Assembly: GCA_963824995.1 (NCBI GenBank) | Contig: CAWGRK010000017.1 | Coordinates: 11,143 to 75,142 of the forward strand | Reading direction: 5' to 3' | Length of the DNA stretch: 64,000 bases | Source of the DNA: an uncultured Actinomycetes bacterium | Lineage (GTDB): Bacteria; Actinomycetota; Acidimicrobiia; Spongiisociales; DATADW01 | Part shown: one piece after another, positions 1 to 64,000 of the stretch | How positions within the stretch are numbered: position 1 is the first letter of the stretch | How the letters are laid out: each line of letters begins with the position of its first letter | Position numbers and translations under genes: made by a program | The notes under the pieces: model-generated | The model's database searches: none | What the model was told of the DNA's origin: nothing | Seen by the model: the letters and a program-made list of their open reading frames with translations, nothing else

Positions 1-2
1 GG

Positions 3-227
3 CGACGTCGTCCCGAGATCGCCGAGCTGCCGGTGGTGGGGGGCGCGGTCCTGTTGATCGTCTGGTCGTTGCTCCGGCTGTCCACGTTGTGGATGCCGTC
101 GCTGCCGTCGGGACTGCCAACCGGTATCGAACGTGCGCTGCTGGCGGTGACCCTGGTGCTCGCTTTGTGTGGTCTCGCCTTTTCGATATTCGGACGACAG
201 CCATCGAGTCGAACCGCCGAGAGCTGA
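3..227 (+). CDS. membrane protein, C-terminal fragment (5' end outside window)
   Basis: The frame is open from the window edge to TGA at 225-227. Hydrophobic helices are present (AVLLIVWSLL, LAVTLVLALCGLAF). No family recognised. Confidence 0.3.
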   Translation, partial: RRRPEIAELPVVGGAVLLIVWSLLRLSTLWMPSLPSGLPTGIERALLAVTLVLALCGLAFSIFGRQPSSRTAES

Positions 228-268
228 TCGCCACCGGCATCTGGGACCCCGAGGCCAGCGCCCAGCGG

Positions 269-1258
269 TTAGTCGACTACCACGGTGAGCACGGTGGTTT
301 GCACGACCACGCCGTTCCAGCGCCATCGACCTACGAACTGGTAGGTGCCCGGCCGCATCGAACGGAACTGGTAGACGAACACCTTCTTCGCCTTGCCGCC
401 GGCTGTTCTCAACATGGAACCGTTCGGGTCGAGGGTCTCGCCGTCCACCGTCAGGGCGAAACGGGTTGAGTCGGAGATGAATGTCGAGCGCTCGCCCGTC
501 ATGTAGGGGAGATCGTGGACGACGCCCTCGCGCACCACGTAGGTCCTCCCCGGCGGGAAGTGCTCGGTCCCGGTGCAACGGGTCCGGTCGGCATCGCAGC
601 TTCCGCGGAACCGCCCGCTGAGGCTGATTGTGGGGTAGATCAAATCGAGGTCGAGCGCCCTGGCGAGAAAGCTGGCCATCTGGGCGCGGGTCACCGGGTC
701 GTCGGGACAGTAGGACGTGTCGGTGCAACCCTGGGTGATCCCGTCGGCGGCGATGGCAGCTATCGCACGGGCATGGGTGCTCCCCGGGCTCACGTCGTCG
801 AACACTCGTCCCGGGCGACCGGCCAGTCCCTCGGCGCGAGCGAGAAAGCTGGCCATCTGGGCGCGTGTCACCGGTTCGTCTGGGCAGAAAAGCCGTGGAG
901 TGCAGCCCTCGGTGATCCCTTCTTCCTCGATAGCAGCGATGGCACCGGAGTGCGTGCTTCCCGGGGTCACGTCGTCGAACACCTCCCCCGCCCGTGTGCC
1001 CAACCGGTAGGCACGGGCCAGGAAACTCGCCATCTGCGCCCTGGTTACCGAGAGCGAGGGGCAGTACCGATCCTCGGCACAACCCTTGGTGATCCCGTCG
1101 GCGGCGATGGCGTTGATCGCTGCCTCGTGGTAGTCCCCGTTGTCATCCTCGAATGCACCGCCGGTGTTGGGGAGATCGGCCTGGCCGGAGGCGGGTTGCA
1201 CTGCGACCGCCGTAACCAACGCCGCCACCGCCGTCGCTGCCAGCACCAGCGCTCTCAC
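269..1258 (-). CDS. secreted S-layer-homology (SLH) domain protein: 3 SLH repeats plus a C-terminal beta-rich domain
   Basis: Signal peptide MRALVLAATAVAALVTAVAV. Three ~60-aa repeats follow the pattern F.DV.PGSTH..AIAAI...GIT.GC....YCP..PVTRAQMASFLARA. The ATG at 1258 overlaps the upstream stop (ATGA). Confidence 0.8.
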   Translation of the reverse strand: MRALVLAATAVAALVTAVAVQPASGQADLPNTGGAFEDDNGDYHEAAINAIAADGITKGCAEDRYCPSLSVTRAQMASFLARAYRLGTRAGEVFDDVTPGSTHSGAIAAIEEEGITEGCTPRLFCPDEPVTRAQMASFLARAEGLAGRPGRVFDDVSPGSTHARAIAAIAADGITQGCTDTSYCPDDPVTRAQMASFLARALDLDLIYPTISLSGRFRGSCDADRTRCTGTEHFPPGRTYVVREGVVHDLPYMTGERSTFISDSTRFALTVDGETLDPNGSMLRTAGGKAKKVFVYQFRSMRPGTYQFVGRWRWNGVVVQTTVLTVVVD

Positions 1259-1716
1259 GGATCCACCTCGAGCGTGGCGAGAACCTGGTTGACCTCCTCC
1301 ACGAGCGCCCTTCGGGAGGCGTGGCTGCCGAGAACGACATAGAGGCAGAAGGCACGACCTCCGTCGGAAAAGAACCGCTGGACACCGCTCTGACCCGGGA
1401 TGAGCCGCTGCAACGTTGACGTCGAGAAGTCATCGGGGTGGAGACGGTCGGGGCGAGCGGCGGCGAACAGCACCTTGCCCGCCGACGCCGGGTCGAACTC
1501 GAAGATCGAGACGAAGATGTCGTCGGAGCGCATCATCTCCACCGCGCCGCCGCCGTAATCGCCCCGCTCTGCGGGGAGTTGGAAGGTGGCGGCATGGAGA
1601 ACGGCGTGATTGGTGCCCACGGCTTGTGGGACCGCCTCGGTCCGGTACACCTCCCCCTCCCATCCAGTGGGGAGGTCGATTCGGAGCCGCTCAGAGTCGA
1701 TCTGCACAGAGGTCAC
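1255..1716 (-). CDS. hypothetical protein (no signal peptide or TM segment seen)
   Basis: The GTG at 1716 overlaps the stop of the upstream gene (GTGA). Composition is protein-like from VTSVQIDSERLRIDLPTGWEGEVY onward. The Arg/His-rich N-terminus of the 253-aa track ORF looks like read-through. Confidence 0.5.
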   Translation of the reverse strand: MTSVQIDSERLRIDLPTGWEGEVYRTEAVPQAVGTNHAVLHAATFQLPAERGDYGGGAVEMMRSDDIFVSIFEFDPASAGKVLFAAARPDRLHPDDFSTSTLQRLIPGQSGVQRFFSDGGRAFCLYVVLGSHASRRALVEEVNQVLATLEVDP

Positions 1717-2300
1717 CAGGCGGCGATCACTAGAACAGCCATGGCGGTGAGGGTGGCGATGGTGGCGATGCGGGCATAGGGCGCGGCCTCCGCCAGGCGG
1801 CGGTGCAGCAGCCTCAACCCACTGGGGTCGACAACGCGTGACGAGGCGAGCAGGGTCGCCGCCCTTGCTCCGCCGAAGATCGCTCCGATCATGATCCCGG
1901 TTCCGACGGAGCCGGTCAGGGCCGCCAAGGCAAAGGTGGCGTAGACCGCGGCGGTTGTGACGATGGTCACCACCCCGAGCCCCAGTTGAAAACCGAAGCC
2001 GGCGCCGTAGACCCAACCGCGGTAACGGTGCAACCAGTCATCGTCCACCTGCCGTCTCGCCCCGGGAAGCCGTCTCCCGGATGTGTCCAGCAGCGCCGCC
2101 GAGAGGCAGATGAGGACGGCCAGCCAGGCCACCACAACCGGGCCGGGTGAGAGCATTGCCCCGAGCACCGCCCCGATGGCGCCGGCGATCCCACCCGCAA
2201 TGACGCCACCTGCCACCGACCCGGCTATGTAGGCCGTGGCGGTGATCCAGAACCGGTTGTGTCTTGCCCGCTCGCCGAGCGGGTGGATGCTGGCCAGCAT
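1713..2300 (-). CDS. polytopic membrane protein (about 5-6 TM), family not recognised
   Basis: ATG 2300 is preceded by a GAGGGGAG RBS. Gly/Ala-rich TM helices. It is a member of the mauE/mauD-like operon. Confidence 0.6.
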   Translation of the reverse strand: MLASIHPLGERARHNRFWITATAYIAGSVAGGVIAGGIAGAIGAVLGAMLSPGPVVVAWLAVLICLSAALLDTSGRRLPGARRQVDDDWLHRYRGWVYGAGFGFQLGLGVVTIVTTAAVYATFALAALTGSVGTGIMIGAIFGGARAATLLASSRVVDPSGLRLLHRRLAEAAPYARIATIATLTAMAVLVIAAW

Positions 2301-2380
2301 CGACTCCCCTCAGGGTGACCAGGCGGAGCGCAGCCCGGCCATCAGGGCCACCACAGCCGCGCCCGCGAACAGCATGTCGC

Positions 2381-3094
2381 TCATGTGTCATCCGTCTCGT
2401 CGGCGATCCGATAAAGGCTGGGGTGACCAGGCACGATTCCTCCGGCGAGCAGTTCACGGGTCTCGCGGTCGGAGACCGGCCCGTCTGCCATCAGATCGTC
2501 GGCGCGAGCTCGCTCGAGCAGTGAGACCATCTGCCGCCAAGAGGCAGCGGCTCCCTCACCGGCAACCCGTCCCGAAGGCCCGTCCACCAGGATGAAATAG
2601 GGCGCCACGGGTACCCGGTAGTGGTCCCACGCCTCGCTCGACATGGCGGTGGTGACACCGTGGGGAGCGAGTGCGGCGACCGTGGATTCGCTCTCGGCTT
2701 CGGGGCCCTTGGTCACCACCACCAGACGGACGCCCGCCGGGATGCGCTGGTCCTCGCCGAACGCCTTCCAAAACCCGGCACAGGTAGCACACCCGCTGCT
2801 GAGGAAGGCGAGCAGCGTCTGGCGCTCGACACCGACGACAGCCACCTTCACCGCCCCGCCACCCGGGCGCCTGCCGGAGAGGTCGGCCGCGGCGGTGGCC
2901 TCTGCCCGAGGTGGAGGCACGCCCGGTCTGGTTCGGAGGGGGACCGTTGCCGTCTCGCTGTCCTCGCCCGCCCCCAGTCGGTGCAGGCTGCGCAGGATGT
3001 CGGCATGGCTTCGCAGCAGTCCGAACACAAGGACGCCGAGCACCGCGATGACGACAGCCTCCAGGATCACGAGGGTGAGCAGCGCGGCATCCAT
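2381..3094 (-). CDS. membrane-anchored thioredoxin-like protein (MauD/TlpA-like)
   Basis: ATG 3094 overlaps the upstream stop (TGATG). It has an N-terminal TM segment LLTLVILEAVVIAVLGVLVFGLL and a CxxC motif (SSGCATCAGFW) in a thioredoxin-fold-like region. Confidence 0.7.
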   Translation of the reverse strand: MDAALLTLVILEAVVIAVLGVLVFGLLRSHADILRSLHRLGAGEDSETATVPLRTRPGVPPPRAEATAAADLSGRRPGGGAVKVAVVGVERQTLLAFLSSGCATCAGFWKAFGEDQRIPAGVRLVVVTKGPEAESESTVAALAPHGVTTAMSSEAWDHYRVPVAPYFILVDGPSGRVAGEGAAASWRQMVSLLERARADDLMADGPVSDRETRELLAGGIVPGHPSLYRIADETDDT

Positions 3095-4428
3095 CACGAA
3101 ACGCCCCAGACCAACGGCGTGCCGTCGGAAGGCCCAAAATCGAATGTGACCTGGGACCCCCCACCCGTGGGCGTCTGGCGCAACCGCCATTGTCCGGAGT
3201 CGAAGATCCCGATCCCATCGATTCCGTCGCCATTCCAATCACCTACGACGGGGGAACCGGCGGCCCCGAAGGTGAAGATCCGGTCGGCAGTCCCGCTCGT
3301 CAACGAATCGCGCAGCAGCCACTCACCGTCGCGGTACAGGCCGGGCGAGTCCCCGCCGCTGCCATCCCAATCACCAACGAGAGGAACGCCGTCGCCGCCT
3401 CCGTATTCGAACTCGATGTCTGGCGGTCCCGACCCGAGGCTTGTTCGGAGCATCCAGGTCCCGCCGCGCACCACACCTGGGAGGTCTCTTCCATCACCCG
3501 TCCAGTCGCCCACCACCGGGATGTCGCCGATGCGGCCGAACTCGAAGACGATGTCCGGCTCTCCGTCGCCTGGCGCGCTGCGTAGCAGCCAGACCAGCCC
3601 TGTATCGGAGAGGCGGCCAAAGCGGGTTCCGCGGACGATCCCGGCCGTGGCGGTCCCCGACGCAGTCCAGTCGCCCATCACCGGGTGGTCGCCGATGATC
3701 CCGTATTCGAACTTCTGGTTGGCGCCGCCATCGGTCAGCGAGTTGCGCAGCCGCCATGTGTTGCCGTTGACCACCGCGGGCCGTGCCATCAGCGGGGGAG
3801 GGGCGTGCAGGCACGGTCTGTCGTGGAAGCGGGTGTTGTTGTCGGTGGCGACCGTCGCCGAGCACGATTCGTCGCTCTCCCATGGTGGGGTGCAGGTCAC
3901 CACCCGGCACACGATGGGGCCAACACAGGCTACGTCCTGGTTGCACTGGCCATAGCGAAAAGCGGCACAGCACGCCTTCCGGTTGCCGCAGGTTCCGGCG
4001 CCGCAGCCACAGTCGCACAACCCGACACAACCCGACCCGCACGTCCCCGACGAACCGCAGCCACAACTCCCACAGTTGTCCACGTTGCAGTCGATGTAGT
4101 ACCTGGGCAGGTCGGCGCCATCCTGGACGCAGAAACCGCTGACGTCCGCCTTCCACCATCCAGCGGCGAGCGTCCCGGATGGGCAGGAGTTCGACCCGTA
4201 AAGGGTGCAGCAGAACTCGGTGTAACCGTCACAACACAGCGCCGAGCAGTCACAGGACGAGCCCGAGCAACTGCATATGGCCGAGTACGCCGACACCGGC
4301 CGCAGCGTGTAGGCGACCGGGGCGGTGGCCAGGGCCGATCCGACGAGGGCGGCGTTTCTCAGAAAGCCGCGCCTGCTGGTCCTCGCGGCGAGGAACCGGC
4401 TCCCAGCGTCTACCAGCCGGACGCTCAC
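3094..4428 (-). CDS. Tat-signal protein: cysteine-rich MauA-like (methylamine dehydrogenase light-chain-like) domain fused to about 5 FG-GAP/VCBS repeats
   Basis: GTG 4428 overlaps the mauE-like stop (GTGA). Twin-arginine motif TSRRGFLRNAALVGSALATAP. The domain has 28 Cys in 156 aa, including NSCPSGTLAAGWWKA...YYIDCN..CG. It is followed by repeats of the form W.LR....G......F.FG..GD.PVVGDW.GDG. Confidence 0.75.
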   Translation of the reverse strand: MSVRLVDAGSRFLAARTSRRGFLRNAALVGSALATAPVAYTLRPVSAYSAICSCSGSSCDCSALCCDGYTEFCCTLYGSNSCPSGTLAAGWWKADVSGFCVQDGADLPRYYIDCNVDNCGSCGCGSSGTCGSGCVGLCDCGCGAGTCGNRKACCAAFRYGQCNQDVACVGPIVCRVVTCTPPWESDESCSATVATDNNTRFHDRPCLHAPPPLMARPAVVNGNTWRLRNSLTDGGANQKFEYGIIGDHPVMGDWTASGTATAGIVRGTRFGRLSDTGLVWLLRSAPGDGEPDIVFEFGRIGDIPVVGDWTGDGRDLPGVVRGGTWMLRTSLGSGPPDIEFEYGGGDGVPLVGDWDGSGGDSPGLYRDGEWLLRDSLTSGTADRIFTFGAAGSPVVGDWNGDGIDGIGIFDSGQWRLRQTPTGGGSQVTFDFGPSDGTPLVWGVS

Positions 4429-5054
4429 CGACCGGCCCGGGCCGCGTTGAGACGGGGCAGTTCGGTCATCGCCATGACCACGCCTGCCACGCCGATCACC
4501 AGGAATGCGAGGAAGGGGATGCCCGCCCACGGCTGGGTTGCGACCAGGTCAACGATCCCGGATGGCGGCGCCACAAGGGCTGCGGTGAGGCACACCCCGG
4601 CGGCGACGAGATCGATAACAAGATGGGTCGATCCGGGGGGCGCATCCTCCTGGCCGAAACACCCACAGGAAGCGACCTCGATACGACCCGACATCGCCGC
4701 AGCGACAAAACCGGCGAACACCAGATAGAAGCCGGCGACCACCAGCGCCGCCGCCCGCCCGCCGAAGACCAGCGCCGCCGAACCGGCAACCAACTCGGCC
4801 GCTCCCATCAGCCGCGCCGCCACCCGCGCAGCAGGGATATGCAGCGCAGCCAGAGCGCCGGCGGCCGGACCCGGCCGGACCAACTTCATCGCCCCACCCA
4901 CAGCCAGCACCGCGGCAGCCAGGACGAATGGACCGCTCAGCACGCGGCGAGCATAGGCAGAGACCTTTCGGAAGACCACGTTGCCCACACGGCCCAACGG
5001 CGATGGCGGGGTAACATCTGGACCCCCCAACTGGCAGGAGGGTCGAATCTCCAT
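4425..5054 (-). CDS. MauE/DoxX-family redox-associated membrane protein
   Basis: Four TM helices and the characteristic SCGCFG motif (RIEVASCGCFGQEDAP). The start is uncertain: ATG 5054 or in-frame GTG at 4988 or 4979. Confidence 0.75.
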   Translation of the reverse strand: MEIRPSCQLGGPDVTPPSPLGRVGNVVFRKVSAYARRVLSGPFVLAAAVLAVGGAMKLVRPGPAAGALAALHIPAARVAARLMGAAELVAGSAALVFGGRAAALVVAGFYLVFAGFVAAAMSGRIEVASCGCFGQEDAPPGSTHLVIDLVAAGVCLTAALVAPPSGIVDLVATQPWAGIPFLAFLVIGVAGVVMAMTELPRLNAARAGR

Positions 5055-5071
5055 CCCCGACGTGGCTCGCG

Positions 5072-5602
5072 TTGGCCCGGGTGGTCCTGGTGCCGGTCAT
5101 CATGTGGTTGATAAGCGCCAACCAGCGGATCGACCATGGGTTTGGTTACGCCGCTGTGCTGTTCTTCGTGGCGGCGCTCACCGACTTCCTCGACGGATAC
5201 TTCGCCAGGCGTTGGGGGATAACGACCGTCCTCGGTGCCTTCCTCGACACCACGGCGGACAAGTTCCTCGTCACCGGGACGTTGCTCGCACTGATCGCGG
5301 TAGACCGGGCGTCGATCTGGGTGACTCTGATAATCGTGCTCAGGGAGTTCGTCGTAATGGCGCTGCGAGGACTGGCGGCGATGAGCGGCACCATGGTCAA
5401 GCCATCCATTTGGGGGAAGCTCAAGGCGAGCATCCAGTTCCTCGCCATACTCCTCGCCATCCTCCGGCTACCCGAGCCGTGGGGCCCGCTTTACCTCGAT
5501 GAGTGGGTCATGTGGCTGGCGGCGATCGTGACCATTGCGTCGGGGTGGCAATACGTGGCCAGTTTCTGGTCGGTGGTACGCGCTGTAGATACGCGGACGT
5601 GA
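5072..5602 (+). CDS. pgsA: CDP-diacylglycerol--glycerol-3-phosphate 3-phosphatidyltransferase (CDP-alcohol phosphatidyltransferase)
   Basis: Motif DFLDGYFARRWGITTVLGAFLDTTADK matches D(x2)DG(x2)AR...G(x3)D(x3)D. The TTG start at 5072 looks N-terminally short; the frame is open back to 5015 with only a CTG candidate. Confidence 0.8.
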   Translation: MARVVLVPVIMWLISANQRIDHGFGYAAVLFFVAALTDFLDGYFARRWGITTVLGAFLDTTADKFLVTGTLLALIAVDRASIWVTLIIVLREFVVMALRGLAAMSGTMVKPSIWGKLKASIQFLAILLAILRLPEPWGPLYLDEWVMWLAAIVTIASGWQYVASFWSVVRAVDTRT

Positions 5603-6606
5603 CGGTCGCAGGACCCGTAATGGTGACCGGCGCCACCGGCGTGGTTGGAGCGCCGATCCTGCGGCTCCTTGTGGAATCCGGACGGCGAGTCGGCGCTCTG
5701 GTTCGGTCTGCCGGCTCGGCCGAATCCGTCGAGGCGGCCGGAGCGGTGGCGGTCAACGGCGATCTGCTCAACCATGCTTCGCTGGTCCGCGCCTTCTCCG
5801 GGTTCGAGTCGGTGTACCACGTAGGTGGGGTCAACCAGTTCTGTGTCTCCGACTCCGGCCCCATGGAGGCGGCCAACATCGACGGTTCCCGCAACGTCGT
5901 CCGTGCATGCGCCGCAGTCGGGGTGCGGCGTCTCGTCTACACATCGTCGGCAGCGTCGATCGGGGAGGAGGAAGGCACCGTCGGTGACGAGCGCTCGCCG
6001 CACCGCGGATGGTTCCTGTCGGGATACGAGAGGTCCAAGTATCTGGCCGAGCAGGCGGTCTTCGCCGAAAGGACCCCGGTGGAGGTGGTTGCGGTCAACC
6101 CTTCCTCGGTGCAGGGACCGGGCAGAGCGAGCGGGACCGGAAAGCTCATCCTCCAGGTGATCGATGGAAGGCTTCCAGTGCTGGTGGATACGAGGGTGAG
6201 CATGGTGGACATCGACGACTGCGCCCGCGGGCACCTGCTGGCGGAGGCGAATGGCACCCCCGGACAGCGCTACATCCTCAACGGTTTCACGCTCGACATC
6301 CGCCAGGCGCTCGACCTCCTCGAACGGGTCACTGGACGGCGTGCGAAGGTTCGATTCCTCCCCGGGTGGGTGGCGCTCGCAGGCGCCGGCGCGTACGGGG
6401 CGGTCTCGAGACTGATCGGCCGGCACCCGAGGTTCTGTTGGGAGATGGCGCGCACCATGCTCCACGGTCACGCCTACGACGGTTCCAGGGCGACCCGCGA
6501 TCTCGGTTTGGCCTACACCCCGGCAGGGGAGACGCTCAGCCGTCTCTATTCGTGGGCCCTGGAGCAGGGCCTGGTTGGGCCGCCGACCAATGCGGCCAGG
6601 ACATGA
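5599..6606 (+). CDS. NAD-dependent epimerase/dehydratase (extended SDR)
   Basis: Rossmann motif VTGATGVVGAPILRLL and YxxxK (YERSKYLAE). GTG 5599 overlaps the pgsA stop (GTGA). ATG 5620 is an alternative start. Confidence 0.8.
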   Translation: MTVAGPVMVTGATGVVGAPILRLLVESGRRVGALVRSAGSAESVEAAGAVAVNGDLLNHASLVRAFSGFESVYHVGGVNQFCVSDSGPMEAANIDGSRNVVRACAAVGVRRLVYTSSAASIGEEEGTVGDERSPHRGWFLSGYERSKYLAEQAVFAERTPVEVVAVNPSSVQGPGRASGTGKLILQVIDGRLPVLVDTRVSMVDIDDCARGHLLAEANGTPGQRYILNGFTLDIRQALDLLERVTGRRAKVRFLPGWVALAGAGAYGAVSRLIGRHPRFCWEMARTMLHGHAYDGSRATRDLGLAYTPAGETLSRLYSWALEQGLVGPPTNAART

Positions 6607-7040
6607 CCCCGCCAGGACCAACGGCGCTCACCCCCGGCCAGGTGAACGACTACTTCCATTCGGGCTACCCGTCGGCCGCCGAGTCAGGCATCCGCTGCGA
6701 CGATCTCGGCGACGGTTGGGCGCAAGCGCGTTGGACGTACAACCCCAACCAACTTCGTCCGGGGGGTTACATAAGTGGTCCAACGCAGTTCACCCTCGCC
6801 GACACCGCCATCTGGTTCGCCGTCTTCACGGTTATCGGGATTGCGCCCATGGCGGTGACCACCGATCTCTCGATTTCTTTCCTGCGCCCCGCCACCGGCG
6901 CCGATCTCCTGGCACGGGCCGAACTCGACAGGGTGGGGCGGACCCGAATGTCGGCCCGCGTGCTGCTCTGGGTCGACGGCGCCCGTGACCGTCCCGTATC
7001 CCATGCGATCGGCAGCTACGCCCGGCCCCAGGATCTCTAA
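6603..7040 (+). CDS. PaaI-family hotdog-fold thioesterase
   Basis: ATGA overlap with the upstream gene. Hotdog-like sequence GGYISGPTQFTLADTAIWFAVF...TTDLSISFLRPA. Confidence 0.7.
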   Translation: MTPPGPTALTPGQVNDYFHSGYPSAAESGIRCDDLGDGWAQARWTYNPNQLRPGGYISGPTQFTLADTAIWFAVFTVIGIAPMAVTTDLSISFLRPATGADLLARAELDRVGRTRMSARVLLWVDGARDRPVSHAIGSYARPQDL

Positions 7041-7159
7041 CCGCTACCCGCCAACCGGTGAGTGGAGGGGGTTCCGCTAGTCTTCCACGGTCCGGGAACC
7101 AGGCGCTTCTCGCCGCCGTCTCATACCGGTCGCTCCCTTTCGATCCAAGTCGAGCCTTC

Positions 7160-8171
7160 ATGGACACGTTGACCCAACCGAAAACCAATCCCCCCCGCCC
7201 ACCATCCCGCCAGCCTGTGCGTAGGCGTCGCCGGCGGGGCCGGGGGTGGGTGCTCTTCTTCCTGCTCCTGGCAGTTGTTGCCGTCTTTGCCGCTGCCGGC
7301 TACGTCTATCTCGACCAACTCGCCATGGATCGCGTGTCCGTGGACACCCTGTCGGCGGCGGGAGGACCGACCAACTACCTGATCGTCGGATCCGACAGCC
7401 GTGAGGACCTTCCCGACGATCTGGAGGGGAACTTCGGTGACTTCAGCGGCTCCCGTTCCGACGTGATCATCCTCGCCCATGTAACCGACGGGCGTCGCCA
7501 GCTGCTCAGCCTGCCGCCGCGACCTCAAGGTGGACATTCCCGGTGAGGGCACCAACCGGATAAACGCCGCCTACGCCTTTGGCGGTCCTGAGCTGCTCAC
7601 CGAGACGGTCATCGATGAGTTCGGCATGCCCGTTCACCATTACCTCGAGGTCGACTTCGGGGGCTTCGCATCGATAATCGACGCCGTGGGCGGGATCGAA
7701 CTCGATATCCCCTACCCGGCACGCGACCTCAAGTCCGGGCTCGAGATCGATGCGGGCGAGCAGACCGTGGACGGCGCAACTGCCCTCGCCTACGCCCGCT
7801 CGAGACAGTACGAGGAGCTGCGTGACGGAGAGTGGGTCCCTCGGGGTGGCGGCGACCCAGGCAGAACCTCGCGCCAGCGCGAGGTCATGCTCCAGGTGCT
7901 CGCCAAGGTGGGTAGCCCGGCGGTCCTCGTCCGCACCCCCGGCCTGGTCACCGCGGTCTCCTCCAACCTCACGGCCGACGAGGGGCTCTCGCTCTGGGAC
8001 CTGCTCCAAACCGGGGTGGCGATGCGGTTCGCCGGGGAGACCGACACCGTTTCCCTACCGGTGGTCAGTGCGCCGGAGAATGGCGTCGCCTATGTCGCCC
8101 GCGATGAGCCCGAAGCGACCGACATGATCGACGACTTCTCCGACGGGCGCCCCTTGGAAACCGAGGAGTAG
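7160..8171 (+). pseudogene. LytR-CpsA-Psr (LCP) family cell-envelope transferase, one +1 frame break as sequenced
   Basis: N-terminal TM, then NYLIVGSDSRE...RSDVIILAHV in frame 2. The conserved LSLP|RDLKVDIPG..NRINAAYAFGG continues in frame 0. There is an extra base near 7517 within ccgCcgc. Confidence 0.75.
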
Positions 8172-8251
8172 GGCCGGCGTCTCAGTTCCCCTGGCGAAGC
8201 CGAGGGGGGCTGGTTCATTCCCAAACGTACGCTGGGGGGGACGGATTCGGC

Positions 8252-11200
8252 TTGGCTTCCGTCTTCCGTCTCTCTTCTACCATCTCGGGGCTCGTGCCCG
8301 CGCCGCTCGCTTCGCTGGTCGAACGGTGGCGGCCCCACAAACTCCCCGGTGCGACCGGGCGGCTCGTGGTGCCGCCCAATGCCCGCGCCATCCTTCTCGG
8401 CGGTCTGGCCGCCAAAGCTCCGGGCGCGGTACTGGCAGTCGTTCCCGGCGAGCGCGACGCCGAGGAGCTAGCCGACGACCTCGAGCTCTTCACCGAGCGT
8501 GTCGCTCTGCTGCCGGCATGGGAGACGCTGCCCTTCGAACACGTCTCACCCAACGTTGGCACCATGGCGCGAACGCGCCCGTGCCAGGCACGTCCTCAGC
8601 GAAAACGAGCCGGGAACGGTGGTGGTGGCGTCGGCCCGCTCGGTCTCGCAGCGGGTCAGCCCTTCGGCGGTGGAACCGATCACTGCGGAACCAGGCGAGG
8701 ACGTTGGGTTCGAGCGGCTCATCAGGGACCTCGCCCTGGCGGGCTATCACCGATCCGATCGGGTGGAGGCCCGGGGTGAAGTGGCGGTGCGGGGCGGGAT
8801 CATCGACGTGTTCCCCGCCCAAGGCGATGAGCCGGTCCGGATCGAGTTGTGGGGCGATGAGGTCGACTCCATCCGCGTGTTCGCCATCTCGAGCCAGCGG
8901 TCGATCGAGCCGGCCCCTGGGCTGGTGGCCTACCCAGCACGGGAGTTTCGTCCGGAGGGTCTGGTGGCAGATGAGGCGCGCCGCCTGCTCAACACCGAGC
9001 CATGGGCCGCCGCCACCTGGGAGCGCCTCGCCGAAGGGCTCGTCTTCCCCGGCATGGAGTCGTGGCTCCCGTGGATGACCCCACCGGTCACGGTCCTCGA
9101 CGAGCTTCCGCCTGGTGCCCGGTTGGTGGTCTTCGACCCTGTGAGGGCGGGTGACCGCAGCCGCGATCTGGTCAAGGAGGAGGCGGAGCTCGCAGCGGCG
9201 CTGGCCCCGACGTGGGGTCACGGCGCTCCCGAGGCTGGAGAGCACCCCTCCCTGTACCTCGATCTCGGCCGGTCGCTCGAGGACCGCGATCTGCTGGCTG
9301 CCCCACCGCTGGCGGCCGGACCGAGCGATGATCGGATCGAGGTTCGTGGGCTCGACGCCACCCCTGGGGACCCCGAGTCGATTGGGCGCGGTCTCGACCG
9401 ATTGATGGCGAGAGGGACCACGGTCGTGGTGGCGATGGACGGCGAGACCGCCGCCGACCGGGTGGCCGGAGTCCTTGCGGACGAGGGTCTTGCCCTTCCC
9501 CGCCGCCCCACGCTCGACAAAGTGGAGTCGGCTGTGCTGTCGATCGGGATCCACCGCGGTTTCGTGCTTCCTTCGCTCGACATCGCCGTCCTCGGCGAAC
9601 AGGAGATCGCCGGTAGGCGACGAGCGCACCGCCGTGCCGCCCGCCGCGCCCCGGCAACCGGAGGGGACTACCGGGACCTCACGCCTGGCGACTATGTGGT
9701 CCATCATCGCCACGGGATCGGTCGCTTCGAGGGGATGGTGACCCGGAGCATCGCCGGTGTGGAGCGTGATTACCTGGTGGTGGCATACGCAGCGGGTGAT
9801 CGCCTCTATGTCCCCACCGACCAGCTTGCTGCAGTGCGCAAGTACACCGGCGGAGAGGAACCGCGCATCTCCCGGATGGGGGGCAAGGACTGGGCCGAGA
9901 CCCGGGCTCGGGTGCGGAGGGCGGTGGCGGCGGTGGCGGAGCAGGTTGTGGCGCTGCACCGCGCCCGTGCCGCAGCCAAAGGGCACGCATACCCCCCCGA
10001 CGCAGCCTGGCAGCGGGAGATGGAGTCCGCCTTTCCATACGAGGAGACGCCCGATCAACTCACCGCCATCGTCGATGTCAAGGACGACATGCAGCAGGAC
10101 CGGCCGATGGATCGGTTGGTCTTTGGCGATGTTGGGTACGGGAAGACCGAGGTGGCGATTCGTGCCGCCTTCAAAGCGGTCCTCGACGGCAGGCAGGTGG
10201 CGGTGCTGGTGCCCACCACGCTCTTGGCTCAGCAGCACCACCAGACATTCTCCGAGCGCTTCGCCCCCTACCCGATCAGGGTCGAGGTGCTCTCCCGGTT
10301 CCTCACCCAGCGCCAGCAGAAGACCGTCGTCGAAGCGATGAGGCGCGGCGACGTGGACGTGGTCATCGGCACCCACCGGCTGCTCTCCGACGACATCCAC
10401 TGGAAGGACCTCGGACTGCTCGTGGTAGACGAGGAGCAGCGCTTCGGGGTGAACGCCAAGGACGCCATAAAGCAGCTCCGGGTCGGGGTGGATGTCCTCA
10501 CCCTCACCGCCACGCCGATCCCGCGGACGCTTGAGATGGCGCTCACCGGCATACGGGACGTGAGCCACATCCGTACACCCCCAGAGGACAGGCACCCCAT
10601 CCTCACCTACGTCGGTCCATACGACCAACAGGCGGTAGCCGCGGCGATCCGTCGTGAGTTGCTGCGCGAAGGACAGGTCTTCTACGTGCACAACCGGGTG
10701 CGGTCGATCGAACGTGCCGTCGCCCAGTTGAGGGAACTGGTCCCCGATGCCAGGTACGCGGTGGCTCATGGCCAGATGTCCGAAGGGCAACTCGAGCAGG
10801 TCATGCTCGACTTCTGGAGCGGTGAAGCCGACGTCCTCGTAGCCACGACCATCATCGAGTCCGGACTCGACCTGCCCCAGGTGAACACGCTTGTGGTGGA
10901 GCGGGCCGACCTGCTCGGTCTCGCCCAGCTATATCAGTTGCGCGGCCGTGTCGGTCGGTCCAGCCAGCGGGCCTACGCCTACCTGTTCCACCCGACTGAT
11001 CAATCGATCACCGAAGAGGCCCACCGGCGGCTCGAGGCGATCGGCGAGGCGACCGACCTGGGGTCCGGTTTCCAGTTGGCTCTGCGCGATCTGGAGATCC
11101 GCGGTGCCGGTTCCGTCCTCGGCGAGATCCAGTCGGGGCAGATCGCGGCGGTCGGCTTCGACCTCTACGCCGAGATGGTGGCCGACGCCATCCGCCAGAT

Positions 11201-11678
11201 GGAGGGGACCGAGCCTCCACCCGAGCCATCCGAGGTCAGGATCGAGCTTCCCGTCGTGGCGCACCTGCCGCCCGAGTATGTCGGCGACGACGAGGCTCGG
11301 CTCGAGGCCTATCGCCGCCTCGCCGAGGCCGACACGGTGGCAGCTGTGGACGATGTCGCCGTCGAATGGGTGGACCGGTACGGGCCGCCACCCGAAGCAG
11401 CGCTCCAGTTGCTCGACGTGGCGAAGCTGAGGGTCGAGGCCCTTCGCATTGGTCTCGCCGAGGTGGTCCAGTTGCGTCACGAAGTCCGTTTGGCGCCGGT
11501 TGACCTCACCACATCACAGGAGGTCCGGCTGCAGCGGCTATCCCCAAAGGCGGTGCTCCGGCCTACCGACAGCGCGATGTTCATACCGGCGCCAAAACCA
11601 CTGGTGACTGGGCTGGTCGCATTTCTCACCGCCATGTGGCCACCACTCGATCAAGCAAGAACCGCCGAGGAGGCATAG
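8252..11678 (+). pseudogene. mfd: transcription-repair coupling factor Mfd, one +1 frame break near 8570 as sequenced
   Basis: The N-terminus (LLPAWETLPFEHVSPNVGTMA) is in frame 2. The rest is in frame 0, with Walker A GDVGYGKTEV, DEEQRFG, helicase motifs and a TRG-like C-terminus. The TTG start at 8252 is uncertain. Confidence 0.85.
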
Positions 11679-12829
11679 TGCCGAAACGGGCCCGGTTGGC
11701 GGTCGGCGCCGTGTTCTTGATCAACGGCCTGGGGATAGCGACCTTCCTCCCTCGGCTCCCCGAGATCCAGCAACGGCTCGGGCTGAGTGATGCCGGGTTG
11801 GGCGCCGCCCTCACCGGAGCCGGGTTAGGTGGCCTCCTCGGCAGTCTGGCTGCCGGTCCGATCGTCTCCCGCCTTGGGAGCCGCAAGGCAACCCTTGCCG
11901 CCGGGACCGTCCTCGGCGTGGCGCTCTTCCCGCTCGCGATCGCCCCGAGCGGCGCCGTACTTGCTTTAGCCCTGGCCGCTGTCGGTTTCGCCGACGCCGT
12001 GACCGATATCGCCATGAACGCCCACGGCATGAGGGTTCAGCGGTTCTATCCCCGGCCCATCATCAACGGTTTCCACGCCGCCTGGAGCGTCGGCGCCATG
12101 ACCGGGGCGCTGTTGGGGAGCCTGGCTGTTGCCTTGACGGTTCCGCTGCAGGCCCAGATGGCGGTGATCTCCGTGCTCGTGGTCTGCGCTCTCTGGGTAG
12201 CCGTTGCATGGTTCCTCGCCGATGATCCGGCGAGTGCGGTTGTCCCCGGGGTCCGCCCCCGTCTGCGCGGCCTTGGGGCGCTTGCCGTGGTTGCGCTGGG
12301 GACCGGGATCATCGAAGGCGCACCCGCTGACTGGGGAGCCGTATATCTGGAGGGGACGGTGGGCGCGCGCGCCGCCGTCGCTGGGCTCGGTTACACGGTC
12401 TTCGCCGGTGCCATGCTGGTCGGACGCATGGTGGCCGACCGCTTCGTCCATCGTTTTGGGCGGGCTGTCGTCGTTCGCGTTGGAAGCCTGCTCGGTGTCG
12501 CCGGGTTCTTCATCTCGATCGGCGTGCCCTCCGTGTGGGGTGTGATGATCGGGTTCGCCGTAGCCGGCATCGGGCTTGCCGCCCTGTTCCCCGCCATGTT
12601 CGCCGCCGGGAGCGAAGTGCCCGGGCTGGGCGAGGGAGTGGGTATCGCCGGTACGTCCCTACTCGCCCGGATCGGATTCATGGTGGGTCCATTTGGGATC
12701 GGAGCGCTCGCCGAAGCAACCGGCAGCCTCCGCTGGGGGCTGCTGGTCGCACCCGTGGCCGGGTTGGCGGTGGCCATCGCCGCCAGGGCGGTCGGTGAGC
12801 GCCATACCCTCGAACCGTTGGAGATGTGA
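11678..12829 (+). CDS. MFS transporter
   Basis: About 12 TM helices with an MFS-like loop (GPIVSRLGSRKA). GTG 11678 overlaps the mfd TAG by 1 nt. Confidence 0.75.
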   Translation: MPKRARLAVGAVFLINGLGIATFLPRLPEIQQRLGLSDAGLGAALTGAGLGGLLGSLAAGPIVSRLGSRKATLAAGTVLGVALFPLAIAPSGAVLALALAAVGFADAVTDIAMNAHGMRVQRFYPRPIINGFHAAWSVGAMTGALLGSLAVALTVPLQAQMAVISVLVVCALWVAVAWFLADDPASAVVPGVRPRLRGLGALAVVALGTGIIEGAPADWGAVYLEGTVGARAAVAGLGYTVFAGAMLVGRMVADRFVHRFGRAVVVRVGSLLGVAGFFISIGVPSVWGVMIGFAVAGIGLAALFPAMFAAGSEVPGLGEGVGIAGTSLLARIGFMVGPFGIGALAEATGSLRWGLLVAPVAGLAVAIAARAVGERHTLEPLEM

Positions 12830-13896
12830 TTCGGGATTCCCCTACAATGCCCGATTCCCGTTTGGCGAGAGGTGACCGTCCTGTGTTCAAGTTGATTTCA
12901 GTGCTTACGGCCGCGGCCCTCCTCTTGGTCGCCTGCAACGGGGCGGCCGGAGAGGCTGCAAGCGTCAACGGCGAGCCGATCACCGTCGGAGAAGTCGAGG
13001 CGATGTCGTTGCACGAGGGCGACGACGTCCCACCCGATCAGTTCGCTGCCGACCTGACCACCGCCATCGTCGAGATAATCGCTCTCCAGGCGGCCGCAGA
13101 GGAGTTCGACGTCACTCCGGCCGATGCCGAAGCAGAGGCCAAGCTCGACGAGATCGAAGGGGAGATCGAGGCCAGCGGGCAGACGCTCGAGGAAGTGCTC
13201 ACCGCCCAGAGCATCCCCGAGGAGCGCGCCATCGAGATCGCGCGCCTCCAGGTGTTGCGCGACCAGGTGATCGAGCAACTCCAGGAAGGCGACGAGGTTC
13301 CCGAGGCCGACATCGTCGCCGCATACCGGCTGCGTGAACTGGGCGCCGTCGAGGTCTGCGCCCACCACATCCTGGTGGAGACCGAGGAAGAGGCCGACGA
13401 AGCCATCCAGCGTATCGAGGACGGCGAGGATTTCGAGGAAGTGGCGGCCGACGTCTCCACCGATCCCGGTGTCGCGGAGAACTCGGGCGACCTCGGTTGT
13501 CAGCCGGCCAACAGCTACGTCCTGCCCTTTGCCGAGGCTACGGTCAACGCCGAGGTGGGTGAGTTGACCGAACCGGTGCAGACCGACTTCGGGTACCACG
13601 TCATCCGGGTGGATGAGCGCAACGAACTCTCCGAGGTTCCGCCACTGGATGACGTCCGGGGCGACATCGCGACCCAGATACAGGCGCAGCGGGAGGGGGC
13701 GCTGTTCGAGGAGTGGCTCCAGCGGGTGGTCCAAGCGGCCGCGGTCGAAGTGGACGAGGAGTTCGGAACCTGGTCGGCAGATCCGGCACCGCAGGTGACC
13801 CCGCCGGGCGGTGAGGAAGGGGAGACGCCGGTCACGGAGTCAACGGTGGCCGAGCCGACCGGGACCACGGTCGCGCCGACAACCACCACCCCGTGA
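12826..13896 (+). CDS. parvulin-type peptidyl-prolyl isomerase lipoprotein (PrsA/SurA-like)
   Basis: Lipobox LLLVAC. PpiC domain CAHHILV...GDLGC....LPFAEA......TDFGYHVIRV. GTG 12826 overlaps the MFS stop (GTGA). ATG 12847 is an alternative start. Confidence 0.75.
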   Translation: MIRDSPTMPDSRLARGDRPVFKLISVLTAAALLLVACNGAAGEAASVNGEPITVGEVEAMSLHEGDDVPPDQFAADLTTAIVEIIALQAAAEEFDVTPADAEAEAKLDEIEGEIEASGQTLEEVLTAQSIPEERAIEIARLQVLRDQVIEQLQEGDEVPEADIVAAYRLRELGAVEVCAHHILVETEEEADEAIQRIEDGEDFEEVAADVSTDPGVAENSGDLGCQPANSYVLPFAEATVNAEVGELTEPVQTDFGYHVIRVDERNELSEVPPLDDVRGDIATQIQAQREGALFEEWLQRVVQAAAVEVDEEFGTWSADPAPQVTPPGGEEGETPVTESTVAEPTGTTVAPTTTTP

Positions 13897-15344
13897 TAAC
13901 GATCGTCGGGCTCGGGCCCGGCGATCTGGAACGCGTCGGGGCGGCGGCACTCGACCGCCTGACTGACCCGGGTAACCGGGTGATCGTGCGCACTATCAGA
14001 CACCCCGCCGCCGCCACTCTGGCGCAACGGAGGCCGGTCGAGAGCTGCGACGACCTCTACGACGAGGCGGAGCGATTCGACGACCTCTACGACGCGGTCG
14101 CCGGGAGATTGCTCGAAGCCGGTCGGCAGGGCGATGTCATCTACGCCGTCCCCGGCAGTCCGCTCGTCGGCGAATTCGCCGTGGCCACACTCACTCGGCT
14201 GGCGAAGGAGCGCGGCATCGACTTCGAGGTCATCCCCGCCGAGTCGTTCATAGATGCCGTGCTGGCAGCCGTGGGCTACGACCCGCTCGACCGCGGGCTG
14301 ATCGTCCTCAATGGCCAGGACCTCCCCGATCCGCTGGTGCTCGACCACCCCACTGTCATCGGCCACCTGCCCGACGCGGTGCTCATGGCGGACGTCGTCG
14401 CCCGACTCGACAGGTTGCTCCCCGACGGTACCGAGGTCTCGGTGCTCATCGATCTCGGGACCTCCGGTGCCCGCGTCGTGACGACAAATGTCGATTCGAT
14501 CGATCCCGACTTGGCCGGGCTGCGAACCTCGCTGTTCATCGACCCGGCTCCTTCGGGTCTGGTCGGAGCGGTGACCGTGATGCGCCGTCTGCGACGGGAG
14601 TGTCCCTGGGACCGACGGCAAACGCACCGTTCGCTATTGACCCACCTCCTCGAGGAGTCCTCCGAGTTGGTCGATGCGGTTTCGGCGCTTCCCGTGGCGG
14701 CTCCCGCCGGCGAGCCGGACTGGATGGCGTACTCCGCCGTCGAGGACGAGTTGGGCGACGTCCTGCTCCAGGTGTTGTTCCACACCGTCATGGCGGAGGA
14801 AGCCGGGGCGTTCACTATCGATGACGTTGCCGAGAGGCTGCGACGCAAGCTCATCCGCCGCCATCCGCACGTCTTCGGCGAGGTCGAGGCGAACACGCCC
14901 GACGAGGTGCTGCGCAATTGGGAGGCGATCAAGTCCGACGAGCAACCGGGGACGCGGTCGCTGATGGACGGCGTCCCAGTTTCGATGGGTGGCCTCATCC
15001 GTGCCGCCAAGCTGCAGAAGCGGGCAGCATCCGTCGGTTTCGATTGGGAGGGCCCCTCCGGGGTCATACCCAAGCTGACGGAGGAACTGGGGGAGCTCGT
15101 CGAGGTGATCGATCAGCCGGAGGAGGCGGAGCGGGAGATCGGTGACCTCCTCTTCACGCTGGTCAACCTGGCGCGCCACCTTGGCCTCGACAGCGAGGTG
15201 GCGCTGCGCGGGGCGGTGTCCAGGTTCGAGGCGCGGTTCCGCCGGATGGAGGAGCTTGGGGGCGAGCTGTCGAGCCGCTCGCTCGAGCAACTCGACGAGT
15301 TGTGGGATAGAGCCAAGGCCGAGGAAGATCTCAGGGATCGCTGA
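13893..15344 (+). CDS. mazG: tetrapyrrole-methylase-like domain fused to MazG nucleoside triphosphate pyrophosphohydrolase
   Basis: N-terminus MITIVGLGPGD (methylase fold). The C-terminus carries two MazG repeats (RECPWDRRQTHRSL...EE..E; EELGDLLFTLVNLARHLGLD). GTGA overlap with the upstream gene. Confidence 0.8.
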   Translation: MITIVGLGPGDLERVGAAALDRLTDPGNRVIVRTIRHPAAATLAQRRPVESCDDLYDEAERFDDLYDAVAGRLLEAGRQGDVIYAVPGSPLVGEFAVATLTRLAKERGIDFEVIPAESFIDAVLAAVGYDPLDRGLIVLNGQDLPDPLVLDHPTVIGHLPDAVLMADVVARLDRLLPDGTEVSVLIDLGTSGARVVTTNVDSIDPDLAGLRTSLFIDPAPSGLVGAVTVMRRLRRECPWDRRQTHRSLLTHLLEESSELVDAVSALPVAAPAGEPDWMAYSAVEDELGDVLLQVLFHTVMAEEAGAFTIDDVAERLRRKLIRRHPHVFGEVEANTPDEVLRNWEAIKSDEQPGTRSLMDGVPVSMGGLIRAAKLQKRAASVGFDWEGPSGVIPKLTEELGELVEVIDQPEEAEREIGDLLFTLVNLARHLGLDSEVALRGAVSRFEARFRRMEELGGELSSRSLEQLDELWDRAKAEEDLRDR

Positions 15345-15624
15345 TGAACCTGACCCTGCCGGCATGTCGAGCGACCCATGCCGCTGGGTCGCCGATCACG
15401 GTTCCGGGTTCGGGCAGGAATCCCGCCCGCACTACCTGGGGGAGCCGGGTTTCCAAAAGCTGCTCACGGTCCAATGTGGCCAGCACCCGTCCATCCTCGA
15501 CCAGCTTGATGGTCTCGGTCGGGGGCGATCCGAATGTGGCCGCGTCGGCGTCGCCGAGTCCCGCTACCAGCAGTTCCACCTCGGCCCGGTCGCCGTCGGG
15601 CGCCGAGAAGACGATCAGCGTCAT
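15331..15624 (-). CDS. hypothetical small acidic protein
   Basis: The minus frame (MTLIVFSAPDGDRAEVELLV...) is far more protein-like than the overlapping Ser/Arg/Thr-rich plus-strand ORF. No family recognised. Confidence 0.35.
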   Translation of the reverse strand: MTLIVFSAPDGDRAEVELLVAGLGDADAATFGSPPTETIKLVEDGRVLATLDREQLLETRLPQVVRAGFLPEPGTVIGDPAAWVARHAGRVRFISDP

Positions 15625-15743
15625 GCCTTTGGGCGGATCAGGGGCGGTGAACGGTGGTTCTCCGGTCACCTCGTGTACTCCTTGGGTCACCAGCGGCTCA
15701 CCAGTGGGATTGTGCCCCCCGGTTCGGGTAATGGTGCTTCGCA

Positions 15744-16424
15744 TTGGGTGACATCTGCGCCGTAGTCCTCGCCGCCGGGGGTGGGAGCCGGGTAGCGGCC
15801 GAGACCAACAAGGTGTATCTCGAGTTGGCCGGGCGACCGCTCCTCGCCTGGTCGGTCGCCGCCCTCGATGGTCAGGCCGACCATGTGATCGTGGTCACCC
15901 GTCCCGGGGAAGAGGCGCAGGCAGCACAAGCCGCGGGTGGAGTCGCGGTGGAGTTCGTCTCCGGTGGCGACACCCGCTTTCGCAGCGAGCTTGCCGCACT
16001 GGAAGCGCTGGCGGATCGGATCCGAGACGGTCGGATCGGCCTGGTGTTGCTCCACGACGCCGCTCGTCCACTGGTGACCGAGGGCTTGATCGCCCGGATC
16101 GTTGTCGAAGCGCGAAGCAGCGGGGGTGCGGTCCCGGCGACTTCTGGCCCTCAATTGCTGGCCAGGAAAGGCGACCTCCTCGTCACGGTCAGGGGCACCG
16201 TGGTCTCGGTCCAGACTCCGCAGGGGTTCGCCGCGCGGCCTCTGCTCGATGCATTTCGTGCCGCCGCAGCAGCAGGCGTGGAGGGAACCGACACCGCTGC
16301 GACAGTGGAGCGTTTCTCGGACATCTCGGTTACTGCGGTGCCGGGGGATCCGGACAACATCAAGGTCACGTGGCCCGAGGACCTCGAGCGCGCCGCCCGC
16401 ATCCTCGCTGCTCGGGAAAGCTGA
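15744..16424 (+). CDS. ispD: 2-C-methyl-D-erythritol 4-phosphate cytidylyltransferase
   Basis: AVVLAAGGGSRV...NKVYLELAGRPLLAWS, LLHDAARPL, and VQTPQGF near the C-terminus. Confidence 0.85.
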   Translation: MGDICAVVLAAGGGSRVAAETNKVYLELAGRPLLAWSVAALDGQADHVIVVTRPGEEAQAAQAAGGVAVEFVSGGDTRFRSELAALEALADRIRDGRIGLVLLHDAARPLVTEGLIARIVVEARSSGGAVPATSGPQLLARKGDLLVTVRGTVVSVQTPQGFAARPLLDAFRAAAAAGVEGTDTAATVERFSDISVTAVPGDPDNIKVTWPEDLERAARILAARES

Positions 16425-16490
16425 TCGGCCCAGAGCAGTACCAATGGCGCTCGGCTCCGCCGCGATCAACCTCGCCACTCCCGGTGGTAG

Positions 16491-18192
<1,702 letters not shown>

Positions 18193-18196
<4 letters not shown>

Positions 18197-18720
18197 TCGA
18201 CGAGGCGGCCATCGTGGCCGCCCAGGTCGGTCGCCCTCTCCGCTCGGAGGTCGGGGTACTTGGACGGTGTCACCTCGGGTTGCCAGTGGTGGTCGAGGTC
18301 CCACCTCTGCTCGACGACGGCACCCCGTTCCCGACCAGGTACTGGTTGAGTTGCCCACTTGCCGTTCGCAGAATCGGGCGCATCGAATCAGCGGGAGGGG
18401 TCCGCGAGATGGATCGCCGAGCCACCGAAGATCCCGAATTCGGCGAACTTCTGACCGCGGCGCATGCTCGGTACGCCGCTGAACGTGATGCCCTGGTGCC
18501 CGACGACGCCCTCCACCGACCCCGCGGGGGTGTGGGCGGTTCGTCATCGGTCAAGTGCCTCCACGCGCACTATGCCGATCATGCGGCGGGCAACCAGAAC
18601 CCAGTCGGCGAGATGACGGCTTCGGCGGTGGAACCGCTCGACTGTCCGATACCTTGCGTGGTCGAGAGGGGCAGTGGGGCGATCCGCAACCCGGAGTGGG
18701 TCGAGCCCGCTATCGGTTAG
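18193..18720 (+). CDS. DUF501 domain protein
   Basis: GTGA overlap with ftsB. Contains PFPTRYWLSCP...VKCLHAHYA and occupies the conserved position between ftsB and ppx. Confidence 0.7.
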
Positions 18721-18731
18721 CGTCGCCTTCC

Positions 18732-19631
18732 ATGCGGGTCGCAGCCGTTGACATCGGAACCAACTCGATGAGGTTGCTCGTCGCCGACGAGAACGACGGG
18801 CAGCTCGAGGAGGTCGAGCGGCACTCACGGGTCACCAGGTTGGGACAGGGAGTCGACCACGACCGGCGACTGGGCGAGGAGCCGATGCGCCGCACCATCG
18901 AGGCCCTTGCTGGGTTCGGGCAACGGATCGTCCACCTCGCAGCTGAACGCGTCCGGGTGGTCGCCACCTCCGCCAGCCGGGACGCGGTCAACCGAGAGGA
19001 GTTCTTCGACCGCGCCGAAGCAGCGCTCGGCCATCGCCCCGAGCTGATCCCGGGCGAAGAGGAGGCCGTTCTCGCCTTCAAAGGTGCGACGCTCGGGTCC
19101 ACCGCAAACCCGGCGCTCGTCGTGGACATCGGCGGAGGCAGTACCGAGCTCGTCTACGGCTCGGTGGGTCCCGAGATGGCTTCGAGCATTGATGTCGGTT
19201 CGGTTCGGGTTACCGAGCGGGCCGTTCCTGATCGTCCCGCACCACCGGATCAGGTCGAAGCGGGTAGACAGTTGGTGGTCGGGGCGCTGGCCGGAGCCGT
19301 CTTGCCGGGGACGCCCCGACTGACCATCGGCGTTGCCGGGACGATCACCTCGCTTGCGGCCATGACGCTGCGGCAGGCCGTCTACGACCCCGTGGCCGTC
19401 CACGGGAGCGACCTGACCGCGGTCGATGTGACCCGTCTCGTCGAAGAGTTGTCGCAACTCACCGTCGAGCAGACGGCCGCCACTTTCCCGGCGCTCGATC
19501 CGGGGAGGGCACCGGTGATCCTCGGCGGCGCCATATGCGCCGAGACCGTGCTGCGTCATTTCGGCCTCGCTGGATACCGCGTCTCCGAGAGCGACATGCT
19601 CGATGCGATTGCGCTCTCTCTGCTCGACTGA
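18732..19631 (+). CDS. ppx: Ppx/GppA-family exopolyphosphatase
   Basis: MRVAAVDIGTNSMRLLVAD, VVATSASRDA.N, VDIGGGSTE (ASKHA phosphatase motifs). Confidence 0.8.
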   Translation: MRVAAVDIGTNSMRLLVADENDGQLEEVERHSRVTRLGQGVDHDRRLGEEPMRRTIEALAGFGQRIVHLAAERVRVVATSASRDAVNREEFFDRAEAALGHRPELIPGEEEAVLAFKGATLGSTANPALVVDIGGGSTELVYGSVGPEMASSIDVGSVRVTERAVPDRPAPPDQVEAGRQLVVGALAGAVLPGTPRLTIGVAGTITSLAAMTLRQAVYDPVAVHGSDLTAVDVTRLVEELSQLTVEQTAATFPALDPGRAPVILGGAICAETVLRHFGLAGYRVSESDMLDAIALSLLD

Positions 19632-19652
19632 CCGGTTTACCCTCGACCAGTC

Positions 19653-19735
19653 GCCCGGGTGTCGGAATTGGTAGACGAGGGGCTCTTAAACAGCTCTGCT
19701 CTCCGAGCGTGTGGGTTCGAATCCCACCCCGGGCA
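19653..19735 (+). tRNA. tRNA-Leu (anticodon UAA), long variable arm, CCA not encoded
   Basis: Acceptor stem GCCCGGG/CCCGGGC. D loop GAATTGGTAGA. Anticodon stem GGGCT/AGCTC with loop CTTAAAC. 14-nt variable arm. T arm GTGGG-TTCGAAT-CCCAC. Confidence 0.85.
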
Positions 19736-19810
19736 CCCGCGACAGGGCCGCCACCGCACACTTGGTCGCTGACGGCCCTGATTGACTTCAGATGTTCGAT
19801 CCGAGAAGCC

Positions 19811-20422
19811 CTACTCCTTGGGCTTCTTCCCGATGAATTCCTCGCGTGACTGTTCGGCGCGAGCTTGCCCGATGGCGGTGGTGACTGTCTTCTCCTCTTC
19901 GGGTGGCGGGAGCACCGCCGGCATGCCGAGTGATTCGATCCACAGTTCACGGGTCCAGCCCTGGGTGTGATAGAGGTGGTGGTCCTCTTCCTCTTCCACC
20001 TGCTCGTACGCATCCTGGAGAACCGATGCCATCTTCCCCGACGACTTCTCGGCAACACGGCCGATGAGTTCCCAGTTGGCGTGGTCCTTTATCTCGGCGT
20101 CTACAACCGCCTCGGCGGCGACCAACTGCGCTGCGTCCGGATTGCCGGCGGCGAGCGCCATCTCCATCGACTTGATCAGTGACTGGCCCTTGAAACGCAC
20201 CACTTCCCGACCGGGCGTCTCCTTCTCCGTGTCAAGCCCCAACTCCTCAAAGACCGTGCTGACGATGCGCACGTGGTTCTCCGTCTCGTCGAGGTACTTC
20301 TGCCATTCCTCCTGCAGGTCCTCGTTCACGGCACAACGGAGCGCGGTCTTGTAGACCTGCACGCCCCCGATCTCGGTTTCCAATGCCTGGTAGAGCAGCT
20401 CTTCGACTTGAGCGTTGTCCAC
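19811..20422 (-). CDS. ferritin-like / four-helix-bundle domain protein (family uncertain)
   Basis: Acidic helical protein with repeated E..H-type segments (LDETENHVRIV, EEEDHHLYHTQ). Assignment is by composition and pattern only. Confidence 0.5.
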   Translation of the reverse strand: MDNAQVEELLYQALETEIGGVQVYKTALRCAVNEDLQEEWQKYLDETENHVRIVSTVFEELGLDTEKETPGREVVRFKGQSLIKSMEMALAAGNPDAAQLVAAEAVVDAEIKDHANWELIGRVAEKSSGKMASVLQDAYEQVEEEEDHHLYHTQGWTRELWIESLGMPAVLPPPEEEKTVTTAIGQARAEQSREEFIGKKPKE

Positions 20423-20500
20423 GATCCCTCCCGGTTGTGCGGTGCCTTCATCGGCGGGATCCGGTGCTACCCCGGCCGGTCGGAGTGCAAACCCGCGTTG

Positions 20501-20866
20501 CTACTTGGCCACGGCGTCGGTCTCAGCGATGCGGGCCGTGACCAGCTTCTGCACCAGACCGGAGGGCAGTGGCGCTTCCGGGGTGAAGTGGACGGTGCCC
20601 TTGGCCGTGTCGTATCCATCGAGGTCTTCGCGGTGCGCCTCCATCACTGCAGGGCTCTGCACGTAGAACGAGCAATGGGCCTTACTCGACCCGTAGGAGA
20701 CGAGAGGACGTCCGCGGTATTTGAAAGCGGGCACCCCATAGCTGACCGATTCCACCGCATCGGGCGCGGCTTCGGCGATGACATCGCGCAGCGCGAGGAG
20801 AGCGGTGCGTCTGTCGTCCGGCAGCGCAGCCAGGAATGCCTCTACTTCTGGAGGAGGGCTCACCAC
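20501..20866 (-). CDS. DUF1801 (YdhG-like) domain protein
   Basis: EVEAFLAALPDDRRTALLALRDVI...VSYGVPAFKYRGRPLVSYGSSKAHCSFY. GTG start at 20866. Confidence 0.6.
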   Translation of the reverse strand: MVSPPPEVEAFLAALPDDRRTALLALRDVIAEAAPDAVESVSYGVPAFKYRGRPLVSYGSSKAHCSFYVQSPAVMEAHREDLDGYDTAKGTVHFTPEAPLPSGLVQKLVTARIAETDAVAK

Positions 20867-20947
20867 GACCGGCACCCTAGGCGCCGACCGGACCGATGAG
20901 AACTCCGTCGAGATGACGTCATTTACTCGAACACGACATGGAGATAT

Positions 20948-21670
20948 ATGGCCACCTACGTCCTGATCCACGGCGCGGCCTCGGACTCCTGGTACTGGCA
21001 CCGCGTGGTGCCTTTGCTCGAGGAGCGGGGCCACTCCGTGGTTGCCCCCGACCTTCCCTCCGACAGCGATTCGGCCGGGTTCCCCGAGTACGCCTGCGCG
21101 GTGGCACACGCTGTGGCGGAGTGGTCAGGAGTGATAGTGGTGGCGCAGTCGATGGGGGCGTTCACCGTGCCGCTGGTGTGCGATCTGGTCCCCGTCGACC
21201 TGATCGTCCTGGTCGCCCCCATGATCCCGCTCCCGGGCGAGCACCCCGGTGAGTGGTGGGTGACGAGCAGCCAGGAGGCGGCGCGGCGCGCCTTCGACGT
21301 TCAAGAAGGCCGCGACCCGGACGCGCCATTCGACGTTCGCACGACGTTCTTCCATGACGTGCCCGAACCGGTGGTCGCCGAGGCATTCGCCCGCGGGGAG
21401 AGATATCAGTCGGGGACACCTTTCGAGCAGCCCTGGCCGGCGGATAGGTGGCCGGCCCTGCCGACCCGGGTGGTGGCGGGGCGAAAGGACCGGTTGTTCC
21501 CGCTGGACATGGTGCGCCGACTCTCGCGCGACCGGCTCGGGATCACCCCTGACGTGATCGAGAGCGGTCATCTGCCCGCGCTCAGCCGGCCCCGCGAACT
21601 GGTGGAACTGGTCGAGTCCTATCGGTTGGAGTTGCCTTCCGAGGGATCAGACTCCAGGACCTTGCTGTAG
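20948..21670 (+). CDS. alpha/beta hydrolase (esterase family)
   Basis: YVLIHGAASDSWYWHRV, nucleophile elbow AQSMGA, C-terminal SGHLPALSRP. Confidence 0.75.
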   Translation: MATYVLIHGAASDSWYWHRVVPLLEERGHSVVAPDLPSDSDSAGFPEYACAVAHAVAEWSGVIVVAQSMGAFTVPLVCDLVPVDLIVLVAPMIPLPGEHPGEWWVTSSQEAARRAFDVQEGRDPDAPFDVRTTFFHDVPEPVVAEAFARGERYQSGTPFEQPWPADRWPALPTRVVAGRKDRLFPLDMVRRLSRDRLGITPDVIESGHLPALSRPRELVELVESYRLELPSEGSDSRTLL

Positions 21671-22164
21671 CGCACCTCGGTCGCATCGCGCCCGAAGATG
21701 AGCATCTCTTTGGAGGTGCCGTCGGCGGTCCATCCGACCGCTTCGTAGAAGCGACGCGCTCTCTCGTTCTGATCGAGCACCCAGAGATTCGCTGTGGGAA
21801 AGCGCTCGCTGAGCATCTCCTCCGAGGCGAACATCAGAGCCCGCCCGATTCCACGCCGCCAGGCCAGAGGGTCGAGGTAGATGGCGCGTATCTCACCCCT
21901 CGATCGATCGTCACGGTCGGGGCCGAGTAGGGCGAATCCGAGGACGACTTCATCGATTTCGGCGACGAGCGTGGCGCTGTCGTCGTCGGAGAGATGCCGT
22001 TCCCATAGCGGCAACCGGTCCTCCACCGTCAGACGATCGAGCCACTCGTCTGGGAAGAAGCCGCGATAAGCCAACCGCCATGACCTGACATTGACCCCCG
22101 CGATCTGAAGTGCATCGGCGGGCCTGCCTGGTCTGATAGCTAGTCCGCTGGGTGTCGTCACCAC
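21619..22164 (-). CDS. GNAT family N-acetyltransferase
   Basis: Acetyl-CoA motif IYLDPLAWRRGIGRALM and RARRFYEAVGW. Its 3' end overlaps the convergent hydrolase gene by about 52 nt. Confidence 0.75.
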   Translation of the reverse strand: MVTTPSGLAIRPGRPADALQIAGVNVRSWRLAYRGFFPDEWLDRLTVEDRLPLWERHLSDDDSATLVAEIDEVVLGFALLGPDRDDRSRGEIRAIYLDPLAWRRGIGRALMFASEEMLSERFPTANLWVLDQNERARRFYEAVGWTADGTSKEMLIFGRDATEVRYSKVLESDPSEGNSNR

Positions 22165-22179
22165 TTCGCAGACTATGTC

Positions 22180-22374
22180 TCAGATTGAGCGCCGAAGTCG
22201 TTCCTTGAGCGCCTCGTCGGTGCGGCGACGGCGGGTTCGAAAGGCAAAGGTGATTGTCGCGGCCGCTGCACCGGCACCGACTACCCACCCGACGGTGTCG
22301 CCGATCACCAGCGCCAGCATGACACCCATGAGAACACCGCATCCGGCAATAGCCCACGTCAAGAGGGAATCCAT
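22180..22374 (-). CDS. small membrane protein (64 aa)
   Basis: ATG 22374 lies 5 nt downstream of a GAGGAG RBS. Two hydrophobic segments and a basic C-terminus. No family recognised. Confidence 0.4.
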   Translation of the reverse strand: MDSLLTWAIAGCGVLMGVMLALVIGDTVGWVVGAGAAAATITFAFRTRRRRTDEALKERLRRSI

Positions 22375-22515
22375 CAACTCCTCAAATCCCTGACCCCGAG
22401 AACATCCTTGACTGCGTGCGTATATCGGCTCCGGAGGTGGGTAGCTGAAACACGTGTGAACGGGAGTATTCGAGCTCCGGTTCGGGTACCTTGGCCGTGT
22501 AGACCGAGGAGAAGT

Positions 22516-23151
22516 ATGCAGTTCAAGGCCGGAATGGATGTGTTCCTCTGGGATGGGACACAGGTGGGCCGTATCGACCGGATCGTGATAGACCCGGTCA
22601 CCGCGCAGGTCACCGACCTTGTCGTCCACAAGGGTTTCTTCTTCAAGGAGGACCGTGTTGTTCCTGTCGACGCCGTGGTCAGCACTGACGAGGGCGCCGT
22701 GGTCCTCGAGCAGCGGTGGACAGTTGACAGCCTCTCCCATTTCCAGGAGCACAACTATGTGACGGTCGACGAGGAGACCCACGCTCGCGGCCAGCTTCCG
22801 GGTGACTCGGTGATCTGGGTGACGCCGATGGGCGGAGGACCCGACGCCGTCACCATCCCCGCCGAGGGCGGAGCCGTACACCACGAGTGGCAGAACATCC
22901 CTGAGGGCACCGTTGCGGTCGAGGTGGGATCACCCGTACTCGGTGTCGATGGTGCCCACCTGGGCCGGGTCGAGGAGGTCGTGGTCGATTCCAACACCGA
23001 ACGGATGACCCACATCGTCGTCGAGCGGGGGTTGGTCAGCAGGGAGCGTCGGTTGATTCCCACCGAGTGGGTGGAGGTCCTCACCGAGCGCGAGGTCCGC
23101 CTCGCTGTCGCAGCCGAGGCGGTCGACCAACTGCCTCTCTACGAGCCATGA
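22516..23151 (+). CDS. PRC-barrel domain protein (two PRC barrels)
   Basis: Two copies of G..V.D..G..VG.I..VV.D. (DGTQVGRIDRIVIDPVTAQVTDLVV; DGAHLGRVEEVVVDSNTERMTHIVV). ATG 22516. Confidence 0.7.
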   Translation: MQFKAGMDVFLWDGTQVGRIDRIVIDPVTAQVTDLVVHKGFFFKEDRVVPVDAVVSTDEGAVVLEQRWTVDSLSHFQEHNYVTVDEETHARGQLPGDSVIWVTPMGGGPDAVTIPAEGGAVHHEWQNIPEGTVAVEVGSPVLGVDGAHLGRVEEVVVDSNTERMTHIVVERGLVSRERRLIPTEWVEVLTEREVRLAVAAEAVDQLPLYEP

Positions 23152-23738
23152 ACGAGACCGAGTACGACGCCTCCACCGCTCTGGTGGTCGTAGACATGCA
23201 GAACGACTTCGCCCATCCCGATGGAAGCCTCTATGTCGGCGGAGGCGAAGACGTGGTCCACGCCGTCAACCGCGAGATCGAGAGGGCCGAGGCGGCGGAT
23301 GCGTTGGTGGTCTACACCCAGGACTGGCACCCCCCGGTGACCCCGCATTTCGAGAAGGACGGAGGTATCTGGCCGGTGCACTGCGTCGGCGACACCTGGG
23401 GAGCCGAATTCGTCCCGGAACTGAGAGTGGTCGGGGCATCGGTCAAGAAGGGGACCGGCGGCGAGGACGGCTATTCGGGCTTCACCGTCCGGCACCCGGA
23501 GAGCGGTCACGAGACCGACACCGAGATGGCAGACCTGCTCGAGGCGAGAGACGTCTCCCGGGTGGTCGTGGTCGGATTGGCGCTCGACTACTGCGTCAAG
23601 GACACCGCCCTCGACGCCGCCGAAATGGGATTGCCCACGACGGTGCTGTTGGAGGCGACCCGGCCGGTGGACCTCCAACCTGGTGATGGCGATCGCGCCA
23701 CCGACAAATTGCGCGCCGCCGGGGTGACCGTGGCGTAG
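23148..23738 (+). CDS. pncA: nicotinamidase / isochorismatase-family hydrolase
   Basis: ALVVVDMQNDF, WPVHCV, VVGLALDYCV (catalytic Cys). ATGA overlap with the PRC-barrel gene. Adjacent to pncB. Confidence 0.8.
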   Translation: MNETEYDASTALVVVDMQNDFAHPDGSLYVGGGEDVVHAVNREIERAEAADALVVYTQDWHPPVTPHFEKDGGIWPVHCVGDTWGAEFVPELRVVGASVKKGTGGEDGYSGFTVRHPESGHETDTEMADLLEARDVSRVVVVGLALDYCVKDTALDAAEMGLPTTVLLEATRPVDLQPGDGDRATDKLRAAGVTVA

Positions 23739-23739
23739 C

Positions 23740-23848
23740 CCCTCCGGCTTCCTGCGTGACTGATGTCCCTATCCGGTTGTTCAGTCACGCAAGAACGGAT
23801 GGCCGTCCTCCCTCCGCCTTCCTGCGTGACTGATGCACCTATCGGTTG
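23740..23848 (+). repeat. 70-bp-period direct repeat (2 copies of about 40 bp) in the pncA-pncB intergenic region; copy 1 contains a 10-bp-stem hairpin
   Basis: Copy 1 is ccctccggcttcctgcgtgactgatgtccctatccggttg (23740-23779). Copy 2 is ccctccgccttcctgcgtgactgatgcacctatcggttg (23810-23848). GCGTGACTGA (23754-63) pairs with TCAGTCACGC (23781-90). Confidence 0.8.
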
Positions 23849-23856
23849 CGCAGATC

Positions 23857-23881
23857 GTCCGCCGTCCGCCGTCCGCCGTCC
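23857..23881 (+). repeat. tandem heptamer array (GTCCGCC) x3.5
   Basis: Read directly: gtccgcc gtccgcc gtccgcc gtcc. It is the reverse complement of the GGACGGC arrays elsewhere. Confidence 0.9.
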
Positions 23882-23901
23882 AGGTACGCTTCGCCCGCTT
23901 C

Positions 23902-25479
23902 ATGACTTCCCGGCATCTTCTCGGCGGGATCCTCTTCACCGACCTCTACCAACTGACCATGGCACAGGTCTATCTCCGGATGGGCCTCCAGGACCAGCGC
24001 GCCCAGTTCGACCAGTTCTTCAGGAAGTACCCGGATTACGGCAACCACCGGGCCGGCTATTGCATCGCAGCAGGGCTCGAGTGGCTGGTGGAGTGGATGC
24101 AGACCACCAGGGTGACCGGCGAGGACCTCGATGCGCTCCGCTCGATCACCGGAGTCACTGGAATGCCTCTTTTCGGTGAGGATTTCCTCTCCTGGCTCGG
24201 CCGCCAGGGAGGGTTCGAGTCGCTGACGCTGCGTGCCGTCCCCGAGGGGAGGGTCATCCACATCGACGTCCCGCAGGCGGTGGTCGAGGGGCCGCTGGCG
24301 ATGGCTCAGATCGTGGAGACGTCGCTGCTCAACCACCTCAACTACCCGACGTTGGTGGCTACCAAGGCATCGCGGGTGGTAGACGCCGGGCGGGGCCGTC
24401 CGGTGATCGAGTTCGGATTGCGGCGAGGCCCCGAGCGCGCCGCCAACGCCGGGGCGAGGGCGGCTCTGGTCGGCGGCGCCGTCTCCACCTCGAACGTGGG
24501 AGTAGCCGTCTCTCTCGGTTTCGCTCCCAAGGGAACCCACGCCCACTCCCTCGTCCAGGTCTACATGGCCATGGGGAGGGGCGAGTTGGAGGCCTTCCGC
24601 GCCTTCGCCGAGGTCTACCCGGACGACACCGTCCTCCTTGTCGATACGGTGGACACGCTCGAGTCCGGAGTCCCAAACGCCATCACGGTGTTCGAGGAGT
24701 TGAGAACTCGTGGGCACGAGCCACTCGGGATAAGGCTCGACTCCGGCGACCTCGCATATCTGGCGATCCGCTCCGCCGAGATGCTCGACAAAGCCGGATT
24801 CTCAGAGACCTCGATCGTCCTCTCCAGCGGCCTCGACGAACTCGCCATATGGCAGATCCTCCGTCAGATCGAGGACGAGGCGCCGCGTTACGGGATGGAT
24901 GCCGACAAGGTCATCGGCCGCCTCACCTATGGCGTCGGTTCCAACCTGATCACCTCGCAGGGTGACGCCGTCCAGGACGGCGTGTACAAGCTGGTGGCGC
25001 TGCACCATGACGGCGACTGGGTGCCGGCCATCAAGATCTCGGAGACCGCCGAGAAGGTGCCCAACCCGGGCCGCAAGTCCGTGTGGCGCGTCTACGACGA
25101 ACGGGGCAGGGCAACCGCCGACCTCATGGCAACCGAGGAGGAGGATGTGGTTGCTGGGGGGCGGCTCGAACTCCACCACCCCACCCGCCATGAGTTGCGT
25201 CGAGTGCTCGATGCCGGACGGGTTTCCGAGGTGGAACCGCTGCTTACGGAGGTCCTGGTGGAGGGCGATCTGGTGGGGGACCTGCCGCCGATCGAGGTGC
25301 TGCAGGAGCGCCGGGTGCGCGATCTGGATCGGCTCGACCCGGGGGTGCGCCGTCTGGTCAACCCGCACATCTACCACGTGTCTTTGACCCCGAAGCTGTG
25401 GGCCCTGAAGCAGCGCCTCATCGATGAAGCGCTCGGCCCCAACGTCGACCCAAGCGACGGTGGCACACCCGATGACTGA
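23902..25479 (+). CDS. pncB: nicotinate phosphoribosyltransferase
   Basis: LFTDLYQLTMAQVY, FGLRR, GTHAHS, VDTYD-like VDTVDT, IRLDSGD. Confidence 0.85.
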   Translation: MTSRHLLGGILFTDLYQLTMAQVYLRMGLQDQRAQFDQFFRKYPDYGNHRAGYCIAAGLEWLVEWMQTTRVTGEDLDALRSITGVTGMPLFGEDFLSWLGRQGGFESLTLRAVPEGRVIHIDVPQAVVEGPLAMAQIVETSLLNHLNYPTLVATKASRVVDAGRGRPVIEFGLRRGPERAANAGARAALVGGAVSTSNVGVAVSLGFAPKGTHAHSLVQVYMAMGRGELEAFRAFAEVYPDDTVLLVDTVDTLESGVPNAITVFEELRTRGHEPLGIRLDSGDLAYLAIRSAEMLDKAGFSETSIVLSSGLDELAIWQILRQIEDEAPRYGMDADKVIGRLTYGVGSNLITSQGDAVQDGVYKLVALHHDGDWVPAIKISETAEKVPNPGRKSVWRVYDERGRATADLMATEEEDVVAGGRLELHHPTRHELRRVLDAGRVSEVEPLLTEVLVEGDLVGDLPPIEVLQERRVRDLDRLDPGVRRLVNPHIYHVSLTPKLWALKQRLIDEALGPNVDPSDGGTPDD

Positions 25480-25958
25480 GCTCGACATCCTGTGGGCAGG
25501 CTGGCGATCGCAGTACATCCAGGGACTCGGACAGGAGATCGGAGGAGTGCATCTTCTGCCGGCTCCCGAGCCAGGACGACGAGGAGGGGCTCATCATCCG
25601 GCGGGGCGACCATGCCTTCGCGGTGCTCAACCGCTACCCGTACGCCAGCGGGCATCTCATGGTTGGCCCCTATCGGCACGTCGCCGGGCCTGGCGATCTG
25701 GATGATGACGAGCGCTCCGAGATGTGGTCGTTGCTCGCACTCGGTGAAGAGCTCTCGCGGCGGGCGTTCAATCCCGATGGCTTCAACATTGGCGCCAATC
25801 TGGGCCGTGTGGCGGGCGCCGGGGTGCCCGGGCATCTCCATCTCCACCTGGTTCCCCGATGGGCAGGTGACACCAATTTCATGAGCGTCGTGGGCGGCAC
25901 CCGGGTGATCCCGGAGGACCTGGCCGACACCTGGACCCGGCTCCGCGCTCAGCTGTGA
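25472..25958 (+). pseudogene. HIT-family protein (Ap4A phosphorylase-like), one +1 frame break near 25541 as sequenced
   Basis: MTELDILWAGWRSQYI is in frame 2. ECIFCRL...AFAVLNRYPYASGHLMV...GHLHLHLVPRW is in frame 0. Confidence 0.7.
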
Positions 25959-26005
25959 GCGACGTCCGGTAGAATTCCGGCTTTCCCCACGAGAGGTCGA
26001 GTCGC

Positions 26006-26809
26006 ATGCCGAACCCTGTCCTGCAGCGTCAATTCGCGCCGACTCCCACGATCAATAACGGTACGGGGTCGGCGACAGCCACGGCCGACACTGCAATGAC
26101 CACCTCGGCGCCCCCTGCCCCCACCGTCCCGGTGACCGAAGGTGGCATGTCGATTGGCGGTACCACCCGGGCCACGTTCGTCCTTCTGGTGATTCTCATG
26201 GGTGCCGGAGTCTTCGGGTGGCGCTCGGTGGACGAGTTCGAGGGTATGCAGAACCCGGGTTTGCTGTTCGGCGCGCTGATCGGCGCTGTCGCCCTCGCCA
26301 TCGCGGCTTCGTTCATACCCAAGTTGGCGGCGGTGCTCGGTCCGCTCTATGCCGCGGTGGAGGGCTTTCTTCTCGGCGCCATCTCCCACGTCTACGAAAT
26401 CCAGTTCGAAGGGATCGTCCTCCAGGCTGTGCTGGCGACCGGTGCGGTGTTCGTGGTGATGCTCACCCTCTTCGTCACCCGCACCATCAAGGTGACCCAA
26501 AGGATGCGGTCCTGGGTGATCGGCGCCACGATCGGAGTCGCTCTGTTCTACCTGGTGTCGATCGTGCTTTCGTTCTTCAACGTCGGCATCCCCTTCGTCT
26601 GGGACACCGGTCCTATCGGGATCATCTTCAGCCTGGTGGTTATCGGTGTGGCGGCCTTCAACCTGCTGCTCGACTTCGACCTGATCGAGCGGGGTACCGC
26701 GGCGGGGATGCCCCGCTTCATGAACTGGTACGCCGCGTTCGGCTTGATGGTGACGATCGTCTGGTTGTACCTGGAGATGCTGCGGCTACTGGCCAGGGTT
26801 CGGCAGTAG
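26006..26809 (+). CDS. Bax inhibitor-1/YccA-family membrane protein
   Basis: MPNPVL start, 7 TM helices, LLDFDLIERG near the C-terminus. Confidence 0.75.
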   Translation: MPNPVLQRQFAPTPTINNGTGSATATADTAMTTSAPPAPTVPVTEGGMSIGGTTRATFVLLVILMGAGVFGWRSVDEFEGMQNPGLLFGALIGAVALAIAASFIPKLAAVLGPLYAAVEGFLLGAISHVYEIQFEGIVLQAVLATGAVFVVMLTLFVTRTIKVTQRMRSWVIGATIGVALFYLVSIVLSFFNVGIPFVWDTGPIGIIFSLVVIGVAAFNLLLDFDLIERGTAAGMPRFMNWYAAFGLMVTIVWLYLEMLRLLARVRQ

Positions 26810-26816
26810 AAGGTAC

Positions 26817-27569
26817 TCAGCTGAAGGGGGAGCGGGGGCGCTCCTGGGCGACACCGTCGATCTCCATGTCCACCTTCTCGTTGTAGAAGCACACCATCCC
26901 GGCCACACCCATGCTCTCGGGCAAGGGATAGGGGTAGCCCCAAACCACGTTTGGATGCTCCACCCCGTTGACGGTGAGGGACCAGTAGCTGGCAGTCCCC
27001 TTGTAGGGGCACCGGGTGTGACGATCGGTGGGGGTGAGCAGATCGAACCGCACGTCGGTCTTGGGGAGGTAGTAGCGCACCGGTAGACCGGTCTCGAAGA
27101 GCAGCGTCGGGTGGCTGCTGTCGGCGACCTTCACGCCGTCGACCTCGATCACGACGTGACGTGAGCTGGGGAGAGTGTCGATCCGGGTATAGGGGTCTCT
27201 GGCGTGTGTGTGGACTTCGACGTCCTCCTCGAACCATGAGTCCATGGCGTCCCAGCGAAAGGCATACAGGTCGCGAAGCTCATCGACCGGCGATTCGGGA
27301 TGGTGATAGGCGGCATCCACCACCTCGCCGTCGCCGTTCTTGACGCTGAAGTACCTGATGTCACCCCTGCTCGGCATCCTTTCGGTGGTCGAGCTTTGGA
27401 CGAGGAGGTCGGTACGAACGTCCTCGTGGGGGAAGTAGTAGGTCGGGTAGAACGGCTTCTCCCAAACCAACCAAGGCTCGGTGGAGTCGGCGATGGCGAC
27501 ACCGCCAAGGTATGCCCGGACCCTCTTGGCCGACCGCTCCATCCGGACCCGCTGCCGCTCGTCTGCCAT
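26817..27569 (-). CDS. DUF427 domain protein (two tandem DUF427 domains)
   Basis: ATG 27569 follows a GGAGGAGC RBS. The C-terminal copy ends RCPYKGTASYWSL. The N-terminal copy has GDIRYFSV at the equivalent position. Confidence 0.75.
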   Translation of the reverse strand: MADERQRVRMERSAKRVRAYLGGVAIADSTEPWLVWEKPFYPTYYFPHEDVRTDLLVQSSTTERMPSRGDIRYFSVKNGDGEVVDAAYHHPESPVDELRDLYAFRWDAMDSWFEEDVEVHTHARDPYTRIDTLPSSRHVVIEVDGVKVADSSHPTLLFETGLPVRYYLPKTDVRFDLLTPTDRHTRCPYKGTASYWSLTVNGVEHPNVVWGYPYPLPESMGVAGMVCFYNEKVDMEIDGVAQERPRSPFS

Positions 27570-27625
27570 AGCTCCTCCCGGGTTGTCGCTCCAACGGGGC
27601 AACACCACGACCGCCTTGTGGCTTC

Positions 27626-28796
27626 TCAGACCCAGCCGGCCATCCCCGCAACGTAGCCGACGATCCCACCGATCGGGATGAGGACCAGTCCGCTGATCCG
27701 GGTTCGGAGGACCGCGATCAGTGCCAGAAGCCCGAGGACGGCGGGTACCCAGCCGGTGATCACCCTCTGCCCCAATTGGAAAGTCACCGCCGCCATCACA
27801 CCGACCACGGCGGCCACCAAGCCGCGTAGTACAGGCCTGGCCCAGGCGGCCCGCTCCAGCGCCGGCATGAAGCGGCCCACCAGCATGGCGATGAGGAAAG
27901 CGGGAAGGAACATTGCGCACTGTGGCTACGGCGGCGCCGGGCACGCCGAGGACCAGGTAACCGATTGCGGTCGAAGTGGTGAAGAGCGGTCCTGGAGTGA
28001 TCTCCCCGATGGCCACTGATGCGATCAACTGGTCGGGGTCGAGCCATCCCAATTGATCGACCAGGACCGAGTCGAGATAGGCGATCAGCAGATATCCACT
28101 ACCGAAGATGGTGGCCCCGAAGCGGAGGAACAGCAGACCAAGACTTCCAAGCGTCGGTGGATCATCTGCCGAAGCGCCCTGCAACCAAAACGGCAGGACG
28201 AGGAGAGCTGGTGCGGCCGGCCGGTAGAAGACAACGAGACCGATGATCGCCCCACCGGCGAGCACGACGAGCTCGTTGCCACCAAGCAGCACCGCCACCA
28301 ATGCGGTCACGGCCACCGCCCAGGCCACCGGGTGGTCGAGTGCCTGACGCGCCAACTTGACCAGGGCAGCGGCAACAAGAGCAACAACGACCGCGTAGAC
28401 ACCCACGAGGAAGTTCTGCACGGCGGGCAGAGCTCCGTACTCGACATAGGCCCAGCTGATCGCCAGGGTTATGAGAGCGGCCGGAACGATGAACCCTGCC
28501 CCCGCTGCCCAAACCCCCCGTACCCCCCGCTGCACGTAACCGACGTGCATCGTCATCTCGGTCGAGTTGGGGCCCGGGAGGAGATTGGTCACCCCGATGA
28601 GGTCTAGAAAGTGCTCTCTCGTTACCCACCGGCGCCGCTCGACCAACTCCCGCTCCATCAGGCCGATATGCGCCACCGGCCCTCCGAACGCCACCACCCC
28701 CAGCCACAAGAAGAAGCGAAGCAGCTGACCGAGGCTGGCGGATTCCTCGGCGTATTGCGGTTGGTGTGGGGGGCCCGCCGACGGCGAGCCGCTCAC
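27626..28796 (-). pseudogene. chrA: chromate transporter ChrA, one +1 frame break near 27917 as sequenced
   Basis: LRFFLWLGVVAFGGPVAHIGLM...NLLPGPNSTE, then FGSGY...ITPGPLFT, then the frame change, then MFLPAFLIAML. GTG 28796 overlaps the upstream stop (GTGA). Confidence 0.75.
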
Positions 28797-30097
28797 CGTC
28801 CCAGCCGATCGAGAACCCCGTACCACCCAGCGGCCAAGGGGAGGAACCAAGGGCGGCGCCGGTAGTACCACCTCGCCGGGTGTGACAGCTCCTCGAATGG
28901 TCCTGGGTGGGGGGTCTCGCCGCTCATCCTCCCCGCCACCTCGTCTCCCAAATAGGTGGCAAGCGCCACACCATGGCCGCCATACCCAAGGGCATACCAC
29001 ACCCCGCCGATCCGGCCGATGTGAGGGAGGAGGTCGAAGGTGGCGCCAAGGGTGCCGCCCCAACTGTGCGTGATGACGACGTCGGCAAGCTCGGGGAAGA
29101 TGGCGGCGATGCGCCTTCGGAGCTTGGCGGCGCTGTCCACTAGGTCTCTTCCGGTCCGAAGGTCGTGACGTCCACCCAGCAGCAGACGATCGTCCGGGGT
29201 GCGGCGGAAGTAGGTGAGCAGCCGCTCCATGGTCCAGAGCATCCGGTTGCCCGGGATGAGCCGCTCTGCCAACCCTTCCGGAAGTGGCTCGGTCACTGCG
29301 ATGTAGCTACCAACCGGTACCACTCGGCGGCGAAGCCAAGGAACGAGGTCACCGGTGAGCCCGTTGGTTGCCACCAGCACCGATGTCGCTTCGATCTCGC
29401 CCACAGGGGTGCTGACACGCACACCCGAACCGGTCGGGGTCAGTTCCAGCGCCGGGGTCTGCTCGCAGAGCACCGCACCCGCCGCCACCACTGCTTTGGC
29501 CAAGCCGAAGGCGTATCGAGCCGGATGCAGTCCACCGCCGGCCGGCTCGTTGACGGCGGCGGCGAACAGTTCGCTCCCCACCACGTCATGGATCCTGTCC
29601 TGACCTACCACTTCGGTCGGATATCCCATTTCAGTCTCGAACCAGGCAGCTTCATCTCGAAGTGCGGGGAGCAACTCGAGCCGCTCGGTCAGCCCGGCCA
29701 TGCCCGCCCGCCGCCACCCGGCGTCGATGCCCTCGCTGGTGACGATCTCCTCGACCAGGTCCACGGCGCGTTCGGTGGCCTTCCACATTTCCCGGGCGAC
29801 GTTCATACCCCACTCTTTGGCAACGACCCTGACACCGCGCTTGACATCGGGGCTGACCATCCCGGCGTTGACGCTCGATGCACCCGAGGCAACGCAACCC
29901 ACTTCCAGGATGACGACCTCTCGTCCCGATCGCACCAGCCGGCGAGCCGCAGATAGCCCGGTGTAGCCCGAGCCAACCACGACCACGTCGCACTTGGCGG
30001 GAAGGTCGAGCGAGAGCCCTGACGGCGGGGGATGGTCCTCGATCCAGAACGGCACAGTGGACAGTTGCGGTCCTGCCGTGCGCTCTCCAGTGCTCAC
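28793..30097 (-). CDS. FAD-dependent oxidoreductase (DAO family, gamma-glutamylputrescine-oxidase-like)
   Basis: FAD-binding motif DVVVVGSGYTGLSAARRL. GTG 30097 overlaps the aminotransferase stop (GTGA). Confidence 0.8.
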   Translation of the reverse strand: MSTGERTAGPQLSTVPFWIEDHPPPSGLSLDLPAKCDVVVVGSGYTGLSAARRLVRSGREVVILEVGCVASGASSVNAGMVSPDVKRGVRVVAKEWGMNVAREMWKATERAVDLVEEIVTSEGIDAGWRRAGMAGLTERLELLPALRDEAAWFETEMGYPTEVVGQDRIHDVVGSELFAAAVNEPAGGGLHPARYAFGLAKAVVAAGAVLCEQTPALELTPTGSGVRVSTPVGEIEATSVLVATNGLTGDLVPWLRRRVVPVGSYIAVTEPLPEGLAERLIPGNRMLWTMERLLTYFRRTPDDRLLLGGRHDLRTGRDLVDSAAKLRRRIAAIFPELADVVITHSWGGTLGATFDLLPHIGRIGGVWYALGYGGHGVALATYLGDEVAGRMSGETPHPGPFEELSHPARWYYRRRPWFLPLAAGWYGVLDRLGR

Positions 30098-31335
30098 GGA
30101 GCTGTGGACGCCTCGATCCCTCGCCGAAGACCATCGGCGAGTTCGTCGACCTGCTCGGTGGTGAGGATCAGTGGTGGGGAGACCTGGAGGGCGCCACCAC
30201 CCATTGCCCGCGTGATGACACCGGCATCGCGGCACGCCGATGCCGTCGCTCCCGCCCTGGACGGGTCGTCTGCGGTGAGCTGCACCGCGCCAAGGACCCC
30301 AACTCCTCCCCTGATGTGGTCCACTGCCTCCAGGTCGGCCAGCGGGGCAAGCGCCGTCTTCAGTTCCCCCTCCAGTTCCCTGGCGCGCTCGAGGACTCCC
30401 TCCCGCTCGATGATGTCGAGGACAACGAGGGCGGCCACGCAGGCGCTGGCATGGCCCGAGTAGGTATATCCGTGGCGCCAGATGACCCCTGGACGTTCGA
30501 AGAACGGCTCAGCGACTCGAGGAGCGGCGATGACCCCTCCGAGCGGCAGGTACCCGGCGGTGACTCCCTTGGCAAATGTGATGATGTCCGGTTGCAGATC
30601 GAAGCGGGTCGAGGCGAACCAGTCACCACACCGTCCGAACCCGGTGATCACCTCGTCGGCGACAAAGAGAGCACCGGCTCGCCGCACCGCCTCGCGCACC
30701 GATGTCAGGTAGCCCTCCGGCGCTGGTCTCACCCCGCCGGCCCCGATGACCGGCTCGCAGATCATCGCCGCCACCCGCTCCGCCCCGACGTGGTCGATCG
30801 CCTTCTCCACCGCCTCGGCGTCGTCATGGGGTACTAGGACCACATCCTCGATGAGCGGCCCGTACCCGATCCGGTTTGGCTCCATCCCACCCAGCGAGGT
30901 GCCGAAACCGTGCATCCCGTGGTATGCCCACTCCCGGGCGATGAGCACGGTCCGCTCGGGCTGACCGATCTCGTGGAAATACCGCCGGGCCAGCTTGGCG
31001 GCGGTGTCCACCGCGTCGGATCCTCCGCTGGTGAGAAACACCTTGCTTCCCTCGATGGGAGCGAGCGATGAGATCCGGTCGGCCAGCTCGAGGGCGGGTG
31101 GCGTGGCGAAGTCGACGAATAGGTGATAGGCGTGGAGCTCTTCCATCTGCCGGGCAACGGCGTCCGCCACTTCCCGACGTCCGTACCCGATGTTGGAGTA
31201 CCACAGCGACGCGGCCCCATCGAGATAGCGGCGCCCGGAATCGTCGAACACGTAAGCGCCTTCGCCGCGGACCACCACGAAGGGATGCTCGGCGACGTGG
31301 GCCATCGGGGCGAATGGATGCCACAAGCTGCCCAT
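30094..31335 (-). CDS. class III (omega) aminotransferase
   Basis: SGGSDAVDTAAKLAR, ADEVITGFGRCG, FAKGVTAGYLPLG (PLP-binding Lys). Confidence 0.85.
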   Translation of the reverse strand: MGSLWHPFAPMAHVAEHPFVVVRGEGAYVFDDSGRRYLDGAASLWYSNIGYGRREVADAVARQMEELHAYHLFVDFATPPALELADRISSLAPIEGSKVFLTSGGSDAVDTAAKLARRYFHEIGQPERTVLIAREWAYHGMHGFGTSLGGMEPNRIGYGPLIEDVVLVPHDDAEAVEKAIDHVGAERVAAMICEPVIGAGGVRPAPEGYLTSVREAVRRAGALFVADEVITGFGRCGDWFASTRFDLQPDIITFAKGVTAGYLPLGGVIAAPRVAEPFFERPGVIWRHGYTYSGHASACVAALVVLDIIEREGVLERARELEGELKTALAPLADLEAVDHIRGGVGVLGAVQLTADDPSRAGATASACRDAGVITRAMGGGALQVSPPLILTTEQVDELADGLRRGIEASTAP

Positions 31336-31348
31336 GGGGGGTTGGACA

Positions 31349-31414
31349 CTAGACGGTGGCTCGCTCGCTTCGCTCGCTCGCCGTTATGGGTGGTGAGTTA
31401 TGGGTTGTGAGTTC
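31349..31414 (+). repeat. intergenic composite repeat, copy 1 (TAGACGG + GCTCGCTCGC x2 + GTTATGGGT x2)
   Basis: tagacggtggctcgctcgcttcgctcgctcgccgttatgggtggtgagttatgggttgtgagtt. A related copy lies at 38700-38755. Confidence 0.8.
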
Positions 31415-31480
31415 AACCCCGGCAGGAGGCAGTCGGCGAACCACCGAAGACTTACGACTTCCTTGGCATACTGCCGGACC

Positions 31481-33101
31481 ATGCCGGCCAGCCTCGCCTT
31501 CGTCAACGGAGCGGTCTTCACCGCCGACGCGGCACGCAGCTGGTGTCGAGCCCTGGCGGTCGAGGGTGGCCGGATTACCGCCGTCGGCAGCGACAGAGAG
31601 ATTGCCGAGCACATCGTGACCGGGACAGACGTCGTAGATCTCGACGGCCGTCTGCTCCTCCCCGGGTTCCAGGACGCCCACTGCCACCCCGTCACCTCCG
31701 GGCTGGAACTGCTCGGGCTGGCCATGTTGGGGATAGAGACCCGATCCGAATCGCTCGAGGCGGTCGCCGCATATGTCGCCGACCACCCGGAGAAGGAGTG
31801 GATCCTCGGCGGCGGTTGGTCGATGGGGGCCTTCCCCGGTGGAACCCCCGTGAGGGAAGATCTCGATGCGATCGTTCCCGACCGACCCGTCTTCCTCACC
31901 AATCGAGACGGCCACGGCGCCTGGGTCAACAGCCGCGCCCTCGAGATCGCCGGTTTGGACGATGGCACCCCCGATCCTCCCGATGGCCGAATCGAGCGAC
32001 GCCCCGACGGTACCCCTGCGGGCACCCTCCAAGAGGGGGCGATGGCGCTGGTCCGGCGTCATCAGCCCCCAACCACCGAATCAGAGTGGCGCGACGCCCT
32101 CGAAGCGGGTCAGCGGTACATGCTCGATCTCGGGATCACCGGATGGCAGGACGCCTCGGTCGAAAGCGACGTGGAGGGTGCTTACCGATGGGCCTCAGCC
32201 AATGGGAAGCTGCAGACGCGCGTCGTCGGTTCTCTGTGGTGGGAGCGGGACCGGGGATCCGAGCAGATCGAAGAGTTGACTGAGAGGCGAGGGGTCACCG
32301 GTCGGTTCTCGCCAACCACGGTCAAGCTCATGCTCGATGGGGTCGCCGAGAATTTCACCGCCGCAATGCTCGAGCCGTACCTCACCGAGGAGGGCCGGCC
32401 ATCGGAGCGCAGCGGGATCGACTTCATCGACCCTGTCAAGCTCCGGGCTTACGTCGCCGCACTCGACGCGGCCGGGTTCCAATGTCACTTCCACGCCATC
32501 GGCGACCGCGCCGTCCGTAGCGCACTCGATGCCGTGGGTGCCGCCCGCGGTGCCAACGGGTGGAGCGACCTCCGCCACCACGTGGCTCACATCCAGGTCA
32601 TCCACCCCGACGATCTACCCCGCTTCCGCCGGTTCGGTGTCGCAGCCAACGCCCAGCCCCTATGGGCCCAACACGAGGAGTACCAGCGCGACCTGACCAT
32701 CCCCTACCTGGGAGAACCGCGCTCGGCGCTGGCAGTACCCCTTCGCCAGCCTGGTCCGCAACGGCGTCACGCTCGCCTTTGGGAGCGATTGGAGCGTTTC
32801 AACCGCCGACCCATGGAAGATCCTCGAGGTTGCGGTCCGCCGCATCGACCCGGGCAATCGGGGCGTCGACCCCTTCCTGCCCGACGAGCGGTTGGATCTC
32901 CCCACTGCACTGGCTGCCGCTACCGCAGGGTCGGCTTGGGTCAACCACCTCGATCAGGAGACCGGGACCATCGAGGCGGGAAAGTTCGCCGACCTCGTCG
33001 TGGCCGACCGCGACCCCTTCGAGGTAATGGATGCGATCGGGGACACCCGGACGGCAGCGACGCTGATCGAGGGGGAGGTGGTGGCGGGTTCTCTTCCGTG
33101 A
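31481..33101 (+). pseudogene. amidohydrolase-3 family metal-dependent hydrolase, one +1 frame break near 32729 as sequenced
   Basis: FQDAHCHP, NRDGHGAWVNS, HFHAIGDRA and HVAHIQVI are in frame 2. WQYPFASLVRNGVTLAFGSDWSVS...GTIEAGKFADLVV is in frame 0. Confidence 0.75.
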
Positions 33102-33145
33102 GTCCCCGCTCGATGCCCGGGCGGTCCTCGGCTCGCCGCGGCAAC

Positions 33146-33799
33146 TTAGCTCCGCTTGACCAGCCTCTCCACCGCACGGTGCCCGTTGCCAGTGCTCGGC
33201 GTTGCGATCGAGCGATCGAGCACCCGGTCGACCAACCCGTAACCAACCGCTTCCTCGGCGGTCATCCACCGGTCGCGGTCGGTGTCCAACTCGATCTGCT
33301 CCCTGGATTGGCCGGTGTGCATCGCGAGAATGTCGAGCATCTGCTGCTTCATCCGGATCACCTCGCGGGCGTGGATCTCGATGTCGCTCGCCTGCCCTTG
33401 AAGCTGACCGGTGATCACCGGCTGGTGGATGAGGACCCGGGAGTGCGGGAGTGCGGCCCTCTTTCCGGGTGCGCCGCCGGCGAGGATGACCGCCCCTGCC
33501 GATGCCGCCAGACCCACACAGGTGGTGGCGACGTCGGGGCGGACGTGCTGCGTGGCGTCGTAGATCGCCATCATCGCCGACATCTCGCCGCCGGGTGAGT
33601 TGACGTAGAGGTTGATGTCCCTTTCTGGATCGTCGGCCTCGAGATGGAGTAATTGGGCCACGATCAGGTTGGCGACCTGATCGTCGATTTCCGATCCGAG
33701 GAACACCACCCTCGAACCGAGGAGGCGGGAGTAGAGGTCGACGGCCCGCTCGCCGCGCGGCGTGTCTTCGATGACGGTGGGGACGAGCAGTTGGACCAT
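33146..33799 (-). CDS. clpP: ATP-dependent Clp protease proteolytic subunit
   Basis: [26 protein letters not shown] (Ser), IHQP (His). Has a short C-terminal extension. Confidence 0.9.
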
Positions 33800-33813
33800 T
33801 GGCGACCTCCTTG

Positions 33814-33877
33814 CGCAACCAGGCGGTTGCGGTTCATCATATGACCCCGGGTGCTAACCTGCAACCGTGGAGTTGCA
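33814..33877. promoter_or_regulatory. two GCAAC-N(4-6)-GTTGC palindromes in the clpP / SRPBCC-arsR divergent region (candidate ArsR-family operator)
   Basis: CGCAACC-aggc-GGTTGCG at 33814-33831. TGCAAC-cgtgga-GTTGCA at 33860-33877; this second one overlaps the GTG start of the SRPBCC gene. Confidence 0.3.
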
Positions 33878-34277
33878 AGACGAGCCCAAGGTGGTCCGAC
33901 GTCTCGTGATCGAGCTAGGGCCCGAACGGGTGTGGGAGGTGGTGACCGGATCGTTGGGCGACTGGCTCGGCGGCGACATCGACATCGACCTCCGGCCGGG
34001 GGGCAAGATCGATTTCCGCTCGACGCAGCGGCGCGAGGGTGTCGTCGAGGTGTTCGAGCCGGGGCGCCGGTTGACGTGGCGCTGGTGGGAGGAGGGCGAC
34101 GAGGACGGCGCCACCGACACCGTGGTGGAACTGGCCATTGCCGAAACCGACCAGGGAAGCATCCTCACCATCACCGAGACGCGGTCGCCCGCTTGGACCT
34201 GGGAAGTCGTCGAGACGACATGGATCGACCCGCCGTCATCCGATCTTGGTGGGATCCTCGCCCTCGCCGGTCGATGA
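33867..34277 (+). CDS. SRPBCC / Aha1-like domain protein
   Basis: Pattern V.R.V.....ERVWEV......WL.....D.RPGG...F is typical of ArsR-linked SRPBCC proteins. GTG start. Confidence 0.6.
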   Translation: MELQDEPKVVRRLVIELGPERVWEVVTGSLGDWLGGDIDIDLRPGGKIDFRSTQRREGVVEVFEPGRRLTWRWWEEGDEDGATDTVVELAIAETDQGSILTITETRSPAWTWEVVETTWIDPPSSDLGGILALAGR

Positions 34278-34609
34278 GCATCGAGGCGGTGTTCTCGGCG
34301 CTGGCCGACCCCACCAGACGGTTGGTCCTGCAGCGGGTGGCTCAACAAGGAGACGTAACCGCCACCGAGTTGGCCTCCCATCTTCCTGTCAGCAGGCAGG
34401 CGGTCTCCAAGCACCTCGAGGCGCTTGGCGCCGCCGGGCTGATCCATGGCTCGAAGGTCGGACGTGAGGTCCAATACCGGGTCACGCCCGAGCCGCTCAC
34501 CGGGGCGGTGCGATGGATGCTCGACGTTGGGTCCGAGTGGGACGACCGGGTGACCCGGCTGCGGTCCCTTCTCGAGCCCGATCAAGGTTTGGCGTCAACC
34601 GAGGGTTGA
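34274..34609 (+). CDS. ArsR/SmtB-family transcriptional regulator
   Basis: FSALADPTRRLVLQRV...TATELASHLPVSRQAVSKHLEAL. ATGA overlap with the SRPBCC gene. Confidence 0.8.
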   Translation: MSIEAVFSALADPTRRLVLQRVAQQGDVTATELASHLPVSRQAVSKHLEALGAAGLIHGSKVGREVQYRVTPEPLTGAVRWMLDVGSEWDDRVTRLRSLLEPDQGLASTEG

Positions 34610-34701
34610 TACCGCGTCGAGCGACGCCAAAAACACGAGGTGTCTCTCGGGCGACCTGACGTGGAACGCTTCCCTATCCTCTCCGAACCCTGAACAAAGA
34701 G

Positions 34702-35778
34702 GTGGGGTTGGCCGAGTCGGCGGTCGAGCTCGACGGTGTCGTAAAGCGGTTCGGCGACGTCGTGGCGGTGGAGGAGCTCCATCTCTCCATCGCCGACGGC
34801 GAATTCTTCTCGCTTTTGGGGCCTTCCGGATGCGGCAAGACCACCACCCTCCGCATGATCGCGGGCCTCGAGTTCCCCACCGAGGGGAGCATCCGGGTCC
34901 ATGGGTTCGACATGGGGCTCCGCCCGCCCAACGAGCGGCCCATAAACACCGTGTTCCAGTCCTACGCCCTCTTCCCCCACATGACCGTCGCCGGGAACAT
35001 CGCCTTCGGGCTGGAGATGAAGAAGGTGCCGAAGTCCCAGGTCAAGGAGCGGGTAGAGCGCACCATCGACCTGGTGAGGCTTGCCGGGATGGAGGACCGC
35101 AAGCCAAGGCAGCTATCCGGTGGTCAGCAACAGCGGGTGGCGCTGGCAAGGGCGCTGGTCAACGAGCCGCAGGTGCTTCTCCTCGACGAGCCGCTGGGCG
35201 CACTCGACCTCAAGCTGCGTGAGGCCATGCAGCTCGAGCTCAGGGACCTGCAACAGCGGGTTGGGATCACCTTCATCTACGTAACCCACGACCAGGAGGA
35301 AGCGCTCACCATGTCCAACCGGATCGGGGTGATGAATCACGGCCGGCTGCTCCAGGTCGGGCCGCCCGAGGAGATCTACGAGCGCCCCGCCGACCGGTTC
35401 GTGGCCGGTTTCATCGGCGAGACCAACTTCATCGACGGGAAGGTCGTCGAGGACGGGAGGGTTTCGATAGCCGATGGGCTAGTGGTGGGTGCGGTGACCA
35501 CGAGCGCCCCCGGGACCGACGTGACCCTCCTCTTGCGACCGGAAAGCGTGACGATTTACGGCTCGGAACACGACGTCCCCGCTGGTCTGGTGCGGCTCGA
35601 AGGCAAGGTACGGCGCCGGCTCTACTACGGCGACACCCTTTATTACGAGGTGGACCTCGATGCCGGGCCCCTGGTCGACGCCCGAATGGAGAACATCGGC
35701 GGCATCAGGCGTTATGAGTCGGGGGATCGGGTGGTGATCTCCTTCGCACCCGACGCAGCAGACGCCCTGGAGAACTGA
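34702..35778 (+). CDS. potA: spermidine/putrescine ABC transporter ATP-binding protein
   Basis: Walker A GPSGCGKTT, signature LSGGQQQRVALARAL, Walker B LLLDEPL, TOBE-like C-terminus. Confidence 0.9.
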   Translation: MGLAESAVELDGVVKRFGDVVAVEELHLSIADGEFFSLLGPSGCGKTTTLRMIAGLEFPTEGSIRVHGFDMGLRPPNERPINTVFQSYALFPHMTVAGNIAFGLEMKKVPKSQVKERVERTIDLVRLAGMEDRKPRQLSGGQQQRVALARALVNEPQVLLLDEPLGALDLKLREAMQLELRDLQQRVGITFIYVTHDQEEALTMSNRIGVMNHGRLLQVGPPEEIYERPADRFVAGFIGETNFIDGKVVEDGRVSIADGLVVGAVTTSAPGTDVTLLLRPESVTIYGSEHDVPAGLVRLEGKVRRRLYYGDTLYYEVDLDAGPLVDARMENIGGIRRYESGDRVVISFAPDAADALEN

Positions 35779-35785
35779 GCAGGGG

Positions 35786-36664
35786 ATGGCAACGCCGGTG
35801 GTAACACCCGAATTGGAAGCAGCCGCCGAGAGGGCCGAATCCCGTCGTGGCTTCCTGTTGGCGATCCCCGGCTGGGTCTACCTGATCATCTTCTTCGCCA
35901 TTCCGCTCGCCATAGTCGTCGTGTACTCGTTCGCCTCGCGCAGCGCCACGGGGCAGACCCTGCTCGAGGATTGGAACCTCGACTCGTACCAGAGACTGGC
36001 TTCGTCGCTGGTGGTCGAGGTGGTCTTCCGCTCGCTTTGGTTGGCGGCGGCGACGACTGTCATCTGCCTTCTGCTCGGTTACCCATTCGCCTACTACATC
36101 GCTACCAGGGGAACGACGATGCGGAATGTGCTGCTTGTCCTGGTGCTCATCCCCTTCTGGTCCAACTTCCTGGTGCGCACCTATGCCTGGAGGATGCTGC
36201 TCGGTTCTGAGGGCCCGATATCTCAACTGAGCCAATTGCTCGGGATGGGAGAGATCAGGTTGCTGTTCACCACCACCGCCGTGTTGGTGGGCCTGGTGTA
36301 CGGCTTTCTGCCGTTCATGGTGCTCCCGCTATATGCAGCGATCGAACGGATCGACTGGAGCCTGGTAGAGGCTGGTCGAGATCTATACGCATCCGGATGG
36401 AACGCCTTCCGCCGGATCACCTGGCCCCTTTCTCGACCGGGGGTGATCGCCGGGAGCGTGCTCGTCTTCATCCCGTCCCTTGGCGCATACGTCACCCCCG
36501 AGATACTGGGCGGCGCCCGAACCACTCTCCTCGGGAGCTTCGTCGTATCCCAGTTCCTCGCGGCGCGCAACTGGCCGTTTGGTTCGGCGCTGTCGGTGGC
36601 CATCCTCGCCGTGATGCTCGGGGCGACCATGGTCTACTTCCGCACCGGGGGCCGCACGTTGTGA
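35786..36664 (+). CDS. potB: polyamine ABC transporter permease
   Basis: 6 TM helices with an EAA-type loop (EAGRDLYASGWNAFRRITWPLSRPG). Confidence 0.85.
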   Translation: MATPVVTPELEAAAERAESRRGFLLAIPGWVYLIIFFAIPLAIVVVYSFASRSATGQTLLEDWNLDSYQRLASSLVVEVVFRSLWLAAATTVICLLLGYPFAYYIATRGTTMRNVLLVLVLIPFWSNFLVRTYAWRMLLGSEGPISQLSQLLGMGEIRLLFTTTAVLVGLVYGFLPFMVLPLYAAIERIDWSLVEAGRDLYASGWNAFRRITWPLSRPGVIAGSVLVFIPSLGAYVTPEILGGARTTLLGSFVVSQFLAARNWPFGSALSVAILAVMLGATMVYFRTGGRTL

Positions 36665-37509
36665 GGGAGGGGACCCGGCCCAGCGGTGTGGTTCAGCGGC
36701 TGTTGGGGCTCCAGGCCTGGCTCGTGTTCCTATTCCTCTACGCCCCGATCATCGTTCTGATCGTCTACTCGTTCAACGACAACCGCAATGTCGGGGTGTG
36801 GACCCGTCCGTCGCTCCGCTGGTACGAGGCGATGCTCCAGGACGACAACGTCCTACGGTCGCTCCGCAACTCGTTGGTAGTCGCCCTGGTTTCGACCATC
36901 GTCGCCACCGTCCTGGGCACGGCGGCGGGCCTGGCCCTGGAGCGGTACAAATTCCGCGGGCAACGGGCGTACGACGGGCTGCTCTACCTACCGATCATCA
37001 TCCCCGACGTGACCATGGCGGTGATGCTCCTCTTGTTCTTCACCCAAGCCTTTGCCATCGTCAACGGAGCGATCGGCACCAGGCTAAACCTGGGGCTCAC
37101 CTCGATATCACTGGCGCACATCGCCTTCAACATCTCTTTCGTCGCCGTGGTGGTCCGTGCCCGACTAGGCCAGATGGACGCCCACCTCGAGGAGGCCGCC
37201 TCCGACCTCTATGCCAACCGATGGTCGACGTTCCGCAGAGTGACGCTTCCGTTGATCATGCCTGGCGTGGCGGGCGGCGCACTGCTGGCCCTGACAATCT
37301 CGCTCGACGATGTCGTCGTCACCAGCTTCGTCACCGGCCCGGGGTCGACGACCCTCCCGGTGTACGTCTTCGGTCTGGTTCGACGCGGGGTGTCGCCCTT
37401 GATCAATGCGGTATCTACCGTGATGTTGGTGGCGTCGATGATCCTCGTCGGAGTCTCACTCGGTTTTCAGCGACGGACCAGGCCAGCGGCAGTGGTAGGA
37501 CAGGAGTGA
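36661..37509 (+). CDS. potC: polyamine ABC transporter permease
   Basis: GTG 36661 overlaps the potB stop (GTGA). EAA loop EEAASDLYANRWSTFRRVTLPLIMPG. Confidence 0.85.
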   Translation: MREGTRPSGVVQRLLGLQAWLVFLFLYAPIIVLIVYSFNDNRNVGVWTRPSLRWYEAMLQDDNVLRSLRNSLVVALVSTIVATVLGTAAGLALERYKFRGQRAYDGLLYLPIIIPDVTMAVMLLLFFTQAFAIVNGAIGTRLNLGLTSISLAHIAFNISFVAVVVRARLGQMDAHLEEAASDLYANRWSTFRRVTLPLIMPGVAGGALLALTISLDDVVVTSFVTGPGSTTLPVYVFGLVRRGVSPLINAVSTVMLVASMILVGVSLGFQRRTRPAAVVGQE

Positions 37510-37513
37510 TCCC

Positions 37514-38692
37514 ATGAACCGGAAACCCGTTCGTTCCTTGTGGTCTCTATTGGCGGTGCTAGCCCTAGTGGTCGCCGCTTGCGGCGGTGACGACGGCGAC
37601 GGAGCCGGCACCACAGTTGCGGGGGGTGGCGCCGGCACCACGGTTGCGGGCGGCGCCGGCACCACAGTTGCCGCGGCCGGTGAGGCACCGGCATGCGAGC
37701 CGGGTCAGACCGATGGCGATCTCAATCTCTACAACTGGTCGGATTACATCGACCCCGAGTTGCTCACTGCTTTCGAGGAGGAGTCCGGGGTGGCCGTCAG
37801 CGAGACGTTCTACGACTCCAACGAGACGATGCTGGCTCAGATCCAGACCGGCGCCGTGTACGACCTGATCGTTCCATCCGACTACATGGTTCAGATAATG
37901 ATCACCGACGGCTTGCTGCTGCCGCTGCAGAAAGATGCCATACCGAACATCGACAATCTGGCCGAGGAGTTCCAGGCCCCGCCATACGACCCGGACCTCA
38001 CCTATTCCGTGGGCTACCAATGGGGAACCACCGGTCTCGGGGTTGATACCGAGGTGGTCGGCACCGATTTCCCCGCGAGTTGGGCACTGGTGTTCGACCC
38101 GGAAGTGACCGAACCGTACGCCGGCCAGATCTCGCTACTCAACGACGCTCGGGAGACTTTGGGAGCCGCCCTCAAGTACCTCGGCTACTCGCTCAACAGC
38201 GAGAGCCAGGAGGAGGTGGACGCCGCCGCCGCGCTGATCAGCGACAACATCGACCGGATCACCAAGTTCGACTCAGACCTCTACACCGACGATCTGGTCA
38301 ATGGCGAGGTGGCGGTCTCGCACGGCTACAGCGGGAACTTCTTCACCGCCTTCGCCGCCACCGACAACCCAGAGCGTTATGCCTATGTCATCCCCGAGGA
38401 GGGCGCCACCCTGTGGACGGACAACATGGCGATCCCCGCCGGAGCGGAGCATCCATGTACTGCTCACGCCTTCATCAACTTCCTGCTGGACGCCGAACGG
38501 GGGGCTCAGTTGACCAACTGGAACTACTACGCGAGCCCGAACGGGGCCTCCGCCGAGTTCATCCTCCCCGAAGTCCTCGAAGACCCCACCATCTACCCGC
38601 CGCCGGACATCAGAGACGGACTCGAGATCATCCACAACACCGGGGACTTCGAGATCGCCTACACCGACGCCTTTGCAGCGGCGAGGAGTTGA
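37514..38692 (+). CDS. potD: polyamine ABC transporter substrate-binding lipoprotein
   Basis: Lipobox LVVAAC. LNLYNWSDYIDPELL, VPSDYMV, TLWTDNMAIP. The linker carries 3 tandem GAGTTVAGG repeats. Confidence 0.85.
   Translation: MNRKPVRSLWSLLAVLALVVAACGGDDGDGAGTTVAGGGAGTTVAGGAGTTVAAAGEAPACEPGQTDGDLNLYNWSDYIDPELLTAFEEESGVAVSETFYDSNETMLAQIQTGAVYDLIVPSDYMVQIMITDGLLLPLQKDAIPNIDNLAEEFQAPPYDPDLTYSVGYQWGTTGLGVDTEVVGTDFPASWALVFDPEVTEPYAGQISLLNDARETLGAALKYLGYSLNSESQEEVDAAAALISDNIDRITKFDSDLYTDDLVNGEVAVSHGYSGNFFTAFAATDNPERYAYVIPEEGATLWTDNMAIPAGAEHPCTAHAFINFLLDAERGAQLTNWNYYASPNGASAEFILPEVLEDPTIYPPPDIRDGLEIIHNTGDFEIAYTDAFAAARS
37601..37676 (+). repeat. in-frame tandem repeat (24-27 bp x3) in the potD lipoprotein linker
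   Basis: gccggcaccacRgttgc occurs at 37604, 37631 and 37655, encoding GAGTTVAGG three times. Confidence 0.85.
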
Positions 38693-38699
38693 GAGAGGA

Positions 38700-38755
38700 G
38701 GCTCGCTCGCTGGGCTCGCTCGCGTTATGGTTCGTGGGTCGTGGGTTATGGGTTT
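38700..38755 (+). repeat. intergenic composite repeat, copy 2
   Basis: ggctcgctcgctgggctcgctcgcgttatggttcgtgggtcgtgggttatgggttt. It lies just after the potD stop and overlaps the last codons of the convergent grpB-family gene. Confidence 0.8.
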
Positions 38756-39495
38756 AGACCCTCGAGGACGTCGAGGATGAAGGCGGTCTTGGCGTCGGTG
38801 TAGGCGTAGCGGTCGTCCTTCCACAGCGTCGCCAATTCCATCTTGAGCCGTCCGTACGCGGCCGCCACATCGGGGTGATTCCGGAGGTGGTCGCGGAACG
38901 CAATGTGGTCGCGCTCCCACGTGCCGCCGGCATCGCAGACGTGGATCTGAACGACACGTGGCTGATCGGATGGCGGTCGGAAATAGCGGTGTTTGTCGTC
39001 GCGGGAGCGGAGTGGGACCCCGGTCGATTCGATGGCCGGCACATACTGACCCTCGTCTTCGATGTCGGCGACGCTCACCTCGATGTCGACAATCGGTTTG
39101 GCTGCCAGACCGGGAACGGCTGTGGAGCCGACATGCTCGATGCAGGTGGCGGCCGGGCCTAGCGCCTTGGCAAGGCGACGACGCCACAACTCAAATGTCT
39201 TGGGCCATTCCTCGTTGTAGGGGACGACCTCGATGGGGGTCCTCGAAATCGGTCCCAGAATCTCGATCCCAGGAAACTGCACTGCGAGCACCTCCGCCGC
39301 CAAGCGCGATCTGATCGCCGGATCGAGATCGGCGACCTCGATGAGCCTCCGCTGCGCCTCCAACTCGTAACGATCGACCAGGGTGGTTCGCCGTCCAAAG
39401 TGCTCGAAGAGTCGGCGCCATGCCGCGGCGGGATCACCGATGTCATCGGGATCGACCCCGATCTCGCCCAACCTGGCGGCGAGGCCGGGATTCAT
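38746..39495 (-). CDS. GrpB-family (UPF0157) protein with an N-terminal extension
   Basis: VVPYNEEWPKTFE, IEHVGSTAVPGLAAKPIVDI, HVCDAG...ERDHIAFRDHLRNHP. Confidence 0.7.
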   Translation of the reverse strand: MNPGLAARLGEIGVDPDDIGDPAAAWRRLFEHFGRRTTLVDRYELEAQRRLIEVADLDPAIRSRLAAEVLAVQFPGIEILGPISRTPIEVVPYNEEWPKTFELWRRRLAKALGPAATCIEHVGSTAVPGLAAKPIVDIEVSVADIEDEGQYVPAIESTGVPLRSRDDKHRYFRPPSDQPRVVQIHVCDAGGTWERDHIAFRDHLRNHPDVAAAYGRLKMELATLWKDDRYAYTDAKTAFILDVLEGLNP

Positions 39496-39607
39496 TCTCG
39501 AGATGGTAGGTAGCGGTCCGCCCTGGATGGGTCGGCCGAGCCGGTGGGGTTCCGGCGCCGCGCACGTCGATGCCACGTGCAAAGATCAGGCGGCGGGAAG
39601 GGATGGG

Positions 39608-42600
39608 ATGGACGAGATCGCACAACTGGAAACGGCGAAGCGCGCCCTCGAGGCGCAGCGGCCGGTGCTGGGAGACGACGTTGTAGTTACGGCCCTCCGT
39701 CCAATCGAGGAGAGACTCGCCACCCTCCGCTCGCTCGCCGCCGCCGAGCAGCGGAAGGTGGTGACGGTGCTCTTCGCCGACCTTGTCGGGTTCACTGCCA
39801 TGACCGCCCGGCTCGATGCAGAGGACGTCGGCGGGATCGTCGACGACTACTTCCGTTTGTGGTCCCAGTCGATCGAAGAGCACGGTGGTGTGGTCGAGAA
39901 GTTCATCGGTGATGCCGTCATGGCGGCGTTCGGGATCCCGGTGGCGGCCGAGGACGACGCCGTTCGGGCGGTGCAATCCGCCCTCGAGATGCGTGACTTA
40001 CTGCAGGGGCTCAACGACAAATTGGAGGAGGTCCACGGCTTGCGGCTGGCCATGCGGGTAGGCATTACCGCCGGCCCGGTCCTGGTCAGCTATGTCGGCG
40101 GACGCTCGGGACGCGACGTCGTTCTGGTCGGCGACACAGTAAACATGGCTAGCCGGCTCGAAACGGCGGCTCCGGAGGACTGCATCCTCATCTCCTCGGA
40201 AGTGCTCTCGTTGGTTCGTGACCGCTTCGAGGTGGAGCCGTTGCCGCCTCTCACTGTGAAGGGCAAGCGCGAGCCTGTACCCGCCTACGAGGTCGTGGGC
40301 ACCCGGAAGCCGGCGTTCGGCGGGGTGGAGGGGTCCGGGCCCATCGTCGGTCGGGAGGAGGAGTTGACCAGGCTCAACGCCTTGCTCGACGAGGTGATCG
40401 ACAGCGGCCGTCCGGCGCTAGCCGTCGTTGCGGGAGACGCTGGAATCGGCAAGTCCCGCCTTCTTGTCGAGTTCGACCGGACCGTGGCCGATCGCGGTGA
40501 GCCGGTGATCATGCTCACGGGGAGGGCAACCCGGGAGACGGCGGGCAGCGCCTACGCCGTGCTGCGTGCCGTGGTTTCAGAAAGACTTGGACTCTCCGAG
40601 AACAGCTCGGCGAGCGAGGTGCGTGAGCGCGTCCAGCGAGCCTTCGCGGGTGAGAGCTCTGTCGTGCGCGGGGCCCGGCTCGCGCAGCTGCTCGGCCTGG
40701 CTACCGACTCGGCAGACCTGGACCCCAGGGAAGTGCGTGAGGGCGGTACCGCCGACCTGATCGCCCTGCTCGAGGAGCTTTCCATCACTGCCCCAGTAGT
40801 CGTCCTCATCGAGGACGTGCAATGGGCGGACGACGCATCTCTCGAGGTGATCGAGCAGCTGTTGTCATCGGTAAGGGGCCCGGTGCTGGGAGTGGTCGGC
40901 GCCCGGCCGGAGTTCGACGACCTTCGTCCCCGTTGGCGTTCAGAGCTGGCCGCGGTTTGGATCGGCCTCGACCCACTCGATGAGGCTGAAACGCTGCTTC
41001 TGCTGGCCAGACAACTCGGCGACGCCGAGGTAGCCGAAGAGGTGGCCGCCCGGATCCAGGGGTCTGCAGAGGGAAACCCCTACTACCTCGAGGAAATTGC
41101 GCGCATGCTGGTGGAGGAGGGTGTGATCCGTCACGAAGGGGGCCGGGTAGTGGCGGATCGGTCCGCTTTGGAGCGCGGGCAGGTCCCGCTAACGCTGACC
41201 GGGGTTCTCCAGGCTCGGCTTGACACGATCACCTCGGGCGAGCGCCAGGTCGCCGACCGGGCGGCCGTGATCGGCCGCACCTTCTGGGAAAGGGCGATAG
41301 AGGCCATGGCCGATTTCGCAGTATCGGACGATCTCGCAGGGCTGGAAGAGAAGGGCCTGGTCAGAGCGACGGAGCAGTCGTCCTTCGCCGACACACGTCA
41401 ATTCGGTTTCGCCCACGGGTTGTTGCGTGACGTCACCTACGAGGCGTTGCTGCGGAGCAGACGCGCCGACTATCACGCTCGGGCAGCGCGTTGGTTGACC
41501 GATGTGACCGAGGCTGCGGGTAGGGCCGAAGGCTGGGCGGCAACCATCGCCTGGCACCACCAAGAAGCCGGAGATTCCGCAGAGGCTTCCGCCTGGTTTC
41601 TCGTCGCCGGGCGGAGGGCGGCGGAGACGTTCGCCAACGTCGATGCCATTGGACTCTTACAGAAGGCCGCCGACCTGGCCCCGGAGATCGACCTTGCGCT
41701 GCGCTGGGACATAGCCGACCTCACCGAGCGCATCCACGACACCCTGGGCGAGCGCCCCCAGCAGGCAGCGGACCTGGATGTGATGGCTGCGATTGCCGAA
41801 GAGTCAGAGGAACCGTGGAGACAGGCCGAATATTGGCTCCGCAAGGCCCATCGCTCCGAGCGGCTCGGGGATTATGAGGAGGGACTCGACGCCGGCGAGC
41901 AGGCTTGGCAATTCGCCGCTCTTGCACAAGACAATGAGCGCCGGGTGCGGGCACTACGCACCGAGGGCGCGATCAAGTGGCGTCAAGGCGACCTCGCCGG
42001 ATCGCAAGAAGCGCTCGACCGCGGGATCGAATTGGCCGTGGCCGCCGGTTTAGCCGATTGGCACGGACGGCTCCACCGCAACTTGGGAATGGTCAAGGAG
42101 CACCTAGGTGACTACCCCGGTGCCGAGGCGGCATATCGGACAGCACTCAACGGTGCACGCCAGCGCGGTGACCGGCGGGAGATCGCGCTAGGGCTGAACG
42201 ACATCGGGATCGCCTCGTACTACCAGAACGATCTGGAGCGAGCCCGCCGTTTCGAGGAGGAGGCTCTGCGCATCCGGGTCGAGATGGGGGACCGACCGGG
42301 TGAGGCGCTGGTTCTCAACAACCTGGCTCTGACCACCGCCGCTCTGGGCGATGCCGCCGCCGCACGCGACATGTTCAAGCGCACCGGCCAAATCTGCGGG
42401 GTCACGGACGATCGCGAAGGCGTCGCCGCCACCGACCAGGGAATCGGCGTCATGGCCTTCCGTCTCGGGGATCACGCTGAGGCGGCGACTCTCATGCAGC
42501 GCGCCCGAGGCGGATTTCACGACCTCGGTGACACCCAGGGGGAGTGCCAGTGCATGGAGGAGCTGGGTTGGCAGGCGCTGGCCAGTGGGGAGGCAGCAAA

Positions 42601-43120
42601 TGCCCTCGACATTGCTCGGGAGACGGTGACGCTTGCCCAACAAGGCGATTTCGCACCAGAAGCAGCCAACGCGCGCCGGTTGATGGGAAGGGCGCTTGCG
42701 GCAATGGGTCGGCACAAGGAAGCGCTCGATGTGTTGCGACAAGCCGTGGCCGAACAGGAGGAGGTTGGGAACGAGCCATTCGCCGCCTCGGCACTCGCCT
42801 GGGTCGCAGAGGAACTGGCCGCTCTAGACGAAGTAACACATGCTCTCACGGTGGCGGATGCGGCGCTGACGCGGCTCGTTGCCACGCGGGGATGGGGCGC
42901 CGACGATCCGGTTGCGGCGCTGGTTTCATGCGCCCGAGTCCTTCGCCTGGGCGATCACGCCCGTGCAGCCGAGGCGATCGGAGAGGCGAACCGGATCATC
43001 GAGGAGCGAGCCGCCATGATCGACGACATTGAGCAGCGGCACCGATACCGGACCGCGGTGCCCTCGCACGGTGAGCTGGCCCGCGTCGCCGCGATGATTC
43101 ACCTCCCGGACTCCGATTGA
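39608..43120 (+). CDS. class III adenylate/guanylate cyclase domain fused to an AAA (STAND-type) ATPase and TPR repeats; no C-terminal HTH seen
   Basis: Cyclase motifs VTVLFADLVGFT, KFIGDAVMAAFG, GDTVNMASRLE. P-loop VAGDAGIGKSRL. The C-terminal ~600 aa are TPR-like (NLGMV..LGDY..A...Y..AL repeats). Confidence 0.8.
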   Translation: MDEIAQLETAKRALEAQRPVLGDDVVVTALRPIEERLATLRSLAAAEQRKVVTVLFADLVGFTAMTARLDAEDVGGIVDDYFRLWSQSIEEHGGVVEKFIGDAVMAAFGIPVAAEDDAVRAVQSALEMRDLLQGLNDKLEEVHGLRLAMRVGITAGPVLVSYVGGRSGRDVVLVGDTVNMASRLETAAPEDCILISSEVLSLVRDRFEVEPLPPLTVKGKREPVPAYEVVGTRKPAFGGVEGSGPIVGREEELTRLNALLDEVIDSGRPALAVVAGDAGIGKSRLLVEFDRTVADRGEPVIMLTGRATRETAGSAYAVLRAVVSERLGLSENSSASEVRERVQRAFAGESSVVRGARLAQLLGLATDSADLDPREVREGGTADLIALLEELSITAPVVVLIEDVQWADDASLEVIEQLLSSVRGPVLGVVGARPEFDDLRPRWRSELAAVWIGLDPLDEAETLLLLARQLGDAEVAEEVAARIQGSAEGNPYYLEEIARMLVEEGVIRHEGGRVVADRSALERGQVPLTLTGVLQARLDTITSGERQVADRAAVIGRTFWERAIEAMADFAVSDDLAGLEEKGLVRATEQSSFADTRQFGFAHGLLRDVTYEALLRSRRADYHARAARWLTDVTEAAGRAEGWAATIAWHHQEAGDSAEASAWFLVAGRRAAETFANVDAIGLLQKAADLAPEIDLALRWDIADLTERIHDTLGERPQQAADLDVMAAIAEESEEPWRQAEYWLRKAHRSERLGDYEEGLDAGEQAWQFAALAQDNERRVRALRTEGAIKWRQGDLAGSQEALDRGIELAVAAGLADWHGRLHRNLGMVKEHLGDYPGAEAAYRTALNGARQRGDRREIALGLNDIGIASYYQNDLERARRFEEEALRIRVEMGDRPGEALVLNNLALTTAALGDAAAARDMFKRTGQICGVTDDREGVAATDQGIGVMAFRLGDHAEAATLMQRARGGFHDLGDTQGECQCMEELGWQALASGEAANALDIARETVTLAQQGDFAPEAANARRLMGRALAAMGRHKEALDVLRQAVAEQEEVGNEPFAASALAWVAEELAALDEVTHALTVADAALTRLVATRGWGADDPVAALVSCARVLRLGDHARAAEAIGEANRIIEERAAMIDDIEQRHRYRTAVPSHGELARVAAMIHLPDSD

Positions 43121-43178
43121 TCGGACCGAGTTCCGCCGACACCGATAGGGTCGAGTCGTCCAGAGGAGAGGAGCTGCT

Positions 43179-44411
43179 GTGCGCAGGATCAGCGTTGTCG
43201 TGACCATTTGTGCGCTTGCGCTCGGTGCATTCGCCGCACCGGCCTCAGCCCACCGGGAGAAGCCGGTCCGATTCGCCACCTTCAACGCCTCCCTCAACCG
43301 TTCCGCCGAGGGTCAGCTCATCACCGACCTGTCGACTCCCGACAACGGCCAAGCGCAGGTAATCGCAGAGATTGTCCAGCGAACGCGACCCGATGTCCTT
43401 CTCATCAACGAGTTCGACTTCGACGCAGCCGGCGAAGCCGCTGCCCTGTTCCAGTCCAACTACCTCTCGGTCGGTCATAACGGTGCCAGACCCATCCAGT
43501 ACCGGTACAGGTATGTCGCGCCTTCGAACACCGGAATCCCCTCCGGCTTCGACCTCAACAACGACGGCGCAGTGGGCGGCCCAGACGATGCATTCGGATT
43601 CGGCTTCTTCCCGGGCCAGTTCGGGATGGTGGTCTACTCGCGTTACCCAATCGTCTCCGACCGAACCTTCCAGAACTTCCTTTGGAAGGACATGCCGGGA
43701 GCGCTGCTCCCCGACGATCCAGGCACACCCGATCCCGCCGATTGGTACTCGACCGAAGAACTGGATGTGTTCCGTCTGTCCTCGAAGAGCCATTGGGATC
43801 TCGGGATTCGGATTGGGAGACGAGTTGTCCACTTCCTGGCGAGTCACCCCACGCCGCCCGTCTTCGATGGTGACGAAGATCGAAACGGGAGACGAAACCA
43901 CGACGAGATCAGGTTCTGGTCCGACTACGTGATACCGGCACGCAGCGGCTACGTGTACGACGACAGCCGGGTGGGCGGCGGCCTCGGCGCCGGCAGTCTC
44001 TTTGTGATCGCCGGCGACATGAATGCCGATCCGTTCGATGGAGATAGCGTCGCCGGGGCGGCCCAACAGCTGCTGGAGAATCCCAGGGTCAACACCTCGA
44101 GCACACCGTCGAGCGCAGGCGGTCCCGAGCAGGCGCTTCTTCAGGGTGGCGTAAACCTCGACCATGAGGGCGACCCGGCCTTCGACACGGCCGACTTCGC
44201 CGAGCCGCCGGGCAATCTGAGGGTCGACTATGCGCTCCCCTCCAAGGCGTTGCGCATCCTCGATAGCGGTGTCTTCTGGCCAACGACCGATAACCCACTC
44301 TTCAGCCTTGTAGGGACCTTCCCCTTCCCCAGCTCCGACCACCGTCTCGTCTGGGTCGACGTGAAGGTGCCCGGCGGCAGGCCGCCGAGCGAGTTGAAGC
44401 GTGCGGCCTGA
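43179..44411 (+). CDS. secreted endonuclease/exonuclease/phosphatase (EEP) family protein
   Basis: Signal peptide ...AAPASA. RFATFNASLNR, DVLLINEFD, GDMNADP, SSDHRLVWVDV. Confidence 0.75.
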   Translation: MRRISVVVTICALALGAFAAPASAHREKPVRFATFNASLNRSAEGQLITDLSTPDNGQAQVIAEIVQRTRPDVLLINEFDFDAAGEAAALFQSNYLSVGHNGARPIQYRYRYVAPSNTGIPSGFDLNNDGAVGGPDDAFGFGFFPGQFGMVVYSRYPIVSDRTFQNFLWKDMPGALLPDDPGTPDPADWYSTEELDVFRLSSKSHWDLGIRIGRRVVHFLASHPTPPVFDGDEDRNGRRNHDEIRFWSDYVIPARSGYVYDDSRVGGGLGAGSLFVIAGDMNADPFDGDSVAGAAQQLLENPRVNTSSTPSSAGGPEQALLQGGVNLDHEGDPAFDTADFAEPPGNLRVDYALPSKALRILDSGVFWPTTDNPLFSLVGTFPFPSSDHRLVWVDVKVPGGRPPSELKRAA

Positions 44412-44513
44412 CGGCCCGCTCCCTTGTGCTGGTCGGGCCGTACACGCCGGCCGACCAGGCCGAGGGGGCTGGAGGACCCGCCCCTTCGGGCACCCCCATT
44501 TCGGTCCGATTCC

Positions 44514-44534
44514 GCCGTCTGCCGTCCGCCGTCT
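44514..44534 (+). repeat. tandem heptamer array (GCCGTCY) x3 abutting the ALDH stop codon
   Basis: gccgtct gccgtcc gccgtct. On the ALDH coding strand it reads TAG-ACGGCGGACGGCAGACGGC. Confidence 0.9.
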
Positions 44535-45965
44535 AGCGGAGCGTGAACACCACCGTCTGCAGGTCGGTGAACTCCTCGATGCGCTGGCGGCCCCATCCGG
44601 TGTCGGTGCCGGCGGCACCGCCGAAGGGTTGGAATGTCTCCCAGAAGTCGGTGGAGTCGTTCACCACGACGGTGCCCGAGCGGATCCGGTCGGCGTACCA
44701 CCAGGCGCGTGACAGGCTCTCGGTGAACACCGCCGCCTGCAGCCCGAGCCGGCTGCGGTTGGCGAGGGCGACCGCTTCCTCGTCGTCTTTGACGGTGAGG
44801 ATGGGGACCACCGGACCAAACGATTCTTCTTGGGCGATCATGCTCTCCTCGGATACGCCATCTACCACGGTGAACTCGTAATAGAGGTCGGTTGGGTGCC
44901 CCGATGCCCTGCCGGCCACCGACGCAGGATCTCGGCGCCACGCTCCCGGGCATCTTCGAGATGGCGGTCCATCTTCGCGGCGGTAGGAGCGTTGTTGAGC
45001 GGCCCCATCGTGGTGTCTTCGTCGAAGGGGTCACCCAAGCGGACCACCTCCGCCGCCTTGAGCGTCGCCGCCACGAACTCGTCGTGGACCTCTTCCAGCA
45101 CCACGACGCGCTCGGTGGCGCAGCAGACCTGACCGGCGTTGTAGTAGGCGCCGTAGACCGCCGCCTCGGCGGCGGCGGCCACATCACCGTCTCCGGTGAC
45201 GATGAGCGGGCCATTGCCCGACATCTCCATGATCGAGCGCTTCAGTCCCATCTGGGAGACGATGCGACGCCCCGTCTGCGACGACCCGGTGAATCCGATG
45301 GCGTCCACCCCGGGGTGGGTGACCAGTGACTCGCCGATATCGCCGCCGCCGGGGATCACGTTGATTGCTCCCGCGGGGGCTCCTGCGTCGTCGAAGACCT
45401 TGGCCATCTCGAGGAGCGCCCAGCAGGTGAACTCGGGTGGTTTGACGATCATGGCGTTCCCGGTGGCCAGGCCCGGGCCGACGTACTCCATAGGGATCAT
45501 GACCGGGAAGTTCCAGGGGGTGATCGCCGCCCATACCCCCACCGGGCGTCTCACGGTGAACATCCTCCGGTTCCGTTCCGTGGTCGGGATCAGGTCCCCG
45601 CTCAGTCGCTTCACGTCCTCGGCGGCGATCTGGAAATAGTCTCCCGACTCGGCGATGTCGTCGATCGCCTCGGCGTGGAACGGCTTCCCCTGTTCGAGGG
45701 TGAGGATCCGGGCTACCTCGTCCACACGCTCCTGCCACAGCTCGTATATCCGGAGGCACAGATCGGCACGCTCAAACGCGGTCCAGTGCCTCATCTCAGC
45801 TGCGGCTTCCCTGGCGGCGGCAACCGCTCTGTCGATATCTGCCTGCGAGGCCTTGGGGACCGTGTAGATGTGCTCGCCAGTAACCGGAGAGCGGACCTCG
45901 TAGCTGTCGCCGCCGGTTCCGTCGGTCCAGCCACCCGCGATGTAGAGCTGCAGATCGACCGCCAC
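44533..45965 (-). pseudogene. NAD(P)-dependent aldehyde dehydrogenase, frame break(s) at about 44915-44925 as sequenced
   Basis: GAGGAGG RBS 7 nt before GTG 45965. AAITPWNFP, FTGSSQTG, EMSGNGP, GQVCCATER, then the frame change, then EESFGPV. Two +1 insertions 12 nt apart would restore ...EILVGGRRASGHP. Confidence 0.8.
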
Positions 45966-46052
45966 GGCCGTACCTCCTCGACCCCTTTCTGCTTTCTGAA
46001 GCCGCCAAGTTACCGAGGCCGGAACCGCAAGGGCGGCGCCTACCGTTTCCTG

Positions 46053-47160
46053 GTGGTGAAGAAACTCGCCGTCGTTTTGGCTCTCCTGCTGGTCGCCGGG
46101 CGTGTGGCCGGCAGGCGAGTCCACCACCACGCTCGAGGCCGACGCCACCACGGTTCCTGCAACGACTCCGACCACGGTGGCCGCCTCGTCGTCCACCACC
46201 GCTGCGGCCGAAACCACCACCTCGACCCCGACGACCTCGGCAGCGCCCACGACGACCGCGCGCCGGCGTCCGAGTCCTGCCGGTGTCTGATCGGCAACTC
46301 GTCGGGGATCTTCTTCGCCGAACCGGGCGAGGATCCGCAACCGGTGGCCGACGGCCCGGTGATCGCGGTGCGCGACGACCTCGCCGGCGGGTTGGTGGTG
46401 CAATTCGCCGGGCCCGAGGGTCGCCCCGGCGTGGTATCGCACGTGCCCGCCCAGGGCAAGCCGTGGATACTCCTCTCTCCAGGGAGCGGCGGCTGGGTGA
46501 CTTTGGAAGATGTCGAGCGCATAGGGGGCGACGCCGACCGTGGTCGCCATCGTGTGGACCGGTTCGGCGATCCTGATGCTCAACGGGTGACCCTGGAAAC
46601 CGTGGACCTCACCAATCGGGAGCGGCGGCAGGTGGCAGTCGTCGGCGGGCACAGAGTCTGCGGCGGGACCGGTATCTGCCGACCCGGAGGGATACGTGCT
46701 GAACAGGTATCTCGAGGCCTCGTCGTGGGTGGAGTTCCTCGACCATGCAGGCGAAGCTGCGCCCGGCCCCGTTCAACCCCAATCCCGGAGTGCCAGGACG
46801 ATGTCTACCTGCCCCCGCTCGGTGGTGACTTCGGAAGATGGGGCCACACTCGCCTACCTGGTGACGGTCCCTGGTGAAGGCGTGGCCGACGGCGTCGACC
46901 TCGTCGTCGCCGATGCCGCCACCGGTGAGGAGTTAGCCCGCCAAGGTTTGCCCGTCGCCGGGTTTGCCACCGTCGGGGTGGACATCGTCGGAGACCTCGT
47001 GCTGGTCAACCGTCTCGCAGCCGGCCCCAGTGGTGAGCCCACCGAGCCGACCTTCCCCATGGTCTTCGACCTCGCCAAGGGTGAACTCAACGAGATCCCG
47101 ATGGCCGGTACCGGCTCGCTGGCGAGGACCGCTCCCGAGGTCGAGGGCTCCCTGCGCTGA
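46053..47160 (+). pseudogene. putative secreted/lipoprotein with a Thr/Ala/Pro-rich linker, at least 3 frame changes as sequenced
   Basis: Signal-like VVKKLAVVLALLLVAG is in frame 0. Linker ESTTTLEADATTVPATTPTTVAASSSTTAAAETTTSTPTT is in frame 1. Domain PVADGPVIAVRDDLAGGLVVQF is in frame 0. The C-terminus from YLEASSWVEFLDH is in frame 1. Confidence 0.4.
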
Positions 47161-47221
47161 TCGGAGCGGCCGGCTGGATTCGCTCGTTACCATCATTGTC
47201 CTGACCGCTAGGAGGCAGAAG

Positions 47222-48532
47222 ATGGGTTTCCAGGGCCCAGAGACGGCGAAGTGGTATCGGCGGGGGACCGATTCGTTGGTGAAGGGGACTTCGAGCATGT
47301 TCCGCTACTGGAGCGATGACGACACCATGGTCATCGCCCGAGGCGAGGGCGGCGCCGTCTTCGACATGGACGGCAAGCGCTATGTCGACTACCAGCTCGG
47401 TTTCGGTCCGGTGATCCTCGGTCATGGGCGGGCAGAGGTGGTTGCCGCCGTCGCCGAGGCCGCAGCCGACGGCACCACGTTCGCCATGACCCAGCGGCGT
47501 GAGATCGAGGCGGCGGAGGCCTTCAAGAAGGCGGTGCCTTGGGTCGAGCATCTCCGGTTCACCAACACCGGCACCGAGGCCACGATGCACGCCATCCGCT
47601 TGGCTCGGGGCTTCACCGACCGCGAGGTCGTAGTCAAGTTCGAGGGCCAATACCACGGGGTGCACGACACCGTGATGTTCTCCACCGCGGGAGCACCACC
47701 CGGGCATCTCGGCGCCCGTACCGCCCCTGTGCCTTGGCAGAACTCCTCCGGCATCCCCGAGGCGACCCGAACCACGGTGCGCACCATGCCCTTCAACGAT
47801 CTTGAGCTATTGGAGCGGCTTTTCGCCGACCAGGGCCGGCGGATCGCCGCCGTCATCGTCGAGCCGATGCTGGGCAACGCCTTCGGCATCATGCCCCAAC
47901 CCGGGTTCCTCGAAGGGCTGCGACGGCTCTGCGACGAATACGGCTCGGTGCTGATCTTCGACGAGGTGAAGACCGGGTTCCGGGTCTCTCTCGGCGGGGC
48001 CCAGGAGTTGTTCGGCGTCACCCCCGACCTGGGCACCTTCGCCAAGGCGATGGGGAACGGGTTCGCGGTGGCTGCGGTCGCTGGGCGCAGCCCGGTCATC
48101 GATGCACTCGGGGCAGGCGGGATCGGCCAGGCGGGTACCTACAGCGGCAATGGTGTCGCCGTGGCTGCAGCCAAGGCGACGATCGGCATCCTCTCCACCG
48201 GTGAGCCGTACGACAGGATCGACCAGGTGGGGACAGCATTGATGGAGGGGATCCGGAAGGTGCTCGCCGACCGCGGCGTGCCCGGGCACGTCACCGGCCA
48301 CCCGGCGATGTTCTCCATCTTCCTCGCCGAGGAAGAGCCCACCGAGTTCCGGCACGCGGTGAATCACGACGAGCCGAGGTACGAAGAGATCTGTGCCGGG
48401 CTCATCCATCGTGGGGTGATGCCCTGCCCGGACGCCCTCGAGCCATGGTTCACCAGTTCGGCCCATACCGACGAGGACGTGGCGCTCACCCTTCAAGCCT
48501 TCGACGAGGCACTGGCCGACACCGTTTCGTGA
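47222..48532 (+). CDS. class III aminotransferase (glutamate-1-semialdehyde aminomutase family)
   Basis: GGAGG RBS. RFTNTGTEATMHAIRLARG, FDEVKTGFR, FAKAMGNGF. Intact reading frame. Confidence 0.85.
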   Translation: MGFQGPETAKWYRRGTDSLVKGTSSMFRYWSDDDTMVIARGEGGAVFDMDGKRYVDYQLGFGPVILGHGRAEVVAAVAEAAADGTTFAMTQRREIEAAEAFKKAVPWVEHLRFTNTGTEATMHAIRLARGFTDREVVVKFEGQYHGVHDTVMFSTAGAPPGHLGARTAPVPWQNSSGIPEATRTTVRTMPFNDLELLERLFADQGRRIAAVIVEPMLGNAFGIMPQPGFLEGLRRLCDEYGSVLIFDEVKTGFRVSLGGAQELFGVTPDLGTFAKAMGNGFAVAAVAGRSPVIDALGAGGIGQAGTYSGNGVAVAAAKATIGILSTGEPYDRIDQVGTALMEGIRKVLADRGVPGHVTGHPAMFSIFLAEEEPTEFRHAVNHDEPRYEEICAGLIHRGVMPCPDALEPWFTSSAHTDEDVALTLQAFDEALADTVS

Positions 48533-49701
48533 GCCGGATCGCCCTGCTCGGTGCCGGGATCATCGGGCGGGTCATCGCCCGCGACCTGGCCACGTGGGAT
48601 CGGCCCGACGAGGTGGTGGTGGGCGATCTCGACCCGGAGAGGGCCAAGGCGGCTGGCGGACGAGCACGGCTTCGACGGGGCGGATGTTGACGTCCTCGAC
48701 CCCGATTCGCTCGATGCCTTTCTCACCGGCGCTTCCGTGGTGGTCAACGCCGCCCAGTACCACGTCAACCTCGCCGTCATGGAGGGGGCGCTTCGGGCTG
48801 GATGTCACTACCTCGACCTCGGCGGGCTGTTTCACACCACGCGACGTCAGCTGGAACTGGGGGAGCGGTTCGAGGAAGCCGGGCTCAGCGCGGTCCTCGG
48901 AATCGGTTCCTGCCCCGGGATCGCCAACGTCCACGCCGGCGATCTCGGTTCGCGGCTCGACCAGGTCCGCTCGGTTCGGATCTTCAACGGCGCCACGATC
49001 GACCCCTCGGATCGGATTACCTGGCCCTACTCGCTCTGGACGATCCTCGACGAGGTCACAGAGCGCCCGGTCGTCTTCCGCGGCGGTCGAGTTCGTCGAG
49101 GTGGAGCCGCTTGTCCGAAGAGGAGCCGTTTCCCGTTTCTCGAACCGATCGGGCATGCCACCACCCACCTCTCGCTCCACTCGGAGGTGGCCACCATCCC
49201 GGTGAGCCTGGCGGCGAAAGGGATCGAGCGGTGCGAGTTCAAGATCCGATTCTTCGGCCTGTCCGAACCCGCCCTCCGCAAACTCGCCTTCCTCGCATCG
49301 ATCGGTCTCGCCTCCACCGAACCGAGGACCGTCGGCGAAGCGAGAGGGGTGATCCCCCGCCGCCTCCTCGTGGACCTGCTCGAGGAGACGGCCCCGCCTC
49401 CTCCCGAGCACGCAGGGTTCAAGGACATAGCGACCGTGGCTGAGGGCACGAAGGACGGTGTTGCGACCAGGCTCCGCCTGGATGCAACGGCTTGGCCGTC
49501 ACCCGAATTGGGAGTCGGCGGCGGAACGGTGGCGGTGGCAGCCCCGCCCGCCGTCGTCGCCCGATGGCTGGCCGGCGACGCGCTTACGCCCCCGGCGTCC
49601 ACCCCCCGGAGACCGTGATCGATCCCCGCCCCTTCTACGAGCAACTGGCCCGTCGCGGGATCACGACCACCCTCAGCGAGGAGACCGTCCTGGCGGGATA
49701 G
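48529..49701 (+). pseudogene. saccharopine dehydrogenase family protein, at least 5 frame changes as sequenced
   Basis: VSRIALLGAGIIGRVIARDL (GTGA overlap with the upstream gene). Frame breaks lie near 48650, 49088, 49113, 49135 and about 49590. The conserved EFVEVEPL / SEEEPFP / FLEPIGHATTHLSLHSE segments sit in three successive frames. Confidence 0.7.
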
Positions 49702-49714
49702 ACGGCAGACGGCA
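49701..49714 (+). repeat. tandem heptamer array (GACGGCA) x2 starting at the stop codon of the saccharopine-dehydrogenase-family gene
   Basis: taGACGGCAGACGGCAgc. Confidence 0.8.
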
Positions 49715-49811
49715 GCAAATCCCACGCTGCCTGACTCCCGACGTGGCGTAATCACCCCCTCCGCTCGCTCCGCTCGCGCCTCCCCTCACCGGGGTAGGCA
49801 GAAACCTGTCT

Positions 49812-49844
49812 CCTTCCTTCCGTCTTCCGACTTCCGTCTTCGCC
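49812..49844 (+). repeat. tandem heptamer array (CTTCCGT-like) x4, inverted relative to 49701-49714
   Basis: ccttc cttccgt cttccga cttccgt cttcgcc. The reverse complement contains GACGGAA units. Confidence 0.8.
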
Positions 49845-49944
49845 GGCGCCAAGACATCCGAACCCACCCGCATTGGCCTGCCTGCTCGATTTGGAGGTCT
49901 GGCTACCCTCGTCGTCGTCGCCTTGCCGTCTAGGGGGATTGCGA

Positions 49945-50792
49945 ATGGGAACCGCGATGACACTCGGGTTCCGGACCAGGACCCGCATCATGACTCGCGT
50001 TCTCATCGGGTCGTGCATTCTCTCCACGGCGGCGTTCGTGCTCACATACGTCCTCGCCGAGGACACCGAGCGCTTCTTCGCCTGGACGGTGCAGCCCCCG
50101 CTCAGCGCTGCCTTCTTCGGTGCGGGTTACGGGGCCGGTGCTCTTCTCGCGGGCCTTTGCCTTCGTGAGAGGTCATGGGCGCGGATTCGGCCAGGCGTGC
50201 TCGCCATCATCATCTTCGCCACCCTCACGCTGGTCGTCACCCTTGCTCCACCGTGACCGGTTCCACTTCGGAGCGGGCGGCTTCGCCGAGGGCTCGGCTT
50301 GGCTCTGGCTCGCCATCTACGTCGTGTTCCCGATCGCCGGGGTGATCGCACTCGTCACCGAGTGGCGTGCGCTCGGCAGCGACCCTCCTCATGCGGGTCC
50401 ACTCCCCTCGGCACTCCGCGGAGATCCTCGCCATCCAGGCTGTCGTGCTTGGTCTGCTCGGTTTGGGTCTTCTGCTCTTCCCCGAGCCAGTGGCCACCTT
50501 CTGGCCTTGGACACTGACGCCTCTCACCGCTCGAGCGATCGGCGCCTGGCTGCTCCCGATCGGGATGGCCGGGGTGTGGGTGGTGTTCGAGAACGACCTG
50601 GGGCGGTCGCGGATCCTTTCAACCGTCTACGTCTTCTACGCCATCCTGCTGATCGGTGCGCTGGCGCGGTTCCGGGAGGAGGTCGACTGGAGCCACTCGT
50701 CGGCTTGGGCGCTGGCGGCGATGGTGGCACTGATCCTGGTCACCGGGATCGCCGGGAGGGTGGCGGCGGCTCGGCTCCCCGCCGGAAGTTGA
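49945..50792 (+). pseudogene. polytopic membrane protein (unknown family), 2 frame changes as sequenced
   Basis: TM-rich segments are found successively in frame 1 (to about 50250), frame 2 (about 50255-50385) and frame 0 (to 50792). Confidence 0.5.
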
Positions 50793-50835
50793 AATCCCAC
50801 CGCACCTAGGGACAAGGCTCTTCTAACCTGCCGCC

Positions 50836-52053
50836 ATGGACCTGACCCTCCGCCCGGTCACCGAGGACGAACTTCCCGAATTCGCCCGCTGGGTGAGCCC
50901 GGCTTTTCACGGCGACTCAAGGACGAGGATCTCGAGGACTGGAAGATCTGGTTCGAGATCGAGCGCAGCCTGGCCGCCTTCGATGGCGACCGGATCGTCG
51001 GGACCGCAGGTGCCATGAGTTATGAGCTCACCGTGCCCGGAGGCAGTCTTCCCGCCGCCGGCGTGACCGTGGTCTCGGTGCGATCCACCCACCGGCGACG
51101 CGGCGTGCTGTCGGCCATGATGCGCCACCAACTCGACGACGTCCGTGACCGGGGTGAGGCGATCGCCATCCTCTGGGCTTCGGAGAGCATCATCTACGGC
51201 CGGTTCGGCTACGGGATGGCTGCTCCCAGACGTGACGCTCGAGATCGAGCGCCGCCACGGCCGGCTGGCGATGCCTTTCGAGTCCCCAGGTGAGATCCAA
51301 CTGCTCGAGCGCGAAGAGGCCGAAAAGATCCTTCCCTCGCTGTACGAGCAGATCCGACCGACATACCCAGGGATGCTGGGAGAGGATCCCGAGCCGCTGG
51401 CAGCTCATGTTCAACGATCGGGAGAGCCACCGCGACGGCATGAGCTCCAACCGGTACGTGTCCTACGAGGAAAACGGCGAGTCCTTGGGCTTTCTCCGCT
51501 ACCGGGCAAAGGGGGAGTGGGACGAGGGTTTCGCCCGTGGAAAGGTGACCACGCCCGCAACTCATGGCGCTGACGCCCAACGCATACAAGGCGCTTTGGT
51601 CTCATCTGCTCAACCTCGACTTGGTGGAATCGATCGCCGCATACCACCGACCGGCCACGGAGCCGCTCGGCATGATGCTCGCCGACCCTCGCCGGCTTCG
51701 GAGCCAGGCTCAGCGATGGCCTCTGGCTGCGGATACTCGACGTGCCGACCGCCCTGGATACCCGGCGCTATCGCCAAGCGGGGAGCCTGGTCCTCGAGGT
51801 GGCCGACCCGCTGAGATACGCCGCCGGCCGGTTCCGGTTGGAGGGTGACGTCGATGGGGCCGAGGTGACGAGCACCGATGCCGAGCCCGATCTCACCCTT
51901 GACGCCGCTGCGCTGGGTGCCGCCTACCTCGGGGGCACCAGGGTCATGGCTCTGGCCGAGGCCGGTCTGATCCAGGGCGAGCCGGAGGCAATCCGACGGG
52001 CCGACATCATGTTCGGTTGGGACCGACCCACCTGGATTCCCTGGATTTTCTGA
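50836..52053 (+). pseudogene. Eis-like GNAT acetyltransferase with an SCP2-like C-terminal domain, about 5 frame changes as sequenced
   Basis: MDLTLRPVTEDELPEF; VSVRSTHRRRGVLSAMM...ILWASESIIYGRFGYG; LWLRILDVPTAL...YLGGTRV. The segments step through frames 1, 0, 1, 2, 0, 1. Confidence 0.65.
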
Positions 52054-52081
52054 CCGCGCTAGCCCGGTTAGCGTCGGGTCC

Positions 52082-53718
52082 ATGGCCAAGATCCACGGCG
52101 GTCAGATCGTCGCCCGGGCGCTGCGCGCCGAGGGTGTCGACGCCATCTTCACCCTCACCGGCGGGCACATCGTCCCCATCCTCGACGGGTGTGTCCAAGA
52201 GGGGATCCGAGTGGTTGATGTACGCCATGAGCAGGCCGCGGCCCACGCCGCCGAGGCCTACACGCGCCTCACCGGGCGGCTCGGAGTGGCCGCGGTCACC
52301 GCCGGTCCCGGGGTGACCGATGCCATCACCGGGGTGGCAACCGCCTGGTATTCGCAGACGCCGATGCTGCTCCTCGGCGGCCGTCACCTTCTCCGTCAAG
52401 AACTCAGGGGTGGACTCCAGGAGATGGATCATCCCCGGCTCTTTGGATCCCATCACCGCTTGGTCGGGTACCTGCTGGCAGGTGGAGAGGCTGGCCGACC
52501 ACGTTGCAGTGGCGGCGCGGCATGCATTTGCCGGTCGGGGAGCCCCGGTGTTCCTCGACATACCGATGGACGTCCAGTTCGACATGGTGGAGGAGACCGC
52601 GGTCAATTGGCCAACTCGATACCGGGTGACCCAGCCGAGCGGCGTCGACCCTGAGACGCTCGACAATCTGGTCGACGCTCTGGCGAAGAGCCAGCGACCG
52701 ATGGTCTTCGCCGGGGGAGGCCTGCGCGGTCCCGACGCTGCGAACCTGGCACGACCTCGTCGAGGCTCTGCAGGCGCCGGCATTCGTGAACAGCCGGGCG
52801 AGAGGTGCCCTCCCGTTCGGTCATCCATTGCTCGGCAACCATGCCCGGTCGCTCGCCTTTGCCGGATGCGACCTGGTGCTTGCGCTCGGGGTCGACTGGG
52901 ACTTCCGCACGTCGTACGGGGACAAGATCGGTGCGGAGGCGGTGGTGATCCAGGTCGATGCCGACCCGGAGAAGATCGGGTGGAACCGCTCGGCGAACAT
53001 CGGGGTCGTGGCCGACCCGGCCCGGGTCGCCACCCAGTTGGCCGACTGCTGCCGATCGCTATGCACGGACCGATACCCCCGGGTGGACCAAGGAGATCAT
53101 GGACGAGGAGGAGACCCGACAAGGCTGCCGCCGAGGCCGAGGCAGACTCCGACGACTCACCCGTCCACCCGCAGCGGTTTGGCCGCGAGGTCGGCGCGCT
53201 TCTTTGGCACGGACTCGATCGTCGCCGTGGATGGTGGCGACATCGTCTCGACTACCGCCCGCTGGCTCCAGGTCTCCACTCCGGGTCACGTGCTCGACCC
53301 GGGCCCGTTCGGGACGCTTGGCACCGGCGTGCCCTACGCCATCGCCGCCAAGGTGACGCACCCCGACAAGCTCGTCGGGATCGTGTTCGGCGACGGAGCC
53401 TTCGGCTTCAACGGGTTCGAGTACGACACCCTGGTCCGCCTCGACTTGCCCGTCGTCGGGGTCTTGGGCAACGACGGGGTGTGGAACAACATCCGGACCT
53501 TCCACCGAGCCATGTTCCCGGAGCGGCTCGTCGCCTCGGAACTCGGCCGCCGTCCCTACCACGCCGTGGTAAACGCCCTCGGCGGACACGGCGAGTTGGT
53601 CGAGGATCCCGCCGACCTCGCACCCGCCCTGGAGCGCGCCCGGGCCTCCGGCAAGCCGTCACTCGTCGATGTCCACATCGCCGAGACGATGCGGATGTCG
53701 AGCAACTACAGCCAGTAG
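52082..53718 (+). pseudogene. thiamine-pyrophosphate enzyme (acetolactate synthase large-subunit-like), 5 x +1 frame changes as sequenced
   Basis: VDAIFTLTGGHIVPILDG...VRHEQAAAHAAEAY...AGPGVTDAITGVATA; C-terminal TPP motif GTLGTGVPYAIAAK...GDGAFGFNG...LGNDGVWNN. Breaks lie near 52450, 52750, 53047, 53117 and 53199. Confidence 0.75.
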
Positions 53719-53721
53719 CAC

Positions 53722-53744
53722 GGACGGCGGACGGCGGACGGCGG
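53722..53744 (+). repeat. tandem heptamer array (GGACGGC) x3 starting 3 nt after the stop of the TPP-enzyme gene
   Basis: TAGcac ggacggc ggacggc ggacggc gg. Confidence 0.9.
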
Positions 53745-53807
53745 CCAATCCGAATCCGTCCCGACGTAGGAGGTTGTCTCGTTCCGTCCCCCGGAGGGGG
53801 GAAAGGC

Positions 53808-53850
53808 CCCGCTGCGCCAGCAGCGGGTAGGGGGCCGGCGAACTCCCAAC
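53808..53850 (+). repeat. 43-nt hairpin module, copy 1 (CCCGCTGCG-loop-CAGCGGG + TAGGGGG..CGAACTCCCAAC)
   Basis: ccccgctgcgccagcagcgggtagggggccggcgaactcccaac. Near-identical to 59795-59837. Confidence 0.85.
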
Positions 53851-53858
53851 TTCGGTAT

Positions 53859-53875
53859 GCCGCCGTCCACCGTCC
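53859..53875 (+). repeat. short inverted heptamer pair (CGCCGTC CACCGTC) closing the 53.7-kb element
   Basis: gc cgccgtc caccgtc c. Orientation is opposite to the 53722-53744 array. Confidence 0.6.
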
Positions 53876-53879
53876 AGAA

Positions 53880-53898
53880 CAGGCGGCAGAGCCGCCTG
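53880..53898. terminator. GC-rich hairpin between the convergent TPP-enzyme and uppP genes (candidate bidirectional terminator)
   Basis: CAGGCGGC-aga-GCCGCCTG, an 8-bp stem with a 3-nt loop. It lies 3 nt downstream of the uppP stop. No clear U tract. Confidence 0.4.
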
Positions 53899-53900
53899 CT

Positions 53901-54665
53901 CTACAACAGCACTATCAGGGCGAAGGTGCCGAAGACGAAGCAGTAGATGGCGAAGGGGAGCAGACCGACGGTCTGCAGGGCCCGCAACAGCAGGGCTATG
54001 GCGAAGTAGCCGGAAATCGCCGCTACCACCGTCCCGACCCAGACCTGCGAGGAGATCCCTCCGTCGTTTACCAGATCGACTACTCCGACCAAGCCGGCGG
54101 CAGCGATGGTGGGAATCCCAAGCAGGAATGAGAAGCGCGCCGCCTCCAGAGGAGTGAGTCCTCTCGATTCCCCGACGGTGATCGTGGTGCCCGAACGGGA
54201 GATTCCCGGGAGCAGGGCAACGAGTTGAACCAGACCCACCAGGAAGGCGTCGAGCGGTCGCGCCTCCTCCAGCCTCATCCGGCCCGAGGTGAGACGGCTC
54301 CCCACCACCAGGATGAACCCGTTGACGATAAGTAGCGCCGCAGCGACCCAGGCGATCGTCTGGAGTTGTTCGAGCGGTCCTATCAGCGGCAGGGCGGCCA
54401 CAGCCGGCAGCGTGCCCACGATCACCAGCAGGAGCATCCGCCTTGCCTCCGGGTCGGACCGGAACCGGAGCATGCGGACCAGGTCGGCGCGGAAATAGGC
54501 GACCACCGCCACCAGTGTCCCTAGGTGGAGCACGGCCACGGTGGCGAGATCGGGCGGCTCCACTCCGGGGAGCAGCGCCGGGATCAGGACGAGGTGGCCG
54601 TCCGAGGAGATGGGGAGGAACTCCGTTATCCCTTGGACGAGTCCCCACACGATGGCTTGCAGCAC
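53901..54665 (-). CDS. uppP: undecaprenyl-diphosphatase
   Basis: GITEFLPISSDGHL and PGISRSGTTI motifs, 8 TM helices. Intact reading frame. Confidence 0.9.
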   Translation of the reverse strand: MLQAIVWGLVQGITEFLPISSDGHLVLIPALLPGVEPPDLATVAVLHLGTLVAVVAYFRADLVRMLRFRSDPEARRMLLLVIVGTLPAVAALPLIGPLEQLQTIAWVAAALLIVNGFILVVGSRLTSGRMRLEEARPLDAFLVGLVQLVALLPGISRSGTTITVGESRGLTPLEAARFSFLLGIPTIAAAGLVGVVDLVNDGGISSQVWVGTVVAAISGYFAIALLLRALQTVGLLPFAIYCFVFGTFALIVLL

Positions 54666-54692
54666 GGGGCGGGGAGGTTAGCCCTCGACGTG

Positions 54693-55789
54693 CTACTCGC
54701 CGTTGTCCTGCCGTCGGGACGCAGCCCGACGACGATGACGTCGCGGCCCAGATCCAGGCGTCGATCGAGCCGGTGCCGACATTCAGAACCCGCACCTCTG
54801 GTCCTGGCCCGCCAACCGCCAGCCGCCAAACATCCCACGACCAGTCGACCGAGGCTTTGGGATCCACCGGGATCGACCACAGCCTCTCGGCTCGCATCGC
54901 CCAGACTTCGAGACGCGACCGTCTCCCGGGAGGTTCCAGGAGTAGGGCAATATGACGACTGTCGGGTGACCACCATGCCCGTGTGACATGGTCGGGCACC
55001 CAGGACAACTCGACCACGGTGGAGAGCATCGTGTCGGCGAAGGCGATCTCGCCCTGCCCGGCATCGAGCATCAGCCGCCCTCCGGGACCGACGTCGTGGA
55101 CCTCGGCACCCTCTCGGGTCCATACCGGTGCCCCGGTGAGGTCGAGCCGCCGCAGGCCCTGCATCGTCGCCGAGGATGAACCCCCATCCCCCCCAGCCCC
55201 GAAGCTGGACATTTCCCTCCAGCCGTGCCACCCGCCCGGTTCGGTCGTTCGCCCGAAGAATGGTCTGGTTGCCGACTCTCTCCGTCCAGGCGATGGCGCC
55301 GCCCACCTGATCGTGCCAGGCGGCACTGGTGACGTTGCGGGCCACTACGGCGAGGAGTCCCGAATTGCCCGCCCGGAGCACCCCGTTATGGGATAGCACC
55401 AGCATGCTTGCTCCCGGAGGCGTCGATGTCATAGGTGCCCGCGATGATCTCGAAGCGGCGGCTGGTGACACCGCGGTCCCATGGCCACCTGAAGAACTCG
55501 AGGACAGTCGAGTTGGTCACGATCGCTGCCAAGTCGGACCTCAGGCCCGGGATCCTCCCGGCCAGACCTGGCCCGATGACGGTCACCCCGGTCGTCGGGT
55601 GGTGGTGGCCACGGTCGGTGGAGGCTCAGGATCGGCCCGACCCACGGTGGCCGGGTCCCATCTCGACACCACCAGGGCCACCAGGCCAACCACAACGGCA
55701 ACGGCAACCAGCGGAAACAGTGAGGGGCGGGGCGGCCTTACCGGGTCAGGCTCGACCCCGATGAGTGGGGGCGAAGTGGGTGCTGGCAT
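54693..55789 (-). pseudogene. membrane-anchored protein with a beta-propeller-like (TolB/WD-like) ectodomain, about 4 frame changes as sequenced
   Basis: ATG 55789, then TM LFPLVAVAVVVGLVALVV and a Pro-rich linker. Segments such as WSPDSRHIALLLEPPG and VDWSWDVWRLAVGG occur in shifted frames. The end point is uncertain. Confidence 0.4.
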
Positions 55790-55826
55790 GGTGCCTTGCC
55801 GGAACGCTATCCGATCGGGACCCGCC

Positions 55827-56380
55827 TCACGGCGTGAATCCACCCCCGAGCAGCACCACGGCACGGCCGTCGGCCACGGCCGCCGCCGCCGGAGCGGCAG
55901 CCTCGGCGGGTATGGCGACGAGCCCGGTCGGCTCTCCCGGGTTGAGCGGATCTTCGGGCATACCCGCCATGACCTTCCCTTCGACCACTTCGGGCTGTGC
56001 CGTCGATGCCCAAGCCGGGCAGCAGGACCAAGCGCACCGCCCCACCGGGGAGGGCGCCGGGAGGCAGCGGCACCTCCAGCGCCCACCAGTTGTCAGGAGG
56101 CTCGACTGCGTCGGTTGCTGACCAGCGCCGGCGACAACGGCTGCCCGGCCGGGATATCCACCAGAGCCATTCCACCGAGTTCGACCGTCGGAAGCACCCC
56201 TCCGGGTACCCGACGCCACTCGACTGAGCCCTCGTCCACCACCGTTCCGGCGGGGAGATCGATCCTTGCAAAGGGATGGTCCACCTCGGCTCTGGGGCGG
56301 ACTTCGATCCAGAGTGCCAGCCCAAGGATCGCAACCGCTCCGAGCCAGCGCAGGTAGGGCGGGCGCGTCAGCCAGAGCAC
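55827..56380 (-). pseudogene. SAF-domain protein (CpaB-like), 2 x +1 frame changes as sequenced
   Basis: TM WLGAVAILGLALWI, then a SAF-like IDLPAGTVVDEGSVEW...DIPAGQPLSPALV. It continues as ALEVPLPPGALPGGAVRLVLL (+1) and QPEVVEGKV...AVVLLGGG (+1). Confidence 0.45.
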
Positions 56381-56420
56381 CGCCGCAACGTATCGGTACA
56401 GGGCTCGGTAGGGAAGAGGG

Positions 56421-57204
56421 TCAGCCGGTGGCGCCCTCGAGGGCGGTGGCACACGGACAGAGCCGGTCGGTCCCCGAGGCACGTCGGGATGAGCAGCCGG
56501 ACCGCCTCGCGCAGCGTCCCCAGCGTCTCCTTGAAGAACTCGAGCACGGCGTGGTGGGTGACAGCCTCGATCTCGCCTTCGACGCCGACGTCGTAGTCGG
56601 TCACCACCGCGATGTTGACGTAACAGATCTCCAATTCCCTAGCGAGCAGAGCCTCTGGGATCTGGGTCATGTTGATCACCTTGAAGCCGGACTGGGCGAA
56701 CCAGCGGCTCTCGGCCCGGGTGGAGAAGCGCGGCCCTTGGATGACGACGGTGGCGCCCCCGTCATGGACGGTCGCCCCCGCTTCACGGCACGAGTCGAGC
56801 GCCAGCGGGCGCAACTCTGGGCAGTAGGGATCGGCGAAGGCGATGTGGACCACTTCCGGTCCGTCGTAGAACGTCGAGGGCCGGCCCCAGGTGCGATCTA
56901 CCAATTGGTCGGGAACGACGAGGTGGCCAGGGCCGTATTCGCTTACCAGGCTCCCGGCGGCGCAGGGTCCGATGATGCGGTCGACGCCAAGTTCCTTCAT
57001 CGCCCACGCATTGGCCCGGTATGGCACCAGGTGCGGTGGGTACTGGTGGTCGAGACCGTGGCGGGGGATGAAGGCGACTTCGACCCCGTCAACCTCGCCG
57101 ACGGTCGCCGGTGCCGAAGGTGCCCCATAGGGCGTATCTACCTCGACGGTGCGCGCCTCGTCGAGGAACTCGTAGAAGCCGGTCCCGCCAAAGACACCGA
57201 TCAT
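56421..57204 (-). pseudogene. mtnP: S-methyl-5'-thioadenosine phosphorylase, one +1 frame change near 56460 as sequenced
   Basis: MIGVFGGTGFY, FIPRHG, GPRFSTRAESRWF, VINMT. The expected C-terminus LCPCATALEGATG* is found in the +1 frame, ending at 56421. Confidence 0.8.
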
Positions 57205-57520
57205 TCGTCGCCCTTGTCGGACGAGCCCGAAGACGACGAGATGACGATCCGGCTTCTGCGCCGGCTTTGGCCTTCTTGCCGTCGCTCTTTTCCTTGTCCT
57301 TCTCCTTGTCCTTTTCCTTGGCAGGGCTGACCGAGGACGACTTGGAGCGCGAGTCGGTCGAGTAGAAGCCACTGCCCTTGAACACGATCCCCGCAGGATG
57401 GAACACCTTCTGGAGTGGGCCGCCGCACACTTCATGCTTCTTGAGCAGCTTCGCCGAGAACGGCTGGAAGATCTCGAATCGGTCCCCGCATTGTTTGCAG
57501 ACGTACTCGTAGGTGGGCAT
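57201..57520 (-). pseudogene. FmdB-family zinc-ribbon regulatory protein with a Lys/Glu/Ser-rich tail; frame change near 57245 as sequenced
   Basis: MPTYEYVCKQCGDRFE...HEVCGGPL. The tail ...SSSSGSSDKGDE* in a shifted frame ends in an ATGA overlap with the MTAP start. Confidence 0.65.
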
Positions 57521-57624
57521 ACCGCCGTCGTGTTGATTGGGGCGGGAGGTTAGTGGTCGGTGTGCGCCGCACGAAGACGGCCACTTAGACTCGCCGCCGT
57601 GATCCCCACCCGCCACCTCCACCT

Positions 57625-58440
57625 GTGACCATCGAGGTCGCCGTCATCCCGGCGGCCGGGACGGGGCACTCGGATGCGTCCGGCGACGCGGGTGGTCCCC
57701 AAGGCCTTGATCACGGTGATCGACCGGCCCGCCATCCAGTACGCGGTGGAGGAGGCGGCGCGGGCCGGTGCCACCGAGGCGGTGCTCGTGGTCGATCTGG
57801 ACGCCGGCCACCTCATCCAGCAGCACTTCCTCGTCGACGACAGGCTTCCCGGGTTGGAGCACGTCAAGGTGAGGCCAATGGTCCAGGAGGAGCCGCTCGG
57901 TCTAGGCCACGCCGTGCTCGAGGCTCGTGAGGTGGTGCACGACCGCCCGTTCTTCTGCCTGCTCGCCGACAACATCGTCCGACCCGGTGCGGACGTTCTT
58001 CCAGCCCTCGCCGCGGCCTACGACGGGAGTTCGGTTGTGTGCCTGCGCCGTCTGTCCGACGAGTTCCTCGACCGTTATGGCGTCATCGTCCCCGGGGAGG
58101 AGCGCTCCGACTCGGTTATCGAGGTTCGGGGCGCCGTCGAGAAGCCGGGTGCCGCCGCCGCACCCGTCGCGTCTCGGACTGATCGGCCGCTACCTGTTCA
58201 CCTCCGAAGTCTTCGAGGTCCTCTCCAAGCTCGAACCCGGTCACGGTGGCGAGATCCAGTTGACCGACGCCATCGACACCTTGGGTCGAGCCAACCGCTG
58301 CCTCGGTTCGATGGCCGACGAGGATCTGCTCGATGTGGGTACCCCATTCGGGCTTGGCCGAGGCGACCACGGTCCTCGGCGTGGCCCACGACGAATGGGG
58401 CGACGACTTCCGCCGACTGGCGGCGACGGTCGCAGGGTGA
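57625..58440 (+). pseudogene. galU: UTP--glucose-1-phosphate uridylyltransferase, 3 x +1 frame changes as sequenced
   Basis: AVIPAAGTG | TRMRPATRVVPKALITVIDRPAIQYAVEEA ... VEKPGAAAAP | SRLGLIGRYLFTSEVF...GGEIQLTDAI ... | EATTVLGVAHDEW. Breaks lie near 57665, 58150 and 58355. Confidence 0.8.
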
Positions 58441-59678
58441 TGCGCCCCCTGCGCGAGGCGCAGGCAAAGGTGCTCTCAGGAGTTAGCCGGCTCCCCGTCA
58501 CCGAGGTCGAACTGGGAAAAGCACTCGGTCTGGTGCTTGGCCGAAGAGGTGCGGGCACCCCACGACGTTCCGCCCTTCGCCAACTCGGCAATGGACGGTT
58601 ATGCGGTCATCGCCGCTGACGTCGCCGCGGCACCGGTGACCTTGGAGGTGGTCGAGGATGTCGCAGCAGGCCGCGTGCCCACCCTGTCGGTGACACCGGG
58701 GAGCGCCATCAAGATCATGACCGGTGCCACCATCCCCGAAGGGGCCGACGCCGTGGTCCCTGTCGAGGTCACGAACCAAGAGGGCGACCGGGTCGAGATA
58801 CGTGAGGCGGTGCCCAAGGGTGCCTCGGTGCGCGCCGCCGGGGGAGACATGGCCGCCGGGTCCACCGTGCTGCGGATGGGGGAGAGGATGGGACCGGCAC
58901 ACCTGGCGGTCCTCGCCTCCATCGGCGTGGCCAGGGTCAAGACATACGGCCGCCCCAAGGTGGCGATCATGTCAACCGGGGACGAACTGCGGCCCCCGGA
59001 GACAGCCGAACTCGATCCCGGACTCATCCGAGACACCAACCGTCCTCTGCTCGGTGCGCTCCTAGCCGAGGTGGGCGTCGAGGTGATCGATCTCGGCATC
59101 ATCCCCGATGACGAAGCGACGCTGCGCTCGGCGTTGCTGCGGCGGCTCGGATGAAGCGGACGCAGTGGTCACATCGGGCGGTGTTTCGATGGGGGACTAC
59201 GACCTGGTGAAACAGCTGGTCGGCGAGTTGGGCGGGCATGGAGGTCTGGCAGACGGCGATGCAGCCGGCCAAACCCTTCGCTTTCGGTCGCCTCGGCGGG
59301 ACCCCATTCTTCGGTCTCCCCGGCAACCCGGTTTCGGTGATGGTCGCCTTCGAGCAGTTCACCCGCCCTGCGCTCCTCCAGATGATGGGGTCCGAGAAGC
59401 TGTTCCGTCCCCGTCTCGAAGGCGTCCTCGTCGGTGGCGCCGATACCGATCCGGCCAAGACAGTCTTCCTGCGGGTGCGCACCTGGTGGGATGTTGGAGT
59501 CCTGTTCGCCGAGTCCGCCGGCGCCCAGTCATCCAACGTCCTCTCCGCCCTGGCCGCCGCCGACGCATTCGCCGTGGTCCCCGAGGGCGTCTCGACCGTC
59601 CCCGCCGGCGGCCCAGTGACCCTCGAGATGTTCCGTCAACCCGAATCCCGCACCGCCACCGAGGCACTGGCGCAATGA
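58440..59678 (+). pseudogene. moeA: molybdopterin molybdotransferase, 3 x +1 frame changes as sequenced
   Basis: FANSAMDGYAV, IMTGATIPEGADAVV, STGDEL, TSGGVSMGDYD, FGLPGNPVS. Breaks lie near 58535, 59140 and 59235. The start overlaps the galU stop (TGATG). Confidence 0.8.
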
Positions 59679-59713
59679 GACGGCAGACGGCAGACGGCAG
59701 ACGGCAGACGGCT
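59679..59713 (+). repeat. tandem heptamer array (GACGGCA) x5 starting immediately after the moeA stop codon
   Basis: TGA gacggca gacggca gacggca gacggca gacggct. Confidence 0.95.
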
Positions 59714-59794
59714 GGCGAACACTGCGAGCAGCGCCCCCTCTTCCGTTCATCCACAAAGGCTGAGGCCCCCCTGCGAAGAAGCGCCTTCCGTCTA

Positions 59795-59837
59795 CCCGCT
59801 GCGAAGCAGCGGGTAGGGGGGCTGCCGAACTCCCAAC
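59795..59837 (+). repeat. 43-nt hairpin module, copy 2
   Basis: acccgctgcgaagcagcgggtaggggggctgccgaactcccaac. It lies 24 nt upstream of the moaC ATG. Confidence 0.85.
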
Positions 59838-59860
59838 GGTGCTCGACTCTCGGCCCGCCG

Positions 59861-60356
59861 ATGAGCTTCTCCCACCTCGACGAGCACGGTCACGTCCACA
59901 TGGTCGACGTCGGCGACAAGGAGGTGACGGCTCGGACCGCGGTGGCCGAGGGCGTCCTGCGGATATCCGCCGAGACCCGCGACCAGCTCTTCTCGGGGAC
60001 CCTGCCCAAGGGAGACGCCCTGGCCTCGGCGCGGGTCGCCGGGATCATGGGGGCCAAGCGAGACATCGGAGCTGATCCCGCTGTGCCACCCGCTGCCGAT
60101 CGACTCGGTCTCGGTCGAGATCGAGCAGTGCGACGAGGGAGCCCGCCTAACGGCGACGGTTTCGACCACCGGCCGAACCGGCGTCGAGATGGAGGCACTG
60201 ACCGCGGTGGCCGTCGCCGGGCTGTCTCTCTATGACATGGTCAAGTCGGTAGAGCGGGGAGCGGAACTAGGCTCGGTTCATCTCGTGAGTAAATCGGGAG
60301 GGCGCTCAGGCCGCTGGGAGCGCGAAGTCCTTCCCAGCGAGAAGCTTGAACCGTAA
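59861..60356 (+). pseudogene. moaC: cyclic pyranopterin monophosphate synthase accessory protein, one +1 frame change near 60060 as sequenced
   Basis: HLDEHGHVHMVDVGDKEVTARTA...KGDALASARVAGIMGAKR | TSELIPLCHPLPI...GVEMEALTAV...YDM. Confidence 0.8.
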
Positions 60357-60403
60357 ACCGGGGCCTGGCTACGCTCCGCAAAACCAAGCGGGGCGGAGAC
60401 CAC

Positions 60404-60859
60404 TTGGAACCGGGAATCATCGTTTTGTTTGTCGTGCTGGCTGGCGTGTGGGGCGCCTTCCTCTTTCCGGAGGTGTTCGCCAGCCGAAAGGAAGCGCCGC
60501 TGAACACGACCGAGGAGTTCGGTCGGTGGACCTCGAAGCTGGCGTCCGTGCAAGGCCGAACCGCTCGGCGGCGCAATCGCGCCGTGCTCGAGGTGAACCG
60601 CAACCGGGTGCTGGCCCGGCGGCGCATCATGCTGGTGCTGCTTCTGCTGGCCGCGGTGGGGACGCTGGTGGCTGCGCTGATGACCGGTTCGAGAACGCTG
60701 CTCTATGTCCACATCGCCATCGATGCCGCCGTGGCGTGCTACGTGGCGATGCTGGTCCAGATCAAACAGCGGCGCCGCATGGAGTTGGCACAGTTCGACG
60801 AGCCCGAGGCGGCGGCCGACGAAACCTCCGCTCGGATCCGCGTCGTCGCCTCGCGCTGA
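60404..60859 (+). CDS. membrane protein (3 TM), unknown function
   Basis: TTG start. Hydrophobic helices IIVLFVVLAGVWGAFLF, MLVLLLLAAVGTLVAAL and HIAIDAAVACYVAMLV. Intact frame. Confidence 0.5.
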   Translation: MEPGIIVLFVVLAGVWGAFLFPEVFASRKEAPLNTTEEFGRWTSKLASVQGRTARRRNRAVLEVNRNRVLARRRIMLVLLLLAAVGTLVAALMTGSRTLLYVHIAIDAAVACYVAMLVQIKQRRRMELAQFDEPEAAADETSARIRVVASR

Positions 60860-60863
60860 TCCG

Positions 60864-61521
60864 GTGCCTTCTCCTGACCTGAGTTCGATCGAAGCTTCGG
60901 CTCGCGCCGACCTCGAGGCAGCCAATCGAGGGCGCGAAGTCGCCCTGGCTGACTGCCGAAGGATCATCCGCTGCTCCGCCAACGCCATACGAGCGATGCA
61001 CCGCGACGAGTGGGGCCGCGCCGAGGAGCTGATGAAGGCAAGCGGGAGAGACCCTCGCTGCGATCCAAGCCGACTTGACTCCAGCCCCGAGGTGCTCCAC
61101 GCCGGTTTCGTGGCCGACGCCGCCAAGGAATACGCCGAGGCCCGTCTGACCGCGGCGCTGGCTCGAGGGGCCGATCTCCCCGACCCATCGCGATCTGGGT
61201 GTCGACGTGGCGCCCTACCTCAACGGTCTCGGCGAAGCGGTCGGCGAGCTTCGCCGCCGCCTGCTCGACCGTCTCCGGGCCGGAGAGGTGGGCGAAGCCG
61301 AGGAGATCCTGGTGGCGATGGACGCAATAGTCGACCTGCTCGCCGGCCTCGACTTCCCCGACGGAATGACCGGAGGACTGCGCCGCACCACCGACGTCGC
61401 CCGCGCCCTGGTCGAGCGCTCGCGGTCTGATCTCACCACGACCGTCGTCCAGGAGAAGCTCCGGATCGAACTGCAACAGCGGCTTGGCAAGTCCAGCTAC
61501 CCGGGTACCAACCCCCGGTAA
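60864..61521 (+). pseudogene. translin-family-like protein, at least one +1 frame change near 61190 as sequenced
   Basis: KEYAEARL...(frame change)...VAPYLNGLGEAVGELRRRLLDRLRAG....AE..L..MD.I...L..LDFPD..TGGLRR..D. Confidence 0.5.
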
Positions 61522-61538
61522 ACTGACCGCCCCTACAT

Positions 61539-61612
61539 GGGGGTGTAGCTCAGCCCGGCAGAGCGCTTCCCTCGCACGGAAGAAGCCAGGGGTTCAAATC
61601 CCCTCACCTCCA
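61539..61612 (+). tRNA. tRNA-Ala (anticodon CGC), CCA not encoded
   Basis: Acceptor stem GGGGGTG/CACCTCC with the G3:U70 pair. D stem GCTC/GAGC. Anticodon stem CTTCC/GGAAG with loop CTCGCAC. T arm AGGGG-TTCAAAT-CCCCT. Confidence 0.85.
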
Positions 61613-62770
61613 CCGAAAGCCCTGGTCAGCAGGGCTTTTCGGCGGCTCGGGGAAGTTCGACGACGGCCCCGGGTCCGCGGCGGGTCCGCGGCTGGGTCCG
61701 CGGGACGCCCCAGGAATGCCTCGAGCCGGTCCTGCAACCTGGACGTCGAGCCCTTCCATCAAGTGCCCATAGACATCCATCGTCACCCGGATGGAGGAGT
61801 GCCCGAGTCGCTCCGAGATCACCTTGGGATGCTCAGCTTGGGCGATCAGGTGGGCGGCGTGGGAGTGTCGCAGGTCGTGGAAGTCGAGCCCTTCAGGCCG
61901 GCTCCGCTCCGTCGCCGGGGTCCAGAAACGCTGCCGCCACGATTCGGCGACTACCAGCCCGCCCTTCGGCGAGGTGACCACGATCGTCCTCCCCTGCCGG
62001 GTACAGCGCCAGGTGCTCGGCGATCCGTCGACCAGCACCGGGGGAGCGGTGACTGTCCTCCTCGAGTCAGCGGTCTTCAGTGGGGCCGAGCTGCGCCCTG
62101 CCGTTGGGGGCGATCACCTGACGCTCAACCCGGACCCGTGCGGGCAGTCGAGCAGAAGGAGATCCTCGACCTTCAGTCCGAAGACTTCGCCTTGACGTAA
62201 TCCGAGGGTGCCACCGCGACGCCCCCGATAGCGACGGTCGATGCTCCCTGCGATGTCCCATAGTTGATCGGGGTCACGATCCGCATCGGCTTGGACTCGT
62301 CGCGGGGAAGGTGGATCCCTACGCATCGTGTCCGTGCCAGGTAGCCGTCGACCACCGCCTGGTCGCAGACAATCTTCACCACCAGGTACGCCTTCTCCAC
62401 GGTGGCCGGCGCGTACCGCGGCCATCATTGACGACCAGGGCGCGGACGTGGCCGGGGTGATGTTGGCCAGGGCGGGCGCGGTCGCCGACCGCGGGGAGGA
62501 CGTGCTTGCGGAGAAGGCTCTGCTCGGTGAGCGACGAGTTGGCACGTAGGTGGACCCGGCCGGCCATCACCAACTCGGCGTAGTTGGAGAACGTGTGGCG
62601 GCCGAGCTCGCCGCGGTCCACGTCCCCAACCGGACCTTTCGCTCTTCGTCCTCCGCCCAGTGCAGGGCGTCCCCCTTCCGGTTGTGGAGCTTGGTGTGCT
62701 CCTTGCCATCGGCGCCCCGGTACCGGCCCTGCCAGCGATTGGTCTTCGGGTGCCTTCTTACGTGGGCCAT
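61604..62770 (-). pseudogene. tyrosine-type site-specific integrase, at least 6 frame changes as sequenced
   Basis: MAHVRRHPKTNRWQGRYRGADGKEH...; GLRQGEVFGLKVEDL; HDLRHSHAAHLI...LGHSSIRVTMDVYGHL. Pieces lie in all three minus-strand frames. The 3' end overlaps the tRNA-Ala 3' end by 9 nt. Confidence 0.75.
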
Positions 62771-62815
62771 CTCACTCTTTCTCTTCTTCCAGTCGTTGTC
62801 GGATACCGTTCGGTG

Positions 62816-63340
62816 TCAGCCCTTCCACTCCTTGGGAATCTGGACCTTGATTTGGGACAGCTGCTTCACCATTTCGGCGTGCGCGGCTACAGCCCGTTCG
62901 AGTTCACGTTGGACTTCGCCGGAAAGACCCGGAATGGGTTGTGCAGCCGGGTGAGGACTTTTCGCGCCAAGTAGGGTCCCTTCGCGCCTGACCTTCCGGG
63001 AATCCATTCCCGGGAGCGCCTGCCCGGCGAACCATTCCCACATCTCGCCACCGGTAACTCCCCGGTCTCCAACCTGGATCGACCTGTCGGGGTCCTCGAC
63101 GTCGGTGAGCAGGCTTGTCGGGCTCACCTCGAGCGCCGGCGAGCGTCACCAGCTCGTCGACCGAGACGGCGCGGTGCCGATGTTCGATCTTGGAGAGCAG
63201 GGTGGGGTCGATCTTCCAGCCGATGCTGAGACACCGCTCGGCTAGCGCCGGCTGACTCAGACCGCGGTTGCCCGAACCTCTCGGATACGCCTGCCGACCA
63301 CGTCGGCTATCGATTCTCCTTGATCCTTCTTGATTCCCAT
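62816..63340 (-). pseudogene. XRE-family helix-turn-helix protein, 2 frame changes as sequenced
   Basis: MGIKKDQGESIADVVGRRIREVRA | NRGLSQPALAERCLSIGWKIDPTLLSKIEHRHRAVSVDELVTLA | SPTSLLTDVEDPD.... Confidence 0.55.
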
Positions 63341-63565
63341 TCTGGCGGATCTTTCGCAAGGGTCTTGAAATATTGCCATCCCTCTCTTATCGTCCGGTCG
63401 AGCCGTGACGCCGGTAGCCTGCCGGGATGGGCGATTCACGGTGGAAGCCTTTCGATAGGCGCCGACCTCGCCGGAGTCCTTGGCTGCACGCCGGTGGCGC
63501 CCGCTCCTGTGGTTGCCGGGAGTGCAGGGGCTGATGAACCGGGTGGCCCTGGCGATCCGCTTTTC

Positions 63566-63694
63566 GTGGAGTACGAGAAACCCGCTCCGTGCCGGGCCTG
63601 TGGGAAGCCGGTGGTCCCGGGCCCGAGGGACAAGCGTCACTGTGACGATGTCTGCCGCCAGCGGACGCATCGGGCTCGCCTCGAGGTGTCATAG
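63566..63694 (+). CDS. small zinc-ribbon-like protein (42 aa), tentative
   Basis: VEYEKPAPCRACGKPV...RHCDDVCRQRTHRARL fits the pattern CxxC...C..CRQR..R seen in mobile-element small proteins. Start uncertain. Confidence 0.3.
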   Translation: MEYEKPAPCRACGKPVVPGPRDKRHCDDVCRQRTHRARLEVS

Positions 63695-63724
63695 CCGGCT
63701 CGTTCCAGGCGATACTTTGCCCTT

Positions 63725-63954
63725 GTGACGGAAGGCGCATGGTGGGAGCGTGCCGCTTGCCGCGATGCGCCGATCGACTGGTTCTTCCCGGCGCCGGGTG
63801 GGAGTGTCAGCCGTGCCCGGGAGCTCTGCGCCGGCTGTCGGGTGACGGTCGAGTGTCTTGAGTTGGCGCTCAAGATTCCGGCTACTGCGACTCGGGGATC
63901 TGGGCGGGGACTTCGGCTCAGCAGCGCCGCCGGCTGCGGCACCAGGTCCGGTGA
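63725..63954 (+). pseudogene. WhiB-like Fe-S transcription factor, one +1 frame change near 63890 as sequenced
   Basis: WWERAACRDAPIDWFFP......ARELCAGCRVTVECLELAL, then in the +1 frame GIWAGTSAQQRRRLRHQVR*. This gives 4 Cys plus the GIWGG-like turn and a basic tail. Confidence 0.65.
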
Positions 63955-64000
63955 GAGGGTCGGGGCGGACGAGCTTTCGGGTCTTCCCCCTACGTTGGCC

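Follow-up and report, generated by a model that had tools for sequence, protein, structure and literature searches.

Organization and conservation of the locus

The window analyzed here, a stretch of DNA of 64 kb, carries on its minus strand six ORFs (4425-5054, 3094-4428, 2381-3094, 1713-2300, 1255-1716 and 269-1258, by direct reading), numbered here genes 1 to 6 in that order; all features described below lie on the same strand. Reading the junctions directly, we found overlaps at 4425-4428 (GTGA), 3092-3096 (TGATG) and 1713-1716 (GTGA), as given in a preliminary description of this DNA made from the sequence, and GTGA in place of the ATGA that it had listed for 1255-1258. The same description had placed an 81-nt gap with a good ribosome-binding site (RBS) between genes 3 and 4. 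The stretch measures 80 nt (2301-2380) and is coding, while the presumed RBS, GGGGAG, is a Gly-Glu codon pair located right after a TGA at 2310-2312. Since the start of the gene 4 ORF, as re-annotated below, overlaps the stop of gene 3 (ATGA), all five junctions (5/5) are overlaps.

Gene order and strand were conserved in 47/47 related loci with enough flanking sequence. Genes 1, 2, 3 and 5 were found in all 47 of them, gene 4 in 35/47 and gene 6 in 36/47; flanking genes varied among these loci, and the co-occurrence and order of the cluster were constant. This collinearity of the six-gene arrangement in 47/47 loci is beyond chance. Gene 2 has relatives in at least 514 genomes at the species level, almost all of which are Acidimicrobiia MAGs. 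Searching the 64 kb window by tblastn with a canonical mau cluster as query gave no match to MauB, MauG or amicyanin, in agreement with what had been noted before, and the three genes were also missing from all related loci. Public annotation of the block is non-functional ("hypothetical," "TAT signal domain-containing," "sulfite exporter TauE/SafE") and our literature search retrieved no paper on it, in keeping with the earlier view that this combination is not a described system.

An exported protein with a cysteine-rich head

Gene 2 (3094-4428) encodes a predicted exported protein of 444 aa in which a twin-arginine (Tat) leader is followed by a Cys-rich head and then a beta-propeller tail (AF2 model, pLDDT 86). 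It has more than 2220 homologues, and those with names come from Acidimicrobiia MAGs. The leader (approximately residues 1-49; 4282-4428) contains a conserved n-region, the motif RTSRRGFL, an h-region and an AYA/AYS-A cleavage-type site. Residues R19, R20 and F22 are invariant and the match to TIGR01409 is above the cutoff (17.9 bits for 16.7), so the Tat signal proposed earlier stands.

The head (approximately residues 50-212; 3793-4281) gave a confident AF2 domain model (pLDDT 88, pTM 0.83). All 28 Cys of the protein fall within residues 52-206 (155 residues), leaving none in the tail; 16/28 are invariant and five more are conserved at ≥90%. Other invariant positions of the head include W91 and W92 (4153-4158), R109, Y111, D113, FRYGQC (157-162) and W183. 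A Foldseek search with the AF2 model found no fold match in the PDB (best E = 1.9), nor did the head match a Pfam family. Clustering at 50% identity divided the head family into 473 clusters, in which the head is always N-terminal behind an RR signal and the C-terminal tails vary.

In gene 2 itself, the tail (residues 213-444; 3097-3792) is modeled by AF2 as a five-bladed FG-GAP-like beta-propeller (5 x 4 strands) with four GDWxGxG loops, and Foldseek matched it to generic propellers, the integrin-like lectin PVL among them (E of about 1e-3). Of the FG-GAP fusion put forward previously, the propeller fold is thus supported by the model, whereas the match to Pfam FG-GAP_3 was not significant (E = 0.77). 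In relatives, a different wall- or sugar-binding module (LGFP, PLL propeller or SLH) takes the place of the propeller. Because the tail is exchanged in this way, the head appears to be the working part and the tail a positioning device. Our best reading is that gene 2 encodes a new wall-associated protein, predicted to be disulfide-dense.

The preliminary description had also likened the Cys-rich domain to the MADH light chain (MauA), a resemblance that was not borne out by our searches. Pfam PF02975 matched none of 32 members of the gene 2 family at E ≤ 10, profile searches against PDB sequences gave no MADH light-chain match for the head, and Foldseek with the confident head model found no MADH or AADH light chain. 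An hhalign comparison of the gene 2 profile with MauA did score 95%, carried mostly by the Tat leader. The leader alone reached a probability of 96.7% against MauA leaders, and the Tat leader of NosZ scored similarly. We therefore do not take the 95% score, largely a Tat-leader effect, as homology of the head to MauA. For the mature core alone, hhalign gave P = 0.0096 against MauA, a score reached by 2/300 column shuffles, and paired CPxG...W91...D113-C with CPPG...Trp57...Asp76-Cys of MauA.

The core alignment would fit a head that is a very distant MADH light-chain relative with a Trp-derived quinone (TTQ- or CTQ-like), in which case gene 2 would be a redox enzyme bound to the wall, its maturation proceeding without MauG. 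The invariance of W91, W92, D113 and W183, a BLASTP match of gene 2 to a MauA (E = 5.7e-4 in a nine-protein comparison), and the long Tat leaders of both proteins, each encoded beside MauE, MauD and MauF, point in the same direction. Nevertheless, we consider this relationship unlikely given the negative PF02975, PDB profile and Foldseek searches and the leader effect described above. Moreover, no residue aligns with the second TTQ tryptophan (Trp108), the cluster contains no MauG, radical-SAM, flavoprotein or haem gene, and the variation among tails argues against the propeller as a substitute for MauB. Support for the quinone cofactor suggested earlier comes down to two aligned residues.

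MauE- and MauD-like proteins encoded on either side of gene 2

Gene 1 (4425-5054) encodes a MauE-family membrane protein (Pfam PF07291, E = 2e-12, 47.9 bits for a cutoff of 27), as had been supposed from its SCGCFG motif, whose CGC active-site codons occupy 4659-4667. Residues K57, E87 and C130-G-C132-F-G are invariant among 80 orthologues. Translation could start at ATG 5054 or GTG 4943, the latter being more likely; public gene calls are 127, 154 or 184 aa long. A recent preprint has shown that MauE generates disulfides like DsbB via a CXC site, and the CGC-FG, K57 and E87 of gene 1 match the features needed for this activity (10.64898/2026.03.05.709764). Proteins in which MauE is fused to gene 2 also exist (P0054, P0099, P0106) and, given the four-helix topology published for MauE, place the head and the CXC loop on one and the same side.

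Gene 3 (2381-3094) encodes a membrane-anchored thioredoxin-like protein with a CxxC site (C102-A-T-C105, codons 2780-2791) that is invariant among 78 orthologues. Its only family match was weak, to NCBIfam MauD TIGR02661 (E = 7e-5, with 22 bits falling far short of the 188.6 cutoff), and the gene 3 family HMM scored 25.6 bits with real MauD, consistent with the MauD role already assigned to it. Its topology is uncertain, given that positive charges come after the membrane helix, as they do in MauD.

Genes 1, 3 and 4 might instead be the general disulfide system of the cell, merely adjoining an unrelated Cys-rich gene. MauE has been proposed to be a generalist, with MauA present in only about 10% of MauE-bearing species (10.64898/2026.03.05.709764), so that a dedicated role is deduced here from synteny and the fusions only. 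Both, however, speak against a general system, the former through the constancy of the cluster between differing flanks. The helper set also travels with heads bearing five different tails, including in other gene orders, and one MAG carries two clusters (L044 and L073). We therefore regard a general system as very unlikely.

Gene 4 as a predicted selenoprotein

We re-annotated gene 4 as a MauF/CcdA-like membrane protein of 223 aa with a predicted selenocysteine (Sec) at position 25 (1713-2384). Public gene calls start at ATG 2300 and yield 195 aa, the protein being shortened in all 120 best database entries. The longer ORF opens at ATG 2384-2382 and continues in the gene 4 frame through TGA 2310-2312, such that the supposed gap at 2301-2380 encodes the first helix. 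With this extension, the BLASTP match to MauF reached E = 1e-19, with WSP-U-G sitting on WSPCG, as compared to E = 2.4e-12 for the 195-aa form (family HMM, 69.5 bits), and coverage of the Pfam DsbD_TM profile went from positions 35-179 to 5-179 (E = 9.8e-6). Judging from these alignments, the gene previously described simply as "membrane" is a MauF homologue.

The in-frame UGA (2310-2312), the predicted Sec codon, is part of the motif RSxWSP-U-GESML. It is TGA in 52 loci (51/52 scanned, plus L089) and is replaced by TGC or TGT (Cys) in three orthologues (L045, L090, L091); an upstream hydrophobic ORF of about 20 codons and its start codon stay in frame at all UGA and Cys-form loci. The family has no other conserved Cys beyond the UGA site. 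As 92% of the ordinary stops here are TGA, a constant TGA says little by itself. An RNAalifold consensus revealed a candidate bacterial SECIS (2267-2301) formed by two hairpins, H1 (2286-2301, GAUGCU-N4-AGCAUC) and H2 (2267-2283, CCCGCUC-GGN-GAGCGGG), a region matching no Rfam family. Breaks in stem pairs at otherwise invariant positions were all due to a single Cys-form sequence. Stem codons were fixed in 96-100% of the sequences versus 31-56% elsewhere (Mann-Whitney p = 1.9e-4), and the loops varied. Sec forms had hairpin energies between -5.8 and -11.5 kcal/mol, and the three Cys forms between -0.8 and -5.2 kcal/mol.

Alternatively, gene 4 would not be a selenoprotein, the UGA ending a membrane peptide of 24 aa and a separate protein of 195 aa starting from an AUG four codons on, with GGNGAG as its RBS. 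The Met after the UGA is indeed invariant and preceded by a GGAG-like sequence, all public gene calls among the best 120 entries begin there, TGA is the usual stop codon, and no selA, selB, selD or tRNA-Sec was seen in the sequence examined. Two separate ORFs seem quite improbable to us, since the stop coincides exactly with the codon for the catalytic Cys in the SPC motif of MauF/CcdA and the three Cys orthologues are single ORFs in which the GGAG-like sequence and the hairpins have both been lost. Furthermore, synonymous-site constraint reaches 45 nt beyond the UGA, far more than a start site needs, and Sec use has been reported for another Acidimicrobiia order (10.64898/2026.04.03.716425). 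We thus predict from sequence that gene 4 encodes an unrecognised selenoprotein, with Sec in place of the MauF WSPCG cysteine. CcdA and DsbD require two redox residues, whereas this MauF-like protein has a single one. The absence of gene 4 from 12/47 clusters indicates that it is not essential to the core.

Genes 5 and 6

Gene 5 (1255-1716) encodes a protein of 153 aa with neither signal peptide nor membrane helix and without a match in Pfam, NCBIfam or PDB, even when a profile was used. Its C124 is kept in 92% of orthologues and the gene is also present in five clusters whose gene 2 has another tail. We consider gene 5 a core member of the cluster and an obligatory partner, possibly a leader-binding chaperone. 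Gene 6 (269-1258) encodes a secreted protein with a C-terminal domain and the three SLH domains reported earlier, which Pfam recovered as three stretches (E = 9e-23). It has eight conserved Cys (92-100%), namely a pair in each SLH repeat together with C221 and C228. In L091, an SLH domain is fused onto the gene 2 homologue.

The obligatory gene 5 product, devoid of an export signal, could also be an assembly or proofreading factor if the head cysteines bound a metal or iron-sulfur-type cofactor loaded in the cytoplasm, in which case the thiol-redox genes would either work on the SLH protein or have a protective role at the site. Such loading would explain the use of the Tat route by gene 2, and the Cys-Gly-rich stretch CGSCGCGSSGTCGSGC resembles metal-binding sequences. 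However, Actinobacteria also export many cofactor-free proteins via Tat, no ferredoxin, HiPIP or metallothionein match was found in Pfam or PDB, and the head folds confidently in AF2 without ligands. The MauE-gene 2 fusions and the strict synteny rather indicate that gene 2 is a client of the disulfide machinery, and we judge a metal-binding head to be quite unlikely.

A proposed maturation system and its relation to mau clusters

We propose that the operon is probably a thiol-redox maturation system, derived from mau helpers and dedicated to the wall-associated, predicted disulfide-dense gene 2 protein. The six genes, predicted to be translationally coupled in a single operon, would make a surface protein and then mature it. 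Once gene 2 has been exported via its twin-arginine leader, the thioredoxin (gene 3) would oxidise the head cysteines and likewise the SLH protein at its four Cys pairs. MauE would re-oxidise the thioredoxin, handing the electrons on to quinones of the pool. The selenoprotein may act as a reducing or shuffling branch that sorts up to 14 disulfides, and the SLH protein would fasten the product to the wall. Tat normally transports cargo that has already folded, and this is hard to square with folding after export; MauA presents the same paradox.

Overall, the observation made in the preliminary description was partly confirmed and its interpretation partly supported. The MADH small subunit has six disulfides, and methylotrophs make it with three helper proteins. 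Genes 1, 3 and 4 of the operon are relatives of the mau helpers MauE, MauD and MauF. The operon mirrors the part of mau clusters that handles the small subunit even more closely than first described, with MauE, MauD-like and MauF proteins. Outside methylotrophy, Streptomyces clusters likewise have mauE and mauD beside Cys-rich precursors (PMC7794033).

A conserved six-gene operon in uncultured Acidimicrobiia

Direct reading of the sequence found the six minus-strand ORFs (window 269-5054) where the preliminary description had placed them, and public annotation of the source contig (ENA ERZ25039469 contig_76250, 809 kb) contains the same six genes. The stop/start overlaps GTGA at 4425-4428, TGATG at 3092-3096 and GTGA at 1713-1716 read as described, but the one at 1255-1258, given as ATGA, reads GTGA. 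The supposed 81-nt gap between genes 3 and 4, described with a good ribosome-binding site, measures 80 nt and is coding sequence, not spacer. The start of gene 1 (4425-5054) differs among public calls on near-identical contigs, giving products of 127, 154 or 184 aa. The ambiguous region spans window 4941-5054 (minus strand), and GTG 4943 (VLSGPF...) is the likelier start over ATG 5054, judging from orthologues that begin near VLSGPF. A promoter and terminator scan was uninformative.

The gene neighbourhood is conserved. In 47 related loci with enough flanking sequence, genes 1, 2, 3 and 5 were always present, gene 4 was found in 35 and gene 6 in 36, and the gene order was identical throughout while the flanking genes varied. 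Of 185,579 species-representative genomes, 514 encode a relative of gene 2, and the 80 best of these are all metagenome-assembled genomes (MAGs). Gene 2 homologues number more than 2220; where a name is given, it is 'hypothetical' or 'TAT signal domain-containing' and the protein comes from an Acidimicrobiia MAG. One MAG (DATKEA01, SMAG_U14487) carries the full cluster twice, on separate contigs (loci L044 and L073), which suggests paralogous clusters inside one genome. We found no paper on this block, in agreement with the earlier statement that the combination is not known as a described system.

In the window, a divergent gene for a CDP-alcohol phosphatidyltransferase (PgsA-like; 5072-5602, plus strand; Pfam CDP-OH_P_transf, public call) abuts the operon, and gene 6 is directly followed by a convergent membrane-protein gene (33-227, plus strand). 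A PgpA gene lies directly downstream of the cluster in the related locus L001. In L003, a 92%-identical relative, an FAD-linked oxidase gene (10200-11870; PCMH/BBE-type, judged by eye) lies directly downstream of the SLH gene; it was rejected as a cluster member, being absent from the window.

Families of the accompanying proteins

The reference for comparison was L085, a Hyphomicrobium-type methylamine-utilisation (mau) cluster with the order mauFBEDA-amicyanin-mauJ-mauG, reached via the MauA sequence; a tblastn search with gene 1 against PLSDB plasmids, seeking a reference mau cluster, gave no match. Gene 1 encodes a MauE-type protein, as first proposed (Pfam PF07291, E=2e-12; 47.9 bits, cutoff 27). 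Across 80 orthologues, conservation of C130-G-C132-F133-G134, K57 and E87 is complete or at least 90%, and the protein has the features of active MauE, namely the CXC site followed by F-G and, in helices 1 and 2, a conserved Lys and Glu. In three homologues MauE and gene 2 are fused into one protein, in which the hydrophobic segment of the leader is predicted to serve as a fifth helix. Together with the published four-helix topology of MauE, these fusions would place the Cys-rich head of gene 2 on the side of the CXC loop.

Gene 3 (2381-3094) had been described as thioredoxin-like, in the role of MauD. Its N-terminal membrane helix and CxxC were both found, and genuine MauD has them too, but the match to MauD is weak and below cutoff. 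MauD TIGR02661 was the sole family match (22.3 bits, cutoff 188.6), and comparison with genuine MauD gave 25.6 bits with the family HMM and a weak BLASTP E value of 0.039. The segment before the membrane helix is uncharged in gene 3 (window 2996-3094, minus strand) and in MauD (L085 7328-7450), and both carry a conserved basic amphipathic stretch (RSHADILRSLHRLG) after it. On which side of the membrane the thioredoxin domain of gene 3 would lie is not obvious from the positive-inside rule.

The product of gene 5 (1255-1716) had no match in Pfam, NCBIfam or PDB, even with its family profile, and no similarity to MauJ. It lacks an export signal, always accompanies the cluster, and may be a leader-binding chaperone. 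The three SLH domains attributed to gene 6 (269-1258, minus strand) were recovered as three stretches (Pfam PF00395, E=9e-23). Gene 6 has a conserved Cys pair in every SLH repeat (GxTxGC...xCP) and another, C221 and C228, in the C-terminal domain; given these pairs, the SLH protein is probably itself a client of the disulfide machinery.

A MauF homologue predicted to be a selenoprotein

In its annotated form, starting at ATG 2300, gene 4 matches MauF from L085 (BLASTP E=2.4e-12; family HMM 69.5 bits) and has sub-threshold Pfam matches to DsbD_2 and DsbD_TM. MauF was the sole canonical mau protein found in the window by tblastn (E=2.9e-8). In some loci the similarity to MauF continued upstream beyond the annotated start, which prompted us to examine the supposed gap. 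An ORF from ATG 2384, overlapping the gene 3 stop as ATGA, is in the frame of gene 4 and runs through a TGA at 2310-2312, giving the extended reading MSDMLFAGAAVVALMAGLRSAWSP-TGA-GESMLASIHPLGER (window 1713-2384, minus strand). With U written as C, the extended protein aligns with MauF at E=1e-19 (BLASTP, 33% identity over 192 aa), with WSP-U-G on the WSPCG of MauF; gene 4 has no counterpart of the first 70 aa of MauF. Judged from sequence, gene 4 is a MauF homologue, a statement about homology only. The extension carries the DsbD_TM match to profile position 5 (35 before), that is, into the helix with the SPC redox cysteine, and the DsbD_TM score of 25.5 bits is just under the gathering cutoff of 27.1. 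The first helix of gene 4 is encoded in the former gap region (window 2267-2384, minus strand).

The in-frame TGA was present in 51 of 52 loci scanned, plus L089, a cluster with another type of gene 2 tail, and RSxWSP-TGA-GESML is invariant. Such regular occurrence of UGA is weak evidence for recoding on its own, since TGA makes up 92% of ordinary stops in these clusters. The segment upstream of the UGA varies in sequence, is always hydrophobic, and keeps its start codon and frame. Three orthologues from equivalent clusters have a Cys codon there and an uninterrupted ORF: TGC in L045 and L091, TGT in L090. The window protein has no second conserved Cys: its single Cys is 4% conserved, and the Sec25 position alone is conserved.

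Two hairpins (window 2286-2301 and 2267-2283) lie downstream of the UGA, starting at distances of 9 and 27 nt. Codons in the stems are fixed in 96-100% of sequences versus 31-56% for equally conserved residues elsewhere (p=1.9e-4), and the loop positions vary freely. Predicted energies range from -5.8 to -11.5 kcal/mol with UGA versus -0.8 to -5.2 in the three Cys forms, where both hairpins are lost and the peptide is kept. The MFE z-score alone was not significant, and no SECIS or other Rfam family matched the hairpins, which we regard as a candidate SECIS.

No selA, selB, selD or tRNA-Sec was found in the 64 kb window or in about 0.8-0.9 Mb of loci, with E. coli sequences as the selA and selD queries. 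Sec machinery and use have been reported in Actinomarinales, another order of Acidimicrobiia (10.64898/2026.04.03.716425). No NCBIfam selenoprotein model matched gene 4 above cutoff, and a term search of a recent table of prokaryotic selenoproteins (PMC13188914) did not return MauF, CcdA or 'cytochrome c biogenesis'. In the databases, 120 of the 120 best homologues start at a Met four codons after the UGA, and some are named 'sulfite exporter TauE/SafE'. Taken together, gene 4 very probably encodes a selenoprotein that is truncated in the public annotation.

The exported Cys-rich protein and its relation to MauA

The Tat signal recognized earlier in gene 2 (3094-4428, minus strand) was confirmed (TIGR01409, 17.9 bits against a cutoff of 16.7; R19, R20 and F22 invariant), and no other family was significant. 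All 28 Cys lie within residues 52-206, where 16 are invariant and 5 more at least 90% conserved; W91, W92, R109, Y111, D113, FRYGQC and W183 are likewise conserved in the family. The tail (residues 213-444) had been called FG-GAP. The Pfam match to FG-GAP_3 was not significant (E=0.77), but the model shows a five-bladed propeller at the fold level. Foldseek with the full-length model returned generic propellers and the integrin-like lectin PVL as best PDB matches; as only generic propellers were obtained, the head was modelled alone (pLDDT 88, pTM 0.83).

In the leader (window 4282-4428, minus strand), L5, R11 and L13 of the segment before the RR motif are conserved across the family. This segment, unusual for Tat signals, loosely resembles the long MauA leader (LV[DE]xxSRx[LV]AxRT) and could be where a chaperone docks.

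The preliminary description saw in the Cys-rich domain a likeness to the methylamine dehydrogenase (MADH) light chain, which Pfam, PDB-profile and Foldseek searches did not bear out. Pfam PF02975 had no match in the window protein or in 32 family members at E<=10. Phmmer and family profiles of gene 2 against all PDB sequences, a set in which a P. denitrificans MauA query confirmed the presence of MADH and AADH light chains, retrieved only noise and a NosZ Tat signal. Searched against PDB with Foldseek, the head model had a best E of 1.9 and returned no MADH or AADH chain. The gene 2 profile did align with 31 MauA precursors by hhalign (Prob 95%, E=2e-8, 117 columns). On decomposition, the leader carried the score (Prob 96.7%), and the mature core alone reached Prob 4-18% (P about 0.001-0.01), a score attained by 2/100 to 2/300 column shuffles. 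Ten generic Tat leaders used as controls scored 13-24, the NosZ leader 34.6 and single MauA leaders 20-43, and the segment of gene 2 before the RR motif scored only slightly above the control leaders. After this decomposition and these controls, the 95% match was rejected as MauA homology.

A weak local alignment of the core (CPxG...W...DC) places W91 on the TTQ residue Trp57, D113 on Asp76 and D67 on Asp32, with no partner opposite Trp108. MauA ancestry of the head is possible. It appears improbable that the head is a very distant MADH light-chain descendant with a tryptophan-derived quinone at W91 and D113 acting as Asp76, matured without MauG by MauE, the MauD-like protein and seleno-MauF, perhaps with gene 5; were it so, wall-anchored quinoprotein oxidoreductases whose targeting tails can be exchanged would form a new family in Acidimicrobiia. 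We favor the reading of the head as a different kind of Cys-rich client, which may represent a new fold because the model had no fold match in PDB.

A modular family of heads and tails

A head-only profile retrieved 473 clusters at 50% identity, of which 371 reach E<=1e-10. The head is always N-terminal after an RR signal and keeps GWW and FRYGQC, and the C-terminal parts differ. We inspected five clusters with other tails: the head is followed by LGFP repeats in L083 (8001-9878), by a PLL-type propeller in L089 (6001-7599) and by a different unknown tail in each of L084 and L090, and is fused directly to SLH in L091 (6001-7797). Ricin-like and cell-wall-binding-repeat-like tails were also seen among C-terminal sequences. 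The family thus appears modular, a head plus a putative wall-binding tail.

MauE, the thioredoxin and gene 5 accompany the head in all five clusters, sometimes in a different order. A MauF-like gene occurs in four of them and is missing from L083; L084 and L089 have the predicted Sec form, L090 and L091 the Cys form. This comparison defines a core set of head protein, MauE, MauD-like thioredoxin and gene 5, to which the MauF-like protein and SLH appear to be frequent additions. Wall-polymer genes surround several clusters (glycosyltransferases, PMT_2, Glyphos_transf, LytR_cpsA_psr and an AftD-like GT-C), for example at L084 1-7400 and 12050-13171, L089 9454-10368 and L090 1-2525; these surroundings fit a wall-associated role. 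The head, some 155 residues that could hold as many as 14 disulfides, would add to the known repertoire a new domain with swappable wall-binding tails, in hosts that belong to a widespread, uncultured soil and water lineage.

Proposed redox flow and significance

Family memberships, invariant redox motifs, synteny and fusions were observed directly; between the proteins, we infer the following redox flow. The thioredoxin (gene 3) would oxidise the exported head, and MauE (gene 1) would re-oxidise the thioredoxin, passing electrons to the quinone pool. CcdA/DsbD-type proteins carry reducing power outward, and the seleno-MauF-like protein (gene 4) would supply a reducing or shuffling branch. Besides this CcdA/DsbD role, the proposal builds on the report that MauE replaces DsbB through its CXC site, probably with a thioredoxin-fold partner (10.64898/2026.03.05.709764).

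The observations of the preliminary description were largely right and its interpretation is supported in part. The operon indicates that MauE, MauD and MauF can serve as a portable maturation module whose clients need not be methylamine dehydrogenase. To our knowledge, the roles of MauD and MauF are still unclear decades after their discovery, and the operon offers a natural, genetically linked client for studying them. It also adds a predicted family of MauF/CcdA-type selenoproteins with a WSP-U-GES motif, in which Sec would occupy an unusual location, within a membrane thiol-transfer protein. More generally, an apparent intergenic gap with a good ribosome-binding site may be a recoded gene.

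Comparison with known systems

The DsbB-like MauE proteins proposed as generalists of disulfide formation (Gonzalez et al., bioRxiv 2026, 10.64898/2026.03.05.709764) share with gene 1 the CXC and F-G, the Lys and Glu, a thioredoxin-fold partner and the absence of MauA. Unlike them, gene 1 is locked in an operon with one specific client, to which it is sometimes fused, and is accompanied by a MauF-like predicted selenoprotein. The thiol-reducing transmembrane pathways of the CcdA/DsbD-ResA type resemble gene 4 in the DsbD_TM domain, matched from position 5, in the SP[C/U] motif in helix 1 and in the membrane-anchored thioredoxin-like protein encoded next to it. However, CcdA/DsbD proteins have two catalytic Cys, one per half of the membrane domain, whereas gene 4 has a single redox residue, predicted to be Sec. 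TsoB, a rhodanese/DsbD fusion selenoprotein (NF045694) listed in the review PMC13188914, is also a Sec protein with a DsbD-like membrane domain and matches gene 4 weakly (E=0.03-0.1), but it is a 572-aa fusion with UxxxxU and gene 4 a 223-aa MauF-like protein with WSP-U-GES.

Candidate RiPP clusters of Streptomyces, also Actinomycetota, place mauE or mauD beside genes for Cys-rich precursors outside methylotrophy (decRiPPter, PMC7794033). The Streptomyces precursors are short peptides containing 8 or more Cys, whereas the operon client is a Tat protein of 444 aa whose folded head is joined to a wall-binding tail, and no MauF-like selenoprotein was reported in those clusters. The predicted selenoprotein component of the operon is unexpected.

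The mau clusters come closest. As the preliminary description had stated, mauB, mauG and amicyanin genes are absent: tblastn with the L085 proteins found none in the window at E<=1 and none in 82 loci at E<=1e-3, and none appeared among the Pfam labels of neighbours. MauJ is also lacking, the order is E-client-D-F, and the gene 5 family and the SLH protein are additions. MauA has 12 Cys, whereas the operon client has 28, another predicted fold and a fused propeller, and is not a Pfam MADH light chain. MauF of mau clusters carries Cys, and gene 4 a predicted Sec with about 70 fewer N-terminal residues. The hosts are proteobacterial methylotrophs in one case and Acidimicrobiia in the other. Tests for the MauA family were negative and neither MauB, MauG nor amicyanin is present; the operon is not a methylamine dehydrogenase system. 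In both, MauE, MauD (weakly) and MauF homologues surround a Tat-signal, Cys-dense exported protein, and in both these helpers would act on the cysteines of their client. Among known systems, the nearest is the part of mau clusters that handles the small subunit, and the operon would work like the helper part of a methylamine dehydrogenase system with a different client attached.

Follow-up and report, generated by a model that had tools for sequence, protein, structure and literature searches.

The target gene (3094–4428, reverse strand) lies in a stretch of 64,000 nucleotides, referred to as the window, and encodes a protein of 444 amino acids that comprises a twin-arginine (Tat) leader, a 28-cysteine domain, and five FG-GAP-like repeats. 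The reading frame is open over 3094–4530 and ends with the stop codon at 3094–3096. Translation probably begins with the GTG at 4428, because this codon shares 4 nucleotides (GTGA) with the end of the MauE gene upstream, stop codon included, and homologs start at the same place. The leader (residues 1–49, 4282–4428, reverse strand) scores 17.8 bits against TIGR01409 (cut-off 16.7), and its RTSRRGFL motif is invariant or nearly so across homologs, in agreement with the twin-arginine signal that an earlier note had read from this DNA. AlphaFold2 models the leader as a helical segment of low pLDDT, and the A-x-A consensus suggests probable cleavage by signal peptidase after AYS-A / AYA-A.

More than 2,220 homologs of full length (∼440 amino acids) were found, and at least 570 GTDB species-level genomes, all of them Acidimicrobiia-type metagenome-assembled genomes (MAGs), carry the gene. 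Family members are ∼54% identical over the whole protein and 64% identical over the cysteine-rich domain. No Pfam domain scores above threshold in the homologs; one of them (P0027) has a precomputed PF13517 match. Current annotations of members go no further than “hypothetical” or “Tat signal domain-containing,” and literature searches returned no account of the family. The earlier note had described a single polypeptide of leader, cysteine-rich domain, and five FG-GAP-type repeats, and had proposed a search for homologs with the same domain order. All three parts are present and conserved, and proteins of equal order and length were found in the thousands, so that the fusion, regarded in the note as an unusual architecture, is the norm within this lineage. 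The same homologs come from independent assemblies that include closed chromosomes, which rules out a fusion of two separate genes through misassembly or a frameshift; we found no point in favor of such an artefact and consider its probability negligible.

The target is part of a cassette with the order MauE, target, MauD-like, MauF-like (in some loci), a ∼153-amino acid protein, and an SLH-domain protein (in some loci). We compared 84 related loci of 2.7–17 kb each, 80 from species-level genomes and four from metagenome contigs. Besides the target itself, present in all 84, they contain MauE (81 loci), the MauD-like gene (82), the MauF-like gene (55), the ∼153-amino acid protein (74), and the SLH gene (46). 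Of the five junctions between cassette genes in the window, four are overlaps of 4 nucleotides. The cassette is a conserved and translationally coupled unit.

The first gene, on the reverse strand like all others of the cassette, encodes a MauE-family membrane disulfide oxidase (4425–5054; PF07291, 47.9 bits, cut-off 27), and its start codon may in fact be downstream of 5054. Its active-site motif CGCFG is found in 76 of 80 orthologs and matches the CXC-F-G site reported for MauE, for which a DsbB-like function was shown and which is a generalist oxidase that occurs far beyond mau clusters (bioRxiv 10.64898/2026.03.05.709764). The gene downstream of the target codes for a MauD-like, membrane-anchored thioredoxin-fold protein (2381–3097, 238 amino acids) with a CATC motif, and its GTG start overlaps the stop codon of the target. 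The CxxC is conserved in 80 of 81 members. Its only NCBIfam match is the MauD model TIGR02661 (E = 1.1e-4); in contrast to canonical MauD, it falls far below the cut-off of that model. A canonical MauD query finds the gene in 38 loci, with a best E value of 3.2e-7.

The next gene encodes a MauF homolog (1713–2300, reverse strand), a polytopic membrane protein of 195 amino acids that is essentially free of cysteine, as most members of its family are cysteine-free. We found no Pfam or NCBIfam model for MauF, which is not known to occur elsewhere than in mau clusters. The HMM of the MauF-like family scores 50.6 bits against Methylobacterium MauF (E = 1.4e-15; BLASTP, 3e-4), and the canonical MauF query finds the gene in 53 loci (best E = 2.1e-12). 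The homolog aligns with Methylobacterium MauF over 152 profile positions but has no counterpart to the N-terminal ∼90 residues of canonical MauF. A reading of this gene as DsbD/CcdA was dropped, given that Pfam DsbD_2 is sub-threshold, the protein is essentially cysteine-free, and MauF is a far better match. The mauE- and mauD-like neighbors named in the earlier note are therefore both real, and a MauF homolog accompanies them. The conserved ∼153-amino acid protein (1255–1716, reverse strand) has no evident signal peptide, and the GTG start of its gene overlaps the MauF-like stop codon. It directly follows the cassette in 74 of the 84 loci and has no match in Pfam, NCBIfam, or PDB profile searches. 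The run ends with a gene for a cell-wall-binding SLH-domain protein (269–1258, reverse strand; three PF00395 domains, E = 9e-23), the start of which overlaps the stop codon of the ∼153-amino acid gene.

Homologs of mauF, mauE, and mauD of methylotrophs, as in the Methylobacterium cluster mauFBEDACJGLMN (locus L005), are thus all found in the target operon, including the CGCFG site of MauE and the transmembrane anchor and CxxC thioredoxin fold of the MauD-like protein. The gene order differs, being E, substrate, D, F here and F-B-E-D-A in the mau cluster. In contrast to mau clusters, some genomes of the target family have MauE fused to its putative substrate (L043, L051, L052, and L060; P0054, P0099, and P0106). 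These fusions, together with duplicates of the whole cassette inside single MAGs (L032 and L053, L037 and L074), indicate that the maturation genes are dedicated to the target rather than general. MauE, with or without MauD, also adjoins genes for products with at least eight cysteines outside the methylamine pathway, namely candidate RiPP precursors found with decRiPPter in Streptomyces (PMC7794033). In comparison with these short candidate peptides, the target is a two-domain Tat protein with a propeller and a MauF homolog beside it. Because the Streptomyces MauE/MauD pairs stand beside cysteine-rich peptides that are unrelated (PMC7794033), such neighbors do not single out MauA.

The C-terminal part of the target (residues 213–444, 3097–3792, reverse strand) consists of five FG-GAP-like repeats that start at Trp-225, Trp-280, Trp-325, Trp-370, and Trp-414, with GDW motifs at 252, 307, 352, and 396. 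In the AlphaFold2 model the repeats form 20 β-strands (pLDDT 84–96) that are arranged as five four-stranded blades. Foldseek matches the model to PVL, AAL2, and a KICSTOR subunit (E = 3e-5 to 3e-3, probability 1.0). The propeller-type repeats proposed in the earlier note, which counted about five, were thus located, and the modeled blades and the matches to FG-GAP-type propeller lectins agree with that proposal. The motif F.FG..GD.PVVGDW.GDG..D and the four-stranded blades are shared with FG-GAP/VCBS propellers such as the N-terminal domain of integrin α, PVL (PDB code 2BWR), AAL2 (PDB code 4TQM), and Bap1 (PDB code 6MLT), the group that gives the best Foldseek matches. However, the target has only five repeats, whereas the matched FG-GAP structures have seven or eight, and every Pfam FG-GAP model is sub-threshold on the target. 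PF13517 reaches 10.9 bits (gathering cut-off 26.9) and is sub-threshold in 10 of 37 family members, with a best E value of 9.5e-4. From the model, the C-terminal domain is predicted to be a five-bladed FG-GAP-type β-propeller. It has no similarity to MauB, which speaks against a propeller that stands in for the heavy chain of methylamine dehydrogenase (MADH) by descent. Propellers of the FG-GAP type usually act in ligand binding, for instance of sugars or proteins, and Ca2+ often takes part.

The N-terminal domain (residues 50–212, 3793–4281, reverse strand) is a putative MauA-like disulfide knot. All 28 cysteines of the target fall within residues 51–206 (3811–4278), exactly as counted in the earlier note, and none is found elsewhere in the protein. 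Across the family, 110 of 118 members have an even number of cysteines, and the count varies between 20 and 28 by increments of two. Cysteines also covary in specific pairs (Cys-138/Cys-153, r = 0.98; Cys-74/Cys-206, r = 0.96), and Cys-52, Cys-54, Cys-61, and Cys-66 are gained or lost together as a block. A segment that had been taken for a low-complexity insert is instead a conserved, cysteine-patterned insertion of ∼23 residues relative to MauA (about residues 125–156), in which Cys-140, Cys-142, Cys-147, and Cys-154 are invariant and the covarying pair Cys-138/Cys-153 is located. The even counts and the paired gain and loss of cysteines indicate that the domain is a disulfide knot and not a metal site, with a probable 10–14 disulfides per family member and room for 14 in the target. 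A domain that is built around a metal-thiolate or iron-sulfur cluster in the cytoplasm and passes through Tat already folded would account for the Tat leader, since cofactor-bearing proteins typically use this route, and for runs of the CxC and CxxC type (CGSCGCG, CDCGCG) that look like metal-binding motifs. We dropped this reading of the runs on cysteine parity and pair covariation and consider it highly improbable, also in view of the co-translated disulfide oxidase and thioredoxin-like protein dedicated to the target, with MauE in some cases fused to it, and of a Pfam search that returned no ferredoxin or metallothionein match. Several non-cysteine residues of the domain are invariant or highly conserved (Arg-109, Tyr-111, Asp-113, Phe-157-Arg-158-Tyr-159-Gly-160-Gln-161, Arg-175, Trp-183, and His-202), and conservation this high would also fit a catalytic site.

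The earlier note had called this domain light-chain-like, on the basis of a by-eye alignment with the light chain (small subunit, MauA) of MADH. Profile searches do not recover such a relationship: PF02975 matches neither the whole protein, nor the isolated cysteine-rich domain at E ≤ 10, nor any of 37 family members, and 120 out of 120 members score negative against an HMM that we built from MauA. Alignment of the mature domains with hhalign gave scores of 22–24.5, with an E value of 0.0066 (probability 5.7%) or, for larger alignments, 0.0018 (probability 14.6%). Composition-preserving column shuffles averaged 14.9 ± 3.1 (score reached in 6 of 150) and 14.3 ± 3.3 (2 of 120), so that 2–4% of them reach the observed score. 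The match is colinear over 85–95 columns, nearly the whole of mature MauA, and reproduces the by-eye alignment independently, including the pairing of DIIWCFG with DVACVG. Of the 12 cysteines of MauA, 10 fall on invariant or near-invariant cysteines of the family (target:MauA, Cys-59:Cys-23, Cys-65:Cys-29, Cys-73:Cys-38, Cys-82:Cys-46, Cys-100:Cys-61, Cys-114:Cys-77/78, Cys-122:Cys-86, Cys-124:Cys-88, Cys-168:Cys-109, and Cys-179:Cys-121), whereas Cys-36 and one of Cys-77/Cys-78 of MauA have no counterpart. Candidate disulfide pairs were mapped on the MauA connectivities of the UniProt/PDB annotation.

A far stronger hhalign result for full-length alignments (probability 96%, E = 4.8e-9) was rejected as evidence of MauA homology, because the leader alone yields the score. 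When 14 Tat signals of unrelated proteins served as controls, the target leader did as well with them as with MauA leaders (NosZ, 26.9 bits; median of MauA leaders, 15.8), and the leaders of NosZ and DmsA scored as high as those of MauA. The 96% probability reflects a resemblance common to Tat signals in general. Searches of the PDB by sequence and by profile, with the protein and the family profile as queries, likewise returned Tat-leader noise only. When a profile of the mature MauA domain was run against 1.84 billion representatives, the best 150 of 241 matches were MauA/AADH-type proteins, fragments, or frameshifted ORF calls; neither the target family nor its architecture was among these 150. 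The AlphaFold2 model of the cysteine-rich domain alone is of low confidence (pLDDT 65.7) and has no Foldseek match in the PDB at E < 1, and the matches of the full-length model are dominated by the propeller.

MauA is itself Tat-exported and disulfide-rich (bioRxiv 10.64898/2026.03.05.709764). The MADH/AADH light chains (PF02975; PDB codes 2BBK_L, 1MG2_B, and 2AGY_D) share with the target a Tat-type leader, a small and disulfide-dense domain, the block order C..C..DG..C(C)..G.N.CPPG[TS]..W..C..Y..Y.DC..C.C.C ... [FY]R........C.G ... C, and genes for MauE, MauD, and MauF homologs nearby. On the other hand, the target family has 8–16 extra cysteines besides the ∼23-residue insertion, is covalently joined to a propeller, lacks the MauB heavy chain, MauG, and amicyanin, and is found in Acidimicrobiia (Actinomycetota), whereas MauA is found in Proteobacteria. 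The light-chain-like assignment of the earlier note thus stands in part: the case for MauA homology is made by the colinear, if weak, hhalign match, the 10 aligned cysteines, and the three adjacent maturation homologs, whereas the PF02975 and MauA models, the shuffles, and Foldseek do not back it. Taken together, these comparisons lend weak support to a similarity that appears real but faint.

The alternative is an independent, lineage-specific disulfide knot whose CPPGT...W...Y.DC likeness to MauA arose by convergence or chance, with the MauE, MauD, and MauF homologs as an oxidative-folding kit recruited for any very cysteine-rich exported protein. It would leave Tat export, MauE/MauD-driven disulfide formation, and propeller-mediated binding unchanged. 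The failure of both MauA models to detect the family, the shuffles that reach the hhalign score, the negative Foldseek search, and the generic nature of the leader similarity all agree with such an origin, as do the wide occurrence of MauE as a generalist oxidase and the presence of MauE/MauD beside other cysteine-rich precursors in Actinobacteria. However, the colinear alignment sets not only 10 cysteines but also Trp-57 and Asp-76 of MauA on invariant family residues, and the operon retains a homolog of MauF, for which there is no Pfam or NCBIfam model. We regard an independent origin as unlikely, albeit a serious contender.

The tryptophan tryptophylquinone (TTQ) of MADH is formed from two tryptophans of the light chain, and the hhalign match gave a divided answer on them. 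The first, quinone-bearing tryptophan (Trp-57 of MauA) aligns with the invariant pair Trp-91–Trp-92, with the exact partner varying by hhalign run, and the invariant Asp-113 aligns with the catalytic Asp-76. The second, Trp-108, which is the cross-link partner, has no counterpart: it aligns with Ala-167 in a variable column, although the flanking Cys-168 and Gly-170 are conserved. Asp-32 of MADH is not conserved either, because the corresponding Asp-67 varies. Searches (phmmer) with Methylobacterium MauB, MauG, MauC (amicyanin), and MauJ found no homolog in the 64-kb window or the 84 related loci, no ORF with two CxxCH motifs (di-heme) was found, and MauB (PF06433), MauG (PF03150), and amicyanin are absent from the Pfam labels of loci L001 and L003. 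With the second tryptophan, MauG, MauB, and amicyanin all missing, TTQ is probably not made, as the earlier note had suspected for the canonical cofactor.

The target might still be a new quinoprotein or redox enzyme, with a MauG-independent, tryptophan-derived cofactor on Trp-91/Trp-92 (a mono-hydroxylated or quinone tryptophan, or a Trp-Cys or Trp-Trp cross-link) and the propeller in the scaffolding role of the heavy chain. The first hydroxylation of Trp-57 in MADH is not known to need MauG, which we count in favor of this possibility, along with the GWW motif, Asp-113, and polar and aromatic residues that are invariant in so divergent a family, the higher conservation of the cysteine-rich domain relative to the whole protein, and the retention of MauF. 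It is weakened by the missing counterpart of Trp-108, by the variable Asp-67, by a cassette that holds no gene for MauG, amicyanin, another redox partner, a flavoprotein, or a radical-SAM enzyme, and by a ∼153-amino acid protein that matches no cofactor-related family. We consider such an enzyme improbable, and likewise the more specific proposal of a large, unrecognized tryptophylquinone-type branch in Gram-positive Acidimicrobiia, with a MauG-independent cofactor from Trp-91/Trp-92 and an FG-GAP propeller that replaces the heavy chain. If the latter were true, the target would be a self-contained, single-chain dehydrogenase for amines (or other substrates) at the cell surface.

We favor, with modest confidence, the view that the target combines a disulfide-rich module, derived from MauA but without TTQ, with a propeller of the ligand-binding type, is oxidatively folded by dedicated MauE, MauD, and MauF homologs, and may serve in binding or as a scaffold at the cell envelope. 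Its N-terminal domain of ∼160 amino acids most likely represents a remote, cofactor-less offshoot of the MauA scaffold with an extra cysteine-rich insertion. The precursor would be exported by Tat and then lose its leader. The co-translated MauE oxidase, through its CGCFG site, would re-oxidize the CxxC of the membrane-anchored MauD-like thioredoxin, which in turn would introduce or shuffle the disulfides of the cysteine-rich domain. This relay from MauE via the MauD-like protein to the target is suggested by the gene families, synteny, the MauE-target fusions, and the cysteine statistics. The MauF homolog may assist in the same manner as for MauA, and no TTQ would form. More speculatively, the mature protein may be a binding or scaffolding module at the cell envelope, perhaps together with the co-operonic SLH protein.

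On this favored reading, the cassette would be the one system known, apart from methylamine and aromatic amine dehydrogenases, to employ the MauE/MauD/MauF trio, and its substrate would retain a MauA-type scaffold without TTQ. It would provide a natural system for the role of MauF and for the MauE-MauD disulfide relay that is free of cofactor biosynthesis, in which the fusions of MauE with its substrate point to contact partners. The domain family, for which there is no Pfam model, extends over a widespread and poorly cultured class of bacteria. A modified tryptophan in this domain, if present, would add both a phylum and a biosynthetic route to those known for protein-derived quinone cofactors.

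The open reading frame of the target was called at 3094–4530 on the minus strand. The GTG at 4428 appears to be its best start, because it forms a four-base overlap (GTGA) with the stop codon of the upstream gene and yields the N terminus common to the homologues, all of which start at an equivalent "MS..LV" in the alignment. The 444-amino acid product consists of a twin-arginine leader (RTSRRGFL; TIGR01409 score of 17.8 bits, above its cut-off of 16.7), a segment (residues 51–206) holding all 28 cysteines, and five repeats of ∼45 amino acids (W.LR...G....F.FG..GD.PVVGDW.GDG) that start at W225, W280, W325, W370, and W414. The coordinates and counts given in an earlier note were exact on recheck. 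Antisense to the cassette run long open frames of 300–440 amino acids, such as window 2621–3955 (+) and 3685–4728 (+), whose typical Arg/Pro/Gly-rich translations mark them as probable high-GC shadow ORFs, not genes.

A search of 5.8 billion proteins yielded >2,220 matches to the target, and with one genome scanned per GTDB species, at least 570 encode a relative. The earlier note had proposed a search for homologues with the same domain order; the best 120 of the >2,220 matches align at 46–91% identity over 91–100% of the query. They derive from Acidimicrobiia MAGs, where their annotation reads "hypothetical" or "Tat signal domain-containing"; precomputed Pfam domains are essentially lacking, and lengths are ∼430–460 amino acids, except for a few MauE fusions. 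Such widespread full-length homologues exclude an assembly artefact as the origin of the two-domain ORF. The 80 loci retained from species-level genomes are nearly all labeled Acidimicrobiia or Acidimicrobiales.

The C-terminal domain (residues 213–444) was modeled by AlphaFold2 with pLDDT values of 84–96 as five groups of four strands each (20 in all). When the full-length model was compared with the PDB in Foldseek, its top matches were propellers (E 3e-5 to 3e-3, probability 1.0), including PVL and AAL2, both FG-GAP-type fungal lectins, and a KICSTOR subunit. The predicted structure agrees with the propeller-type repeats first read from the sequence. FG-GAP_3 (PF13517) is the commonest sub-threshold Pfam match (10 of 37 members). 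A phmmer search with MauB revealed no similarity of this domain to the heavy chain of methylamine dehydrogenase (MADH), so that speaking of a light chain fused to its own propeller would be no more than an analogy.

Of 118 homologues, 110 have an even number of cysteines after the RR motif (20, 22, 24, 26, or 28). Cysteine columns also vary jointly (C138/C153, r = 0.98; C74/C206, r = 0.96), and C52, C54, C61, and C66 are gained or lost as one block. Even counts and joint variation are characteristic of structural disulfides (10–14 per molecule) and speak against a metal-thiolate or Fe-S domain. Four invariant cysteines and one covarying pair lie in the stretch previously set apart as a low-complexity insert, and this stretch belongs to the knot.

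By profile searches, the target falls formally outside PF02975, the family of the MADH light chain MauA, and outside the tryptophan tryptophylquinone (TTQ) enzymes. PF02975 matched neither the target protein, nor the isolated domain at E ≤ 10, nor any of 37 members, and a MauA HMM gave negative scores on 120 family members. The family profile found no chain of MADH or aromatic amine dehydrogenase (AADH) in the PDB, and the matches listed for a MauA-domain profile against 1.84 billion representatives are only MauA/AADH-type proteins and fragments. For profile–profile comparison, the MauA sequence was checked against 1MG2_B, and true MauA homologues were collected. The Cys domain then aligned with MauA in hhalign at a score of 22.2 (E 0.0066) and, with larger alignments, of 24.5 (E 0.0018, probability 14.6%), against column-shuffle nulls of 14.9 ± 3.1 (6 of 150 reaching the score) and 14.3 ± 3.3 (2 of 120). 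The light-chain likeness claimed in the earlier note is seen weakly by hhalign, which reproduced the alignment made by eye, but not by PF02975 or the MauA HMM. With leaders included, hhalign reached 96% (E 4.8e-9); we discount this result, because the leader alone yields the score and unrelated Tat signals score as high on the family leader HMM (NosZ 26.9 bits, DmsA 15.8) as MauA leaders (median 15.8, maximum 29.4).

With the MAC threshold set permissively, the alignment runs colinearly through 85–95 columns, nearly all of mature MauA. It pairs target C59 with MauA C23, C65 with C29, D67-G68 with D32-G33, C73 with C38, C82-P-x-G-T with C46-P-P-G-T, W91/92 with W57, C100 with C61, Y111-x-D113-C114 with Y74-R-D76-C77/78, C122 with C86, C124 with C88, F157-R158 with Y98-R99, C168-x-G170 with C109-F-G111, and C179 with C121. 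A 23-residue Cys-rich insertion relative to MauA directly follows C124. The second TTQ tryptophan (Trp108) aligns with A167 in a variable column and, as suspected previously, is absent; the residue opposite Asp32, D67, varies too. The Cys domain reached pLDDT values of 63–84 in the full-length AlphaFold2 model; a domain-only model was worse (65.7), and Foldseek found nothing with it. The main β-elements of the domain in the full-length model are strands with GWWKA (86–94) and RYYIDC (109–116), which would fit the MauA strands bearing Trp57 and Asp76, as the alignment predicts.

Protein searches also returned a MauA subfamily with SYNDCCG instead of AYRDCCG (P0252, P0264, P0269, P0294, and P0350). 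Many high-GC contigs contain it as frameshifted ORF calls (300–436 amino acids), several with CxxCH cytochrome-like tail remnants; in P0264 and P0350, parts of a MauD-like CPVC gene remain upstream.

ORF calling and phmmer over 84 loci, plus two loci with called genes, revealed one common cassette around the target (84 of 84 loci), consisting of MauE (81), a TM-anchored thioredoxin-like protein (82), a ∼195-amino acid polytopic membrane protein (55), a ∼153–165-amino acid protein (74), and an SLH-domain protein (46). Start and stop codons overlap by 4 nt at four of the five window junctions (4425–4428, 3094–3097, 1713–1716, and 1255–1258), and co-translation is therefore probable.

The gene upstream of the target encodes a genuine MauE (PF07291, 47.9 bits; cut-off, 27). 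Its CGCFG motif, present in 76 of 80 orthologues, corresponds in sequence to the CXC-F-G active site that lets MauE replace DsbB as disulfide oxidase (bioRxiv 10.64898/2026.03.05.709764). The third gene keeps its CxxC in 80 of 81 cases and has MauD as its only, weak NCBIfam match; Methylobacterium MauD matches it in 38 loci (phmmer over the window and 84 loci; best E 3.2e-7). The fourth gene (window 1713–2300) is identified as a MauF homologue by BLASTP (E 3e-4), by its family HMM against MauF of the canonical mauFBEDACJG cluster (50.6 bits, E 1.4e-15), and by matches of canonical MauF in 53 loci. Pfam gives at best a sub-threshold DsbD_2. The link is unannotated because canonical MauF (4599–5456 in L005, a Methylobacterium mau cluster) lacks any Pfam-A or NCBIfam model, and such homologues stay unannotated or mislabeled as weak DsbD_2. 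The ∼153–165-amino acid protein (window 1255–1716 (−); 10691–11191 in locus L001) is translationally coupled to the MauF homologue and has invariant P16, W19, G55, Q113, F115, and G120-R121. It lacks a signal peptide and any Pfam, NCBIfam, or PDB match, and might, speculatively, serve the Tat substrate as a cytoplasmic chaperone. By phmmer, neither the window nor any of the 84 loci encodes a counterpart of MauB, MauG, amicyanin, or MauJ, and the window contains no di-haem ORF. In L005 (GCA_030161815.1), mauB was called as two ORFs (5528–6756; 164 and 245 amino acids, both PF06433), a split that suggests either a frameshift in this assembly or a pseudogene.

Some Acidimicrobiia encode MauE and the target as a single polypeptide of 620–660 amino acids (loci L043, L051, L052, and L060, match regions of ∼5.4–7.3 kb; proteins P0054, P0099, P0106, and P0117); the RR motif is missing from at least two of these proteins (P0099 and P0106). 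Such a polypeptide is a Rosetta-stone fusion of an oxidase and its presumed substrate. Two MAGs carry two divergent full cassettes (L032 and L053 in SMAG_U14487; L037 and L074 in SMAG_U10410), and every copy has a MauE and a MauD-like gene of its own; in L074, the MauF-like and SLH genes are missing. Fusions and double cassettes point to a dedicated enzyme–substrate relation of MauE and the target.

Taken together with the company of MauE, MauD, and MauF, the profile–profile results make common ancestry of the Cys domain with MauA rather probable. A catalytic or cofactor-bearing role of the knot would fit the strong conservation of its polar and aromatic non-Cys residues; the TTQ-specific genes and the second tryptophan are absent, and we consider such a role improbable. 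In the likeliest mechanism, the precursor would be exported by Tat and then cut after an AYA/AYS-A site. MauE would oxidize the MauD-like thioredoxin, which would install and shuffle the disulfides, and the MauF homologue may help as it does for MauA. The product would be a cofactor-less MauA-type knot on a ligand-binding-type propeller, active at the cell envelope, as supported by the co-operonic SLH protein and the envelope-related window neighbors pgsA, an HpnA-like epimerase, and an LCP protein. The LCP gene is apparently split into overlapping ORFs, probably by a frameshift or sequencing error: window 7058–7546 (+) holds the TM/N-terminal part and has no Pfam match, and in 7530–8171 (+), the match to LytR_cpsA_psr (PF03816) begins only at profile position 37.

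Among known systems, the mau small-subunit maturation module (MauA with MauF, MauE, and MauD) comes closest. As far as sequence tells, the cassette works alike, but its target is fused to a predicted FG-GAP propeller and carries additional disulfides; Trp108, MauB, MauG, and amicyanin have been lost, and the cassette comes from a different phylum. MauE and MauD also lie beside Cys-rich products in candidate RiPP clusters of Streptomyces (PMC7794033), and MauE is now regarded as a generalist oxidase (bioRxiv 10.64898/2026.03.05.709764). Literature searches found no description of the target family or of a MauF-containing non-mau cassette, and we consider the cassette of moderate to good value for work on oxidative folding and protein-derived cofactors.

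Follow-up and report, generated by a model that had tools for sequence, protein, structure and literature searches.

Over the final 19 kb of the window (the whole analyzed stretch of 64,000 nucleotides, C17:11143-75142, from a contig of 75,986 nt), reading frames are confirmed to be broken in the sequence as deposited, and comparison with related genomes indicates that these breaks are very probably consensus errors of an error-prone draft rather than mutations of the organism. The indels responsible are private to this assembly, patchy, biased toward insertion and non-duplicative, and they strike essential genes. We infer that the sequencing platform behind this draft would have been one that yields noisy long reads.

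Private indels were called from three- and four-way MAFFT alignments with three genomes of the same genus (G004, G003, and G002, the G002 loci being aligned as the reverse complement). Between 44.36 and 61.05 kb we found 43 to 45 private frame-breaking indels, or 2.7 per kb; in the 16.1 kb of positions 44,360-61,047, where the three relatives agree with one another, private indels of lengths not divisible by three comprised 35 insertions and 8 to 10 deletions, so that most events on the right are insertions, as had been suspected from the reading frames. The left 43.8 kb contains 26 such indels (0.6 per kb, intergenic ones included), only about five of which disrupt genes. An earlier note on this DNA had counted about five disruptions on the left versus at least 40 on the right; the sharp rise and the number of left gene breaks hold, although the left total is 26 once intergenic events are counted. 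The maximum-likelihood change point under a Poisson model is at position 44,360 (likelihood ratio 41.6), and its 2-lnL support interval, 43,390-44,910, reaches the place near 44.9 kb where a change in quality had been proposed. The two domains are as follows:

1100 to 44360, no strand: low-error domain, with five gene-breaking +1 insertions and the remaining private indels mostly intergenic.
44364 to 64000, no strand: error-rich domain, with 2.7 private frame-breaking indels per kb, continuing to the contig end 844 nt past the window.

In the low-error domain, the breaks previously listed in the LCP, mfd, HIT, chrA, and amidohydrolase genes were all recovered, both by a codon-usage Viterbi model, which found them independently (at 7512, 8568, 25538, 27912, and 32730), and by alignment to relatives, in which every one is a single extra base in the window (at 7517, 8572, 25541, 27918, and 32724). 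The genes of the error-rich domain are listed below:

44534 to 45960, minus strand: aldehyde dehydrogenase (ALDH), two private 1-nt insertions (44911, 44923).
46053 to 47160, plus strand: Thr-rich secreted or lipoprotein gene, eight private 1-nt indels.
47222 to 48532, plus strand: class-III aminotransferase, intact in one frame, no private non-3n indel.
48551 to 49690, plus strand: saccharopine-dehydrogenase-family gene, three 1-nt insertions and one 2-nt insertion.
49943 to 50751, plus strand: membrane protein gene, two private 1-nt insertions.
50840 to 52052, plus strand: Eis-like GNAT gene, four insertions and one deletion.
52079 to 53716, plus strand: TPP-dependent enzyme in frames 2, 3, 1, 2, 3, 1, with three clearly private indels and two ambiguous ones in a poorly aligned linker.
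53902 to 54690, minus strand: uppP, intact, no private non-3n indel.
54700 to 56402, minus strand: propeller-like and SAF-domain genes, five private non-3n indels together (four and one, respectively).
56403 to 57623, minus strand: MTAP and fmdB-like genes, three private 1-nt indels (MTAP two, fmdB one).
57624 to 60348, plus strand: galU, moeA, and moaC, seven private 1-nt insertions (three, two, and two).
60404 to 60859, plus strand: membrane ORF, intact, no private non-3n indel.
60860 to 61471, plus strand: translin-like gene, one private insertion (61039).
61539 to 61614, plus strand: tRNA-Ala(CGC); synteny with relatives stops at 61,629.
61700 to 64000: small integrated element with integrase (minus), xre-like (minus), and whiB (plus) genes, reading frames also split.

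Every gene from ALDH to the translin-like gene that had been described as broken carries private non-3n indels, and the three described as intact (the aminotransferase, uppP, and the ORF at 60404-60859) carry none. One detail needs correction: the supposed 1-nt deletion at about 49590 in the saccharopine-dehydrogenase-family gene is a 2-nt insertion at about 49,585. Insertions also occur in intergenic DNA, for example at 52060 and 49914. Comparison with orthologous loci, which the earlier note had proposed as a check, supports the inferred frames not only through the indels private to the window but also through distant homologs: the TPP-dependent enzyme has intact orthologs of 546-572 amino acids in four genomes of other families, colinear with window frames 2, 3, and 1. 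In galU, moeA, and moaC, Pfam domains run on through successive frame pieces. Past 61.6 kb the relatives contain no alignable sequence; there, the catalytic domain of the integrase is divided between frames and WhiB ends at profile position 47 of 65, in agreement with the disruption claimed for both genes.

The pattern is not limited to the window. In the whole of this contiguous draft genome (17 contigs, 2.9 Mb, 85% estimated completeness), the codon-usage model identified about 1,031 stringent frame-switch candidates, 791 of them +1 and 240 of them -1 (3.3:1). They are clustered (variance-to-mean ratio of 4.5 in 10-kb bins; lag-1 autocorrelation, rho = 0.40), and a two-state model assigns 0.12 versus 0.98 events per kb to its states, the high state covering about 27% of the genome in blocks with a mean length of 30 kb. 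These error-rich blocks are located without regard to gene function. The single-copy rpoC gene (C10:157.0-161.0 kb) contains nine private 1-nt indels, so that Pfam Rpb1 domains 1, 3, 4, and 5 fall in different frames, and the neighboring rpoB gene is intact. No second, cleaner copy of the window's error-rich region was found elsewhere in the assembly.

Several candidate causes of this patchiness were rejected. Genome-wide, patch boundaries lie near dispersed repeats in 19% of cases versus 17.5% for random positions; at the change point in the window, a 130-nt repeat with about seven copies is located at 44,368-44,497. Event density correlates only weakly with GC content (rho = 0.13), which was dismissed as its driver, and the distance to the contig end has no effect on it (rho = -0.02).

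The sister assemblies have patches of their own. Along the shared syntenic stretch, the poor parts of G003 are at window positions 1-12 and 31-40 kb, those of G004 at 19-24 and 35-38 kb. Their rpoC genes contain private indels elsewhere (six in G003, four in G002, one in G004, and none in G005). Estimated completeness is 72-85% for the contiguous genomes of this genus and 93% for the fragmented one.

On the one hand, real and very recent mass pseudogenization in this and other blocks would fit the presence of the indels in the sequence as deposited and the lack of erosion in conserved motifs, which means that any such event could only have happened very recently. On the other hand, it would have destroyed the only copy of rpoC nine times over and hit about 27% of the genome, in blocks that bear no relation to function, and the sister assemblies have private breaks elsewhere in the same genes. 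In bacteria, gene decay is biased toward deletion, and natural 1-nt insertions, as seen in mutation-accumulation studies, are mostly due to slippage in base runs; here, the bias is toward insertion, neighboring bases are almost never duplicated, and neither nonsense substitutions nor larger deletions were seen. The absence of substitution-type stop codons had been noted before, and no same-frame stop interrupts the segments of the codon-usage model. Selection also appears unrelaxed, because divergence of the broken genes retains full codon periodicity: at codon positions 1, 2, and 3, divergence from G004 is 5.5, 3.4, and 21.5% on the right and 6.5, 4.4, and 23.9% on the left, with no excess at the second position on the right side. 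We therefore consider pseudogenization very unlikely. The preference for sequencing or assembly error over gene decay expressed in the earlier note is supported by the private and patchy nature of the indels, the hits to rpoC, the preserved codon pattern, the sister patches, and a spectrum that does not look biological.

With respect to this spectrum, the inserted bases in the window are nearly uniform (A7, C9, G10, T7; n = 33), which contradicts the impression that the extra bases are mainly C or G. Only 3 of the 33 insertions duplicate a neighbor, where random insertion would give 43-48%. No motif was found around the insertion sites (at most 0.13 bit at any position), and no homopolymer context was found at them. 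This combination of near-uniform bases, rare neighbor duplication, and lack of a site motif is unlike replication slippage. The lack of a motif also bears on programmed recoding. Pervasive ribosomal +1 frameshifting or transcriptional slippage in the block would explain why +1 shifts predominate and why proteins become readable once the frame is shifted; however, the sites show no conservation in relatives, the events fall on both strands and in intergenic DNA as well, some of them are deletions, and relatives as well as distant orthologs have the same genes in unbroken form. Recoding is thus vanishingly improbable.

A further property of the insertions suggests that strain variation was collapsed in the consensus. 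We scored an insertion as a tandem allele when the inserted base equals a relative's allele at the adjacent alignment column and the window has the other allele at that column; variable sites were judged from the sister genomes, so that they represent polymorphism among relatives. In the window, this is the case for 12 of 33 insertions (36%), against an expectation of 12-13% (p = 2e-4 to 6e-4). The corresponding counts are 29 of 42 in G004 (69%, p about 1e-19) and 18 of 76 in G003. None of the tandem-allele cases in the window, G004, and G003 is a misplaced gap. Candidate sites of collapsed variants in the window include 49087 (T then C), 51387 (T then C), and 59233 (C then G).

These observations suggest a mechanism in which base accuracy would alternate between a good and a poor state in blocks of about 30 kb on average, the window passing from good to poor at about 44.4-44.9 kb. 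Within poor blocks, consensus calling would introduce extra bases, and in many cases the added base and its neighbor would be the two alternative alleles of one variable site: reads of two co-occurring variants may have been merged into one consensus and misaligned around the SNP. In line with this, consensus calling from long reads requires high depth, and polishing is hampered by local population heterogeneity (10.1101/2021.08.23.457338); in collapsed long-read assemblies, nearby allelic variants lead to misaligned reads and INDEL errors (PMC8445201). We lean toward collapsed strain variation as the main cause of the artifact.

A simpler version of the artifact, in which long-read coverage of the right block was too low, or short-read polishing was missing, and random noise was kept with no strain mixing, is a substantial possibility, if a less probable one. 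The genome-wide insertion bias of 791:240 and the near-uniformity of the inserted bases are reminiscent of insertion noise in raw long reads; raw PacBio errors include insertions at about 8% and deletions at 3% (10.1101/2021.08.23.457338). Moreover, for 21 of the 33 insertions none of the three relatives compared carries a matching allele, and the codon phase of insertion sites is roughly uniform (12, 10, 8). Both observations count against strain collapse as well; pure SNP collapse might predict an excess at third codon positions, for which the enrichment is not significant. The finding that patch boundaries are tied neither to dispersed repeats nor to contig ends is likewise counted against our preferred explanation. 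However, random noise would duplicate a neighbor in 43-48% of insertions, whereas only 9-18% do so, and a match to the alternative allele at an adjacent variable site is three to seven times more common than in controls. Finally, some or all of the insertions could be real, as recent, clustered, non-templated single-base insertions along tracts of tens of kb in this lineage or a subpopulation, for which error-prone end-joining or localized hypermutation might be a source; to this we give even less credence than to mass pseudogenization.

Consensus error with a likely contribution from strain collapse has precedents. As in known draft genomes, single-base indels fragment genes and reduce estimated completeness, and they vary with polishing and with the depth at a given place (10.1101/2021.08.23.457338, the proovframe preprint; PMC9262707; PMC12007338). 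In contrast to the deletions in homopolymers that are usually emphasized for nanopore data, the errors here are insertion-biased and lie outside base runs, and unlike such known draft errors they occur in sharply bounded blocks of about 30 kb on average. In the mosaic assembly of Trypanosoma brucei, nearby haplotype variants likewise caused wrong alignments, INDEL errors, and apparent frameshifts, and uneven variant density along the genome made the errors patchy (PMC8445201); however, T. brucei is a diploid eukaryote, whereas the "haplotypes" here would be co-occurring strains, with alleles inferred from relatives.

Mycobacterium leprae exemplifies genome decay with mass pseudogenes, and the window resembles such decay in that many housekeeping genes are interrupted. 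However, nonsense mutations, deletions of varied size, and relaxed selection mark true decay, which leaves essential genes intact; nothing of this kind is seen here.

Thus, the broken frames are almost certainly not a biological feature, and the genes between 44.9 and 64 kb are best regarded as intact but mis-sequenced. In roughly a quarter of the genome, frame-breaking errors occur at about 1 per kb or more (2.7 per kb locally), and in these blocks gene calls, pseudogene counts, completeness estimates, start-codon oddities, and "novel ORFs" are unreliable, a caution that extends to users of the sister assemblies. The tandem-allele signature may serve as a cheap, read-free flag for consensus errors that arise from collapsed strain variation.

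The frame breaks were located in a reference-free way, with a codon-usage model trained on long open reading frames (ORFs) of G000, the genome of the window, and applied to all contigs as a seven-state Viterbi decoding (six frames plus non-coding); same-strand switches without a nearby stop codon were taken as candidates. The five breaks that the earlier note had named left of 44.9 kb were all found again (at 7512, 8568, 25538, 27912, and 32730), and about 26 switch sites lie in 44.9–62.1 kb, +1 shifts almost throughout. The translated segments on the right side are recognisable pieces of ALDH, saccharopine-DH-family, Eis-like GNAT, TPP enzyme, MTAP, GalU, MoeA, MoaC, and other proteins, and Pfam profiles carry over between successive frame pieces; the TPP_enzyme N, M, and C domains succeed one another across pieces, and positions 1–51 and 92–143 of the MoCF_biosynth profile fall in different frames. 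The aminotransferase, uppP, and the ORF at 60404–60859, described as intact, are each single-frame, and, in line with the claim that substitution-type stops are absent, no translated segment has a frame that breaks at a stop codon and reopens beyond it. Uninterrupted TPP enzyme orthologues (546–572 aa) from four genomes of other families match window frames 2, 3, and 1 colinearly; thus, the joining of frames in the earlier note was right.

Between about 300 and 61,629 the window shares synteny with the same-genus genomes G004 (84–90% identity), G003, and, in part, G002. G002 is longer than the other three by about 24.6 kb between window positions 45977 and 46214, across which its aligned coordinates pass from 28,258 to 52,867. 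In 39 anchored chunks of these four genomes aligned by MAFFT, we counted indels that were private to one genome and had a length not a multiple of three. Left of 44.9 kb the window has 26 in 43.8 kb (11 insertions), mainly intergenic, versus 43 in 16.1 kb (2.7 per kb; 35 insertions and 8 deletions) on the right. A change point at 44,360 has the highest likelihood (support 43,390–44,910; likelihood ratio 41.6), which bears out the abrupt rise reported near 44.9 kb, and the tally agrees gene by gene with the list of broken right-side genes. The inserted bases, said to be mostly C or G, number 7 A, 9 C, 10 G, and 7 T, and the supposed 1-nt deletion in the saccharopine-DH C-run at about 49590 is a 2-nt insertion near 49,585 in the alignment. 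In the TPP enzyme linker (53040–53200) the indel pattern is inconsistent between genomes: an extra base near 53,045 is common to the window and G004, and one at 53,199 to the window and G002. The linker is acidic and poorly conserved, and its alignment is probably ambiguous here.

Were the genes decaying, about 43 neutral indels should have come with a matching excess of substitutions at codon positions 1 and 2, and no such excess is seen on the right relative to the left: in tracked frames, divergence from G004 at codon positions 1, 2, and 3 is 5.5, 3.4, and 21.5% on the right versus 6.5, 4.4, and 23.9% on the left. In nature, single-base insertions come mostly from slippage within runs of one base, and pseudogenes in bacteria gather deletions rather than insertions. 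The window is the opposite on both counts, with insertions exceeding deletions and only 3 of 33 right-side single-base insertions duplicating a neighbouring base (43–48% expected for random insertion). Programmed recoding is ruled out because the indels strike both strands as well as DNA between genes; motif information stays at or below 0.13 bit at every position within 6 nt of the sites.

The same kind of disruption affects an essential gene elsewhere in G000:

C10:157001–160986, rpoC, the only copy in G000, in about ten frame pieces with nine private 1-nt indels

Rpb1 domains 1, 3/4, and 5 were confirmed by Pfam in separate frames, and the adjacent rpoB (C10 161013–164391) is intact in a single clean 1,126-codon frame. 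In an alignment with four sister genomes, private 1-nt indels in rpoC number nine in G000, six in G003, four in G002, one in G004, and none in G005. A cell with rpoC destroyed cannot live.

Genome-wide, about 1,031 stringent candidates (791 +1 and 240 −1) are strongly clumped, with a variance-to-mean ratio of 4.5 in 10-kb bins and a neighbouring-bin rho of 0.40. Under a two-state Poisson model the rates are 0.12 and 0.98 events per kb, the poor state covering about 27% of G000 in blocks averaging 30 kb. The error-rich block of the window is not special within this genome. By private indels in the alignment, G003 is poor at stretches syntenic with window 1–12 and 31–40 kb and G004 at 19–24 and 35–38 kb, these patches consisting of dense, insertion-biased private 1-nt indels; where the window is poor, both are clean. 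Because the sister patches fall elsewhere on the same syntenic stretch, the patches track the assembly rather than any biology at the locus. Relatives, rpoC, sister patches, divergence, and mutation spectrum all support the preference in the earlier note for sequencing or assembly error over gene decay, and on this comparative evidence the frame breaks in the window are almost certainly an assembly artefact rather than a biological feature.

Across G000, event density is independent of the distance to a contig end and only weakly related to GC, and the assembly holds no second copy of the region. Short dispersed intergenic repeats (60–270 nt, 7 to about 22 copies in G000) occur in the window:

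648–919, dispersed repeat
44368–44497, dispersed repeat, about seven copies
53721–53850, dispersed repeat
59794–59854, dispersed repeat

The copy at 44,368–44,497 was considered as the cause of the boundary and rejected, as repeats are not commoner at patch boundaries than at random positions genome-wide. None of the dispersed repeats matched Rfam at gathering score. The 53.7-kb family has dozens of copies in each same-genus genome searched.

Synteny with three relatives ends at 61,629, and past the tRNA-Ala the relatives are unaligned:

61,539–61,614, tRNA-Ala(CGC)
61539–64000, extending on the contig as far as about 64,680, small integrated element adjoining tRNA-Ala(CGC)

The genes past 61,629 are an integrase (minus), an xre-like gene (minus), and whiB (plus); the integrase is distributed over several frames, and WhiB stops at profile position 47 of 65. 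A 123-nt direct repeat (61,571–61,688 and 64,555–64,677; 79% identity) looks like a pair of attachment sites. A related copy (75–79% identity) lies on contig C2 at 322–324 kb.

As to the cause, 12 of the 33 window insertions added a base that a relative carries as its allele at the adjacent column. The window has the other allele at that column and so shows the two alleles of a variable site next to each other:

49087, window TC, relatives C, T, C
51387, window TC, relatives C, T, C
59233, window CG, relatives G, G, C

Controls match at 12–13% (p = 2e-4 to 6e-4 for the window). The pattern recurs in 29 of 42 insertions in G004 (69%; p about 1e-19) and 18 of 76 in G003, with no misplaced gap among the cases in any of the three genomes. 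Reads of two variants may have been collapsed and misaligned around a SNP, whereupon the consensus caller would emit both alleles. Because codon phase at insertion sites has no clear skew and two thirds of window insertions lack a matching allele among three relatives, we lean only slightly towards strain collapse as the cause of the insertions. INDEL errors and apparent frameshifts in a collapsed long-read assembly have been ascribed to the same cause (PMC8445201), and failed polishing of metagenomes is attributed to low depth and local population heterogeneity (10.1101/2021.08.23.457338). PacBio raw errors are put at about 8% insertions versus 3% deletions (10.1101/2021.08.23.457338), an excess that fits the observed insertion bias.

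The artefact is of a type already known, here unusually patchy and insertion-biased. G000 (2.91 Mb, 17 contigs, 66% G+C; the window is C17:11143–75142, with 844 nt of C17 beyond its end) has an estimated completeness of 85%; four other contiguous same-genus genomes reach 72–81%, versus 93% in a fragmented one (440 contigs). Caution is called for with all other findings from G000 and its sister assemblies.

Follow-up and report, generated by a model that had tools for sequence, protein, structure and literature searches.

The 183-base gap between the converging TPP-enzyme and uppP genes of an uncultured Acidimicrobiia bacterium (positions 53716-53898 of the window, by which we mean the whole stretch of 64,000 nucleotides that was analysed; hereafter E1) is best explained, with a confidence that we place slightly above even, as a lineage-specific non-coding mosaic of heptamer arrays and a REP/BIME-type cassette, set between converging stop codons. 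The anatomy of the interval, its insertion, its membership in a repeat family, the fast turnover of its arrays and their polarity were all observed. We regard the interval as a new local case of intergenic repeats of kinds already known from bacteria, and not as a demonstrated transposon.

The upstream TPP-enzyme gene ends at a TAG stop codon (53716-53718, plus strand; from the sequence and ORFs). A frameshift in the assembly splits it between two ORFs, one that encodes the N domain (52082-52651) and one that encodes domains M and C (52630-53718). The left heptamer array, (GGACGGC)3.4, occupies 53721-53744 on the plus strand (TRF, 100% matches; pattern search) and reads (GGACGGC)x3 then GG, its G-rich strand running in the same sense as the gene upstream; an earlier note, made from the letters of the window, had placed it directly after the TAG, and the array is present but three bases, CAC, lie in between. 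The spacer that follows, put at about 60 nt, measured 64 nt. Module b (GCCAATCCGAATCCGTCCC; 53745-53765, plus strand, by sequence comparison) contains a CCGTCC that could pair with the final unit of the left array, and it also occurs at 8238-8256 (as the reverse complement), in L122 and in L059. By-eye comparison located about 20-30 nt missing from the L122 copy at 53766-53786 (plus strand), a stretch flanked on both sides by the motif CCGTCCC (53757-53763 and 53784-53790).

Three hairpins are predicted on the plus strand: H1 (53787-53801; CCCCC-GGA-GGGGG), H2 (53808-53827; 8 bp, CCCGCTGC-GCCA-GCAGCGGG), and H3 (53830-53850; GGGGG-CCGGCGAA-CTCCC, then AAC). H2 is unchanged in the ortholog in L206, at a protein identity of about 75%. 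The complete H1-H2-H3 cassette spans 53783-53858 (plus strand) and scored 84.8 bits (E 9e-17) against the covariance model, a match that is non-independent by construction, the E1 cassette being one of the four sequences that built the model (alignment A2). To the right, an inverted array in the sense of uppP (53859-53875; pattern search) reads GACGGTG GACGGCG along the minus strand, equivalent to CGCCGTC CACCGTC along the plus strand. A GC hairpin without a T tail, CAGGCGGC-AGA-GCCGCCTG (53880-53898, unstranded), adjoins the uppP stop codon (53901-53903, minus strand). The 43-nt module with its 8-bp hairpin, the inverted heptamers and the separate GC hairpin all read as they had been described. 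The predicted fold of E1 (-105 kcal/mol) pairs the left array with the right array, a pairing not kept in the predicted fold of the L206 ortholog; both folds were more stable than shuffled controls (z -4.4 for E1, z -3.1 for the ortholog). No T-tailed (intrinsic, Rho-independent) terminator was found on either strand between 53400 and 54200. An integron attC site was considered and rejected on the syntenic housekeeping flanks and on CCCAAC/GTTGGG ends unlike RYYYAAC/GTTRRRY.

The dispersed unit of the interval is the three-hairpin cassette, of about 75 nt. Six significant copies were recovered with nhmmer and the covariance model in about 100 kb from three related genomes: E1 and E2 in the window (two copies in 64 kb), one in L122, and three in L206. 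These six copies represent four non-orthologous spacers in the three genomes, with matches at non-orthologous sites of E 1e-6 to 1e-18, in mutually unrelated gene contexts (TPP enzyme/uppP, MoeA/MoaC, and saccharopine dehydrogenase). Outside the model-building set were E2 (52.4 bits, E 9e-10) and the inverted copy in L206 (38.6 bits, E 1e-6). E2 (59787-59845, plus strand) has H2 and H3, with H1 replaced. The earlier note looked to the 43-nt module for copy number and target-site duplications; exactly one further copy exists in the window (59795-59837, 88.6% identity, E 3e-7) and no duplication was seen. The single inverted doublet among the four loci lies in L206, with a plus-strand member at 12511-12582 and a minus-strand member at 12593-12670, the latter antisense to both flanking genes. 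Every copy is predicted to fold into three hairpins and has a heptamer array beside it; the sense strand folded better than the antisense strand in seven of eight copies, and at three of the four independent loci the cassette lies in the sense of the upstream gene. Covariation, proposed as a check on structure, did not appear: RNAalifold on four close copies returned neither covariation nor compensatory change, and because of this the support for the hairpins is confined to kept pairing potential.

Searches further afield added no copies. The combination of array and module b had no match in the metagenome scan, and a 19-mer from H3 gave 82 matches there, all of them chance or coding, with the hairpin missing and no further cassette. 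H2 with GTAGGGGG had no match in the viral scan, nor did BLAST against plasmids return any. Rfam applied to the whole window detected two tRNAs only; the best local match, at 20.6 bits (E 1.5), stayed below the gathering threshold of 58.

Within the window, a search for GACGGCRGACGGCR allowing one mismatch gave 13 double-unit matches against 0.60 expected, a number reached in none of 100 shuffles, which bears out the claim that the arrays recur beyond chance. TRF reported nine period-7 arrays (2.3-5.0 copies, 85-100% matches). GACGGCR-type arrays occupy six non-coding gaps, and all eight GACGGNN arrays lie in spacers, at 8256-8271, 23856-23881, 44514-44534, 49700-49715, 49817-49841 and 59678-59712 besides those of E1. 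The statistics do not draw on GC3-based gene calling, which gave no calls for 25% of the window. Two further particulars of the earlier note require correction: the 8256 copy, taken as a coding exception, is non-coding, located between the stop codon of a LytR-family gene (8171) and mfd; and the eight arrays share six spacers, hence they are not the eight or more independent insertions in 64 kb that were proposed. A second heptamer family, GTTATGG/TGGGTCG, is also present in the window, at 31383-31413 and 38726-38753.

In four cases an array starts 0-3 nt from a stop codon and its G-rich strand is the sense strand, at precisely the positions listed in the earlier note: ALDH (stop 44533-44535, minus strand), saccharopine dehydrogenase (49699-49701), the TPP enzyme, and MoeA (59676-59678), as judged from ORF and array positions. 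The MoeA array, (AGACGGC)5.0 (59678-59712, plus strand; TRF), begins within the stop codon TGA itself. The spacer after saccharopine dehydrogenase (49700-49841, plus strand; array search) contains two arrays, (AGACGGC)2.3 beside the stop codon and (ACGGAAG)3.6, inverted, at 49817-49841, and an interior module (49752-49799) that is 88% identical to L059, from a distant MAG. At ALDH, (ACGGCRG)3 abuts the stop codon and is accompanied by a hairpin and a GGGGGCTGG motif on the plus strand (44432-44534, minus strand), possibly a weak second subfamily. A composite between the LytR-family gene and mfd (8186-8271, plus strand; by eye and BLAST) combines a hairpin and GGGGGGCTGGTTCATTCCC, an inverted module b and an inverted array (GACGGAA, minus strand); it had no significant covariance-model match (E 0.85). 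The copies at 8186 and 44432 are both putative members of the second subfamily, and as the model recovered neither (E 0.85 or no match) they are listed as weak. The remaining array, (GGACGGC)3.7, lies upstream of pncB, with 11 nt between it and the start codon (23856-23881, minus strand; TRF). An NAD riboswitch was considered for this repeat and found no support in Rfam.

Comparison with syntenic relatives established that E1 is extra DNA inserted between two stop codons, because more distant relatives have just 4 nt (L207) and 3 nt (L123) from stop to stop at the same site. The arrays differ among closer relatives. In the E1-orthologous spacer of L206, a 75% relative in which the TPP gene is truncated, the left heptamer is TGGGTTM followed by GGAAGAC, and the right inverted array is absent; the E2 and L122 copies of the cassette have one array each. 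Inverted heptamer arrays were accordingly not the conserved boundary for which they had been taken. The MoeA-MoaC spacer contains 5-6 units in the window versus 4.3 in the ortholog L122, and the pncB spacer 3.7 units versus none in L210 (94% amino-acid identity), where the position of the array is occupied by CCGACGGCCGTCGG, that is, by a GACGGCCGTC palindrome in the place of the array. Presence/absence differences among relatives, a comparison proposed in the earlier note, were found in the empty E1 sites and the missing pncB array. The arrays themselves act as simple-sequence repeats.

Heptamer arrays of this kind are widespread. In a scan of a genome collection, (GACGGCR)3 was found at no fewer than 120 loci (at least that number) in Streptomyces, Gemmatimonadota, Chloroflexota, Planctomycetota, Acidobacteriota, Bacteroidota and Acidimicrobiia, set mostly, among the matches listed, within runs of other NNNNGGC heptamers. 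Among periods other than multiples of 3, seven was the commonest, with 12 arrays in 154 kb of unselected clade sequence. Because unit number varies, one array is absent in a 94% relative and arrays are common across unrelated phyla, the arrays belong to a class already known, and the family that could not be named earlier has a name: heptanucleotide long simple-sequence repeats (Mrazek 2007, as cited in PMC4692102 and PMC4679880). Polarity extends to other phyla: among the matches listed, 14 of 123 arrays had an inverted partner no more than 150 nt away, 3' of the G-rich strand, and none had one 5' of it, and arrays within 10 nt of a stop codon were G-sense in 14 cases versus C-sense in 5 (crude gene calls). 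Distant controls contained no inverted partner arrays.

The label MITE-like, given to the interval in the earlier note, was partly right: E1 is extra DNA (empty in L207 and L123), part of it (H1-H2-H3) is dispersed, and its two arrays can pair, but fixed ends, a target-site duplication, a second full-length copy in the 64 kb and a transposase partner were not identified. A true MITE would be a non-autonomous DNA transposon with heptamer arrays as terminal inverted repeats, moved by an unseen transposase and inserted at gene ends. Inverted arrays do stand at both edges of two window spacers, E1 and the one at 49.7 kb (and of these only), and a 490-nt spacer in L057 is bounded likewise; the G-rich strand always reads inward, as expected of fixed transposon ends; relatives have empty sites, and distant MAGs share modules at 88% identity. 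We nevertheless judge this reading improbable. Target-site duplication was not visible between filled (window, L206) and empty (L207, L123) sites, a comparison whose power divergence limits; the ends are unlike between orthologous copies, and several copies have a single array; an array is missing from an otherwise conserved spacer of the 94% relative; and there is no second full-length copy of E1 within 64 kb. No related insertion sequence was identified, the sole one seen being of rve type, adjoining uppP in L121 and unrelated in sequence. At the other extreme, arrays and hairpins might be unrelated by-products of high G+C spacers that form no element or family. The arrays are indeed microsatellites, common in unrelated genomes, with 52 of 134 in other phyla inside crudely called coding ORFs (among the matches listed), and two relatives had neither array nor cassette across 36 kb. 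Yet the cassette recurs with significant scores at non-orthologous sites, always next to a heptamer array, array and module b recur together 2 times in the window where 0.00 would be expected, polarity among the matches listed is 14 to 0, and four arrays begin within 3 nt of a stop codon; the reading is largely refuted and, in our estimation, highly improbable.

Two further readings assign a function to the interval. The cassette might be a structured cis-acting RNA (a 3'-UTR element, an unconventional terminator or a small RNA), its three hairpins functional and the arrays accessory pairing arms. The folds that beat shuffled controls, the unchanged H2, the better folding of the sense strand and the prevailing sense orientation speak for such an RNA, which we still regard as unlikely given the missing Rfam match and covariation, the L206 copy antisense to both its neighbours, the unrelated gene contexts, and the decaying gene upstream of E1; moreover, G-U pairing alone predicts better folding of a G-rich sense strand. 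Alternatively, the arrays may act as G-quadruplex-forming regulatory repeats near gene ends, kept by selection for a four-stranded structure of DNA or RNA and comparable to GGGAATC of Xanthomonas. As read from the sequence, (GGACGGC)3.4 has seven GG tracts with loops of 1-2 nt, the second family, TGGGTTA, has GGG tracts, and the rule of placement matches that in PMC4692102, but AGACGGC and GACGGAA arrays offer one GG per unit and 5-nt loops, at best a weak two-layer structure, and unit number runs from 2.3 to 5 with four not favoured. We give this possibility very little weight.

Under the preferred reading, that of a mosaic of arrays and a REP/BIME-type cassette, heptanucleotide arrays form the outer edges of the interval, and from the gene on either side their G-rich strand reads towards the interior. 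They arise and alter length where they stand, and replication slippage, starting from a GACGGC seed or the arm of a hairpin, is the presumed cause; their turnover is fast. The core is the cassette, a small dispersed family of REP/BIME type limited to a narrow Acidimicrobiia clade. If the element is transcribed, the 3' end of the transcript from the gene upstream would carry a highly stable stem-loop domain, and the most likely effect, by analogy with REP/BIME of E. coli, would be to act as a barrier, or as a stabiliser, at that end. The frameshift in the TPP gene here, and its truncation in L206, weaken a 3'-UTR role at E1. Slippage alone also does not account for a polarity so strictly G-first, or for arrays that meet stop codons exactly. 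A speculative and improbable extension is that the arrays are polar 'caps' added in many phyla, just after stop codons, by an active process directed to ends, for example an enzyme that nicks or transfers strands, or synthesis primed by a hairpin. Capping of this kind would explain the swap of one unit for an unrelated heptamer at one spacer, the inverted pairs that are always 5'-G-rich...C-rich-3' (14 to 0, among the matches listed), and a period that is always seven; if it were true, the composite of array and cassette would be a new class of small mobile element that distant Actinomycetota share.

In a compact genome from an uncultured member of the Acidimicrobiia, much of the scant intergenic DNA consists of two fast-evolving types of repeat. 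The present case supplies filled sites with matching empty ones, and a spacer at which relatives differ in their heptamer, as material for an old question: why seven-base repeats are favoured in bacteria, against stop codons and with fixed polarity. The arrays can serve as length-variable markers for strain typing in metagenomes, and are a likely cause of errors in assembly and annotation.

Among known systems, REP and BIME elements are short GC-rich imperfect palindromes, extragenic, often located at gene 3' ends, and arranged in mosaics with other short motifs. In REP, BIME and REPIN systems a genome holds copies by the hundred, most typically paired as inverted doublets, and the repeats flank an associated gene for a RAYT, an IS200/IS605-like tyrosine transposase. 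The cassette resembles these elements in its short GC-rich palindromes in extragenic DNA and in one inverted doublet (L206); it differs in a unit of three successive hairpins (~75 nt), in a handful of copies in about 100 kb, and in a GTAG 3' of H2, versus the 5' head of the REP palindrome. This likeness concerns the repeats, and the Pfam scan covered eight flanking ORFs. As in the STRR heptamers of cyanobacteria, which in the work of Mazel in 1990 and Elhai in 2008 are said to host nested, small, hairpin-forming dispersed repeats of 21-27 nt, tandem heptamers here are the context for hairpin-forming dispersed repeats, but the phylum and sequences differ and the cassette is 75 nt long. With MITEs, the interval shares a small non-coding insertion, inverted ends (in two window spacers) and presence/absence among relatives, and is set apart by the lack of a target-site duplication, its variable microsatellite ends, the lack of full-length paralogous copies in 64 kb and of a known parent insertion sequence.

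The closest parallels to the arrays are other tandem heptamers. TAACTGA direct repeats are found in Beggiatoaceae, cyanobacteria and Bacteroidetes (MacGregor 2015, PMC4679880); like the present arrays, they are intergenic, occur in distant phyla, contact gene ends and are of an origin whose mechanism is not known, but they are AT-rich, contain stop codons in all frames, lie mostly just upstream of starts and have no hairpin cassette (PMC4679880). The G-rich heptamers GGGAATC and GGGGA(C/T)T of Xanthomonas and Nostoc (Rehm 2015, PMC4692102), for the first of which, in Xanthomonas, a quadruplex role was proposed (PMC4692102), agree with ours in a 7-nt unit repeated head-to-tail 2-6 times, a strong non-coding bias, length and sequence that vary among close relatives at one spacer, and occasional inverted pairs capable of forming stem-loops. 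The present arrays differ in that GACGGCR has only GG tracts and weak quadruplex potential, in their units (GACGGCR, GACGGAA and TGGGTTA) and Acidimicrobiia host, and in being joined to a hairpin cassette.

The spacer at 53716-53898 is a lineage-specific mosaic of known kinds of repeats: heptanucleotide simple-sequence arrays and a new, REP/BIME-like cassette of three hairpins. It lies between convergent genes, a TPP-enzyme gene on the plus strand and the undecaprenyl-diphosphatase gene uppP (Pfam BacA; 53901-54665) on the minus strand, in a window of 64-70% G+C. The best matches to uppP were labelled Acidimicrobiia bacterium, came from soil and water metagenomes, and reached at most 91% identity. 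All of the parts described in the earlier note were present in the sequence. After the TAG stop codon and CAC came the left array, (GGACGGC)3.4 (53721-53744), followed by a 64-nt spacer, the hairpin CCCGCTGC-GCCA-GCAGCGGG (53808-53827), two inverted heptamer units (53859-53875), and a separate hairpin (53880-53898). The 43-nt module has one other copy in the window (59795-59837; 88.6% identity).

Arrays with a related heptamer core do recur, as had been claimed: the double unit GACGGCRGACGGCR, allowing one mismatch, occurred 13 times in the window versus 0.6 expected (0 of 100 shuffles reached 13), and TRF listed period-7 arrays at 8256, 23856, 44514, 49700, 49817, 53721, and 59678. Four arrays, each reading G-rich on the sense strand, start 0-3 nt past a genuine stop codon, at the genes for aldehyde dehydrogenase (ALDH), saccharopine dehydrogenase, the TPP enzyme, and MoeA. 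The array at 8256, previously held to be the exception to non-coding placement, is also non-coding, between a LytR-family gene and mfd; eight arrays share six spacers and thus do not amount to eight independent insertions. A second heptamer family, GTTATGG/TGGGTCG, adjoins a GCTCGCTCGC module at 31383-31413 and 38726-38753. The composite of (GCTC)n / GCTCGCTCGC module and then GTTATGG/TGGGTTA-type arrays with GGG tracts spans 31359-31413 and 38701-38753, and was also seen in the relative L206 (16577-16625) and the distant MAG L059 (231-260); the stop codon of a converging minus-strand gene (38746-38748) falls within its heptamer array. Other tandem repeats in the window were a 24-27-nt unit present three times (37600-37680) near the start of an ORF (37514-38692), an 11-nt unit CGGGTCCGCGG, also three times (61670-61703), about 55 nt downstream of tRNA-Ala (61539-61614), and a 177-nt unit in 2.2 copies (663-1064; 73-81% matches). 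The last, a region with a translated match in L080, is probably a repeated 59-residue protein domain.

The earlier note could name no repeat family for the arrays; they are heptanucleotide simple-sequence repeats, a known class. A scan of the genome collection for (GACGGCR)3 returned at least 120 loci; Streptomyces, Gemmatimonadota, Chloroflexota, Planctomycetota, Acidobacteriota, Bacteroidota, Acidimicrobiia, and one cyanobacterium were among the matches listed, and most of the listed arrays were embedded among other heptamers, in runs that follow the pattern NNNNGGC. Multiples of three aside, 7 was the commonest repeat period across 154 kb of unselected sequence from the window organism's clade. 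Array turnover is fast among relatives of the window organism. The MoeA-MoaC spacer holds five AGACGGC units and one variant unit in the window versus 4.3 units in the 89% relative L122, and the 53716-53898 spacer in L206 (a ~75% relative) carries (TGGGTTM)4.6 then (GGAAGAC)2, with no GGACGGC. The window's (GGACGGC)3.7 upstream of pncB has no counterpart in the 94% relative L210, where only the palindrome CCGACGGCCGTCGG is present; this points to a probable in-place expansion from a GACGGC seed. The same upstream region (23740-23850) contains a 34-nt module duplicated 70 nt apart, the first copy with an 11-bp palindrome, TGCGTGACTGA...TCAGTCACGCA; L210 keeps a single copy of the hairpin (10525-10575). 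This module, with a predicted fold of z -4.0 and no match in Rfam, could be an operator or an RNA element for NAD salvage.

Comparison of the window with L122 and L206 shows that conservation lies in a core of about 75 nt rather than in the array: ...CCGTCC, H1 (CCCCCC-gna-GGGGGG), AAGGGmC, H2 (CCGCTGC-nnnn-GCAGCGG), GTA, H3 (GGGGGGCTGnCGAA-CTCCC), and AACGGTGcTCGAC. A profile HMM and covariance model gave six significant copies. Four formed the training set and match by construction: window 53783-53858, its ortholog in L206, the copy in L122, and one in the saccharopine-dehydrogenase spacer of L206 (12511-12582). The two outside the training alignment were window 59787-59845 in the MoeA-MoaC spacer (52.4 bits, E 9e-10) and an inverted minus-strand copy in L206 (12593-12670; 38.6 bits, E 1e-6), 10 nt beyond the saccharopine-dehydrogenase one. 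Every copy folds into three hairpins and has a heptamer array alongside. Window segments 8186-8228 and 44432-44492 share a hairpin and GGGGGCTGG and were not significant under the model. An array with adjoining module b (AAnCnGArTCCGTCCC) occurred twice in the window versus 0.00 expected, and also in L122 and L059. The latter, whose protein matches are just 40-50% and at paralog level, also has a 50-nt module that is 88% identical to one in the window's 49.7 kb spacer. The cassette family is narrow and patchy, since the metagenome, viral, and plasmid sequence searched held no further copy and L210 and L211 (36 kb) had neither arrays nor cassette.

In two more distant syntenic relatives the two stop codons nearly abut: TGA-GTTC-TCA in L207, where the TPP gene is intact, and 3 nt in L123. 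The 182 nt are thus inserted DNA, specific to the clade that includes the window and L206. The earlier MITE-like reading is partly supported, by this extra DNA and the dispersed cassette; a transposon with fixed ends was not demonstrated. At the insertion edges, which are not the same in the window and L206, no target-site duplication is visible; L206, L122, and the window's MoeA-MoaC spacer lack the right inverted array; and a search of the window found no second full-length copy. Moreover, where L206 has a cassette doublet in its saccharopine-dehydrogenase spacer, the window has other modules. Given these features, mosaic REP/BIME-like repeats fit better than a fixed-end transposon. In the 91% relative L121 (1301-2378), (GTACTCA)2 comes after the uppP stop codon and then, in place of the TPP gene, an insertion sequence that carries an rve integrase domain; the site downstream of uppP seems insertion-prone.

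For 14 of 123 arrays, from many phyla, an inverted array (at least 12 of 14 bases) lay 3' of the G-rich strand at a distance of up to 150 nt, and for none of the 123 did one lie on the 5' side; distant controls had none. The order in inverted pairs is therefore invariably 5'-G-rich...C-rich-3', whichever strand is read. By crude gene calls, a stop codon lay within 10 nt of 14 arrays with the G-rich strand as sense versus 5 with the C-rich strand as sense. Slippage by itself accounts neither for this polarity, nor for arrays that abut stop codons exactly, nor for the swap of heptamers at the same spacer. Some scope therefore remains for a more active mechanism behind the arrays, although we judge it improbable. 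The window's geometry recurs, with a much larger interior, in L057, a distant Actinomycetota MAG (3978-4605), where a ~490-nt spacer between co-directional genes has (AGACGGC)5 directly past the stop codon and inverted (CAGACGG)3.9 some 40 nt ahead of the following gene's start codon.

Three array-flanking genes are split by frameshifts: TPP enzyme (52082-53718; N domain 52082-52651, M and C domains 52630-53718), aldehyde dehydrogenase (44533-46652), and the saccharopine dehydrogenase C-terminus (48551-49701). The last two splits could be long-read assembly errors. The TPP-gene split looks like real decay, because L206 retains a mere 179-aa C-terminal remnant of the 539 aa intact in L207.

The RNA of 53716-53900 is predicted to fold at -105 kcal/mol (z -4.4), the left array pairing with the right inverted array in a stem that encloses H1 and H2. 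The L206 ortholog has H1, H2, and a 3' hairpin and lacks the long-range stem. No pair among four close cassette copies had a compensatory change, so covariation leaves the structure unproven. In 7 of 8 copies the better fold is that of the sense strand, as expected anyway of a G-rich strand. Rfam gave no match to the element, and no T-tailed terminator was found. The TPP gene upstream is decaying.

Two papers (PMC4679880, PMC4692102), citing Mrazek 2007, describe heptamers as more over-represented than any other long simple-sequence repeat in many bacteria, high-G+C Actinobacteria included; the second also describes them as transcribed and variable among close relatives. The window arrays resemble these repeats in varying between close relatives. 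The element's most likely effect would be to give the transcript a stable 3' stem-loop, similar to E. coli REP/BIME.
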